Part shown: positions 1 through 64,000 of the stretch, piece after piece
Layout: every line of letters begins with the position of its first letter
How positions within the stretch are numbered: position 1 is the first letter of the stretch
Assembly (NCBI GenBank): GCA_026770705.1
Contig: JANJGN010000021.1
Coordinates: 96,844,001-96,908,000, forward strand
Origin: Isurus oxyrinchus
Lineage: Eukaryota
Reading direction: 5' to 3'
Length of the DNA stretch: 64,000 nt
Notes under the pieces: generated by a model
Seen by the model: only the letters and a program-made list of their open reading frames with translations
What the model was told of the DNA's origin: nothing
Database searches by the model: none
Made by a program: the position numbers and the translations under genes

Positions 1-20
1 CTTATATTTTGTTAAATTAA

Positions 21-92
21 TTCCCTGGACCAGAAAACACCGTGGGCCGTGGTGGTGAGAGGGCAGAATACTAACCACTAGGCGCAAAGGCA
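21..92 (-). pseudogene. tRNA-Glu(CTC) pseudogene
   Basis: Reverse complement aligns end to end with vertebrate tRNA-Glu(CTC): CTAGTGGTTAG A-box, CTCTCAC anticodon loop, CAGGGAA 3' end. T-arm/B-box and acceptor stem are heavily mutated. Confidence 0.75.
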
Positions 93-659
93 ACGGTAGT
101 GATTGTTGTTCTAATTCAACTAACAGTCTTCACTTGTATATGATTTTAACTTCCTGTGCTGCATATGAATGCATTTTGTGACTTGTCGGTTACAGATCTA
201 TTTACTCGGATTTGCTTTCTTTGTTCAATTATTCGACTGAATTCTTTGTTTTTACTTGGAACATTTTTTATGCCTATTTATTTCTCCTTTTTAATCAATT
301 ATTCTTAAATACGTTATTACATAACACACGTGCACCCAGATACAGAGAAACAACATATAGAAACGCACAATTATTCAGATCTGACACACTTTTACATCCA
401 AAATCCGTTTGCAAGTATTGCAATTTTTATCATAAATATTTATATATTTAGGGTCTGACGCAATCCAATTCCAAGATGCCATAATAGCTACGTTGAAGGT
501 GCGGTAGAAAAGCAAGTTATGGTAGTTAAAAACGCTAAGAGATCAAATTTCTATACCTCCAATATTTGCCATATCCGCTCTGTAACTTGCATTTGCGAGC
601 CTACCAAGAGATACAATTATTGCATTCTCTCGGGTGGATCGGAAGAACACTATTTCTTG

Positions 660-1372
660 GATAATAAGAACAAAACATGCTGGCGAAAACTCAGCAAGTA
701 AGGTTGCATCTGTGGAGAGACACAGGGTTAACGTTGCAGGTCTGTGACCTTTCAACAGGACTAAATAAAGACAGGAATCTAAGACTTTTGAAGCCAGTGG
801 AAGGGGAGAAGGAAGAGGAACCACAAAGGAGAAGGACTCTCATGGGGTGTGGGACAGGGAGTTTAAAAAACAAAAAACGTCATGATGCAACAGCTAAAAG
901 GAATGGTCATGGATATCATAAAGAAATAACAGTTGTGTCAAAATGGGGCGTAACTTGTTATATTAAAACCACCTGAATGCAACATGAAGCGATAAAGAAA
1001 GAAGCCAGGCAAAACAAACGCAGAAAAACAAAAACGAGTGGCAAAAAAAAACCACACAGAACAAGATGGAGACCGAGGCTGTGAGCTAAAGCTTTTGGAC
1101 TGAATGTTGAGTGCAGAAGGCAATAGAGTATCGAGAGTAAAGATAAAGCGCTGTTCCTCGAGCTTGCTTCACTAGTCACTGTAGCAGGCTTTAGAGTGCT
1201 GGGTAAGCATGAGAGGGGAATGGAGAATTAAAATGACAAGCAACTAGAAGCAAAGCAATCGATCAGCCTGCAATTGTTCTCGCCACACTTTGAACAGCGT
1301 GCACAGTATAATAAATTGAAAACAGTACAAATAAATCACCGTTTCACTTGGAAGGAGTGTTTGGGCCTTGTT
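660..1372 (-). mobile_element. Penelope-like element 3' part (decayed GIY-YIG region plus terminal repeat with degenerate hammerhead)
   Basis: Minus strand ~1370-1270 reads QGPKHSFQVKR*FICTVFNLLYCARCSKCG, like the PLE zinc-binding/GIY-YIG linker. Terminus at 726-760 is agtcCTGTTGAaaggtcacagacctGCAAcgTTaac. Confidence 0.7.
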
Positions 1373-1469
1373 TCTCGATTCCTAAGCCTAAATAACTGAA
1401 ATGATTTTCTGACCTTATCCTGAACTCATGGAGACCAAGAACCTCGTCTCATCTACACGTCTGAAAAAG

Positions 1470-2075
1470 TCTTCATTTATTGTGTACTGTCTTTCTATTT
1501 TAGTCCTTCCTAAGTACATCATTTCGTACATTGAATTTTATGTATTTCTCAATATGCTGTTTAATTTGTGATTTCCATCTCCTCGAGCTTGTGTTTTGGA
1601 CTAGTGGCTGAACTCAGAAATGTTTCTATGTCGCTTCATCTCCTCAGTGTCCGAAATCCTATCGACTTCAGCTTTAAACATACTCATGCCCTGTGTACTC
1701 AGCTCTCTGCGATAGAGAATATCAAGCGTTCAGGAATCTCTGAATGAAGAAATTCCCCCTCATCTTTCATTTTCTGAGCTTGAGTGAAGAGGCCCTTTTT
1801 ACTCAATCTCTGCTTGTAGATCAGCCGTATCATCCCGGGAATGAATCCAAGGAGCTTTCACTACACCACCTCTGATGCAAGTATTTTCTTCTCCAGGTAA
1901 GACCGTAATTGCGGTGAACTTCATTTGTATTCTCATCAAAGCCCGATAAAATTGCAACAAGACTTCCTTATTTATAAATTCCAAGTTGCTTACAATAAAG
2001 TCTGACGCAACATTTGCCTTCTGAATCGCTTGCTATCCTTGGATGGTGAATTTGTCTGAATCGTGCACTATGACA
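1470..2075 (-). mobile_element. old CR1 LINE 3' fragment
   Basis: Decayed ORF2 C-terminus (EFINKEVLLQFYRALMRIQMKF, similar to IEYKSKEVMLNLYKTLVRPHLEY). Confidence 0.6.
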
Positions 2076-2261
2076 TCCAAATTTGCCTCATTTACTATTC
2101 TCCCTCCTGACCAACCCGTTTTGCGTTTCAACACCAGCCCTTTCTTCAGTAAATCTTTCAGTTTTCTTTTTCGCCCTCTTCATCTATTTCTAATTATCGA
2201 GCTCTGTTACCCGCCGACCCATTACTACAATTTCAAGGATTCATAAGCTTGTTATGTAGGC

Positions 2262-2333
2262 GGTTAGGTGGCCAAGTGGAAATTTGTTGATATTATTAAC
2301 TAAAGATCGCAGGTTGGATTCCCGTCCGTCTCT
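2262..2333 (+). pseudogene. tRNA-Thr(CGT)-derived pseudogene
   Basis: 72 nt colinear with tRNA-Thr(CGT): GGTGGCCAAGTGG A-box, AAGATCGC variable loop, CCCGTCCGT 3' end. Anticodon arm and B-box (GGTTGGATTCC) are mutated. Confidence 0.7.
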
Positions 2334-3019
2334 AGAAGCCAGCTTTGGACTTCGATTCCTGCTCCCCGCACTTCACCTACTAAGCGATCTATTACAAATA
2401 TACGTTCTGTGTCCACGATGTTTGACATTGCTTCGCTTACATCTAACTAGGCAAAATTAATACGCTGAAATACTTCACATTTAGTTCCTGGTTCGTCTCT
2501 ACCCTTTATTCCTTTTCCAGGAGATTATACAGTTCCAGACTTGATTCCAGGATGGTATGTTACCTCCCTGGTGCAAAATCAACAACTGCAGACTGCCGAT
2601 TCGAGAGATGAAGTGATGGTACTAGACTTTACGGTGAGCCTCACTGAATGTTACATTTTCAGAAAGATATAAGTGATTGGGTTCAAATAAACCAATAGAA
2701 AAGTTGTTATTATTCCATATCGCGCCGCGTGAAGCATCATTTAATTTGCGGCTATTTCATCGGTGGTATCAGTGAAGGAAAAAAAATCTGAACACATTGG
2801 GCCATTTAATAACGTCTTATCTGCGTCTAATATCTTAATTTCTGTTGACCGATTTTTAAAAAAATATATATATAAAACACCTCTTTAGGTGTCCTTGCCC
2901 CTGCATATTGGCGCCAGGCTGTGCTCTCCCTGATATCGCTGTCAAGCCGTTCTTGTTCCTGCTGCAACAGACCAGCTTCACTTGTCAGAAGTAAAACATG
3001 TTTAACGTGTCCATTAATT

Positions 3020-3350
3020 TTGCTGAAAATAGCTTTTCGTCTTGCATTCATCAGGACACTTGCCAAGAATACCAATAAAGGGGAAAACAACAATTTATAA
3101 TGTGTGAGAAGAGAGTGCTGGTTAGTTGGCAAGTGGAATCTGGTTCTAGAGGAGGTGCCCTGGAGAATGCATCAGTGATGGCGACAGACAGTTAACTGCC
3201 AACAATTGTTTGAAATTTGTGCATTTGCGTGTATGAGAAGCTACTTAAATTAATGCGGTGGGCCCTGTTCTTTGCAGACAGAAAGAACATAAACACACCT
3301 TGTGCCTGTTTCAGCTGAACAAAAGAAGTGACAGCCAGTCGCTGACTCAG
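3020..3350. mobile_element. Penelope-like element: inverted terminal repeat (-, 3020-3220) joined to ORF C-terminus (+, 3220-3350)
   Basis: Minus strand tgtcCTGATGAatgcaagacGAAAagct at 3031-3058. Plus strand GPVLCRQKE, the same family as the insert at 18142-18449. Confidence 0.65.
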
Positions 3351-3539
3351 TGCTGGGGCTGTACAGGGCGTTGTACTTCCAAAGTCCTGCTGCGGTTTTC
3401 CAGGTCTATTTCTATAGACGGCAATGCTGGGAGTTGTGTAGATCTATGTTCCAGCAATATAATGCTGGAATTAGTACTGGCCTGTGTCCTTACCGTGCTT
3501 GGGGTGTTTACAGGTACTATTTCCCGTCATGCTCGCTCC

Positions 3540-4260
3540 AAACTCATCCAGTCCATGAGAATCACCTCCTGCTCCCTTGACACTATTCCCAGTAAACTTA
3601 TAACTACAAAAGCTCCCCTGCTGGTCCACTTGATGGTTGTCTTTCTTTAGGTAATGGTCCTCTCTCCTTTAAAGCTGGTGTAATCACCTCGCTCCTCAAA
3701 AAGACAAAAAAATCTCTCAGCATCCTTGCAAACTGCATACCCACCTCCAACCTCCCCTTCCTCTCCAAACCCTTTGAACATGTTGTCATCTCCCAAATCC
3801 GATTCCATCTTTTCTGGATCTCCATGTACGAATACCTGCAATAAGATTTCTGGCCCTGTCAAAATCACACATCACATTCTATGCAACAGTGAGAAAGTTA
3901 ACAAATCTCCTCCTACTTTTCAACCTGTCTGCAGTCTGTGTCATGGTCAATCACACCATCCTCTTCCGATGGCTTTCAACCAATCATCAGCTTGGCGGGA
4001 GTGCGGAGGGGAGTGCGGGGGGGAGGGAGGCAGTGGGGAGGTTGGGTGGGGGAAGTTGAACTTGCCTGGTTCCATTGTAACTTCTTTAACTGTAGCCAGA
4101 GAACCACCTGCGATGGCTTCACCTGTTCTTGCACCTTAGCCTCTGGTGCCCAATAAGGATCTATCCTTGACACCTCCTATTTCTCATCTACATGGCAACA
4201 AGGATCTGAAAATACATTAGTTTTTTATATGTATGGTGATAAATCTCAGTTCTACTTCAC
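3540..4260 (+). mobile_element. L2 LINE reverse-transcriptase fragment
   Basis: SCSLDTIPSKLIT and NCIPTSNLPFLSKPFEHVV motifs, resembling L2 YRPISNLPFLSKVLE. Multiple frameshifts. Confidence 0.7.
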
Positions 4261-4369
4261 CACCCAGTGGCATTCAGTCAATTAAAGGACATCAAGGGGG
4301 CAAGAAATGGATATGGCTTTGAAGGGACAGAACCTACAGTGACAGCAGCAAAGTTTCAATGTGATAGGG

Positions 4370-4560
4370 AGAGAAGGGGAACGAGTGCCTGAATGAAACT
4401 GGTGGAAGGGTGAATGAGTGCCAGTATAAAATTGGAAGCGTGAGGGTGTTGTGACCGTGTGAAATTGGAGGGAGGGACAAGGCATATCAGTATGAAATTG
4501 GAAGGAGTGGAGTGTCAGTATGAAATCGGAAGGAAAAAGGAGGGCACAGCCTTGAACTGG
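4370..4560. repeat. degenerate minisatellite (gtgtcagtatgaaattggaagg-like core)
   Basis: About 6 diverged copies of (a/g)tgaaa(t/c)tgga followed by a G/A-rich spacer. Confidence 0.6.
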
Positions 4561-5889
4561 GGACAGAAGGTGAAGGAAAGTACCAAAGCAATAAAAGCAG
4601 ATAAGGAGCTCAGAAACTCTTGGCTCAGGATAACTGTGTGCTGTTTGGTGGTGCTGAATGTGAGTTGCATTTAAAGATTTTTACAAGCAAGCTATAGGTT
4701 CCATAATAAGCAGCTCAGAGGCTGATGAAGCCAAAGTGTTTGGACTCCTCCTTGTAGACTTCCCTCTTCTTCAGATATAACTGTAAGCAAAAGATAATTT
4801 GAAGCAACAACATGCCACCCAGTGAACGCACACAAGGTCACACCCTGGCTCCACTGAGTCTGCATCTCAGCAATACTCAGCAGAGGGAAATAGAGTTAAG
4901 ACCATGGATCTCTTTGCATGGAGATAATGTGAAGGAAGTCCCTGCCAAACTGCTTTCTCACATTTTGCTGGATGTCCAGCTGTGACTGCTTGCTTGCTCT
5001 CTTACCCAGAAAAGGTGTCTGTTTCTGGAGGGATCACCAGCGCGGAAAAATCATTCGAAAGACAATGTCCACCCTCATTGCAGGGAAAATAAACAAAATG
5101 GATTCATATTCCTCTTGGAAACAAAACTACTCTAAAAAAGTGAAAATCTTAGAATTCTAATGTGTGTTCATTCCCATTTTGGGTATATCAATGAGCAGTA
5201 TTGAATATTCATACTTATAATGGATAAACATGCAACAGCTATACTGGACATGTTAAACTGCTCATTATTTAAATCAGTGTTGCAGCTCCAGCAAGATTGA
5301 CTAACTGAGCTTTGTGGAAAGAGCTGACAGATGTGTTGTACTGAGGTGTGGTATCTCATGCCTGAAGAATCTGTTTCTGTCATATTGTAATTCCTTTTTC
5401 CTGTTGCTTAGTGTCAGAAATAGAAATCGAAGAGAGATGATGCTCCAATCTGTTCATTAACTGTTTGACATGCTTCTGTGCATTTCCTGTCTTAACTTAT
5501 AAAGATCCTGACTCCATGAGTTAACAATGGATTGCCAGTCTGTCCATTCTTAAGCGAGATCTGAAAAGTCATCTTTCAGCCCAACTGCCACCGTGCTTAG
5601 ATTGTGTTAGACAGCAGAGCTAATATCTTGCCTTCACTCAGTACATTTTGTGAAGCGTGAGATTGGACTTGAGGAAAAACTGAGTTTAAATCTGATAATT
5701 CCAAAATTTGGAGCTGTTTAATGATCTTTGTTTTTCACGTACTATATGGTGATGTGATCAATCAAAGCAAATTAAAAAATGTCCTTAACACAACTGAATG
5801 ATTATACAAGAATGCAATCACAGAAAGACTGTGATATTCAATATTAACTACACTCCCAATTTATCTTCTGTAAATTTTGAAATTGTATT

Positions 5890-6300
5890 TCTGATTCCCA
5901 ATTACAAATCATTTATGGAAACGGTGAACAACAGTGGTACCAGCACCCACACCCTGTGGAACAGTACTTTCTTATCTTCCACCAATACAAGTAAATACCT
6001 TAAACCCCTTGCTCTGTTTTCTGTTTTGTAACCAGCTTGACCGTCTACCTGTTCCCCAACATCCCATACTCTAACGTTAGTCATAAATGTACTGTGATAT
6101 CTATCAAAGGATTCTTGAAAATTCAAGTATATTACATGTACTGAATTACTCGTCTATCTTTCTATTATTTCTTTAAAGATTCAATAGAGTTGTTCAAGCA
6201 TCATCCTCCCTTTTGAATTCTGTGCCAATTGCTCTTTAAAATATTTTCCAGTTCTCTATGTCTTTTTATTACATCTGTAAATGAGCTTGGACATGATTTT
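5890..6300 (-). mobile_element. old CR1 RT fragment
   Basis: MNFQESFDRYH...LLFTVSINDL, a degenerate form of YMDFQKAFDKVPH...LLFTIYINDL. Confidence 0.6.
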
Positions 6301-7329
6301 CAGTGAAAGTTGATCATTTTCAGTCTGGTCAATTTTACATTCATTGTAATGGGCTTACAAAGTCAGGAAGGCATTTTAAATTGGGCATATAAATTTCTGC
6401 AGCAGCCATTTCATATGTTGTTTTTTAATTAACCATTATGCTGATTTTATATTTTACTCTAGTCATGAAACAGATGATCTTTTAGAAATGTACATTGATT
6501 AAGTTATAAGGCGAAACAATGAAATTAATAGAAAATATGTAGGAAGCATTAGAGTCTTTATTTCAAAATTACCACTGTAAAAGCTTAAGGTGCTTCTAGA
6601 AAGTTGTGGTGTCAGCAAGAATTGCTTTAGCCAAAGTAATATTTCTAACTTTTGATAAAATACGGAACATCACGGCTGCCAAGTCCTGGCTGAAGAATAC
6701 AGCTCGCTGTTCACAATCTGACCATTAACTGTCCTTTTGATCCAAGCTGTTATCTTTAAATATGTAATTAAATACCAATTAAATTAGCCTAACAATAGCC
6801 AGAACCAAAAAAATGAGCTAAAGAAACCACAATGGTGTGATGTTCATGTGAAAGGATAAAATCAGGGTCTGAGAGCAGACCTATTGCTAGCCATAGTTAC
6901 TAACAAAGAGATAACAAAAAGATTATGACTCTGCAGCCTGATCAACCATCGGAAGTCTTAAAGTCTGTTTCTGGATTTGATAAGTAGACCTCTTCTCTGT
7001 GCTCATTAATATTCTTTTGAATAACCTTCTTTTGAATTTTCGTTCTGAGAATATTGTCCGACCTATCGGGTTTAATTCTTGTTCGGACCTCAACGAGTTA
7101 AAATGAACTATTGGCAGATTGAGATGATTGGGCTTTGAATATTTTATACACCACCCAAATTCCTCAAAGTCCTAGACATCTTTGAGTACAGATATCATTG
7201 TCTTTCATACCAACCTCATTAAACTGGCTGATCTATGATTGACTGGGTTTGTTCTATCTTCCTTTTTATATAAAGGAACAACATGATATTTCTATCTGCA
7301 TTAAATTCCTTCAACTTTAAAACTAGTGT

Positions 7330-7490
7330 ATCCTGTCTGATATAAACAAACCCCACCATCACTGAAACTAATTTCCTCCATTCTGATATAAACCAATTCC
7401 ACATTCGCCGGCACCAATCTCCTCCTGTGTGATATAAATCAACCCCAGTCACTGACCCTTATCTCTTCCTGTCTGATATAAATCAAGGCA
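7330..7490. repeat. ~46-bp minisatellite x4
   Basis: Repeated cctgtctgatataaa(t/c) core at ~46-bp spacing. Confidence 0.7.
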
Positions 7491-7984
7491 CCAAGTTCAC
7501 AAAGATTAAATCCAGCCCATTACTTGTATTAGAATTGTCTCAATTCCTGTGCTGAGGAGAATGCTTTGCCAGATGGGAGTTGCCAGTTGGGAACTCTTGA
7601 TTCTCTACAATTCCCATTCCCCTTCTTTCTGGTGGACAATGGGGGCACCATTGTTTGTAATGTGCAAGTCAGTAATAATTTTCAGCAAACACTAATGGGC
7701 ACTTTCTAATTGGGGATGTTAATCAGTGAAACCTTTCACACTCTGAATTGTAGATTTTGTTTCAAATATTAATTTAGTACTGATGTATAAGTTTATAATT
7801 TTGTTGCAACCTCATTTCTGATGCAGGTCCCTGAATTATGGAGAAAGATCTGAGACAGTGGTTTTTTAAGGGAGACTGAAGTTACGAGAAGAAAATTAGC
7901 CAAATATACAGAATGTTAAACTGCAGCCCAGTTACAAAGGTTATTAATATCAGCAGAAACAAACATTGTCTGAATGAATATGGT

Positions 7985-8629
7985 TCAGTCCTGGGTGTGA
8001 TTAACAGTAGCAATAAGAGAAGATTCAAACCCCTGAAGTCTCATGTGAACTCGCTGGTGTCTCAGCAAGTTAGAAGATCGATTGAATCCCTTTTCACACA
8101 CAGAGCAGATAAATGGCCTCTCTCCGGTATGGACTCGGTGGTGTGTCAGAAGCTCGGATGAACGAGTGAATCCCTTCCTACATACAGAGCAGGTGAATGG
8201 CCGTTCCCCAGTGTGAACGCGCTGGTGTGTCAGCAGATGGGATAAGTGAGTGAATCTCTTCCCACAAACAGAGCAGGTGAATGGCCTCTCGCCGGTGTGA
8301 ACTCGCTGGTGTGCAATCAGGTGGGGCGACTGCCTGAAGCCCTTCCCACAGTGAATGCAGCTGAATGGTCTCTCATCAGTGTGAACTCGCTGATGTGTCT
8401 GGAGGATGGAGGAATGAGCAAATCCCTTCCCGCACACAGAGCAAGTGAATGGCCTCTCCCCAGTGTGGCTGCGTCGATGATTTCTCAGCTCAGATGGGTA
8501 ATTAAAGCCCTTGCCACACATGGAACAGGTGAACGGCCACTCCCCAGTGTGGTTGCGTCGATGAATTTCCAGTTTGGACGGGTAATTGAATCCCTTCCCA
8601 CAGTCCCCACATTTCCAGGGTTTATCCAT
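7985..8629 (-). CDS. C2H2 zinc-finger protein, 7 tandem fingers, no KRAB domain seen (214 aa from MDKPWKC)
   Basis: Open frame with seven CxxC-x12-HxxxH fingers joined by TGE(R/W)P or TDERP linkers. ATG at 8629, stop at 7985-7987. The exon has an acceptor ttttgcag|GATATT at 8946 and decayed upstream fingers in the 5' UTR. Confidence 0.9.
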
Positions 8630-9350
8630 GATGCGGTGCCCTTGTATCTCTATCGGTTGGATGATCAGTTGAAGCCTCATTCACACATAGAACAAGACAG
8701 TTTATCCCTGCGATGAATGGCACACATAGCTGGTTAAAACTCTTTCCACAGTCAGTGCATTGGAACACTCTCTCACTCAGTTGTGTGTGTTTCAGTACTT
8801 TTCTTACAGATAGAGCAGACAAACATCTTTTCTGCCACATTCAATGGCTGATGATATTCAGATCCTGATGAACTGAATGGCTCTGTCCATCTTGATATGA
8901 TCTTTGGTTTGAGTTTGCCATCTGCAAATTCTCCCCTTCTAATATCCTGCAAAAGGAGTTTACAAAAATCCTCACTGTCACTACAGGTGAGAAATTTAAA
9001 ACAGACATTTCTAGTTTCTGTGAAACATTATTCCTAACTTTTTCAATCAAAGCAGTAAATCACCATCCCACACACTCTCCCTCCTCCCTCTGCTGAAATC
9101 CAAACCCATCGCAGTTTCTCCAATATTTTCCCTTTCGGTCGACATTTCTTCCTCACCTGAAGGTGCTGACCTGGACTGGGTTCACTTCTACATTCACTGG
9201 TTCCTCTCCCCCTCCTTCTTGACCATGCTCACTCTGGCTGGGTTCAGTTTGACACTCAACAGTTTCTCTCCAATAGGAGATTCATATGTGTCCAATCTAC
9301 CTGGTCCACCTTCTGCAGTGAGTGCAGGCAGGCTATTCCACAGTTCTCAC

Positions 9351-9496
9351 CTGACACCTCACATGTGCACTCTCCAGCAGGGTCACTGAACTTTGTCCCA
9401 ATGGCTCAGTGGGTAAAGGCACCATTCAGTGCTGAGGTTCAGGAACAGGAGCGGCTCAAGATTTATTCCTGTCTGCAAATCCTGCCCTTCCAATAC
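9351..9496 (-). other. probable 5' UTR exon of the ZNF gene
   Basis: Acceptor ttttacag|GTATTGGAAGGG duplicates the main-exon acceptor region. Donor TCAG|gtgaga. Confidence 0.5.
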
Positions 9497-10089
9497 CTGT
9501 AAAAGCTGATTGCAAGAGTCATCACTGCAAGTAGGAATAGCAGGAGGCCATTCAGCCCCTCCAGGCTGTTCCACCATTCAATTAGATCATTGCTGACTTG
9601 TGTCTTAGCTCCTTGGCATGCTACCAATAACTGCCATTTACATACATACTACCTCAACATAGTATAATGTTCCAAGCACACAAGAGTGTAAATCAGACAA
9701 AAACTGACAGTGAAGTAGGCTTTCAACTGTCAAAATTGAATTTTATGTATAATTGAAAGATTATTAAGAAAACACACAAGTTACGGGCAAAGAACATGGT
9801 CTAACTGGATCGCTGTACAAAACACTGATTGCTCAGTTTTTGCAGAATGGTGGGCGATCCTACCCAGAATGATCCGCACAGTAGATATGGCTGTAGTAAG
9901 AGGCCCAATGCACTGGCATGTGAAGGCTCCAAATCCGGAGACAGCCTGTTTGTGCAGAGCACATGCGATGGCCCAGGAGTGCAGCTTCAGCAATACCAAA
10001 TGCAGGTCTCAGGTCCTGAATCAGAGCCACTCAGCCAGGCGGAAACGTGGCAAGGTCCTGGGGAGGCATCATTAATCTGATGTTCGTTG

Positions 10090-10290
10090 CCTCCCTTATC
10101 CTCGCTGTTGCTTCCCGGTTTTGTCCTTCATGTCCACCCAGTCCGACTTGTAAAGAAGCCACCCAGAATTCCCTGCAACTGGCCCTGGGAAACATGCGCG
10201 CTGTGGACAGCTGGGGAAATAAGTACATAGGATAAAGTGGTTTCTGGGGTGCAGAGAATTGTGGGAGCTGTGGCTGCCATTAATTAGTGG
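10090..10290 (-). promoter_or_regulatory. putative promoter of the minus-strand ZNF gene
   Basis: ZNF143/SBS-like TCCCACAATTCTCTGCACCCC (10246-10266, -), second SBS-like site at 10162-10179, NRF1-like CATGCGCGC (10193-10201). Homologous to 16285-16510 in inverted orientation. Confidence 0.5.
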
Positions 10291-10461
10291 CTGTAGATAA
10301 GCGTTTTATTGTAAACTGGTGGAAGGTCAGTGATTGAAAATGTTAGCTATGTTGCTTTCTCCAAAGATGCTGTTGGATCTGCTGAGTGTTTCCAGTATTT
10401 GTTTTTATTTCAGACATTGCATGTGCAACACTTTGCTTTTGTTTTATTGCAGGCATTTTAT

Positions 10462-10833
10462 TGCAGCAGTGTGTACGATCTACAAGATGCACTGCAGCAA
10501 CTCACCAAGGCTCCTTAGATAGCACCTTCCAAGCCCATGACCTCGACCATCTAGAAGGACAAGTGCAGCAGATGCATGGGAAAACCATAAGCTTCAAGTT
10601 CCCCTCCAAGCCATACACTATCCTGACTTGACTACATTGCTGTTCCTTCACTGTCACTGGGTCAAAATCATGGAGCTCCTTCCCTAACAACACTGTGGAT
10701 GCACCTACACTACATGGACTGCAGCAGTTCAAAAAAGCAGCGCATCACCACCTTCTCAAGTAAATTAGGGATGGGCAATAAATGCTGCCAAGCTAGCAAT
10801 GCCCGCAATCCATGAACGAATTAATTTTAAAAA
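10462..10833 (+). mobile_element. CR1-clade LINE 3' end (family with GGGCAATAAATGCTG tail)
   Basis: AAVCTIYKMHCSNSPRLLR C-terminus plus the characteristic 3' tail. Other copies at 12276-13268 (+), ~50930-51120 (+) and 56630-57620 (-). Confidence 0.75.
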
Positions 10834-12275
10834 ATTCTTCAGTGGTGCTTTTTAATCCTCTCAGACCAGAGCCTCTTTGCTGTTGCTGTGAATCCATGTC
10901 CATCCATTGTTCTGTTCCATGTCTGCGCTCCCTGATCACCTGTCTGCCATTGTCTAAGCTCCTCTGCCTCTATCATGGATGTTTTTTAGCCATGTTTCAT
11001 ACCCTACTGTTACTTCTATCAACTATGACTAAATGAAGTTTCGACCACTGCCATCCCCATACCACTGCTTTATCTTTGTCAATATCTTTCATAGTCAGGA
11101 ACTGTTTCTCCAGCATTAAATGCCATTTTTCTTACACCTTCTGAGCTTTTATTGATAATGGATTTCTGCACCATGTTTATTCCCCATTATTCATTCTGCA
11201 CACCCTGAAATGTTACCTTTGCTTTTCTCTCTCTGCAGATATTCTGTGACCTCAGAAGCCAAGAATGGTTACAGCACAGAAGGCCATTCAGCTCATCATG
11301 TCTGTGCTGGCTCTTCAAACGAGCAGTTTCCTTAGTGTCACTCCCCACCTTCTCCCCGCAGCCCTGCCTATTCTTCCTTTTCAAATAAACAAATTCCCAC
11401 TTGACTGCCCTGATTGAACTTCCCTCCACCGCACTCCCTGGCACTGCATTCCAGATCTCAGCCACTCAATGCGTGAAAAGGTTTTCCCTCTTGTCTAAAT
11501 CAGTGCCGTTTGCTTCTTGATCCTTCCATCAATGAGAAGTTTCTCCCTATCTTTTCCGTCCAGACCCCTCATGATTTTGAACACTTCTATCAAATCTCCA
11601 TTCAACCTTCTCTTCTCCGTGGAGAACAGTCCCAACTTCTCCAATCTATCTATGTAACTGATAACCTTCATCTCTGCAACCATTCTCGTGAATCATTTAT
11701 GCACCTTTAATTACTTCACGTTCTTCCTAAAGTGTGGTGCCCGGACGCAATACTCCAGTTGAGGTCAAAATTGTGTACTATACAAGTTTAACATAACTTC
11801 CCTGCTTTTAAGACTCTATGACCCTTTGATGAAGGCCAGGATGCTGTATGCTTCATTAACCACGCTCTCAACCTGTCCAGCTGCCTTCAATAATTTGTGC
11901 ACAGATACACCCAGATACCTCTGCTACTGCACACCCTCTAAAGTTGGCCCCTTTATTTTATATTGTTCTTTGGTATTCCTTCTACCAAAGTGAATCACTT
12001 GACATCTCTCTGCATTGAACTTCATATGCCATTTGTCCACCCATTGCACCAACCTGTCTATGTCATTTTGAAGTTCTACACTAACCTCCTCACAGTTCAC
12101 AGTGCTTCCAAATTTAGTATCATTCACAAATTTTGAAATTGTGCCCCATGCACCAAGGTTTAGGGCATTAATATACATTGGGAAGAGCAAGTGTCCTAAC
12201 ACCAACCCCTGGGGAATTCCAATATAAACCTTCCTCCAATCCGAAAAACAAACATTCACCATTATTCTCTATCTG

Positions 12276-13268
12276 GCATCACTGCAGGAGCTCCTTGGGA
12301 TAGTGTCCTTGGCTCAACCACCTTCAGTTGCTTCATCAGTGACCTTCCTTCCATCATAAGGTCAGAAGTGGAGATGTTCGCAGATCATTACACAATGTTC
12401 AGCACCATTCATGACTCCTCAGATACTAAAGCAGTCCATGTCCAAACTCAGCAAGACCTGGACAATATCCAGGCTTGGGCTGACAAGTGGCAAGTAACAT
12501 TCATGCCACACACGCCAGGTAATGACCATCTCCAACAAGAGCGAATCTAACCACCGCCACTTGATGTTCAATGGCATTACCATCATTGAATTTCCCCACT
12601 ATCAACATCCTGGGGGGTTACCATTGACCAGAAACTTAACTGGACTAGCCATAAAAATACTGTGGCTTCAGGGGCAGGTTCGAGGCTAGGAATCCTGTGA
12701 TGAGTAACTCACCTCCTGACTCCCCAAAGCTTGTCCACCATTTACAAGGCACAAGTCAGGAATGTGACGGAATGCTCCCCACTTGCCTGGATGAGTGCAG
12801 CTCTCACAACACTCAAGAAGCTTGACAACATCCAGGACAAAGTAGCCCACTTGATTGGCACCACATCCACAAACATTCACTTCCTCCACCACTGATGGAC
12901 AGTGGCAGCAGTGTGTGCAATCTACAAGATGCACCGCAGGAATTCACCTTCAAGAGTACCTGCCAAACACACGACCGATACTATCTAAAAGGGCAAGGGC
13001 AGAAGATAGATGGGGTCACCACCATCCGGCAGTTCCCCTCCAAGTCACTCACCATCCTGACTTGGCAATATATTGCTGTTCCTTCACTGTCGCTGGGTCA
13101 AAATCCTGGAACTCCCTTCCTAACAGCACTGTGGGTGTACGTGCACCACATGAACTGCAGCGGTTTAAGAAGGCAACTCACCACCACCTTCTTGAGGGCA
13201 ACTAGGAATGGGCAATAAATGCTGGCCCAGCCAGCAAAGCCCACATCCCGTGAATGAATTTTTAAAAA
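12276..13268 (+). mobile_element. 5'-truncated CR1-clade LINE nested in the CR1 above
   Basis: MFADHYTMFSTI RT motif through the GGGCAATAAATGCTGG tail and A-tract. Confidence 0.75.
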
Positions 13269-14356
13269 TTCCTGTCACTCAGCCAATTTTCTATCCATGC
13301 TGCTATGGTGCTTTTTGTTCCACGAGTTCTAACTTTGTTCACAAGGTCTGTTGTTTGGTACTTTACCAAATGCTTTTTGGAATTTCATGTACACCTGATT
13401 GTACAGCCAGTATTGTCCACATCAACACTCTCCTTTACCTCATCAAAAAACTCAAGCAAGTTAGTTAAACACGATTTTCTCTTAACACATCTGTGCTGGC
13501 TTTTCCTAACTAACCCATACTTTCACAAGTGACTCTTAATTTTATCCTTTCTCGAAGTGTCCCCACCAACGAGGATCAACTGACTGGCCTGTAGTTGCTG
13601 GGCTTATCTTTACTTCCTTTTTTTCTGCAGGGTTGTAACATTTGCTATTCTCTAATCCCGTGCTACCATCCCTGCGTTTAAGGAAGGCTGGAAAAGTATG
13701 GAAAAGTAATACCGTAGTTATGCCCTCTCTCCATGCATAAATCCTCTTTTTGGTCTCTAATCAGCTCTACTCCTCCTTTTACTGCTCTTTTACTATTTAT
13801 ATGCCTATCAAAGACTTATGGGCTCCGTTTTATGTTTGTTGCCAATCTATTCTTATACTGTCTCTTAGCTTTGCTCATTTGCTTTTTCAATTCCACTCTG
13901 AATCTTCTATGTGCGGCCTGGTTCTCGGATGTGTTATCCACCTGATATCTGTCATAAGCACACTTTTCCTTCTTCATGTTAATCTCTAACCTTTTTGTCA
14001 TCCAGGGAGCTCTGGATTTCTTTGTTCCATCTTTCCCCTTCGTCAGAATATATCTTGACTATCTCTGAATTATCTTTTCTTTAAAGGAAGCCCATTGTTC
14101 AGTTAGTCTTGTCTGCCAACCTTTGATTCCAATTTATCTGTGTCACATTGATTCTTACCCCATTGAAGTTTGCTTTCTCCCAGTTATTCTTATTTGGATT
14201 GTTTCATAGCCAACTTAAACCTTATGATAACTGTCCTCTAAACTGTCTCTTGCTGACACTTGATCCATTTGTCCAATGTCATTCTCATGAACCAGGTCTA
14301 GGAATACCTCTTTTCTTGTTGGACTGGGAACATACTGATGTAGAAAATTCTCCTTA

Positions 14357-15596
14357 TGTTACAACAAGTTATTGTTTAGCTGCTAAAAGGGGCAAGACTG
14401 CAAAGCTGATTGACTATAAGAATGGATTTGGGCCTAGAATGTTCTGAGGCATACAAATTAAGGTTAGATTGTTGTGAGGATGGTAGGGGCACTCTTCCCA
14501 TTGCTCAAGAGTTGCACATACTGGGTTAGAAGTAACTAGCGGTGTTGGTCCAAGTGCACATACTTGGACTAAATGTTGCAAAGCTACCTGCAGAAAGGGT
14601 ATAAAAATAGGGCTGCATCACTGAGGTCTTTGCACTCGTCACAGGTCACTTTCTGGGGGGCTTTTGGCAGAAGAGAGAGTGAGGAGTAGGGCACATGCGG
14701 AGAGAGCAATTGCCAGCAGTAGGGCACTTGCTACATTGCATTGGGCATTGTCAGTCGATGGGTATTTGTCATGGGTTGAAGGGTTGCCATAAGAATCAAG
14801 TAATTGGGTTAATTAGTGCCAAAAGTAACTGTCACAGTGCTGAGGATTTGCATAAGAATTCAGTATTAGAGATCAATGGATTCTGCATTGGCAGGGTTGC
14901 CAATTGCTTTAAAGCAATTGCTTTAAGAGTGTGATTATAAAACGTATAACCACTGGCTGCTGAAGAATCGTTCAGTCAGTTAAAGTCTAGCTTGGAAGAA
15001 TCAGTAAGGAAGTAGTTTAATGATTTTGGGAAAGAGAGAGAGAGAAAGCACTTAGTCAGCTGTGAAATTTGTAGCTCCAGCAGTTAAAGGTTGGCTGGAA
15101 GCTGGGGGTTGGAAAAGGATGCACTAGAGTTGTAGTCTTAAAGCTGCAAAGGGATTTGTATGCTTTTAGAATTAACTTGTCTGAGCTAAAATCTCAATGG
15201 ACATTGTGAGTCAAGAGACCAGGTTCAAGGAACCAAGAAAATATCCCAGAAGTTGCAGTATCCATGGGAAAGATAGAGCATCATACATTGACCTTGTGTG
15301 TTGTGCCATGCTTTGACTTATGAAATGTTAAGTATCTACCTTTACTGTCCAATTAAAACTTATAAGTTTGCATTCTAAGGCCAGAACTTTACGGCCACTC
15401 CCACTGGTGGGATTTTCTGGTCCTGGCGAAATCTACGGGCTATTGAACAGCTCACTGCGTTTTCAGGCTCTGCCTTCACTGTGATGGGGCCGTAAAATTC
15501 TGCCCTAAATTAGTGGTAGTCCTTTTTGCCAATATGGTTATTCCTTGACAAGAATGTTCTTAATCTGGTGTTTAGAATAGAGTCTAATTCCTTACA
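14357..15596 (+). mobile_element. probable solo LTR
   Basis: Non-coding 1.24 kb block interrupting a CR1, with TGT...ACA termini and TATAAAA at ~14599. No clean TSD. Confidence 0.5.
15379..15505. mobile_element. PIF/Harbinger-type MITE
   Basis: 18-bp TIRs (ggccagaactttacggcc / ggccgtaaaattctgccc, 16/18 match) with TAA target-site duplication at 15376-15378 and 15506-15508. Confidence 0.8.
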
Positions 15597-16284
15597 CTAT
15601 ATTCGGATAACCACTCTATAATTCTTGCGCCTCAAAAATTTGTACCTCTACATTTTCCCCACTAGGTATAGACTACATCGAGCTATCTAATTGCACATTT
15701 TTGTTCCTTTGTGTTAGCCAATAGATGCTATCTTGAGCCCTCTAGGATATCCTCTCTCTCCAGCACTGCAACGTTCTCCTTAATTAATATTGCAACCTTT
15801 CCCACCTTCCTTCCTTTCCTATCTTTCCTGAACACCTTGCATCCAAGAATATCTAACCCCCAGTCTAGTTGCTCTTTGAGTCAGGTGTCCATTATTGCGA
15901 CATCATGTGGCTATCTGCACCTGCAACTCACCAATCTTATTTACCATACTATGCACATTTACATACGTGCATAGTAACCCTAACTTAGACTATATTATTT
16001 TCTCTCTTATGTTGGACACACCTAATACCTTCCTATTTCTTATTCTGGTGCTATCTCTCTCTCCCAATATTCTGTGCACCTTGGTAGACCTCCCTAGTAT
16101 TACCTCCCAGTTCCCACACCCTGCCAAGTAAGTTTAAACCCTAGCACTAGCAAATTCTCATGCAATGAAATTGGTGCTGGCTCCATTGGAAATACTCAGC
16201 AAGCCAGGCAGTATCTGTGGAGAAAGAAACATAGTTAACATTTCAGGTCGTTAATCTTCCGTCACTCTACAATAAAGCACTTAC

Positions 16285-16510
16285 CAACAGCCGCTAAATA
16301 ATGGTGGTGCAGTTTCCACAATTCCCTGCACCTCAGAAACCTTTCTATCCAACTGGCTCATTTCTCTGGCCACTGAGAATGCACATGCTCCCCAGGGTCA
16401 ACTTTGGGGCTTTCTGGGCGGTGCCTTTGTTGTGATTCAGTCTCGGTGTAAACTGGAAAAGAAACTAGGAAACGATGGGTAGAATGGGCGCTGCACCATC
16501 GGGTTAATGG
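16285..16510 (+). promoter_or_regulatory. paralogous, CpG-decayed promoter of the plus-strand ZNF pseudogene
   Basis: TCCACAATTCCCTGCACCTC (16315-16334) and GAATGCACATGCTC. Inverted homolog of 10090-10300, including the adjacent Penelope tail. Confidence 0.45.
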
Positions 16511-18141
16511 TGTCTCCATCCCTGGTCTGTATAAATTGCATCCATACATTTTTAGACACTGTAAGAGAAGAGAAAGCAGAGGCATTAATACGGATATTTA
16601 ATAATTAATTGGAGAAAGGTGTAATGCTAGGAGGCAGGCAGATAGCTAACGCTATGACTATTTTTAGGATGGGAGATAGTTTCCTAGACAGCTTCTATAG
16701 ACCATTCAACATAATGCAAGGAAATATAATGAAATATTTGTTAAGGAAGGAAACAGAAAACAATTTCAAACCAAAAATTATAGTAATGAATAGTCAACAT
16801 GAGTTTCAATAGGGCAACTCTTACTTGACCACCCTCACTGAATTGTTTGAAGACATAATAGAGACAGAAGACAAGGGTAATGCAGTAGATTAAATTTATC
16901 TAGATTTTCAAGTGGCTTTAGATAAGGTGCTCCATAATGTATTGGGCCAGATAATGGGGGGTTGAGAGACACATAGCAGAATTGATGGTGAGCTGGTTTC
17001 AAGACAGGAAGCAGAGAATAACAGTAAAGTATAGGAGCATAAGAGAAAGCTAGCTAGATTATAAAAATAGATATTAAGAGTTCTTACAGGTGTTTAAAAA
17101 GGAAAAGCATAACTAAAATGAGCATTGGTTCTCTAGAGAGTGAGTCTGGGAATTAATAATGGAAAGTAAGGAAATGGCAGATGCATTGAACAAATATTTT
17201 GTGCCTGTCTCCAGAGCAGAAGACACAAATAACATCCCAGAAGTAACTGTAAATCAAGAGTTGAAATGGAGGGAAGAACTTAAAAAAATTAAAATAACCA
17301 GGGAAAGGGTGCTGAGAAATTTATTAGAACCAAAGGCTATCATGTCCCCAGATCCTGATGGACTTCATGCTAGGGTCTTAAATGATGTGGGTGCTGAGTT
17401 AGTAGAGGGATTGGTTTTCACTGTCTAAAATTCCTTAGATTCTGGAAAGGTCCCATCAGTTTGGAAAATAGCAAATGTAACACCTCTATTCAAGAAAGGA
17501 AGGAGACAGAAGCAGGCAACTACAGGCCAGTTAGACTAACATATCATAGGAAAATTGCTGGAATCTATTCTGAAGGAGGTTATAGCAGAGCACTTAGAAA
17601 ATATGAATGCAATCAAGCAGAGTCAGCATGGTTTTGTGAAAAGGAAATAGTATTTGACTAATTTACTTGAGTTCATTGTGGAAATAACAAGCAATGTGGA
17701 AAAAAGGGAACCTGCAGCTGTGGTGTTCCTGGTCGTGCCACATGGAAGCTTACTCCACAAAATTGCAGTTCATGGTGTAGTGGGTAACATATCAGCATCA
17801 ATAAAAGATGGTTAGCTAACAAGAAGCAAAGCGTACGGGATAAAGGAGTCATGTTTGGGTTGGCAAGATGTAACCAGTGCAGTGGCAGAGGGATTACTGC
17901 TAATCTCTCAACTATTTACAATCTATATCGATGACTTGGATGAAGGGACCGAGTGCATGGTTGCAAAATTTGCTGATGACACAAAGATAGGTAGGACAGT
18001 TAGTTATGAAGAGAACGTAAGGAGTCTGCAGAGGGATATAGATAGGTTAAGTGAGTGGGCAGTATAATGTGGGAAAATGTGAACTTGAGCACTTTGGCAG
18101 GAATAGAAAACTGTATATTATCTAAATGGAGAGAGAGATTG

Positions 18142-18449
18142 AGTATTGCTGAAGAAAGACATTTTGTCAAAGCTTTTCATTTTGCACTCATCAGGACAAT
18201 CAAAGATCTGTCTGCCAGGAGCAGGGCCCTGTGTAATAATATATGTAGCTTCCAGTACATGCAAATGTACCACATTGGGCCTGACTGACACTCCTGAATT
18301 GGTTGTGAGCGTAATTTTTAGCTCACTGAGGATTATTTGGCAAATGTTGTCCAATCGCAGAATCACATCAGATGTTGGACACTGTGTTTTGACTTTTGCA
18401 AGCATGGGCTGGTTGGGTAGTCTGTACCTTGCCCGTTGCAAACAGCAAA
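18142..18449 (-). mobile_element. short Penelope-like insertion with hammerhead motif
   Basis: 10-bp TSD AGAGAGATTG (18132-18141, 18450-18459). HLHVLEATYIITQGP C-terminal coding remnant. Confidence 0.75.
18164..18199 (-). ncRNA. minimal type I hammerhead ribozyme motif (near-intact)
   Basis: ttgtc-CTGATGA-gt gcaaa at-GAAA-agct-TT-gacaa: 5-bp stem I, conserved core, palindromic loop III. The G10.1-C11.1 pair has decayed to G-U. Confidence 0.6.
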
Positions 18450-18688
18450 AGAGAGATTGCAGAATTCTGCTGTATAGAGGTTTTGATACTTGAATCACAA
18501 AAAGTTAGCATACATATGGAGCAAGTGATCAGGAAGGCAAATGGAAAGTTGTTGTTTATTACAAGGGGAATGCAATGTAAAAGTAGAGGTGTTTTGCTAT
18601 AATTATACATGACATTGGTGAGACCACATCCAGAGTACGGTGTACAGTTTTGGTCACTTTATTTAAGGAAGGATATAACTGCATTAGA

Positions 18689-18830
18689 GGCTTGGCCTAA
18701 ATAGCCAAGTGCTTATGGTACTGGGCTTGCAACCCCAAGATCAAGAGTTCAAACCTCACAATGGCAAACTATGAAACAATGTAACTTCTTCTATAGGAAC
18801 AGATGGAAACATGTTTGTACTCGAAAGAGT
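18689..18830 (+). mobile_element. tRNA-derived SINE (142 bp)
   Basis: Perfect 15-bp TSD TATAACTGCATTAGA (18674-18688, 18831-18845). A-box TAGCCAAGTGC, anticodon-like arm, B-box GAGTTCAAACC. Confidence 0.8.
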
Positions 18831-19699
18831 TATAACTGCATTAGAAACAGTGCAGAAACGGCTCACTTGGCTGATTGCTGGCATGAAGGAGTTGTCTTAT
18901 GAGGAAAGGTTGGATAGCTTGGGTCTTTCGCCATTGGAGTTTAGAAGAATGAGAGGTGATCTATATAAAATCCCGAGGGGACTTGCCAGGCTGCATGCTG
19001 AAAGGGCGATTCCCCTTGTGGGAGGGACCAGAACTAGGGAAGACAGTTTAAAAATGAGATGTCTCCCATTTAGGAAGGTGAGGAGAATTTTTTTTGCTCA
19101 GGTTGTTTCTGATGAATTCTCTTCCCCAGAGAGCAGAATATTTTTAAGAAAGATTCTTGATTGACAGGGGAGTCAAAATGTATAAGTGGGTACACAGGAA
19201 AGTGGGATTGAGGCCACAGTCAGACCACATGATCTTATCAAATGGCAGAGCAGACTGGAGGGCCGAATGACACACTGCTGCTCCTATTTCACATATTCAT
19301 GTATTTTCGTAAAGGATAACAGTTCAGGGTGGCAGGAAGTGGAATGTTGAAACACACAAAAACACAATTTGTAAATGTGCAGAAGACACAAATTGACAGG
19401 GTTAGCCATTACAGAGGAGAACTGAAATAAATTACAAGGGACATTAATAAACTTGCAGAATGGTATATATAATTGTCAAATAAATTTCAACACAGCTAAG
19501 TGAGAGATATTACATCCTGGTAACTAAATGAGGTCACAGATTATTTGGAAATAAAAGTCCAAATGTCGTAGAAGAGAAAAGAGATCTGGGAGAACAAATA
19601 TATAAAGCAGTAAAAAAAAAATGCTGTTTATTTTTAGAGGGTAGAAATGAAAAGTAGAATAGTTAAGCAAACATTGTATCGAAGTTACACATGAAGTAC

Positions 19700-19890
19700 A
19701 GACAAAAATTCATGAACATTCAGACACCAAATCCAGGGGCCATTACACTGGGACACCAAATGCAGGACCCACTTAGACTAAGATAGCACATCCAGAGCCC
19801 AAAAGCACCGAGATACCAAATTCATTGAACACTTATAGTGTGACACCAAATCCAGAGACTACTGAAACTGAGACACAAATCCATGGATTT
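19700..19890. repeat. ~29-30 bp degenerate minisatellite
   Basis: Repeated gacaccaaatccag core, ~6 copies. Confidence 0.65.
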
Positions 19891-20935
19891 ATACCAAACA
19901 GGGTGGTGCTGGTCTCTGCTCATCTTCCTGAAGCTGCACCACAAATGATCCACACTGACAGGTGGTCCTGGGGGGCTCTGGAGCCTTCAGATGCCTGCTT
20001 GTTTGTGGCAGTTCTGAAGGAAATAGGCTATATTCTACTATGCGGTGCACTATGGGTAGAATTTACATAATTTATATGCAATATTACAGACAGAATTAGT
20101 TCATGCACCATTTTAGAAAATTTGAATAGTATAGAACACTGAACATTATTCACTTCCATTCCCCACAAGTGTTGGGAAACTCAATGTATTAATGGCGAGA
20201 TTCACTTGCTTGGATTTTAAATTGTTTTGTTTATAAATTGAATCATGTTTCTCCAGTTTTTTTCCCCCAATTCAGATTCATGGCCTCATTTTTTTCTTGC
20301 TCTGCACCTCAAATGGAGGTTTTGCAAATAGTGATCGATTGCCCTGTGAGCCATCAGGAAGACAGCACAGAGGCTGGGAGGCCAAGGGTGCAACGTGTTC
20401 TGCAATCAATGACAGTGCTTGAGAGTTGGAACCTGAGTTGGTCAGTCTGGTGAGCCAGTTGAACCCCTGTTAAACAAGTTATCTTTTAAAATTTAATGGT
20501 GGTTTTTTTTGTCAACAAAACAGTTTAATATTTGTCAAGATTTTCTTTTCCTGGAATTCTTGTTATGTTTGTCTTGATGGCAGTTTTGGACTGATTATGC
20601 TCATCAACTGAGGATACTGGATTAACCTTCCAACATTTACTATTGCAGTTCATGCATGTGTTGGGTCACATATTTGACTGAAAGTGGTAAGTGAAGAACT
20701 GAACTCAGCCAGAGTCAGCACCCTCAGGTGAGGGAGAGAAGTCAACTGCAAGGAAAAATAATCAAGATGACATGATGGGTTTGGATTTCAGAACAAGAAG
20801 TGAGAGAGAGAGAGAGAGAGAGTGAGAGACAGGAAGGAACAAGAGAGGAAAGAATGTTCCATAGAAACTAGAATTGTCTGTTTTGAATTTCTATCTTACA
20901 TTTTCAGTGATGGCTTTTGTAAACTCCTTTTGAAG

Positions 20936-21422
20936 GATCTTAGGAGGGGGAGATTGCTGATGGGAAACACAAACAAAAGTTTAGCAAAGCTACTCAATTC
21001 ATCGGGACCTGAATAAAATCAGCCGTTGAATTTGGAAGGAGAAATTTGGTCTGTTTTTTTTGTGGAAAAAGATTTCAAACATCTGTGTGACTGGACAAGC
21101 ACTGTGGCATACACACTAGTGTGAAAGCGTTGCAGTGTACTGACTGTGTAGTAAAGAGCTGTAAATCAGTTACACAGCTTGAAATAACATTGCCTCATTC
21201 GTAGCGAGGAGAAACTGTAAATGTGTTTTCTGTGTGGATTCAGCTTCAACTGCATGTTCATCCTGGTGACAGGGACACCACCACCATGGAGAAACCATAG
21301 AAATATGGGGACTGTGGGAAGGAATTCAATTAACCGTTCAAGGAGCGGAGAGACCATTCACCTGTGCCATGTTTGAGAAGGGATTCATTCAGTTATCTAC
21401 CCTGTTGGCACACCAGTGAGTT
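20936..21422 (+). pseudogene. C2H2 zinc-finger pseudogene, inverted paralog of the 7985-8946 exon
   Basis: Same acceptor context. ATG at 21286 reads MEKP* (TGG>TAG at 21298), then KYGDCGKEFN*, a deletion, and GERPFTCAMFEKGFIQLSTLLAHQ*V. Truncated by L2. Confidence 0.8.
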
Positions 21423-21790
21423 ATTTTGCACTTTTTAAAGCATCCCAAACATCCCAAGGTGCTTCACAGGAACATTTATGAGAATTTGACATTGAGTGCT
21501 GTAGGGATATATTAGGAGATCTGAGGTAAGTTTTAAGGATGCTCTTAAAGGTGGCGGAGTTTAGGGAGCGAACTAAGAAGATTAGGGACTTGGCAGCTGA
21601 AAGCACAGCAGCAAATGGTGAAGGGAAGGACATTTGGGATATGAAACAAACTAGAGGAGCTCAGGGATCCTAAAGTGTTGTAAGGCTGGAGGAAGTGAAA
21701 GAGAAAGGGAGGGGGAAGGCCATGAAGGAACTTAAAGATGAGTAAGGGAACTGTAAAGCTGCATAAGTTTCCAGGGAGGAGTGAGGCCAA
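21423..21790 (-). mobile_element. L2 LINE 3' end
   Basis: LLIFKFLHGLPPPFL...SATFKSILKTYL C-terminus and a tgtgaagcaccttgggatg tail. Confidence 0.7.
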
Positions 21791-22639
21791 TAAGGAATTT
21801 GAACATGAGGAGGAAAATACTAAAAACAAGACTTTGCCAGACTTGCAACTAACATTTGTATCACACCAACAGACACTTACTCTTTGGTGTTTGGCATAAA
21901 GGAAGAGAAAACAGTGATGTGGAGAAGCTATCAGGTTCACAGTGGCAGCTGATTTTGCCGAGTCCTCCTGTCAGCTCACAGGATCAAATGGGAAAAGCTG
22001 GAAGGAACAGAGAAAGATATTACAACAGAATATGGATAATCGCACAATTCCCTCCCTTGCATGAATCAACAATTGTTGATTTCTCCCAAAATCAAGTTGC
22101 AGGCCAAAAGAGAAACAGATAAATAATTGAATTGGGGGAGGGGATGATTTTTTTTTGGTTTATACTGCAAATTCTTATGGCTTGGTTTGCACTGCCTGAA
22201 TAAGGAAGAAGCAGACTTCAGAAGGAAATCTGATAAATACCTGAAACGGAAATATTTACTGGGTTATGAGGATAGGGAGAAGGACTGTTTGGATTGTTCT
22301 TTCAGAGAGCTGGCACAAGCAAAACGGGCCGAATAGCCTCCTTTTGTGCTGTATCATTTTATGATCTACTGGGAGGTGGCAGCTGGTCACCGGCTGAGCT
22401 GAGCTGGTACACCGGGCACTGCGAGGGTAGAAATTCAGGGGGAACCCCAGTAACCCACCATCCCGTTCTCTCCTGATTCTAAGATTGAAAGTGATGACCA
22501 GCCAACTGGATTAAGGGATAAGGAGCAAAGGCAGCTGAATCGGGTTGAATCAAAGATCAGCCATGATCCCACTGTGGTACAAGCTCGATGGGCTGAATGT
22601 CCTCCTCCTATTTCTGCGCTCCTGTTAACAACCCTCACA

Positions 22640-23025
22640 TCATCACCCTCGGCAATTGTGACCTCACAAAGGCCGGGGTCACGGGTTCACCGCCTTTGCC
22701 GCCGGGACCCAAGGTCGGAGGTGGTGCTGCCCCACGCCGCGCCTGTCCCAGGCCCGCTGACTCGGCTGCTCCCGGTTACGAACCAGCCACCGTAGACGTT
22801 GACCTCAGCCTAGGCCTCGCCCGCCCACAACAGCATCCCAAGGCCCAGGACAGCCCCCACCCACCCGAAACCACGATCACCAGCCTCACAACAGGCCTCA
22901 GCCCGTTGCTGAAGCAAAGCTGCTTCGTGACAGAAAGACGCATGCGCGGCCTCTCCGCGATTTACGGGCTAGGGCGTCAGCGCGTGACGCGTGACGCATG
23001 ATATAATGGGCGGCAGCTGCCCGGG
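22640..23025. promoter_or_regulatory. CpG island / housekeeping-type promoter (no assigned gene)
   Basis: Dense CpG in an otherwise CpG-depleted window. NRF1 site ACGCATGCGC (22938-22947) and three CRE-like TGACGC half-sites (22974-22997). Possible minus-strand donor GTGGGT at 22859-22864. Confidence 0.65.
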
Positions 23026-25038
23026 AGAGAGAGAGAGAGATGAAGAGAGATGTCAATCAAAGAAACCGTAATGATTGCGTATCTGGATTTGAGGATTTTC
23101 TTTCAATGCAAAATCTGGAACATACTTCAATAGAAACAGAAAAGACCCGAAAAGAAAATATTTGTAAATGAAATAATTTCAAATAAGAGCAGAGGCCTTC
23201 GAAGAAGAAATAGAAAAGCAAAGGGAAAACAGGAAAGAGAGTATACAAAATGCTGCAGAGGAAGTACAGTATTGCCAAAACGCAAAAGGAACTAAAGGAG
23301 CAAGACCAGATGACAGATGAGATACTAGCAATGATGATAGAAAGGTGAAAGATATGAAACGAACCTGAGTATGACGAAATTGAAAAGAAAATAAATGCTT
23401 GTAGGGAAGCTAAAGATATTTGAAGTATTGGAGCTGGAAAGGAAGCACAAAATGGGAGCTGTGCAGGTGAAATCTTTGACAGATAGAAATAGATAACAAC
23501 AGATAGTGAGTGTATAAAAGACAAAAAATGGCAAAATATTGTTTGAAAAGGAAGCCGTCGCAGGAAATGGACAGAATATATAATTGTATAATGATCTAAA
23601 TCGTAGGATCCCTCAAGATATAGAGACAAACGATAGACCAAACATTATGATATCAGAGGTGAGAGAATGCTTTGAAATTGATGAGTACAGGGATCTCCAG
23701 ACTTGGATGAATAACAAAGTAAAAGCCCTTTGAGAAACAAATGGAAGAGGTAACAGAAATGTGATCGAACATATTGCACACAATGCATTGCAAGTGACTT
23801 AAGATGTTCATTATTCATTAAGTCACCTAAGAAATCTAAAGCAATGGAGTGCGATCATTTTAGAAAGTGTCATCTCTTAAGTGACCTTGGAAACATAACA
23901 AAAAAAAAATGTTTGAAGTGAAAATTGGTGAAAGACAATCTGGTTGGACCTGAAGTAGGAACAAAATTTAACCAAAAGCCATACTTGACAAATATTTCCA
24001 TATATTTCATAGATTATAACAACACATTTGTCATGTTTATTGCCTAAAGCTAATGGACGTGCTGCTGAAATTTGTAACAATGCGAGATTTATCCTGAGTC
24101 TATATTGGGACCAATTAGCCAGCATCTGTCTAGAAAATGGATAATCAGATATCTTTCAAGTGAAGAGAGGAGTATTGTTGCCACAATCATTCAGTCTGTA
24201 CGCAGAACAAATATTCAGCATTAGATGTACTTTAAGGAGTAAAAATTGTAGGCAAGAACATAACCAACTTGCAATACTCTGACAACACAGTGTCACTTGT
24301 CAAATCAGAAACCGTACAAAATATCATACAACAAGTGAAATCTGGAATTTAGAATCTGCAAAAAGATGACAACAACAGTTGGTAGAAGGAAGACATTATA
24401 TTTAAGTGGAGGGTGTCACACTGGAACAAGTAGGTAGGTTTGTCTACTTAGGACAAATGATAACAAGATGGTAGATGTGATGCCAAAGTCAGAACAAAGA
24501 TAGAGATAGCCAGAAGTAATTTTGTGAAGGTGGAGGATGTGTTAACAACAAGAAAACTCAAGCTTGCAATAAAGAAAAAAATCATAGCATGGTATATTCT
24601 ATTCACTTTCCTGTATGTGCCAGAAACCTGGGCAATAAATCAAGATCTGTGGAGGAAAATAGAGCCCTTTGAAATGTGGATGCTGAGACATATCCTTAAT
24701 ATTCCATATACAGACCATAATATAAATGAATCATAGAAAATGTATGGCACAGAAAGAGGCCACTTTACCCACTAAGTCTGCGCCAGCCAAAAAATGAACT
24801 ACCTGCTTTCCCATTTTCCGGCATTTTGTCCATAGCCCTGCAGGTTATAGCACTTGAGGTGCTTATCCAGAAACCTTTTAATTGAGTTGAACATTTTTGC
24901 CTCTGCTACTTCTTCAGGCAGTGAGCTCCAAACCCCTACTACACTCTAGTTGAAAAAAAATCCTCATCTCCCTTCTAACTTTTCTACCAATCACTATAGA
25001 TCAATGCCTCCTAGTCACTGACCTCTCTGCTAAGGTAA

Positions 25039-25240
25039 GAGGAGTGTGAGAGGAGGACTGTGGGACAGGAGGTCAGTAGCACCTAGAGAAGAGTGCAAGA
25101 GGAGGATCCTGGGACAGGGCAGTTAGCAGCACCTAGAGGACAGTGTGAGAGGAGGACCCTGAAACAGGCAGTCAGCAGTACCTAGAGGAGAGTGCGAGAG
25201 AAGGACCCTGGGACAGCCAGCAGCACCTGGAGGAGAGCAG
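25039..25240 (+). repeat. four ~50-54 bp tandem monomers in the CR1 5' UTR
   Basis: Repeated gaggag(a)gtgtgagaggaggaccctgggacagg...agcagcaccta unit, followed by TATAAAA at ~25247. Confidence 0.75.
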
Positions 25241-28200
25241 AAGAGCTATAAAAATAGCGTGAGAAGCAGCAAGAGTTTGAGAGCAGCTGAGGAAGTTTGG
25301 TGAAGAGGGAGCAGGTGCTCCTTTTCTACCTTTCCTTAGAAAGAAGAGCAGCAGCCTTGGTAAGTAAGACCTGGTGAATAAATTAGGAAAGTGTAATATT
25401 TGTAAACATGTTGCTGTACTTGGATTTAATTGAGAAGTGCCAGGAATAAGGGAAATTTAGAGTCAATATAATAAAGTAATATAAATAACCCAAAGTAGAA
25501 TAGAGCTAACGTAAGGGAAGTAGAGTTAAGAGATACCAAGGCAGCTCAGTCGAGTGGAATTCATGTCCTGTAATATGTATGAAGTCATGGAGGCCACCGG
25601 AGTCCTAGATGACCACATGTGCAGGAAATGCCGCCAGCTGCACACATTTGAGCTCTGGGTTTTGGAGCTTGAGTGATGGCTGGAGGCACTGTAGCACATC
25701 CACGAGGCTGAGAGCTACATGGATAGCATATTCAGAGAGGTGGTCACACCACAGCTTAAGGGGCTGGAGACAGAGAGGGAATGAGTGACCACCAGGCAGT
25801 CCAAGAGAAGTAGGCAGGGTCCTGCTCACAAATTGGGTTTCCGTTATGGAAGCTGGTGAGGGCACTAGTTCTTCAGAGGAGTGCAGTCAGAGCCAAGTTT
25901 ATGGCACCACAAGCAGCTCAGCTGTACAGGTGGGTGGAAGAAGAGAGAAAGAGTGAAGGTGATAGGGGATGCATTGGTTAGGGGAGCAGTCAGGTGTTTC
26001 TGTGGCCATAGATATGACTTCAGGATGGTAAGTCGCCTTCCTGGTGCCAGTGTCAAGGATGTCACAAAGGGGCTGCAGGACATTCTTCTGGAGGAGGGTA
26101 AACAGCCAGAGGTCAGGGTTCATATTGGTACCAATGACTTAGGTAGGAAGTGGGTGTGGTCCTGCAATCAGAATTTAGGGAGCGAGGTAGAAAATTAGCA
26201 AGCAAGTAGTAATCTTCGGATTACTCCCAATGCCACATGCCAGTGAGTACAGAAATAGGAGGATAAGGTATATGAATGAGTGGCTGGAAAGATGGTGCAG
26301 GAGGGAGGGCTTTAGATTCCTGGGACACTGGGACTGGCTCTGGGGATGATGGCACCGGTACAAGCTGGATAGGTTGCACCTGAAAGGAGCTGGGATTGAG
26401 TTCCTTGCAGGGTGTTTTCTAGTGCTGTTGGGTGGGCTTTAAACTAACTGAGCAGGGGTGTGGAAACCAAAAGAACATATTACTTAGGAATATCAGGGTG
26501 CACAAAATATTGGGAGGGACTAGTATAGAGAACAGTAAGTTAATAGGTGAAGTTAGGGTGAGGGAGGAAGTAACACAATCTAAATCAGGGTTACTATGCA
26601 TTTATGCAAATGCACGGAGTATAGTAAATAAGATCACAGGTGGAAATATGATGTTGTGGTGATAACAGAGACCTGGCTCAAGAAAGGGTAGAACTGGGTG
26701 TTAAATATACCTGGATTCTTGAAAAGATGGAGAAGGAAGGAAAGGAAGAGGGCTGGCAGTGTTGGTTAAGGAGGGCATTGCAGTGCTGGAGAAAGAGAAT
26801 GTCCCAGAGGGTTAAAGGACAGAATCAATTTGGCTAGAGCTACAGAACAAATAGGGTGCAATTACATTGCTCGGTGTCGTCTATAGACCGCCAAATAGTG
26901 AGGAGGATGTAGAAGAACAAATCTGCAGGGAAATTAGAATGGGTGACTTTAATTACCTGAGTGTAGACTGGGACAGTAGTAGTGCATAGGGTGGAGAGGG
27001 GCAAAAGTTCCTAGATTGTGTTCAGGAAAATTTTCTACAGCAGTATGTCCAACCCAACAAGAAAAGACGCACTGTGGGACCTGGCTATTGGAAATGAGGT
27101 GGGCCAAGTAGATCAAGTGTCAGCGGGGGAATATTTAGCAGACTGTGATCATTGTATTGAACATATTAGGATGATGATAGAAAAGGACGATAGGCAATCC
27201 AGAGTAAGAATAATTGACTGGACGAGAGCCGACTTCGATGAGGCAAAAACGGAGCTAGGCCGAATAGATCGGAATGAAAGATTGGTGGGATAAACTGTAG
27301 CTGAACAATGGGCTACCTTCAAAAAAGAATTGGTCTGGGCACAGTCAAGGTATATTCCATTGAAAGGGAAAGGAGGGCAAACAAATCCAAGCTCCCTGGG
27401 TGAAAAAATGAGATAGATATTAAGATAAAAAAGAAAAAGTGTGCTTATGACACGTGTCTGGTAGAAAATATAATTGAGAACAAAGAGGAATACAGAGGCT
27501 CAGAGGGGAGGTGAAAAAGCATATTATAGAAGCGAAGAGGGATTATGAGAAAAGACTGGCAGCCAACATAAAGGGGAATCCCAAAGTCTTCTATAGACAT
27601 ATAAATAGTAAAAGGGTGGTAAAAGGAGGAATGAGGCCAATTAGGGACCTAAAAGAGAATTTACACATGGATGGAGGGACCATGGCTAAGGTATTAAAAT
27701 AATACCTTGCATCTGTCTTTACCAAGGAAGTATTGCTATCCAGGCCACAGTGACAAACAAGGAAACTCTGTCACTAGAAGGGTTCAAAATTGATAAGGAG
27801 AAACGTTGACTAGACTGTCGGTACTTAAAGTTGACAAGGCACCGGGACAGACGAGATGCTTCCAAGGATATTGAAGGAAGTGAAAGTAGAAATTGTAGGG
27901 GCACTGGCCTTAATCTTTCAGTCATCCCTAGACTCAGAGGAGGTACCAGAGGACTGGGGAATTGCAAACGTTACGCCCTTGTTCAAAGAAGGTTGTAAGG
28001 ATAAGCCCAACAATTACTGACCAGTCAGTTTAACTTCAGTGGTGGGAAGGATTCTAGAAACAATTATTCAGGATAGAATTAGTAGTCACGTGGAAAAATA
28101 TGGATTGAGAAGGAAGTGCCGTCATGGATTTCTAAGGGGAAAATCGTGTTTCGCTAACTTGCTGGAGTTTTTTGAAGAGGTAACAGAAAAGGTCGATTAA

Positions 28201-29374
28201 GGTAATGCTGATTTGGTGTACATGGACTTTCAAAAGACATTTGATACAGCGCCACACAACAGATTTGTGAGAAAAGTTATTGCTAATGGAATAAAAGGGA
28301 CAGTAGCAACGTGGATACCAAATTGGCTGAAAAATACGAGAGTAATGGTCAATGGATATTTTTTGGCTGGAGGAAAGTTTGTAGTGGAGTTCCCCAGGGA
28401 TCGGTATTGGGACCCTTGCTTTTCCTGGCATATATTAATGATCTAGATCTTGGTGTGCATGGGTATAATTTCAAAGTTTCCAGATGATACGAAGCTTGGG
28501 AGTGTTGTAAACTGTGAGGAGTAAATGTAGAACTTCAAAAAGGCATAGACAAGTTGGTAGAGTGGGCAGATATGTGACAGATGAAGTTCGATGCGGAGAA
28601 GTGTGAGATGATGCGTTTCGTTAGCAGGAACACGGACAGACAATATAAACTAAGGGGTGAAATTTTGAAGGGGGTGCAGGAGCAGAAAGACCTGGGTGTG
28701 TATGTGCATAGGTCATTGAAGATGGCAGGCCAGGTGGAGAGAGCAGTTAATAAAGCATATAGCATGATGGGCTTTATTAATAGGGGCATAGAGTACAAGA
28801 GCAAAGAGGTTATGCTGAATTTATATGACACTTGTTATAGTTGGAGTATTGTGTACAGTTCTGGGCTCCACGTTATAAGAAGAATGTGAATACATTGGAG
28901 AGAGTGCAGAGAAGGCGTACAAGAATAGTTCCAAGGATGAGAAACTTCAGTTACGAAGATAGATTGGAGAGTTTGGGACTGTTCTCCTTGGAGAGAAGAA
29001 GCTAGAGGAGATTTGATAGAGATTTTCAAGATCAAGAGTAGGTTGGACAGAGTAGATTGGAAGAAGCTGTTCCTGTTTGTAAAAGGATCAAGAATGAGAA
29101 GGCACATATCTAAAATGACTTGCAAAAGAAACAACGTGAGAAAAAACTTTTTCATACAACAAGTGGTTCGGGTCTGAAATGCATTGCCTGCAAGTGTGGT
29201 GGAGGCATTCAATGGAGGCATTCAAGAGGACATTAAATGATTATTTGAATAGAAACAACGTGCAGGGGCACAGGGAAAAAAGCAAGGCAATGGCACTCAT
29301 AATGCTCATTTGGAGAGCTGGTGCAGACACGATGGGCCGAATGGCCTCCTGTGCCGTTAAAATTCTGTGATTCT
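25039..29374 (+). mobile_element. full-length decayed CR1 LINE (5' monomers, ORF1 with SGNH esterase, ORF2 EN-RT)
   Basis: VIGDALVRG...HIGTNDLGR esterase motifs, then YRPP, YMDFQKTFD and KFPDDTK. TTCTGTGA tail and GTAA TSD. Confidence 0.85.
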
Positions 29375-30139
29375 GTAAATAGGCTGGTCAAATCCACTCT
29401 ATCCAGGCCTCTCACAATTTTGTACATCTCAATCAATGAAGAAGCTCTTGAAATTGCAAGAGCAAAAGGAACTCTAAAAGGTAACATCCAGAAAAGAAAA
29501 TGTCAGTATTTCAGCCACTTCATCAGAGCTGAAAAGCTACAGAAATCTCTCCTAGAGGGAAAAGTGGAGTGCAGCAGAAAAGGGGATTGACCTAGCAGTG
29601 GTTAGATGAAGGACGTCAGAGAGTGGTTGCTGACGAGCTACTGAGGATAGGTGACGACGACACAAGACAGAAAAGCGTGACATACCACGACAGCAGGACT
29701 CCTGGTAGGAGTGCCTGCAAGCAGGACAGGCTAGGAACGACTGAAGATGTACAGAAAAAAGGCAGAAAATTGCAAATACAACAAATCTGCAATAAAAATG
29801 GAAATGCACAAACTGCCATAGATGTGATGATCAGGCCACTGTCAGAGGCAGATGATCTTCCCAACCTTGGGTACAAAATAAACAAAATGCTTGGATGTAA
29901 CTTTTCTAACACAGGGTACTGGATGCATGGAGGCAGTGATACCCGAATGTAGCAACAAATTGGAGAGGTTTGTCCAAATATCTAATAGCAGGAATGAGTG
30001 CTACCTCGGATATGACAGCCGAGAAGCAGATTTTTATTTTGTCGCACCAGCGTTTACTGAGTTCTGTATCTGTATCTGCTACAAATCTGTATTTGTAGCT
30101 ATTGTGGCCACGGGATTGGATAACATCAAGTTCTACAAA

Positions 30140-30480
30140 CTTTCTATTGAAACTCAGTTTCTTGCTTGATCAGCTAACGTCTCATGTTAACCTCCCGAAC
30201 GAATGACGATGAGGCGCACGTGGTTTCTTTGATTGGACAGTTCACAATACTTGGATAGTCTATTCCGATACAGGCGCAAAATATCCGAGACTCTTCCACC
30301 GGATTCTGATGACTCAAAGAGAAATATTTATTCCGATTGGACACGGTTACATCATCCAACCAACCAGCACAGAGGCAATGAGCAAACAGGAACATTTCCT
30401 TGTTTAACACAATCAACAGTGGACACAGCTCTGGGACCCAGAGATCTTTAGTTTGGAAATGAAAGGAATTTCCCATAAAC
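30140..30480 (+). promoter_or_regulatory. MHC class I promoter: X1/X2/Y-like modules, IRF element, NF-kB site
   Basis: TGACG 30204 with ATTGG 30232. CCGGATTCTGA-TGACTCA 30299-30316 with ATTGG 30336. GAAATGAAA 30456-30464. GGAATTTCCC (reverse complement GGGAAATTCC) 30465-30474. All lie immediately 5' of the leader ATG. Confidence 0.65.
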
Positions 30481-30511
30481 TGTTGATCCCTGCCTGTCAA
30501 AGGAAGCAACA

Positions 30512-30560
30512 ATGATTGGACTAAAAGTGCTGATCCTTCTATGTGGAGGGGTCTCTGCAG
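30512..30560 (+). pseudogene. MHC-I exon 1, signal peptide MIGLKVLILLCGGVSA
   Basis: ATG plus 16 codons plus 1 nt, donor CAG|gtgggt. Matches the shark class I leader pattern LLCGGVSA. Confidence 0.8.
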
Positions 30561-30699
30561 GTGGGTAATGCGATCAAAGAAGGTCACACTGGCCAGACAG
30601 GGTACTGACACGTCCACCCCAGTGAGTAATGGGATAGATGAACGACCGTGATCATGGTTGTCCCCGCATGTGTGTAAGTGTTGTTTTTGTGGGTTTCAT

Positions 30700-33600
30700 T
30701 TCTTTTACTGGGACGGGGTGGGGTGGGGGGGCGGGTGGTGGTGGGGGTTACCATTCCTGAAAGTCCCCTCCACACAGAATGATGTTGTTTCCTTTTGCCC
30801 TTTGGTATTTGAAGTTCTTCTGTGGTTATTTGTTTTCCCTGGTGGGGTTTTGGTACCAAACACTGCGAACTTAAAGAAGTGATGGCTGCAACCAGTCAAG
30901 CCCAAACCAGGGGTAGCACCATAAGGGTGGTGGTGAAAGGCAGCGGAGGAGGTACACCCATTGACTGTGCCTTCTTCATTAAGGGAATCCTCTTGGAATC
31001 CTGTGGATTTGAAGCTGCGGACATCTACTGTCTGCAGGATTTCCTCAGTGGTGGATACTTTGATGTGACTTTCAAGAATGCTGCGGCATTCGTGAGGTTC
31101 CTGAAGGTTTTTGAAGAGAAGAGAAACCTGCCACAGCTGAGAATCCTCATGTGGATGCTGTTTACTCTGCTGTCACAATGGGACCACTTGGTTACTGTGC
31201 ACCCCGACATCCCCCATGTTATTGGTGCGTTTACCTTCCTCACCAAGTACGTCGAGAAGGCTGGGAACTGCACCAAGGTCAAGGACTTTTTGGGATTTGG
31301 ACCAGCAAATGGCAGGTCAAGATTACTCTCAAGATGGATGACCCTCAGCTTCTCTATTGTGGGAGGCCGCAGCTACTTTGTATATGCCGGGCAGCCCAAA
31401 GTTTGTCATTCCTGTGGCAAATCTCGTCAGGCAGTGGCCAGCTGCAATGTCATCATCTGCATTCCACAAGCAAGAACAACATCAGACAAAGGACTGCAAG
31501 GAGACTAAGTGCTAAGGAAAACAATGATGCAGCAGATGGCCAAACATCAGCACTGCCTCCCTGCACTTTCCAATCCTCTGCAGAGCGAATCAATTGAGGA
31601 GGAACCAGCAGAGTATCAACCGGGGATTGGCAGTTGGTGAAGAAGACCAAAAAGAAGAATGGGCCAAGAAGGGACCAAGTCACCTCCCAGACGAGTGGCA
31701 AGAGGCAACTCTCATCCGACACGAGCTGCTGCTCAGATGAAGAAGGACAAGAGGTACGCCAGAAGAAGCAGCAACGCTCTAAGGAGCTGGAGGAGGAGAC
31801 ACCTGAGCTCCAAAACATTGGAGACAATGAAGAAGCCAGCGCACCACAGCTCCATGAAGCCGGGAGCAGTGAAGGATTCAACGCACCCCAGCTGCAGGAA
31901 GCAAGGAGCAGCAACGTCCCTGAGGGGAAATGGATTGGGAGAACAATCCAAGCCTCACTCCTTGCACGAATCCCCCCAGTGTCACCTGGGTGGAACATTT
32001 CCAATGGGGCAGACCAGCATATTTTCCTCAGCCCTCAAAAGGGAGACAATTTGCAAACACTATGGGTGTGCAGAAGCAGACTAAAGCTCTGAAACTGTCA
32101 AAGAGAACAGGTCTGGTAAGTGAAAAAATGCTTTAAAATGGTGAGAAAGATTGTGTGCATAAGCATGTGTAGCATTGAATCTGCTATGCTATGTGTTGTG
32201 ACTTTGGATTGCTTTTCCAAAGCCAAAGCTGTTTCTGCAGGAGTGTGTAATACCGCACCTCAGCTCCAACAGGTAATGATCACAGTGGTGGTCCCATGGA
32301 CCATTGATCTGGTCAGGAGGAAACAACTCATGTTCTTCCAGCCTGGGTATTCTGCAGCAGGGAGGCAACTTCATCATCTCTGAATTAAGGACATGGTGGG
32401 TAGTCGCCTCCTTATAACAGACGTATTGTACAAGAATGCTCTGCTCTGGTTAATTAACGTGTACGCCTCAGTTCAAAACAGCGGCGGCTGGCCGTCCTTC
32501 AGCAGCTTCCACTGTTGCTGGTGACTTCCAGACCGGTCACTCTGGGTGGTGACTTCAACTGCACCATCAATGCACTGGGCAATCTGGAAGGGTCAACAGC
32601 ACGTCCAAACTCCTGATGGAAACAGTGAAAGATGCAAAGCTGCATGACACCTTCAGCAACTTTGCAGATTGAGCGTGGCATAGATACATCTGGTAGCGGC
32701 CAGGCGGGTCCATCTGTTCTAGGATAGACTTCATTTTGTGTCCCGAGCATTCACAGTCAGACCTACCAATGTCAAGCCGATGTTCTTCTCTGACCACTGC
32801 CTCCTACTGGCTGACTGCCATTTACAGGAAGACCTCAGAGTGGCAGAGGGACATGGAAAGTGAATGTGAAACTGTTGACCCAAAAAACATTGAGGAAGTC
32901 AAGGAGCATTACAAAGGTTTGAGAACAGTGAAACCCCTCTTTGAGTCCCCTATGCACTGGTGGGAAGAAATCAAGGAGAACATCAGAGGTTTTTCGTCTT
33001 CAGTGGTGTTGAGAAGGTGAAAACGAGACAGAGGGAAATGTCCCATCTCCAGAAAAACATGCAAAATCTGCTCCAGTTTTAGTCAATGGGGGTAGATGTC
33101 AAGGAGAATCTCCAAGAGGTGAAATGCCAGCTAGCCTCTCTCTATTTGCCTCGGAGGTCTCCAAGATCATCTTCTGGTCCAAAGTCTGTTCCGTGGAGCA
33201 GGATGTTACGTGCTCGGATTTCTTCTTCCAAAAGCTAGAGAGAGAGAGGGCTCTGTGATCAGCAGCCTGAAGGAAGAAGACAGCTCAGTAAGGTCATCGC
33301 AGTCTAACATTTTGACGATCAGCAAATCTTTTCATGCTAGATTGTGTAATGTGAAGCCCACAGACAGCATGGCGTCTCAGTCCTTACTGTCTTCATCATG
33401 AAGGTGTTTGGCAACAGTACACGGGAGAGTCGGGAGAAACTGCTAACTCTGGATGCGCTGACTAAGGCCTTTAATAAGAGTAAAACCCCTGGAAGCAACG
33501 GCTTACTGGCTGAGTTGTGTTCAGCTCTGTGGGACTGGATTGGCCCAGACCTGCTGGACGTGTATAAGAGAATGCTTCTGGCCAGCATCATGTCAGAATC

Positions 33601-35647
33601 CATGAGGAAAGGCATCATCACTCTCATCTACAAGTGGACAGGGAAGATGGAGGAAATTAGAAATTAGCCACCCATTTCACTGTTGAATGTGGGCTGTTAA
33701 ATTCTGTCCAAGCTCATCACCAATTGGGCCAAGTCTGCTCTGGAGTTAGCGATCCACCCCGACCAAACCTGCGCTGTACTGGCAGAAAGATCTCTGACAG
33801 CCTTGCGCTACTCAGGGATACGATTGCCTATGTACAGGACAGTGGTGTGGACACCTGTCTTATCATCCTGAATCAGGAGAAAGCTTTTGACAGAATATTG
33901 CACACCCACATGATGGATGTGCTCTGCAAAATGGGCTCTCGGGAGGGAATCCGCAATTGGATCCAACTGCTCTACATAAACATCAGTAGTGCAGTTTCAA
34001 TCAATGGGTGGGAATCGGAAAGCTTTCCAATTAAATCTGGAGTCAGGCAGGGCTGAACCCTTTGTTGAGTCCATCAGGAAGGATTCGGGCATAAGAGGAG
34101 CGATGATCCTAGGCAGTGGAGGCACTCAAGTCAAAACCTCCCTGTACATGAATAAAGTCTGTCTTCTGCGCCATTATCGGTGTGTAGACTGATGAACATC
34201 TGCGACTAGTTGGAATTGGCCTTGGGGTCCAAGGTGAATTGCAGCAAGAATGAGGCCATGTTCTTTGGGAACTGGGCTGACTGATCTTTCGTCCCCCTCA
34301 TGGTCAGAGGTACTGGGGAATGTGCTAAAAGCTGGAAGGAGAGAATAGCTAAGGTCAAACAAAAACTGGTCATGTGGGAGTGATGGTCCCTCTCCATTGC
34401 AGGTAGGAACCTGGACATCAGGTGTGAGGCAATCTCAGAATTGCTGTACATTGTGCAGTTCTGGCCCATTCCTCAGTCCTGCACTGTGGTGATCCATCCG
34501 AGCCATCTTCCGCTTCATCTGAAGGTCAAAAATGGACCATGTTCGCAGGTACAAGATGTACAAACTTCTAAAGGAGGAAAAAAGCATACCCAACACCGCC
34601 CTCATTCTCATGGCCATCTTTGTATGTAGCTGCATCAAGCTGTGCCGAAACCCTCAGTACGCAAACACCGAGTGCCAATACTTGCTGACATGCTACCTGT
34701 TCCCGGCATTGCGATGGGTGGTTCTGGCCACTTCGCTGTGGAACGCTCCAAATAGTTGGACCATGTCGAAAAGTTTATGCAGAGAAACACCTTTGACGAC
34801 AGGTTCATCAGGCAGCAGTGTGCATGTAATTTCCTAGAGACCCTGTGGTTTGAAGAGATTGTGGATCCTGTCAGATGGTCCCCCGAGCAGACTGTCAGAA
34901 GTCATTTGGCTGAATGCCTCATCACCAAAACTTCCAAACAAGCATCTAGATGTAGCTTGGCTCATAGTGAGAAAGACTCCCTGTCAGATCCTTCCCTCAT
35001 GCCCGGAGTCTCACCCCTTCCACTGCTGCCCTTGAGGTGGCTGTGGTGGGGAAGAGACTGTTGTCCACTTCCTTGTGGAATGTTCCTTTGCAAAGAAGGT
35101 CGGAGGGAGATGCAGTGGTTTTTGCCGAGGTTCATCCCAAGCACTATTGTGACACAGGACTCTGTGCTCTATAGGCTATTCTTAGGGACGCACACCGAGA
35201 CAAAGATCAACTGCAGTTGGAGAATCATCAACTTGGTGAAAGACGCTCTTTGGTCTGTCCAAAGCTTGTTGGACATCCAGTGCTGAGTCTTGTCCTTGAC
35301 AGAGTGTTGCAAACTGCAAATTCCGAGGTCCAGGACTACTTGCTGTGGGACTCACTAAAGTTTGGGGCAGCCATCGCAGAGGCACAATAGGGAAAGGTCA
35401 CTGTCTAAGATCTTCAACCATAGAACACCCAGGGACTGGAAACTGTAAAACCCCTCATGTTTCATGATTCACATTGAATGTATACAGTAAATATTACATG
35501 TATCACAATTATATTGAAGCACCTCAGAGTGCACATGATCTATATAGAAAACTTGAATTTCATTGCATTTTCTGTGATGGCTATTTGAGATGTTTTGTAA
35601 TGTTCTTTTAGACATTTTATGAATAAAGTATTCTTTTGCAAAAAAAA
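30700..35647 (+). mobile_element. near full-length L1-Tx1 LINE (ORF1 from 30882; ORF2 ~32137-35408), decayed
   Basis: ORF1 has IYCLQDF...FDVTF...GQPKVCHSCGK. ORF2 has INVYAS, GGDFNC, KTPGSNGL, LNQEKAFDRI and SGVRQG. AATAAA at ~35622 and a poly(A) tail at 35640-35647. The 5' boundary is approximate. Confidence 0.85.
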
Positions 35648-35769
35648 GGGATCAGAGGGCTTCTCACTACCATTGGAGAGAAGAAGAGGGAGAAACCATG
35701 GTCACTTTGAGTGGGACTGTTAGGCAAATTGAGGGACAGATTCATTGGGCTGAGACATAGAGAGAGGAA

Positions 35770-38700
35770 CATTGGAACAGGAGTTAACCATTCAGTCCTT
35801 CATGCCTGCTCCACTGTGCAGTTTGATCCTAGCAGATCTGTATTTCAACTTGATTTATACATCTTTGTTCCATATTTTTTGATATTCTTATGTAGCAAAA
35901 ATCAATGGATCTCTGTGTTTAAAGTGAATGGCCCAGCTCTTATTCTGAGTAGCTCTTGCAGAGAGCCTGCATGGACATGACAGGCTGTATGGACTCTTTC
36001 TGTGCTGTAACCATTCTATGATTTATATCCACTTTTTTGGTGTCTAAAACATTGAATACTTTAACATTTTAAACCTCTCAATCAGATCACCCCATAAATC
36101 TACTAAACTCAAGGGATAATAAGTCAATTTATTCAAACTATCCTCTCACATTAATCCTTTTAGCCCTGGTTTCATCCTGGTCAACGTGCTCTCCCTCCAA
36201 GGCCAAGAAAGCTTTCCTCAGGTGCGGTGTCTAGAAATGAATACAGTTTTCCAGATGGGGTCTAACCATAGTTCTATCCAGCTGGAACATAAGTTCTACC
36301 CCTTTTTATTCCAAATCTTGATGAAATGCAACAATGAAGAGTACCCTGAATGTGGAAACGGGACTCCGTCTCCCAACAACTGTGTGGTGTTCACTCCTAC
36401 CAATGCTGTCATGGACGGATGCATCTGCAGCAGACAGATTAGTTTGGGCGAGGTCAAGTATGTTTTACCCTCACCACCTACTGCAGACCCAGTCGAGCAG
36501 CTGTGTCCTTTCGGACTCGGCCAGCAGTGATGTTACTGAACCACTTTTGGTGATAGACATTGAATACATTTTGCGCCTTTGCCATCCTCAGTGCTTCCTG
36601 ATTCATCAGCTGAGGGGGATGGTGTGATCAGCAGTAGGTTTCAGGACAGGACATGCTAAGGAATGGTGATGGTGGTGTCTGGACATTACCTGTAACATAT
36701 GATTTCATGAGTATAACTATGTCAGGCTCTTCCAATTTTGGCACTAAGCCCCAGATGTTAGTAAGGAGGATTTTGCAGGCTCAAGAGGGCTGAATTATTT
36801 GAGTGGCTGTTGTCATTTTTATTTTACAAGTCAATTCCAATAGGTCCATCCATTTTCATTCCTTGTAGGCTTCGTAGCAATTTGATACAACTGAGTGGCT
36901 TGCTAGGCCATTTCAGTATCAGGTCATTGCTGTGTATTTAGTCTGACGTGTAGGCCAAACCAGATAAGGGTATTTTTCCATGGTGGGATTCAAACCCGAA
37001 GCATTACCCCAAGTTTATGGATTACTAGCCCAGTGACAATACCACAATGCCACCATCTCCCCTCACTTATCAAGAGTCTATCTACCTCTGCCTCAAAAAT
37101 ATGAAATTGACGAAGCGAGTTCCAAAGACTCACGACCCTCTGAAAGACAGAAATTTTCCTCGTCCCAGTCTTAAATGGAGACCCCTTATTTTTAAACAGT
37201 GACCCCTCATTCTAGATCCTCCCACAAGAGGAAACTTCTTCTCCACATCCACCCTGTCAAGTCCCCACAAGATCTTATATGTTTCAATCAAGTTGACTCT
37301 TCTAAATTCCAGTGGATACAAGCCTCGCCTGTCCAGACTTTCCTCATAAGACAACATGCCCAATCCATCTTTCCTTAAGTAAAGAGACCAATACTGTACA
37401 CAGTACTCCAGATGTAGTCTCAAAATGCCCTGCATAACTGAAGCATAACCTCCCTGCTGTTAGATTCAATTCCTCTCACAATAAACAATAACATTCTAAA
37501 TGCTTTCCTGATTACTTGTACCTGCATACTAACCTTTTGCAATTCATGCACTAGAACACTCAGATCCCTCTGCATTTCAGCACTCTGCAGTTTCCCACAA
37601 ATTAGATAACATGCTTTTTTATTCTTCCTGCCAAAATGGATAATTTCACATTTTCCCACATTATACTCCATTGGCAGATGTTTGCAAACTCACCTCATCT
37701 ATCTATATCTTTTTGTAGCCCCCTGATGTCCTCTTCGCAATTTATTTTCCTACCTATCTTTCTGGACTCAATATTGACTCTAGATCATAGCTCTACCTCC
37801 ATCTTGTTCTATTTGTTTTTTTCTTGTATTTTGTTTTACTGTGTTGGCCCTGTCTTGTCCCTTTCTTTATCCTTTCATGTTACATTCAGATAGTTGCGAT
37901 GTAGCCATTCATGCCTCATTTGGAAATGCTTTTGCTTCTTTACTGTACTCACTGCCACTTTGTTTGGCTGTTGCATCATAAAACCTTTTGTTATTTAACC
38001 TCTCCTCCCTTCCACACCATCACAGCCCTTCCCTTTGTTTCTTTCTGCCCCTTGACCCATCTACTGGCTTAAAAACTCTTACATTTCCACCCTTTTTTCA
38101 GTCCTGATGAAAATACATCTTGACCTGAAACATTAACTTTGTTTTTCACAGAATCACAGAATCACACAGTGCAGAGGAGGCCCTTTGGCCCATCGTGTCT
38201 GCACCAACACATGAGAAACACCTGACCTATCTACCTAACCCCATTTACCAGCATGTGGCCCATAGCCTTGAGTGTTATGACGCCCCAAGTCATGCCACTT
38301 CACAGATACTGCCTGACCTCCTGAATATGTCCAGCATTTTTGTTTTTATTCCATGAACCTTGTTATTTAGTTTTTGTTTTGTCCACTAGCTTTTCATGAC
38401 TTCTGAACTTGGATATGAAAGTCTTAATGCTGTCACATTCCTGGCATCTCACTGTGTCAAACATACTCTGATCTATCTTTCTCAGTCCAAACACTTCCAC
38501 TTGAACTCCATCTGCCACAAATTTGTTTTACCCACTCACTGAATATATGAGTGCCCTTTTGCAACTTTTTTTCACCCATCCACACGTCAACTTACTGCCC
38601 CTCCTAATTTAGTGTCATCAGCAAAATGATAAATAACTCTCAATTCCTTCAACCAACTTGTTTACAAATGTAGTGAAGAGTTGCAATCCCTGGGGCAGCA

Positions 38701-39150
38701 CGGGTTGCATTCCACCAATCAGAATATTAGCCTGTTTATCCCCAATCTCTGTCTCCTACTTCACAAACTATTTTCAGACCAAAATCAGAAGATTACTCCA
38801 ATTCCATAAACCCTCATTTTCGCAAACAATCTCTTGTGTGGAATGGTAGCAAATGCCTTCTGGAAATCTTTGTGAATAATGTCCATCAACACTCCCTTAT
38901 CTTTCATGTCGTTTACCTCCATTTCAACTAAATTGATCAGACCTCAGTTACTTTTTACTCACCCATGGCTCCCTCTGATCAGCTAATTTTTATTCTTGTG
39001 CTCAGCCACTCTGTCATATCAGATTCTAATTGCTTCCTCAATCTGAACATTAAACTGATTCCCTATAACTACAACCTTTCTGTTCTGCTCCTCCTTTTCC
39101 ATGGTGCTTTGGTCACCTATCCAATAGCCTTCCTCCTTATCCCTGCAGGT
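35770..39150 (-). mobile_element. stack of CR1 fragments with a Penelope-like piece (37780-38350, +) and a nested CR1 tail (38152-38298)
   Basis: LEYCVQYWSLYLRKD and MEYNVGKCEIIHFG motifs. Hammerhead-like core at 38099-38138. TTCACAGA TSD around the nested tail. Confidence 0.7.
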
Positions 39151-39299
39151 AGCAAATAAAACATAACTGTTAGTCAGAACCAGACTCTGTGGTTCTCCCT
39201 TCCTAATCTCTATTAGATACCCTAATCTTGATAACTGTCAATTGACACTCCTCTTACTGAGCCTGAATATCTCTACTTGGTGTTAATGAGTCAGAAGTA

Positions 39300-39430
39300 A
39301 GCTAGACCCCTATCCCTCAGTATGTCAGTGGGTAGGTTACCACAGACCCCCTCCCTTAGTCTGTTAGTGGGAGGGTTACCCCAAACCCCTCTCCCTCAGT
39401 CTGTAAGTGGATGGGTTACCCCAGGTTCCT
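39300..39430. repeat. ~40-bp tandem repeat x3
   Basis: Repeated ccctcagtctgt(t/c)agtgggagggttaccccag unit. Confidence 0.7.
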
Positions 39431-39667
39431 CTTCCTATGGGGATTTATATTAAGTATTTGAGGAATTAGATGCTGTATTCAGTCACTCAGTGGGTGATTA
39501 TTCCCATTGGTCAGTATAGAGACAGGGAGCCTGAATGGGAGAGGGAGGAGTGGGCCACAGACTCAACCTATAGCAGATAGTGTTCAGTGTAATTGGGCCC
39601 ATGGCTTGGCCTATAACTGATGGTGTTCAGTGTGACTGGGTATTACTTACAGAGGTTGCTAACTTAC

Positions 39668-39817
39668 CTCTCTCTGTGGGGTTGGTTTTTTGAGGTTCAT
39701 GCCCTGATATCCCTCTCTCTGTGGGGTTGCTGTTTTGGGATTCATTCCCTGATGTCTCTTTTTGTGTGGGATTGGTATTTTGGGGCCCATGCCCTGATCT
39801 CCATCTCTGTGTTTCAG
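39668..39817. repeat. ~45-bp tandem repeat x3 ending at the alpha1 acceptor
   Basis: Repeated ctctctctgtggggttgg...catgccctgat unit. Confidence 0.7.
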
Positions 39818-40078
39818 GCTCTCACACTCTCTGGTATTGCTTTACATCAATGACCCCGATTCCCGGCATCCTGGAGTTTGTGATTGTTGGTTATGTGGAC
39901 GACATGGAGTTTGTTCTGTATGACAGCAATCAGAAGCAGATGATTCCTCGACAGCGCTGAATGGCGGAGAGCAAGCATCCCGAGTATTGGAAGCAGCAGA
40001 TACAGACCACATAGGCCTGGGAACAGGCTCTGGGAATCAGCATTCAGAACCTCTTGAGCAGGACCAACCAGACGGGCG
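39818..40078 (+). pseudogene. MHC-I exon 2, alpha1 domain
   Basis: GSHTLWYCFTSMTPIPGILEFVIVGYVDDMEFVLYDSNQKQMIPRQR*MAESKHPEYWKQQIQTT*AWEQALGISIQNLLSRTNQTG. Splice sites tttcag| and |gtgagt. Confidence 0.92.
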
Positions 40079-40189
40079 GTGAGTCCTCACCCTCCCACTG
40101 CACACAGCGCATCCCACAGGTCAGGTCCGGGAATGGGATGACAACCCGAGACTAGGAGAGCAGGGAGTTGGGATTAGGGGTGTAGGCTA

Positions 40190-43100
40190 TATAGAACCAT
40201 TGAGCCATAGAAAAGTTAAAGCACAGAAGGAGGCCATTCAGCCTATCTTGTCCATGCCAGCCCGAGGACACCCAGGTGCCCTTTCTAATCCCACCTTCCT
40301 GCACCCGGCCCATAGCCTTGCAGCTTACAGCACTTGAGGTGCAGATCCAGGTACTTTTTTGAAGAGTTTAGAGTTTCTGCCTCCACCACCAACTTGGGCA
40401 GCGAATTCCAGACACTCACTACCCTCTGCGCAAAAAAGTTCTTCCTCATGTCCCCCCTATACCTTCTGCCACTTATCTTGAATCTATATCCCCTGGTTCT
40501 AGAATTCTCCACCAAGGGAAATAATTTTATCCTGTCACACTCTATCTATTCAAACAAAGAAGAAAGAAAAATACAGAACAAAAACAAAAATACCTGGAAA
40601 AACTCAGCAGGTCTGGCAGCATCTGCAGAGAGGAGCACAGTTAACATTTTGAGTCCGAATGACCCTTCAACAGAACTAAGTAAAAATAGAAGAGAGGTGA
40701 AATATAAGCTGGTTTAAGGGGGGGGGGTGGCGGCGGGGGTAGGGTGGGGGGGGTGGGGTGGTGGCGCTGGGTGGGACAAGAAGATTTGGATAGAGGGCCA
40801 GTGATAGGTGGAGATAACCAAAAGATGTCACAGACAAAAAGACAAAGAGGTGTTGAAGATGGTGATATTATCTAAAGGAATGTGCTAATTAAGGGTGGAA
40901 AGCAGGACGAACAATGTACAGATAGCCCTAGAGGGGGTGGGGTGGGGGTGAAGGAATCAAAAAAGGCTGAAAGGTAGAGATAAAACAATGGGTGGAAATA
41001 CATTTAAATATAATGGAAGTAGGTGAGAAAAGAAAAATCTATATAAATTATTGGGAAAAAAAGTGGGGGGGGGGAAGGACAGCACAGGAACAGGCCCTTC
41101 AGCCCTCCAAGCCTGCGCCGATCATATTGCCCGTCAACTAAAACATTTTGCACTTCCGGGGTCCGTATGCCTCTATTCCCATCCTGTTCATGCATTAGTC
41201 AAGCTGCCCCTCAAATACCACTATCGTACCTGCTTCCACCACCTCCTCTGGCAGCGAATTCCAGACACTCACTGCTCTCTGCCTAAAAAATTTGCCCCGC
41301 ACATCTCCTCTATAGTTTTCTCCTCTCACCTTAAATCTATGTCCCCTCGTAATTGACTCTTCCACCCTGGGAAGAAGCTTCTGACTGTCTACTCTGTCCA
41401 TGCCACTCATAATTTTGTAAACTTCTATCAAGTCGCCCTTCAATCTCCGTCGCTCTAGTGAGAACAATCCGAGTTTCTCCAACCTCTCCTCATAGCTAAT
41501 AATCTCCAGACCAGGCAGCATCCTAGTAAACCTCCTCTGCACCCTCTCCAATGCCTCCATATCCTTCTGGTACTGTGGCAACCAGAATTGCAGGCAATAC
41601 TCCAAGTGTGGCCTAACCAAGGTTCTATACAGGTGCAGCATGACCTCCCAGCTTTTATACTCAATACCCCTGCCAATGAAGGCAAGCATGCCTTCCTGAC
41701 TACCTTATCCACCTACGTTGCCACTTTCAGTGACCTGTGGACCTATACACCCAGATCCCTCTGCCCATCAATGCACTTAAGGGTTCTGCCATTTATTGTA
41801 TAATTCCTGCCTGTATTAGACCTTCCAAAATGTATTACGTTGCATTTGTCCAGATTAAACTCCATCTGCCATTTCTCCACCCAGGTCTCCAACCGATCTA
41901 TATCCCATTGTATCCTTTGACAATCCTCTTCATTATCTGCAACTCCTCCAACCTTAGTGTCGTCTGCAAACTTATTAATTAGCCCAGTTACATTTTCCTC
42001 CAAATCATTTATGTATACTTCAAATAGCAAAGGTCCCAGCACTGATCCCTGCAGAACTCCACTAGTCACAGCTCTTCATTCAGAAAAGCACCCTTCCACT
42101 GCAACCCTATGTCTTCTATGACCAAGCCAACTCTGTATCTATCTTGCCAGCTCACCTCTGATCCCGTGCAACTTTACCTTGTGTACCAGTCTGCCATGAG
42201 GGACCTTGTCAAAGGCCTTCCTGAAATCCATCTATATAACATCCACTGCCCTTCCATTGTTGATCATCTTTGTCACTTCCCCGAAAAACTCGATCAAGTT
42301 AGTGAGACATGACCACCCCTTCACAAAACCATGCTGCCTCTCATTTGCTTCCAAATCCTGTCACGAAGAATCTTCTCCAATAATTTCCCTACCACTGACG
42401 TAAGGCTCACTGGCCTGTAATTTCCTGGATTATTCCTGCTCTCCTTCTTAAGCAATGGAACAACATTGGCCATTCTGCAGTCCTTTGGGACTTCACTCGT
42501 AGCCAGTGAGGATACAAAGATTTCTATCAAGGCACCAGCAATCTCCTCCCTTGCCTCCCTCAGTACTCTGGGGTAGATCTCATCTGGCCCTGGGGACTTA
42601 TCCACCTTAACATTCCTCAAGACGCCTAACACCTGCACTTTTTTGATCTCAACATGATCCAGGCTATCTACACATTCTTACCTAGACAAATCAACCGCTA
42701 GGTCCTTCTCTTTGGTGAATACTGATGAGAAGTATTCATTTAGTATCTCTCCCATTTCTTCTGGCTCCACACACAGATTCCCACTCTGTCCCTGAGTGGG
42801 CCTACCCTTTCCTTGGCAACCCTCTTGCTTTTTACAAATGTATAAAAGGCCTTGGGATTTTCCTTAATCCTGGTTGCCAGTGACTTTTCATGACCCCTTT
42901 TAGCCCTCCTGACTCCTTGCTTAAGTTTCTTCTTACTTTCTTTATATTCTCCACGAGCTTCATCTGTTCCCAGTCTTCTAGCCCTTACAAATGCTTCCCT
43001 TTTCTTTTTGACTAATGTCACAATATCCTTTGTTATCCATTCCTCATAATTTTGCACACTTCAATCAAGTTTCCTCTCTGCCTTCTTTGTACTAAGGAAA

Positions 43101-46070
43101 ATAACTCCAACCTATCCAATCTCTCCTCGTAGCTACACTTTTCTAACCCTGGCAATATTCTTGTAAACCTCTTCTGCACTCTCTCCAGAGCTATTACAAC
43201 CTTCCTGTAATGTGGTGACCAGAACTGCACACAATACTCCAGTTGTGGCCTCCCCAGTGTTTTATATAATTCCAATATTATATCCTTACTTTTATATTCT
43301 ATACCTCTGCCAATGAAGGAGCACATTCCATATGCCTTCATTACAACCTTGTCTACTTGAACTGCTGCCTTCAGGGATCTGTGTACTTGTATGCCAAGAT
43401 ATCTCACTTCATCTCCCCCTCTTAGTATATTCCCATTTATTGTGTAATCCCTATAACTGTTTGACCTCCCTAAATGTATGACCATACACTTCTCTATGTT
43501 AAAATCCATCTACACTTTACCACCCACTCCACTAACCCATCTATATCATTTTGGAGATTATGGCTATCCTGTACACTATCCGCTACCCAGCCAATCTTTG
43601 TGTCATCTGCAAATTTCCCAATCGTGTCCCCCCAGGTTCACGTCCAAATCGTTAATATACAACACAAACAGCAAGGGTCCCAACACCAAGCCCTGTGGAA
43701 CACCACTTGAGACAACTTTCCATTTGCAAGGACATTCATTGACCATTACCCTTTGTTTCCTGTTACAAATCCAACCTTTATCCAGTTTGCCATGTTACCC
43801 TAAATCCCATGGGCTTTTACTTTCCTGACCAATCTGCCATGTGGGACCTTGTCAAATGCCTTGCTAAAATCCATGTACTCAACATCCACTGCTCTACCTT
43901 CATCAACCCTTCTTGTCACTTCCTCAAAGAATTCAATCAAATTTGTGAGGCAAGGCTTTCCTTTAACAAATCCGTGCTGACCATCCCGGACTAGTCTGTG
44001 CCTTTCCATATGATAGTTAATCCTACATCTCAGGATTGATTCTCCTAATTTGCTCACCACCGATGTAAGACTAACTGGCCTATAATTGTTTGGTATTTCC
44101 TTTGAACCATTTTTAAACAATGGAACAACATTTGCAATTCTGTAGTCCTCCAGTACCTCCCCTGTATCTAGTGAAGATTGGACAATCATCCTCAGAGCAT
44201 GTCCCATCTCCTCCTTGACTTCTTTCAGCAGCCTCGGAAGCCCTGGTGACTTATCAACTTTCAAGGATTTCAACCCTTTGAGTACTTCTCTCTTTATGAC
44301 TATCCCATCCAATATCTCACAGTGTTCCTCCTGGACAACTATATCTACATCCTCCCTTTCCTTTGTAAACCCAGAGACAAAATATTCATTCAAAACCCTT
44401 CCCACAGCCGCTGCATCTACACACAAGTTTCCATCTTCATCTCTGATAGATCCCACTTTTTCCTTAACTAATCTTTTAGCATTAATGTATTGATAAAACA
44501 TCTTTGGGTTATCTTTAACTTTACTTGCTAATCTTTTTTCATGCTTATTTCCTTTTTTACTTCATCCCTGCACTTCCGATATTCGTCTAGGCTATCTGCA
44601 GTGCTTAGTTCTTTTGTGCCTATCGTACGCTTTCTTTTTCTGTTTGATCATCCCCTGTATTCCTCTAGACAACCAGGGGGTCTAGATTTGGCAGTACCAC
44701 TCTTATTTTTGTAGGGGACATGTCTTCTTTGTACATTTAGGATCTCACTTTTTAGTGCTTCCCACTGCTTTTCCACTGTTTTATCCTCCAACAGTGCCGA
44801 CCAGTCCACCTCAGCCAAGTCCCTTCTCATTTTTGCAATATTTGCCTTCCCCCAGTTCAAGACATTTACTCCTGCCTTATCTTTGTCCTTTTCCATGGTA
44901 ATGCTAAATCTAACTGAATTGTGATCACTGTCCCAGATACAGTTGCCAACTTTCACTTCACTCACTTGCCCTTCTTCATTCCCCAAGACTAGGTCTAGAA
45001 TTGCATCTCGTCTCATTGAGTTTGTCACTGATTGGTTGAAAAAAATTGCTTGGGCACACTACATGAATTTTTCTCCCTCAGTGCCCCTTATATTGTTTGA
45101 ATCCCAGTTGGTATTAGGATAGTTGAAGTCTCCTACTATTATTGCCCTCTTGTTCTTACAAGCAGAAGTTTGCCTACATACTTGTTCTTCTATCTCCCTT
45201 TCACTATTTGGGGGCCTGTAGTATACTCCCAGTAGTGTGACGACCCCTTTTTTATTTCTAAGCTCAATCCATAAAGCCTCATTTGTTGACCTAATTAGTA
45301 TATCATCTCTTCTCACACCTGGAATTGATTCTTTAATTATTAGTGCTAGCCCCCTCCTTTTTTATCTCCTTCTTTATCGTGTCTGAGACTGTATTACCAG
45401 GGATATTAAGCTGACAGTTTTGTCCCTCCTTTAGCCAGGTCTCCGTTATATCAATGACATCCTGCTGCCGTGTGTCTACCTGTGCCCTTAACTCATCTGC
45501 CTTGTTTGGAATCCTCCTTGCGTTGAAGTAAAAACAGTTTAACCCTGTCAATTTCCCTTGCTGGACACTTTTTAAACGTTGCTTCTCCTGTAACTCCATG
45601 TCTATCACAACGTCCCTAGCTAATGTTCTACCTCCATTTTTCTGATCTGAATCTGACCTATCTGATCCTACTCCTGGGATCCCAACCACCTGCCACACTA
45701 GTTTAAATATTCCCCAATAGAACTAGCAAAAGCCCCTGCAAGGACTCTGGTCCCAGCTCTGCCTGGGTGTAGCCTGTCCAGTTTGTACAGGTCCCACCTT
45801 CCCCAGAACCGGTCCCAGTGCCTGAAGAATTCATTTGGTCTATCATCTTATTTCTGTTCTCGCTTGCACGTGGAACTGGAAGTAATCTTGAGATTACTAC
45901 ATTTGAGGTCCTGCATTTTAATTTATCTCCTAACTTCCTGTACTCAGCTTGCAGGTCGTCATCCTTTAGTTTACCTATGTCATTAGTACCGTACCAATGT
46001 GTACCACGACCACTGACTGTTTACCTTCCCTCCACAGAATGTCCTGCAGCCACTCCATGACATCCAGGGA
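40190..46070 (-). mobile_element. CR1 LINE interrupted by a second CR1 (40552-43033), itself interrupted by a Penelope-like piece (40581-41078)
   Basis: RT and EN ORF remnants (43800-44501, 45059-45316, 41195-41689). Near-TSDs TATCTATTC/TATCCATTC and ACAGAACA/ACAGCACA. Confidence 0.8.
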
Positions 46071-46749
46071 CATGAAAGGGACTGGATCAGGGCCTGGAAA
46101 GAGCTGAAGAACCAGGAGAAGGGGACAGAGAGAGGGTTACCTGTACCCCAGGGAGTGAGGGTTAGGGAGATGGGGGCATGGTGTGGAAAGTGCTCCATGT
46201 TTTGGGGAGGGTGGGAAATGTCCCTTACACTGGGGACGGGGGTAGTTCTGAATCTGATTCCAGGGTGAACCACCCTCCCAGCGGTATGCCTATGGTGAGA
46301 GGCCTCACATTGACTGTTTCCACCTGGCTCACATGGTGGCTTCTTGACAAGTCTCGAGAGCCTAGCCCCCAGCTATATGTCCTTATTCCACCACCGCTCC
46401 CTCTGTGTCGCTCTGTTCCCCCTAGTGTCTCTCTTCCCCCCCCCCCCATCTTTCTTTTCCCACCATGTCTCTCTATTCTCCCAGTATTTCTCTAATCCCC
46501 CCCCCAACTTAGTTAACAGGGTCCAAGCCAGCTGGTGAAGTCAAAACTAAGACACAGGGCCTTTCCTTGCTGAAAGAGTGTATTGACTTTGTTCTGTGTC
46601 AACACTCCTCACCTCCACCTAATGTCCCAGCTATCCCTTGGTTATGTGTGCTCAGTTACCCATCCCCTGTTTTCCTTAATTGCTGTTAACAAACCTTAAC
46701 AATGAAAATTCACATCAACGGATCTTAACAATGTAATTTATAAGACATT

Positions 46750-47600
46750 GACACCCATGTCTCTCTATTCTCTCTGTGTCTTTCTGTTCCCCCCAGCAAC
46801 TCTCTATTCCCCCCTTGTATTGCTCTCTAATCCCCTCCCCGTGTCTCTCTATTCCTCTGTGTGTCTCTCTCTATCCCCCACTTGTTTAACTATTTTTCCC
46901 AGTGTCTCTTTATTCCTCCATGTCTCCCTACTTATCACGCCTGTGTCTCTATTCCCCCCGTGCCCCCCATTTCCCCCCGTACCTCCCTGTTTCCCCCGTG
47001 CCTCTCTGTTTCCCCCCACCGTGCCTCCCTGTTTCCCCCATGGCTCCCTGTTTCCCCCGTGTTTCCCTCGTGTTTCCCTGTTTCCCCCCATGTCTGCCTG
47101 TTTCCCCCTTGTTTCCCTGTTTCCCCCGTGTCTACCTGTTTCCCCGTGCCTGCCTATTTCTCCCCATGTCTCCTGTTTGCCCCATGTCTCCTGGTTTCCC
47201 CCATGTCTCCCTGCCCTGTCATCTTTCTCTGTTTCCACCCTCCACCGTCTCTCTGCTGACCCCCATCTCTCTGTTCCCCCTACATTGCTCTCTGTCCCCC
47301 TCCGTCTCTCTCTGTGCCCCCAACTCTCTGACACCCCTGTCTCTCCCAGCCCTCCTGAATCGCTCTGTTCCCCCATCTCTCTCTATTCCACCAACCTGTC
47401 TCTCTATTCCCCCGTCGCCTCTCTCTGTCCCCTTCCATCTCTCTCTGTCCCTCCATCTCTCTCTGTCTCCCACTGTCTGTCTGTCCTTCTCCCCCAATGT
47501 ATCTCTGCCCCCCATCTCTCTGTCCTTCCCCACCATGTCTCTGTCCTGCCACTGCCCCCCATGCCCCCCCTCCCACCCTGCCAATGTATCTTTGTCTCCT
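46750..47600. repeat. pyrimidine-rich minisatellite / low-complexity tract (~19-bp cctgtttcccccgtgtctc core)
   Basis: About 850 bp, almost purely C/T-skewed on +. It ends ~65 bp before the alpha2 acceptor. Confidence 0.85.
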
Positions 47601-47665
47601 CTGTGGAGGATGACTACTGTCCTTGTGAAGCAGGCTCTGGTTGACTGTGTGTGTTTGGTTGACAG

Positions 47666-47938
47666 GGATCCATACCTATCAGCTGATATACAGTTGTGAG
47701 ATGTGGGATAATGGGAGCACCAATGGATTTGAACAGTTCGGCTGGGATGGAAAGGATTATGTCAACTTCGACAAGGATCATATGATCTGGGTAACTCGTG
47801 TGACTTGGGGAGAGCTGAGCAAGAACAAGTGGGACCAGGCCCCAGGCTTCAACCAACATGTGAAACATTACTTGGAGCAGGAGTACATTGAGTCGCTGAA
47901 GAGATACCTGATGGAAGGAAAAAAGGAATTGAGACCTT
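47666..47938 (+). pseudogene. MHC-I exon 3, alpha2 domain
   Basis: GIHTYQLIYSCEMWDNGSTNGFEQFGWDGKDYVNFDKDHMIWVTRVTWGELSKNKWDQAPGFNQHVKHYLEQEYIESLKRYLMEGKKELRP. Second Cys is replaced by Tyr. Splice sites gacag| and |gtaagt. Confidence 0.92.
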
Positions 47939-48164
47939 GTAAGTGTGTGAAAGGGGATTGACAGTCAATAACTGGGGGTGGGTGGAACCGAGAACCAGCG
48001 AGTGAAGGGGATTGAGAGTCAGTGAGGGAGGAGGTGACTGAGGGTCTATTTTCTAATCCCCAATTGAAAAGGTCTTGTACAATTCCCTTGTGGTTTAAAC
48101 ACAATTTACAGATCTCTCACCATCTCACACAGACTTGGCTCTGATCTGTTTTACTCTCTCTCAA

Positions 48165-48440
48165 TCACTCCTCAAGTGTTTAGTCCTGTGGACAAGGCTT
48201 CATCCACTAAACTTACTCAGCTCTCCTGCCTCCTGATGAGATTTTACCCTTGTGATATCGAAATTACTCTGCTGAGAAATGGCGAGCCGATCACGGACAC
48301 ATATTCCACTGACATCCTGCCCATCCACAATGGCACCTACCAGCTCAGAAGATGGGCTCAGATCAAGATGGAGGACAGAGCCACTTATTCCTGTCAGTAT
48401 GAGTACAGCAGCAAAGAAGGAGTGGAGACCAGAGATTGGG
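48165..48440 (+). pseudogene. MHC-I exon 4, alpha3 Ig C1 domain
   Basis: TPQVFSP...LSCLLMRFYPCDIEITLLRNG...GTYQL...ATYSCQY...W. The acceptor is AA at 48163-48164; donor |gtaaga. Confidence 0.9.
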
Positions 48441-48569
48441 GTAAGAGGAACAGTGATTGCAGGGACAGTGTCTGTCAGTGAGGTTTGAAGATGTTTATAA
48501 TCACCTCTCCTCATTGCACCTTCCAAAATTAATCATCACACACTTTGTTACACTAAGCTTCATCGGTCA

Positions 48570-51500
48570 CCTGTCTGTCCATTTGACTGGTCTGTGACCC
48601 CCTGAAATCTGTTGCAATCCTCTCTCTGATTACTACATTTGCAAGATTTGTACCATCTGCAACTTTGAAATTATGCCCTGAATACCCAAGTCCAGGTCAT
48701 TAATATAGATCGAAAAAAGCAGCAGTCCTAATACCTACCCCATACCACTATATACTTCCCTCCAATCTGAAAAGCAACCATTCACCATTACCCCCCACTT
48801 TCTGTCTCTTAGCCAATTTTGTATATACACTGACACTGTCTCTTTTTCCCCACAGCTTTCAATTTCACAAGAAAGTCTATTATCAGATCCTTTTTAAAAA
48901 TCAATGTATAAAATATCAACTGCACTTCTTTCATCAAGTTTCTCAGACACAATTTGCTTTTAACAGTTCTATGCTGGCTGTCAATTTATTAACCCAAGTT
49001 TTTTTTTTACCGAGAGAATTAATTTTGCCTTGGATTATTAAAAAGAGAAGATCTAGGTAAGGGAAAGCAAATGATTGTGACTTCAGTTAGAATTGATGAA
49101 TAAAAAAGGACATATGAATATAATGGGAGTTGTCTACAGGCTGCCTGATAACAATTATGAAGTAACACAGAATGTTTTAATTCAGAGATTAGAGAGGCTT
49201 GCAGCAAATGAAGAGGTTTATTTTTAAATGGGGGACTTTCAATTTCACAGTAGCACAAGAGAAACACAGTAACTCATGTCAGAAAGATATTGAATATCTT
49301 CCTTCCATATAGTTCCAGGGTGTTCTAGAGCCAGCAAGAGGGAAAGGAGTACTCAATTTAGGATTGAGTAATGAACCAGATGTAGCTAATCTAACAAGAA
49401 AGGAACATATAGCTAACGGTAGTCATAATATAATCATATTTAATGTTGGTTTTGAAAAGGAGAACTTTGATAGTTACTAAGATTCTACATTGTGGTAAGA
49501 CTGGCTCTAAACGGAATGAGACAGAGAGTGACAACAGCAAACTAGTCAAAACTTTTATCAGGAAAATGTACAGATGAACTGTAGAAGTTCAGAAAATAAT
49601 GTAGCTCAATAGATATCTTGGGCTTCATAAATAGAAGCAGTGTGTACAAAAGCAGTGAAGTTCTGCTGAGTTATGCTCTTGTTAGGCCACATCTAGAGTA
49701 TTGCTTCCAAATCTGGTCATGATACTTTAGAAAGAATTTGAAGGTCCTTGAAAGTGTGCAGAGGAGATTTACCAGAATGTTTCTAGGAATGGGGTGTTTT
49801 AGTTACAACGTTAGGTTGGAAAGCCTGGGGTTATCTCCTTGGAGCAAAGGAGATTGAGGGGAATTTTGATAGAGCTGTAAAAGGTTATGGCAGGTTTAGA
49901 AAAGGTAGACCAAGGAAAATCTCTCCCCATTAGCTAATGGTAAAAGCACGAGGGGACATAGATTGAAGATTTTGGGCAAGAGATACAGGGAGGATGTGAG
50001 CAAGAACATTTTTTATGCATCTTGAGGTAATGACCTGGAACTTGCTGCCCATGAGGGCGGTGGAAGAGGAAACAGTCAATGATTTGTAAAATAAATGAGA
50101 TAGGCACTGGAAAGAAATAAACTTACAGGGCTATGGGGATCGAGCAGGTGAGTGGGACTGCCTGGATTCCTCCATGGGGAGCCAGCACTAAGTTGATGGA
50201 CCAAATAACCTTAAATTACTTTTTGACTCAAATAAATAATCTGTACATATCCCTAAGGAGCAAGAGTTCTACCTACCAAATAAAACAACCCTGGCCAGCA
50301 AAGGAGGCAAAAGATAATATAAAACTCAAGAGAAAAGCATAGTGTAGATCCGAGGGACAATAAGATAGAATAGAGAACAGCTAAGGAGACAAAAAAGTCA
50401 GCAAGAGTTGCAAAATGGAATTCAAATGGAACTTGCAGGTGACATTGAGATGTGCACAATTTTCACAATCATAATGAAAGGAAGAGGGTATTTTTGGCAA
50501 TTTAAAAAAAACAAATTGGGTAATATTATAATGAAAATAAGGAAATAGCAGATTTTTGCTAAATAATTACTTTGTCAATCTTCACAATCTAGGAAGAAGA
50601 TAATATACACCTGACAGTCCAGGGAATTAATTAGGAATCCATGACTGGAATAAACTTAATTAATGTAAAAGAAGTATACAGTGTTGGAAAATGGCACTAA
50701 AGTCTAACAAATCCCTTGAGTTTTAAAGGAAGTAGTTGGGGAAATTCCAGGTGTTTTAGCCATAATCTTCCAAAGATCTCTTGATTCAGGAATTGTCCTT
50801 ATAGTTTGGAAAATTATTAATGCAACTCCATTATTTAAAACAGACGAGAGAGAGAAACCAGGAAAATATAATCCTATTAGTCTAAGTTTGAGCTGATTGG
50901 AGAGACCCAGCTTGGATTTGTAATGCAGAGATTATGTTCCTTCACTGTCACTGGGTCAAAATCCTGGAACTTGATCACTAACAGCACTGTGGGTGTACCT
51001 ACATTACATGGACTGCAGCATTTCAGGAAGACAGCTCACCATTAACTTCTCAAGGGCAATTAGCCAGCAATAATGCTGATCTAGCCAGCGGCACCCACAT
51101 CCCATGAATGAATAAAAAAAATGATATCCAATGAACCTAATTGAACTTTTTAAGGAATTAACCGAATTAGTAAACAGGAGAATGCCATGGATGTAGTTTC
51201 TATGAATTTCCAGAAGGCCTTCAATAAGGTTTTGCATAAGAGACTGATTAAACCTCATGAAAAGGCATATTATTGGCCATTTTTGGAGACTGGTTAGGGA
51301 GTAGAAGACAGAGAGTAGGAATAAAGGATATACTCAAAGTAGAAGAAAATGACTAGTGGGTCTCACAAGGATCTGTGATGGGGCCTCAACTATTCACCTT
51401 ATTTATTAGTAGCTTAGATAACACAATTGAGAGCCACATATCCATCTTTGCTCAGGACACAAACATTGGTGGCAGTGTAAGTGGTGTAGATGGGAGCATA

Positions 51501-51985
51501 ACATTTGGAAAAAAAGACATTGAGAGAAAGTGGGTGTGGTTGATGGATTTCAATACATGGATATGTAAAGCCATCCATTTTGGACCAACTTGGTAGATAG
51601 GAGTAATTTTTACATCATGAATAACCTTGATTAGGTCACATCCAGAGTGCTGTGTACAATTCTGAGCACCACACCTTCAGAAAGGATAGATCAGCCTTGG
51701 AAGGACTGCAGCACAGATTCACCAGGATGTTACCAGGGCTCCAAGGTTTAGATTATGAGGAGAGAGTAAACAGACTAGGCTTGCATTACATGGAACTTAG
51801 ATAGTTAAGAGGTGATTGATTGAGGTTTTTAGGATTTGGAAAGGTATTGAAGGCATAGAAAAAGAGAAATTTTTTAACTGATGGGGAAACTCTAGGACCA
51901 AGAGCCATCACTTTCAAATCAGAACCTGATCGTCCAAAAACAGTTAGGAAACACTTCTTCACACAAAGCATGGTAGAAATAAAAC
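48570..51985. mobile_element. mosaic of old CR1 fragments (mostly +)
   Basis: GDFN/F, GPQLFTLFISSLD...FAQDT and CR1 tail motifs. Confidence 0.65.
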
Positions 51986-51989
51986 ATTA

Positions 51990-54900
51990 AAATAAAAAAA
52001 AGATATAAAATAATTAAAATAAATTCCTAAAACACATACCTGTGTAATTAAGTAACGTAAAACTTTTAGTTGTATCTGTGGGTGGTATTAGCATTAAATA
52101 AACACAGTAAATTGTAGTATATATAGGAATTCTGTAAATTAATCAAGAAAATAATTAAAATAAATTAGTAAATTAAAATAAATTGGAAAACAAATACTTT
52201 GTGGGATGTGGGAGGTCGTACATGCACAAAGTGCCCTCGATGACTACATCTGCAAGAATTGTCATCAGCTACAGAAACTTATGGTCTGAGTTGCGGAGCT
52301 TGAGCGGTGGCTGGAGTCACTGTGTTGTATCTGCAAGGCTGAGGATTACATGGATAGCACATTTAGAAAGGTGGTCACACCAGAGCTAAGACGTACACAG
52401 ACAGAGAGGGAATTGGTGACTGCCAGAATATCTAAGAGAAACAGGCAGGTAGTGCAGGAATCCTCTGAAGCTATCTCACCCTCTAACTGTTTTTCCATTT
52501 TGGATACTGGCAAGCAAAATGGTTCCTCAGAGGAATGTGCAAGAGCCAAGTCTGTGGTACCACAGGTGTCTCAGCTGCACAGGAGGGGAGGAAGAAGAGT
52601 GGAAGTTCCAAAGTAGCAGGGGATTCCATAATTAGGGGAACAGACAGGCGTTTCTGTGGATGTAGACATGGTTCCATGATGGTCTGTTGCTTCCCTGGTG
52701 CAAGAGTGAAGGATGTCACAGAGCGGCTGCAGGACATTCTTTTGGGGGAAGGTGAACAGGCAGAGGTCATGGTCCACACTGGGACCAATGACATAGGTAG
52801 GAAAAGGGATAAGATCTTGAAAGCAGATTATAGGGAGTTAGGAAGGGAATTAAAAAGCAGGATGTCAAGACCAGTAATCTCAGGATTATTCCCAGTGCTA
52901 AGTGCCAGTGAGCATAACAATAGGAAGGTTCAATATGTGGCTGGAGAAATGGAATAGGAGGGAGGGCTTTAGATTTCTGAGGCATTGGGACAAATTCTGG
53001 GGCAAGTGAGACCTGTACAAGAAGGACGGGTTACACCTTAGCAGGACTGGGACTAGTATCCTCGTGGGAAGGTTTGCTAGTGCTGTTGGGGAAGGGTTAA
53101 ACTAGATTGGCAGGGGGATGTGAACCTGAGGGAAAATTCAGAGTGCAGAAGAGAGAAACTGACAGTGGGAAGTAGTGAAGTATCAACCGATAATGAAGAT
53201 ATATCAGAGAGTAGTATCAAGGTGGATAGAATTCAAGGAGAGTTTGATCGAATTAGTATAGGCAATAGTAAGATGTTAAGTGGGGTCAGAATAAGGGGGG
53301 AAGGTAAAGAGCCTAAATAAGGGCTAATGTGCATGTATGTGAATGCACAGAGTGTGGTTAATAACATTGGTGAATTGCAGGCACAGGTTAACAAAAGCAA
53401 TTGTGATATTATTGTCATAATATCCAGGCTCAAAGAAGGGCAAGACTGGGCATTAAATATTCCTGGGTACAAGGTGTTTAGGAGAGACAGGAAAGGAAGA
53501 AAAGGGGGGAGAGGGCTGAGTGGCAGTGTTGATTAAAGATGGCATTACAGTACTGGAGAAAGAGGATATTCCAGTGGGATTAAGGATGGAATCTCTCTGG
53601 CTAGAGGTAAGGAATGAAAAGGGCGCAATAACATTTGTTTGTGTAGTATATGTACCACCAACTTGTCGAAGGAATGCAGAGAAACAAATTTGCAAATAAA
53701 TTACAGAGAGGTGCAAGAATTATAGAGTAATCAAATAGGGGACTTCAATTATCCAAATATAGACTGGGATAGGAATAGTACAAAGGGACAAGAGGGGAGG
53801 GAGATCTTGGAGAATGTTCAAGATAATTTCCTGCAGAAGTTTGTTTCCAGTCGAATGAGAGGATATGTACTTTTGAACCTGATTCTGGGGAATGAGTTGG
53901 CCCAAGTGGATCAAATATCAGTGGGAGAGCCTCTAGGGGACCGTGACCATTGTATCATAAGGTTTAAGTTAATCATAGAAAAGGACAGGGTGCAATCCAG
54001 AACAGGGATAATTAACTGGGATGAGAATGCATCCCAGTTGAGTGAGCTGGAATCAAATGATGATAGAAAAGATGGTGGCTGAACAATAGGCTACCTTCAA
54101 TGAAAAAGTATTTCAGGCACTGTCAAGGTACATTCCCTTGAAGGGGAAAAACAGGACAAATAAATCCAGAGCACCCTGGTTGATGGGAGGGATAGCGGTA
54201 AAGATGAAAAGGAAGAAGTGCACGTGTGTTAGGTGGAAAAAACAATGGAAAATCAGGCTGAATATAGAAGGATCGGGGCGGGGGGTGGGGGGGTTGTGGT
54301 TGCTTGGGGTGTGGGGGGGGGGGGGTGGTGAGTGAAGAAACTAATAAGAAAAGCAAGGAGAGAGCATGAAAAGAGACTGGCAGCAAACATAAAAGGGAAT
54401 CTCAAGGTCTTCTATCAGCATGTAAATAATACAAAGGTGGTAAAAGAAAGAGTAGGGCCGATTAGGGACAAAAAGAGGGATTTGCATGTGGAGGCTGGAG
54501 AAATAGCGGAGGTGTTGAACAAGTACTTTGTATCTGTCTTTACAAAGGAAGAATATGCTACTCAGGCTGAGGTGATGGAGGTGGTAACTGGTACACTAGA
54601 CAAACTTATAATTGAGAGGAAGGAGATGTTAGAAATGCTATCTTTACTTAAAATAGGTAATGTATCAGGACCAGATGAGATGCATCCAAGGATACTGAGG
54701 GAAGTGGGAGTGAAAATTACAGAGGCACTAGTGATAATCTTTCAGTCTTCCTTAGACACAGGGGTGGTGTCAGAGGACTGGAGAATTGCGAACGTTACAC
54801 CCTTGTCCAAAAAGGGGTGCAAGGATACATCCGGCAACAACAGACCAATCAGTTTGTCCTCAGTGGTAGGGAAACCTCTGGAAACTATAGTACAGGATAA

Positions 54901-56335
54901 AATCAATAGTCACTTAGACAATTGCAGGATAGCCAGCATGGATTCATTAAGGGAAAATCATGTTTAACTAACTTGCTGGAATATTTTGAGGAGATAACAA
55001 GATGATAAGGGAAACTCTGTTGATGTTTAAAAGGCATTTGATACAGTGCCACACAACAGACTTCTGAGCAAAAGGGAAAGTAGGCACTTGGGTAAGAAAT
55101 TGGCTGAGTGACAGGAAACAGAAAGTAATGATAAATGGTTGTTTTTCAGATTTAGAGGAAGGATTGTAGTGGAGTTCCTCAGGGGTCAGTGTTGGGACCC
55201 TTGCTCTTCCTGATATATATGTTAATGGCCTGGACCGTGGTGTGCAGGGCATGATTTCAAAATTTGCAGATGATACGAAGATTGGAAACATCAACAATGA
55301 TGGGGATAGTCTTGAACTTCAAAAGGACATAGACATGTTGGTGGATTGGGCAGACAAGTGGCAGATGAAGTTCAATGCAGAGAAGTGTGAGGTGATTCAT
55401 TTTGACAGTACAAATATGGTGAGACAGTATAAAATAAAGGGAGAGCTTCTAAAGGAGGTGCAGGAACAGAGGGAACCTGGTGTGTACATATATAGGTCAT
55501 TGAAGATGGCAGGGCATGTTGAGAGAGCAGTTAATAAAGCATATAGTAACTTAGGCTTTATTAATAGGGGCATTGAGTACAAGAGTAAGAAGGTCATGTT
55601 GAACTTGTATAAGACACTAGTTAGGCCTCATCTGGAGTACGGCGCCCAGTTCTGGGCACTATACTTGAAGAAGGATGTGAAGGCATTGGACAGAGTAGAG
55701 GAGATTCACAAGGATGTTTCCAGAGATAAATAACTGCAGCTATGAGGATAGATTGAAGAGATTGGGTCTCTTTTCCATGGAGAAAAGAAGGCTGAGAGAA
55801 ATCTTGATAGAGGTATTCAAGATCCAGAGGTGTACGGACAGGATAAATAGTGAGAAACTATTTTCACTCAAGAGAATATCAAGAACTAGAGGGCGCAGAT
55901 TCAAAATAATTGGCAACAGGAGTAAATGTGATGTGAGGATTTTTTTCACCCTGAGGCTCTTTGGAGTCTGGAACAAACTTCCTGAAAAGGTGGTGGAGGC
56001 AGATTTGATCGAAGTATTCTAAAGGATAAAAGCAAAATACTACAGATGCTGGAAATCTGAAATAAAAATAGAAAATGTTGGAAAAACTCAGCAGTTCTGA
56101 CAGCATCTGTGGAAACAAGAACAGAGTGAATGTTTTGAGTTTGTATGTGTCTGTATGATCCTTCTTCAGACCCATTTCTATTCAAAATGAGTTTGGACTG
56201 CTACCTGAAAAGAAGGAATGTGCAAGGTCATGGGGATAAGGCAGGGGTGTGGGACTAGGCAGAATGCTCTTTCAGAGAGCCAGTGCAGACTCAGTAGGCT
56301 GAATGGTCTCCTTCTGCACTGTAAAGACACAGTGA
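51990..56335 (+). mobile_element. full-length decayed CR1 LINE (ORF1 esterase, ORF2), with a Penelope-like tail nested at ~56020-56175
   Basis: VAGDSIIRG...HTGTNDIGR esterase motifs, CMYVNAQSVVN, ORF 54332-54967, ISKFADDTK, and a CR1 3' tail. Confidence 0.85.
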
Positions 56336-56629
56336 AGTACAGGATTCTCCCACTAAAAGCAATACATGCTTTCTCAATTCATTTTGAATCCGAGGTCGAT
56401 ACATTTTTTGGCAGCTAAGGAAATTAAGGGATATGGAGTTAAGGTATAGATCACATGATCTAAATGAATAGTGAAACAAACTCAAGGAATGGAAAGGCTT
56501 TGTGGTTCCTTTTACATGTCTTGTTCATTTTTTCCCTTTATCCCATATTTTTCTTATCCTTTTACATAACCTGAAAGCTGATATTACTACAATCACTGTT
56601 TCCCAAAATGTTCCCCCACTGAAACGTGC

Positions 56630-57620
56630 TGCACTTTTTCTTTACTCTTTCATGGTGTGTAGATGTGACTGACAAGGCCAGCATTTGTTGTTCATCCTTA
56701 AACGCTATGAGAAGCTGGTAGTAAGCCATCTTCTTGAAGCACTGCATGTACACCCACAGTACTGCAAGGGATGTATTCCCAGGTTTTTGACCCAACAACA
56801 TTGAAGGAGCGGTGATGTGCTTTCAAGTCACAATGCTTTGTAAATTAGAAGTGCAATTGAAAGTGGTGGTTTTTTGGAGGAGGTAAGGTTTATGGGTTTG
56901 GAAGGTGCTTTCGAAGGAGACTTACTGAGTTGCTGCAGTGCATCTTGTATATGGTACACATTGTTGCCACTGTGTATTGATGGTGGAGAAAGTGAATGTT
57001 TAAGGTGATGGATGGGATGTTGATCAAGCAGGCTGCTTTGTCCTGGATGGTGTGAAGCTTCTTGAGTGTTGTTGGAGCTGCACCTCGAGGCAAGTGGAGA
57101 ATATTGCATCACACTCCTGACTTGTTCCTTAGAGAAGGTGGACGTACTCTGAGTCAGGAAGTGAGTTGCTTCCTGCAGAATTCTCAACCTTTGACCTGTC
57201 CTTGTAGCCACAGTATTTATATGGCTGTTCCAGTTAAGTTTCTGGTCAGTGGTAACCCCCCAGGATGTTGATTCTGGGGGATTCATCAATGATAATCCCA
57301 TTGAACATCAAAGGGAGATGATTAGATTCTGTATCATTGGAGATCAACACTGCCTTGCACTTTTATGGCATGGCTTTTACTTGTCGTTTACAAGCCCAAG
57401 CCTGAATGTTGTCCAGACCTCATTGCATGTGGACACAGACTGCTTCAATTTCTGAGAAGTCATGAAGCGTATTGAATGTTATGCAATTATCAGTGAGAAT
57501 CCCTAGTTCCAACCTTATGCTAGAGGAATGGTCATTGATTGAGCAGCTAATGATGGTTGCAGCTAGGTCACTACACTGCAGTGAAATACTAGGGCTAAGA
57601 TAATTGCCCCCCCAAAATCA
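56630..57620 (-). mobile_element. CR1-clade LINE 3' part
   Basis: GAAPTTLKKLHTIQDKAACLI...TIYKMHCSNS motif. Confidence 0.7.
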
Positions 57621-58174
57621 CAACCATCCTGTAATGCCTCTGTGAAGTGCCTCAAGATGTTTTATAATGTTAAAGATGCCATTATTTCCATTAAATACAC
57701 TAGGCACTGAAATGACTCCTCTATAGTTCCCTAACTCTATCCAATTAGATCCTTCCTTTGAGTTCTCAAACGCATCGTTTCTTTCCAGTGCAGTAACAGT
57801 ACCTTTGATCAATACTGTCACTCCCTCTTTCCTTTCCTCCTACCCCCATCATTCTCATTCCATGAGCCTATTCTGAAACTAGTGTGAGATTAATCACTTG
57901 CATAGATAACCAGAAATGACTTGGGAAAGAAGCATATCTGCATAAAAGCAATAACCTGAATATATTTAGCTTCTTTGATGTAGATACAAAGTGCTTCAGA
58001 GGAGTGTAATCGAAGGTACACTGAACCTTTCTAACCTAAAACATTCTCTGATCAGATAGTCCATCACATCACAGACTCTGATTGAATGCAACCTCAGGCA
58101 TGGCTTTGGTACAGTTGTTCCTGAATGATCAGCCACTGTGGGTATTCATTGATCTCCTCCTCATTCCCCCACAG

Positions 58175-58297
58175 ATGGGACCTTCCAAGTACCTCCAGGA
58201 TCTCCAGAGGGAATGAATCACAAGTTGATTGTTGGAACTTTTGCTGTCATGGTTCTGATTGGTCTTGTCATCAGTGCGGTTGTGTGGTAGAGGAGAG
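58175..58297 (+). pseudogene. MHC-I exon 5, connecting peptide and transmembrane segment
   Basis: DGTFQVPPGSPEGMNHKLIVGTFAVMVLIGLVISAVVW*RR. Splice sites ccacag| and |gtaaga. Confidence 0.85.
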
Positions 58298-58728
58298 GTA
58301 AGAAAGGAGGACAGAGTCTGCACTCTTGGAAATGAGCATCTTCAAATGTTAAAGCACAAATGTCAGAATGTTAGCGACTTCCCCTAGACATGTGGGAAAC
58401 TGACACACTGTCCAGTAATGTGCAGGGACTGAGGGGCCTGGGCCGTAGAAGGAGTCGGGGGATCGAAGAGCCATAAGGGAAGTGAGGGGACCAGGGAACT
58501 GTATAGGAAGTGAAGGGACATGGGACCCATAAGGAAAGTGAAGGGACTGGGTACCTGGATGGGGAGTGAGAGGAAGGAGCAAAGGGAGAATATTGTCTGA
58601 TGCCTTTGTCTTAGTTGAGCAACATGAGTCTCTGTGAGTGAGCTCAGGTAAATCTGGTCATTCCCCTTGTGAGTGTACAGTAGGTTTGTGGGGGTTTGAT
58701 GGGGAAGTTCTGTTTCTGTCTCTTGTAG

Positions 58729-58764
58729 GAGGAGAGCAAAAATCCGGGTACAGCCCAGCAAAAC
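58729..58764 (+). pseudogene. MHC-I exon 6, cytoplasmic (GGEQKSGYSPAK)
   Basis: 36-nt exon carrying the conserved class I GYxxA tyrosine motif. Splice sites ttgtag| and |gtaagt. Confidence 0.85.
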
Positions 58765-58922
58765 GTAAGTGTTCAGATCATACCAGGGTGGGTCATGTGT
58801 CTGTGTGTGGGATCTCTATACCCTTCTATGTCTGTGCCTTTGTATCTATCTTTCTCTGTCTGTGTAAGAAGGGTTGTAATGTTGTACAATGTCTGTGTGA
58901 CAGAAATCTGACCTTTCCACAG

Positions 58923-58969
58923 CTGCTGAAGGAGGAGAATCATCATCAAACTCATCAGCCCCAGCTTGA
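58923..58969 (+). pseudogene. MHC-I exon 7, cytoplasmic (PAEGGESSSNSSAPA*)
   Basis: Acceptor ttccacag|, Ser-rich class I tail, TGA at 58967-58969. Confidence 0.8.
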
Positions 58970-59265
58970 GGCTCAGCCTTACTCACTATTGTTTAACAGC
59001 TGCTAAACTGACACCAAACTAGATTATAAACAGCAGTAACTCTGGGCTCAGGCTATCTGTAGGAACAAGACTGATTTCATCACTGGCTCATTGCAGTTTC
59101 ACTTGACATTTGAATGGATTTCCCACTCAGGGAAAATGAGGTCCATGACCCAGTCTGTAAAAGACACAAGCTGCAGTGAGGAATTGATTAACTCTGACAG
59201 GTTGGTGTTGTAGAGGTGGAAACAGGCAGTCAAGAAGGATCAAATAAAATGACTGATGGGAAACA

Positions 59266-59566
59266 GTGCTGAGAGATGCTCTAAAACTTGGGGCAGCTGC
59301 TGCAAAGGTTCAGTGGAAAAAGACCACAGTCTTGGCCTTTCACATCATAGCGCACTAGGTGCTGGAACCTGTGTAAACCTCCAGTGCCGTATACACAAGA
59401 GAATATTTGAAATTAACTGTATATGTAAATTATAAGTGTAACTAATTATTATAAGTTTATTGAGACTCCTCAGATTGCCATGTACTGCACTGAAATAAAT
59501 CGAAATGTATTGCATATTATAAAATGTAATGCATCTTTACAAATTTTATGAATAAATTATATTTTA
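59266..59566 (+). mobile_element. L1-Tx1 3' end fragment
   Basis: VLRDALKLGAAAAKVQWKKTTV and a ttttatgaataaa tail, homologous to 35340-35640. Confidence 0.7.
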
Positions 59567-59989
59567 GCCACAAGATGGGAAACTTGTGATGTGTGTGATC
59601 ACATCAGAACATCAGGATTTACTGGATTCAAGGGAAGATGAAATCACTTTCATGCAATCATTTAATCTCCCGACTATAAAGAAAATCAGATCAAAATCTC
59701 CATCTCCAACCTCTTTGGCTCTTTAATGTCTTGCGAGGCAACTGTCCAGGAGACAAAGATATCATGGAACACAAGGTAAAGGGAAAAGTAATGATTGTAT
59801 ACGATGAAAGCTTTGGAACCGACTAGGTGCTAATAACAGAATCAAACTGAGCAATGTTTGAAAATGTGTTGAGCAGAAAAGGTTGAGCACTGTCTGAAAG
59901 CACAAACATGAGAATAAGATACACACTGCAGAGTTTTTTTTTCCAGTATTTTCAGTTTTTATTACAGGAGCAATGGAAAAGCAGAACAT

Positions 59990-60325
59990 AATTCCGATTA
60001 AGAGAGGCTACAAAATGCTGTGGGAGAGAGGGATGTGGCTTTCCTCGTACATCTGTCACAGAAAGTGAGCATGCAGGTAAAACAAATAATTTGGGAGGAA
60101 TATGGAAAGTTGGCCCATATTCCAAAGAGGATGCAGTATAAAAGTGAGGAAGTCATGCTACACTTGTACAGGGTTCTACTTATTTAAAGAAGAACAAACT
60201 GGCATTGAAGGCAGCTCTGCAAAGATACATGAGTAGATTCCTGGAATGAATAAGTTGCCTTATGAGGAAAGGTTGAGCTGATTGGGCCTGTACTCATTGC
60301 GTGGAGAGGAATGAGAGGTGATTGT
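59990..60325 (+). mobile_element. old CR1 fragment
   Basis: MQYKSEEVMLHLYRV and YEERLS motifs. Confidence 0.6.
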
Positions 60326-60355
60326 AACTAGGGGACAGATCAGTAGTTGCGTGGC

Positions 60356-60427
60356 GCCGTGATCGTTCAGTGGTTAGTACTGTGCGTTGTGGCCGCAGCA
60401 ACCTCCGTTTAAATCTGCATGACGGCA
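60356..60427 (+). pseudogene. tRNA-His(GTG) pseudogene
   Basis: GCCGTGATCGTTCAGTGGTTAGTACTGTGCGTTGTGGCCGCAGCAACCTCCGTTTAAATCTGCATGACGGCA. The B-box/T-arm is destroyed. Confidence 0.85.
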
Positions 60428-60699
60428 AAGGTTATTTAAAATATTTTCGTGTGCCATTTCCACAATGAAGGGATTGAAGAATTAAATGTTTGCCAGTGTA
60501 AATATTTATTATTTGCCCCTAAACTAAGCGCATGCACATTTCCGTGCTTAAAGCTACAGAATTCAAACCCGCAACTTTAAAAACGGAATCTGCTGGAAAC
60601 AACAGACTCAAAACTAATTGAATTTGAAGTGAAACAGTAAAATATTTTAACCGGTAAAACTGTGGAATACATTAACACGAAACAGCGGCTATTGTTGAT

Positions 60700-60910
60700 T
60701 TGGATTACAAAGACTCAAATTCCACTCTAGCATTTCAGTATAAAAATCAAGGCTGCGATGCAGGGCAGTGCTAACTGAGTGTGCGGTCTTTCAGTCGACA
60801 CGTCAAACTGTCGACAATGATCCCAGCACTTTATTCAAGAAAAGCGGCAGAGCTCATTCCAGACCATAACTCGCTGAGTAAAAACTGGAACCTGGTCAGC
60901 TCATCTTCTC
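60700..60910 (+). mobile_element. degenerate Deu-domain-type SINE
   Basis: aaaaatcaaggctg...gtctttcagtcgacacgtcaaac...gatcccagcacttta resembles the recalled shark DeuSINE core. Confidence 0.4.
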
Positions 60911-61583
60911 GTTTTGGTTTTATTTTTTTTTTACCGTTATCTGAAATCGAGTTCCCTATTTCTGTCAGTGAAAACAGTCTCTCCCTACTTGCTCTGCCAG
61001 CTTCTCCACCTATTCCCCTGTATAAGAATGACCACCTCCATCAAATCTCCGCTTAACCTTCTTTATCCTAAAGAGAATAATCCCGGTCTTTATAGTCTCG
61101 CCGCAGAACTGAATTTCACATCCCTGGGCATGGGGCAAGGCGGAAGCCTGCGTAAAGGTTTAGAAAATATTGCCAGTTGGGAGTGGGGAAAAATGGAAAC
61201 GGAACAACACAGAAAACCCGGACTCCAGCTTTGTGAACCTTGAGAAAGGATTATCAAAACGGAATCAGAGGAAAATGAAGGACGAACAACCCGAACGATC
61301 AGAGACAGTCAAATCGACATTCCCTCCATTAAGACGTTGAAACATTTAACCTGAACTGATTGGTGAAATTAAATTATATTTTAATCGACAGGATCGCTGT
61401 TGTTGCTCATCAGGAAATAAAGCCGAATATTGGTTTCAGGAAATATTTGGAAACAGAAAACGCAATGAAAGGCTCGGATATAAAACGCTAGAGGAGAATT
61501 ATTCGTGGTGACTGAGATCAGACCATTTCCACGTAGTCTCTATAAATGTTCCATATTTTATCTTACGTTGGCTAGTTAGTAGA

Positions 61584-61589
61584 GTCTCT

Positions 61590-61623
<34 letters not shown>

Positions 61624-61657
61624 TGAAAGGTTGGTGGTTCAAGCCCACCCAGGGACG
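61584..61657 (+). tRNA. tRNA-Asn(GTT), probably functional
   Basis: 74 nt matching canonical vertebrate tRNA-Asn except a G:U pair in the anticodon stem and a TTCAAG T-loop. TTTT follows at 61665-61668. Confidence 0.9.
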
Positions 61658-61740
61658 AAGCTTATTTTCTCGCTTTCATGGTTCATGACACAGTTGGGAG
61701 GAAGCTTATTTTCTCGCTTTCGTGGGTCATGACACAGTTG
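61657..61740. repeat. 44-bp tandem duplication of the tRNA-Asn 3' trailer
   Basis: gaagcttattttctcgctttc(a/g)tgg(t/g)tcatgacacagttg occurs twice. Confidence 0.85.
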
Positions 61741-62173
61741 TGGATTGTTTCTTTCATTTGCTATGAAATATTCGACAAACATTGTCAGCTTTGACGTTTA
61801 CCAGTGAGTTCCCATCGAGATACTTAATGAGTATTCATTTCAAGTAAATGATACTGACATCCACCCCATTCGGAATATACTAAGATAATGAGCTAAAAGA
61901 AACAACTGCAGACACACTCCAAACACAGCTCTTTCCTGTTTATCTTTTGACTAAAAGGCTGCATTAAAAAATCCCAATAATAAATTATCTCAACGATCCA
62001 GATGATGCTGAATTTTGGTACATGCCCAACAGCTTTAATCCAGCATTTAACGCTGCCCGCCCAGGCAATCGCAGACCGCAAACGCCAGTTTTGAAGCTGG
62101 CGATTGCGACTGTAAGCTGGCTTTCCTGTTAACTTCCCAACACTGCCTCCTCCCACTCCCACTCCCGCTCCTC

Positions 62174-62925
62174 TGTTGTGACTGATGCAGTTGGCAAAGC
62201 GGAGTTGTTTAAAAGTCTCAAAAGTAACCTTTAAACAACTGTCAGATCCTATAATTAATTGCTATATTTGAGATGCGACTCTAAATTCAGGAATCGGAGC
62301 CCCAGTTCTCGATGTTTATATTGAACTAAATTAAACATCTTATTAATTTGCACAGGTTAATATATATGTACACATGACTATAAATTACTATCATAACTTT
62401 TAACAAATTCCCAAACTAATCTCCATTAAGGCAACAGCAACCCATAGACTTAACCAAACACCAGGCAAAGCGTTTTCGCCTTACAAATCCAAAATGAGGT
62501 TCTTTCACTTTGGTTTCTGTGGAGCCAGTTGGAGGCTTGCAGCTGCCTTTTGATCTCACATTGTCTCTGCTCTGCACACCTGAAAACAACTGAAGTTATT
62601 CCCAACAGCCCCATTGAATGTTAATTATCATTATACCAACAACCTTTGAACTAAACCTCTCTAACAATAAAACCCCTTTTATTGCACCAACTTTATTAGT
62701 AATATAAACATATTGCTTGGTAGCTGCTAGAAAGGCGTCAGTTTTCACCCCACTTGAACGCTGTATTCGAAAAATGCAAATGCACGCTATCTCCCTTACA
62801 TAATATCCATCAAAACATCCAGACTAGCTGGCCTTAATCAAGTTAGGACACAGCTGCAGACTGAAGATCTATTTTAGAAGAAAAATATTTTCCAAAATAT
62901 TATGTACAGTAATAGCTTCATGACA
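62174..62925. mobile_element. probable solo LTR
   Basis: TGTTGTGA...TCATGACA inverted termini on an AT-rich non-coding block that splits a C-rich tract. No clear TSD. Confidence 0.45.
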
Positions 62926-63720
62926 CACCCTCTCTCCCCACTCGCCTCCTCCCCACCACGACAACAACACCCCCCCCCCCCCCCCCTCACCTCCACCCCC
63001 GGCTCCATTGCGAGATTTTGAATGAAACTGAGGGAATAAACACTTATTTCGTTATGGCGCTTCTCCTTGCCGAGCAAAGAAGAGCGCGTTGGGTCACCAC
63101 TTTGATTTCTTAGAAGGCAGTAGTTTTGGCAATTCATCTGGATGTTTCTGAAACCACCACAGGAGTAGAGTGCGTGGTTAACAGTCTAGAACCTCATGGA
63201 GAGAGAGGAATGCATGAAATTCTCTGAAGATCCCCGGATTTGAAGATGTAGCCACAGTATATGCCCATAACTATCTCGACAAACATCTCGTTGCCCCATT
63301 TACTCTTACGGAGAGTGAAAACGGACAGAATGGGCTCATTCTGATTCCCCGTTGAGAACTTTTCTCGGCCAGGCATGGCAAACTCTTTTGTCAATTCATT
63401 TTTTCCTGACTTTCCCTCTGTCACAGACGTTTCATTTTGTTGATTTCTCACGCTGCCGCTTCTCCTTACTTCCTATCAATTGCATTTCTATTTTTTCCTC
63501 GGGTTTTAATGAAAGACCATGGGCCTGAAACATGAGCGCCGATTCTATCGCCACAATCTGACTGATTCTGTATTTGCAACTTTTGTTCTTTTTATTCCAG
63601 CGGCCTGAAAACATGGCTGATCGGCTCTACGTAGCAATGCAAGTATATGTTCGCTGAAATATTGCATTATTGGCCGCTGCTTTATCTACAACTATTGTTG
63701 CCATTCAAGAGTTGTCATTG

Positions 63721-63763
63721 AACGAGGGGTCTAGAGTTTGGAATTGAAATCTCGGACGAGCCC
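63721..63763 (+). pseudogene. internally deleted tRNA-Pro remnant
   Basis: GGTCTAGAGTT (A-box-like) joined to TTGAAATCTCGGACGAGCCC, resembling the tRNA-Pro 3' end TTCAAATCCCGGACGAGCCC. Confidence 0.45.
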
Positions 63764-64000
63764 TGCATGTTTCATGAACTTTCAATTCAAAACATAAATT
63801 GTGTTTTCAAAGACGTTCTGCGTTGAAGGAGGTGGGGTTAATTTCCATTCGGAGTATAGGAGTAGGTCTTTTTTGAATAAAAAGAAACGAAGCAGGTTTG
63901 ATGATGCAACGTGCCTGGACAAAATTAAGGCATTTTTTTTCCCTGGAAGGTTTGCCTGTTTAAGCGGACCCTGAATTGATGCCAATCCATTGAGAAACAA

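Follow-up and report, generated by a model that had tools for sequence, protein, structure and literature searches.

An MHC class I gene occupies positions 30512 to 58969 of the window, the whole stretch of 64,000 nucleotides that was analyzed. Exon reconstruction yielded seven exons that splice to 1,065 nt without a frameshift, with all six introns in phase 1, GT at 6/6 donors and AG at 5/6 acceptors, the exon 4 acceptor being AA; re-splicing thus bears out the exon count, intron phase and length proposed in the sequence-only reading. The leader, alpha1, alpha2, alpha3, transmembrane (TM) and tail exons of a class I heavy chain are all present, homology to class I was found across alpha1 to alpha3, and the best PDB match of alpha2 is the nurse-shark class I structure 6LUP (E 4e-30, far above chance). 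The features of the gene and its surroundings are as follows.

7985-8680, minus strand: C2H2 zinc-finger exon with seven fingers in an open frame
About 20690-21340, plus strand: decayed zinc-finger look-alike resembling the exon at 7985-8680
30310-30473, plus strand: promoter-like motifs, TGACTCA at 30310, ATTGG at 30336, GAAATGAAA at 30456 and GGAATTTCC at 30465
30512-30560, plus strand: exon 1, leader, 49 nt, alignable to shark class I leaders
30813-35300, plus strand: decayed LINE in intron 1, presumably L1/Tx1-type, with a ZCCHC3-like ORF1 piece and an RT piece
39818-40078, plus strand: exon 2, alpha1, 261 nt, stops TGA 39958 and TAG 40012; Y7, Y59, R84 and N86 intact
41200-46100, minus strand: LINE relics in intron 2, which we take to be CR1-type
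47666-47938, plus strand: exon 3, alpha2, 273 nt, C164>Y at 47884; S143 and S167
48165-48440, plus strand: exon 4, long-type alpha3 (UAA-2/squalomorph type), 276 nt
52200-56000, plus strand: CR1-type LINE relic in intron 4, with OSK/esterase-like ORF1, endonuclease and RT pieces
58175-58297, plus strand: exon 5, connecting peptide and TM, 123 nt, TAG 58288 directly past the TM helix
58729-58764, plus strand: exon 6, cytoplasmic, 36 nt, Tyr retained
58923-58969, plus strand: exon 7, end of the cytoplasmic tail with the natural TGA, 47 nt

AATAAA signals follow exon 7 at 59243, 59494 and 59551. Relative to six of the eight relatives compared (other long-alpha3 relatives plus Stegostoma P0363), exon 5 has one codon fewer, and P0363 has the length seen in the window. 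Recognizable repeats or LINE relics make up about 50-58% of the gene span, which at 28 kb is unexceptional because the catshark "MHC-Ia like" genes cover 47 and 69 kb. The promoter-like motif match occurs once in the window, against 0.16 expected by chance, and 15 of 100 shuffles contained one; the candidate motifs, which we take to be X2/Y-box, ISRE and NF-kB elements, are suggestive by position alone. The zinc-finger exons, one intact and one decayed, lie upstream of the gene, on the one side seen. Pfam scans of 54 long and 91 flank frames in the window returned zinc-finger and LINE domains only, and no TAP1/2 or PSMB8/9 was found among these frames, a scan that exons shorter than 58 codons would escape. 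The flank scan covered 91 of 106 listed frames, including 9829-10077; 14 of the 15 omitted overlap frames in the 54-frame scan, and repeats of the 9170-9499 type lay outside it. The region of class Ia/TAP/PSMB linkage can be as short as 87 kb or as long as 1.9 Mb (PMC10751288).

The lesions of the gene are the TGA and TAG in exon 2, the TAG at 58288, a TAC (Tyr) codon at 47884 and the AA acceptor at 48163-48164, each located where the sequence-only reading had placed it. The open frame and the alpha2 disulfide of a functional class I molecule are therefore missing (three stops and C164Y), and since the first stop lies within alpha1, the gene can no longer yield a class I protein. The acceptor loss alone need not have killed the gene, as an in-frame AG at 48175-48176, with a strong pyrimidine tract and 4 codons into exon 4, could be used at a cost of those 4 codons. 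Reads from two other samples of the window's species (organism A), X5 and X6, have the window's state at 47885, 48164 and 58288, and all of their differences from the window, 14 and 17 respectively, are accounted for at other sites. In organism B, a related species about 2% away, the AA acceptor is shared and a private stop, TAA at 48209 in exon 4, is present in both runs; C164>Y is found in organism A only. Runs X1 to X3 contain 93/93 sampled words of 47600-48500, though they may be the source sample itself. These observations leave very little probability for a live gene that was misassembled or mis-called, or for a rare null allele, a reading to which the exon 2 stops lend some room because the read check spanned 47600-58400, and so the exon 3 to 5 sites, with the exon 2 stops outside it. 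At the three read-checked sites that reading is effectively refuted. Thus, the proposed comparison of the stops with reads and other individuals upheld 58288, along with the Cys and acceptor sites, and the gene is dead rather than an assembly error.

Classical class I molecules hold the peptide termini with eight anchor residues. Seven of the eight are retained in the window (Y7, Y59, R84, K146, W147, Y159 and Y171) and the other is changed (T143>S); in the alignment we also found the N86 sequon and the cytoplasmic Tyr, all as the sequence-only reading had listed. Its step from these anchors to a classical type is not supported, since the non-classical nurse-shark Q8WLW4 and three UAA-2 rows keep all eight, and anchor retention is consequently no proof of classical status. 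Ser143 and Ser167 (TCG at 47893) occur jointly in 2 of 32 aligned rows and in no UAA-type row. They are shared with Mustelus asterias XP_078075264.1 (P0003, an unnamed 196-aa class I model), which makes both of them traits of the lineage rather than lesions; the earlier classification of Trp167>Ser as a lesion is not supported on this ground and because Ser167 is preserved through a synonymous change in organism B. Classical UAA is marked by high allelic polymorphism in alpha1-2 and by high and broad expression; in exon 3, no difference was listed for two other organism A samples, but a dead gene is silent on past selection. According to PMC8918614, the N-terminal end of the groove is opened in pig SLA-I with Ser167, a residue that it has in common with the window gene; the lineages are unrelated, and the likeness is a functional analogy only.

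Mustelus P0003 also shares R136, M103 and V124 with the window, but it has an open frame and Cys164, and its model ends after alpha2. The two are 78% identical over alpha1-2 (75% in alpha1 alone) and are joined in the alpha1-2 tree with starred support of 99/95, with end branches of 0.21 versus 0.065. Because P0003 is without alpha3, orthology is a matter of alpha1-2 alone, and alpha1-2 lineages are found on both alpha3 types (P0019/P0025). A separate triakid-UAA-type protein of Mustelus, P0328, is 53% identical to P0003 in alpha1-2. Deeper in the tree, AU tests did not reject placement with Triakis UAA (0.22), horn-shark P0008 (0.37), Squalus Q8HWH7 (0.26), UAA-2 (0.21) or UBA (0.12); the p of 0.003 for window plus Triakis plus P0328 is discounted because those UAA rows form no clade themselves. 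Stegostoma P0363 was set aside as a distant ortholog at support of 69/75. The window has no UAA-2 alpha1 motif and is not part of the starred 98/99 UAA-2 alpha1-2 clade. Together, these comparisons support assignment of the peptide-binding domains to a UAA-related family rather than to a UBA or UGA-like lineage. UBA identity was rejected on UBA's short alpha3 and its changed C-terminal anchors (I143 and R146), and UGA identity on alpha1 and alpha3, with one UGA-like row in the trees. UDA, UCA and UFA were set aside by eye, their labeled alpha1 and alpha3 sequences being unlike the window's, with no such rows in the trees. UEA has a hydrophobic groove without the anchor residues, and anchor retention argues against it.

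For alpha3, the window grouped with UAA-2 and squalomorph genes in two trees, each time in a starred clade (99/97 and 100/99). Grouping with triakid UAA was rejected (AU 7e-10), as was grouping with all short-alpha3 galeomorph UAA and UBA (AU 4e-4). Per-domain trees, which the sequence-only reading had proposed, thus put alpha3 with UAA-2 and squalomorphs and alpha1-2 with P0003, its deeper placement not fixed. A UAA-like duplicate, as previously suggested, holds for the UAA-related alpha1-2; alpha3 lies outside galeomorph UAA. The long alpha3 is also seen in Squalus, Pristiophorus and Heptranchias proteins. The gene shares 7/8 anchors, N86 and the cytoplasmic Tyr with classical shark UAA (6LUP/AF220063; Triakis O46840 and O46821), but galeomorph UAA is intact, with a short alpha3, T143 and W167. 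Squalus acanthias Q8HWH7 (AAN77874), which we take to be the dogfish classical UAA, resembles the window in its long alpha3 (64%) and very similar TM and tail, and differs in alpha1 (56%) and alpha2 (58%) and in retaining T143 and W167. The galeomorph-type alpha3 of classical UAA is absent from the window, a distinction inapplicable to squalomorph hosts. The gene could derive from the host's classical UAA, as a duplicate that died or a locus that was abandoned, if the classical gene there has a long alpha3: seven anchors and the promoter-like motifs persist, alpha3 matches squalomorph proteins at 64-70% identity, and squalomorph grouping is unrejected for alpha3 (AU 0.11) as for alpha1-2 with Q8HWH7. 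We consider this unlikely, since the closest alpha1-2 is triakid and on a short branch, the best alpha3 tree joins the window to galeomorph sequences (starred, 95/85), and no UAA-type row has the S143/S167 pair.

Between organisms A and B, exons 3 and 4 differ by 9 nonsynonymous or nonsense and 3 silent changes (pN 2.1%, pS 2.8%), counts that are small (Fisher p 0.71), and introns differ by 1.7% (9/542), the exons diverging as quickly as the introns. Eight of 10 private changes at conserved alpha2 and alpha3 columns are common to organism B, among them G>S, D>N, V>I and R>W in alpha2. Since the split from P0003, 17 changes were window-derived and 6 Mustelus-derived (p=0.035), with 16 sites unpolarized. 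Departures at conserved columns number 6/39 in alpha3, inside the range of intact relatives (0-8), and 6/29 in alpha1. The sole lesion seen in both species, the acceptor, is the one with the substitute AG, and the absence of frameshifts is somewhat improbable for 4-5.5% decay (assumed indel ratios give P 0.001-0.18). Decay is likely to predate the split of the two species (about 2-5% neutral change), and the earlier view that the gene died recently is doubtful given the acceptor loss and private changes common to organism B and the similar divergence of exons and introns.

The shared acceptor loss could also mean that the lineage turned into an alpha3-less class I gene, by skipping exon 4 or ending after alpha2, which functioned, died later and may be alive in Mustelus. 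Skipping exon 4 would preserve the frame because it is 276 nt, and XP_078075264 is a leader-alpha1-alpha2 model whose end resembles intron read-through. Gene models shortened by annotation are common, however, and the Mustelus model may be one; the private alpha2 decay is in both A and B, and alpha3 erosion does not exceed that of alpha1. Such a stage is improbable, and we give similarly little credence to the fuller version, an open-ended S143/S167 groove lineage on a UAA-2-type chassis that passed through an alpha3-less stage and lives on as an alpha1-alpha2-only Mustelus molecule.

We favor, with a probability of roughly 0.72, a seven-exon class I pseudogene that was decaying before the species split and represents a "class Ia-like" locus of its own, not a recent classical copy. 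Zinc-finger genes surround the elasmobranch "MHC-Ia-like" genes, which are located near the bona fide Ia gene, include nurse-shark "UAA-2" (PMC10751288) and resemble the window gene in UAA-related sequence, long alpha3/TM/tail type, zinc-finger neighbors and a size of tens of kb (PMC10751288). In the window we found the UAA-related sequence and, on the upstream side, the zinc-finger surroundings. UAA-2 shares the long alpha3 type; it differs in its alpha1 motif, its own starred alpha1-2 clade and conserved alpha1-2 groove sequence, which the window lacks, and in not being a pseudogene. The best reading is therefore a unitary pseudogene of these zinc-finger-flanked loci (PMC10751288), possibly of an unnamed S143/S167 sub-lineage. 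The living gene would have encoded a surface molecule that paired with beta2m and bound peptide in a slowly changing groove, which, by analogy with pig SLA-I, S167 may have left wider open at the peptide N terminus. The locus was probably one among several redundant UAA-related loci and may have been lost through point mutation in a process of birth and death.

A birth-and-death family such as class I is expected to contain pseudogenes, and zinc-finger-flanked Ia-like genes have already been reported in sharks, so the significance is modest and chiefly for shark MHC specialists. Anchor residues cannot single out a classical gene, and such a locus could pass for an allele in MHC diversity surveys. 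The S143/S167 sub-lineage, possibly unnamed, has one other species among the matches listed, and the loss of a locus common to two species provides a datable case.

Splicing of the seven exons, together with inspection of codons and splice sites, bears out the exon coordinates and lesions proposed by the sequence-only reading, and the MHC class I gene is a real but ordinary pseudogene. The exons, located between positions 30512 and 58969, join into 1065 nt, and each intron is a phase-1 intron with a GT donor; of the six acceptors, that of exon 4 is AA and the other five are AG. Stops are found at 39958, 40012, and 58288, the first stop today being at codon 64, the second alpha2 cysteine is changed to Tyr (47884), and position 167 is Ser. 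Among 492 PDB sequences matched, the top match of alpha2 was the nurse-shark class I structure 6LUP (E 4e-30). Exon 5, which encodes the connecting peptide and TM, has one codon fewer than most long-alpha3 relatives, a difference that is in frame. Class I promoter-like motifs are retained upstream of the ATG (30310-30473), and 30350-30562 can be aligned with the upstream extension of the horn-shark protein P0009. A LINE relic (30813-35300, plus strand), which we take to be L1/Tx1, starts about 250 nt past the donor of exon 1 and lies in the gene's sense orientation. Recognizable repeat or LINE relic makes up about half of the gene span. The size of the gene is ordinary, since Ia-like genes of the catshark extend over 47 and 69 kb and the MHC genes of the nurse shark are reported to be 3 to 5 times larger than their mammalian counterparts (PMC1513397).

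Of the 24 sequencing runs listed, 20, from two organisms, contained at least half of the 47600-48500 words, and four of these 20 were compared with 47600-58400. Two of the four, X5 and X6, are further samples of the window's species (organism A); they differ from the window at 14 and 17 positions, none of them at 47885, 48164, or 58288, all of which are covered, so these lesions are real and common to three samples of this species. In organism B, a related species about 2% away, the run X14 piece over 47600-48690 differs at 21 positions, encodes Cys at 164, keeps Ser167 via a silent change, has the AA acceptor, and carries its own stop, TAA at 48209 (also in run X9). The exon-4 acceptor is the only lesion shown to be common to both organisms, and an in-frame alternative AG lies 12 nt downstream of it, a caveat for the dating below. 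In the small runs X5, X6, and X9, depth over 47600-58400 is in the hundreds for unique intron and about zero for LINE, a pattern like that of repeat-masked tiling capture, so the region may already be under study by others.

The nearest protein is Mustelus asterias XP_078075264, a 196-aa model ending after alpha2 (75% identity in alpha1 and 82% in alpha2). It shares Ser143 and Ser167 with the window; only 2 of 32 aligned rows have this combination, so both are lineage traits, and Trp167>Ser is not the lesion it had been taken for. Functional molecules with Ser167 exist, and in pig SLA-I this residue reportedly opens the N-terminal end of the groove (PMC8918614, in part). In alpha1-2 trees (a quick tree of 62/88 rows and a careful tree of 31 hand-picked rows), the window and the Mustelus protein form a pair (supports 99/95*) that belongs to neither the UAA-2 clade nor the UBA clade; by eye, alpha1 of UDA, UCA, UFA, and UGA is plainly unlike that of the window. 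For the deeper alpha1-2 placement, no fair alternative was rejected (AU 0.12 to 0.37).

Alpha3 (trees of 49/87 and 29 rows) is more decisive for lineage placement. Shark UAA-related genes have a short or a long alpha3; that of the window is long, as in the UAA-2 lineage (a label from the PMC10751288 supplement, seen in part, assigned to rows by eye and one motif) and in Squalus, Pristiophorus, and Heptranchias proteins. The AU test rejected grouping the window with triakid UAA (AU 7e-10) or with all short-alpha3 galeomorph genes (AU 4e-4), but not grouping it with squalomorphs (AU 0.11). Retention of the peptide anchors had been read as a sign of classical type, but it does not decide the matter, since nonclassical nurse-shark Q8WLW4 and three UAA-2 rows keep all eight. 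Shark UAA-related proteins come with two alpha3/TM types, and their alpha3 sequences tend to group according to taxon, their alpha1-2 sequences according to lineage; Pristiophorus P0019 (long alpha3) and Chiloscyllium P0025 (short) fall in the same alpha1-2 lineage. This mismatch suggests exon shuffling between loci. Another class I protein with a long alpha3, the divergent Stegostoma XP_048376291, lacks most anchors; its exon 5 is of the shorter kind, and it joins the window lineage with weak support.

Organisms A and B differ at 12/549 sites in exons 3 and 4 (9 amino-acid-changing, 3 silent) and at 9/542 intron sites, small counts that are compatible with neutrality. In conserved alpha2/alpha3 columns, 8 of 10 window changes absent from Mustelus are also in B; some of the alpha3 changes, for which there is no Mustelus alpha3 to compare, may have arisen while the gene still functioned. 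The branch leading to the window is three times as long as the one leading to Mustelus. From the three stops, neutral change comes to about 5.6% (CI 1.2-16.5%), and the A-B split corresponds to about 1% per branch (1.8-2.9% total). Because frameshifts are absent, we lowered our estimate of neutral change to 2-5%, under assumed indel ratios. The claim that the gene died recently holds in sequence terms only, since even 1% change represents over ten million generations at 7e-10 per generation, a rate with a wide interval borrowed from the epaulette shark (PMC10587355, in part).

Three features surround the gene:
7985-8680, C2H2 zinc-finger exon with seven fingers
near 20690-21340, decayed C2H2 copy
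61584-61657, plus strand, tRNA-Asn gene downstream of the MHC class I gene

Extra MHC-Ia-like genes are described, in the available part of PMC10751288, as near the Ia gene, variable in number, and surrounded by zinc-finger genes. The catshark interval beyond its "MHC-Ia like" gene also has tRNA genes, trnan-guu among them. No TAP, PSMB, or class II domains were found in the 145 frames scanned within the window.

For a named lineage, the literature covered (PMC12562908 and PMC6523485 in part) gave only a general Ia-like statement; the S143/S167 lineage may already have been described elsewhere. When alive, the gene would have encoded a beta2m-associated, peptide-binding molecule, probably as a secondary locus related to UAA, with a groove that changed slowly, and it appears to have been lost via point mutation.
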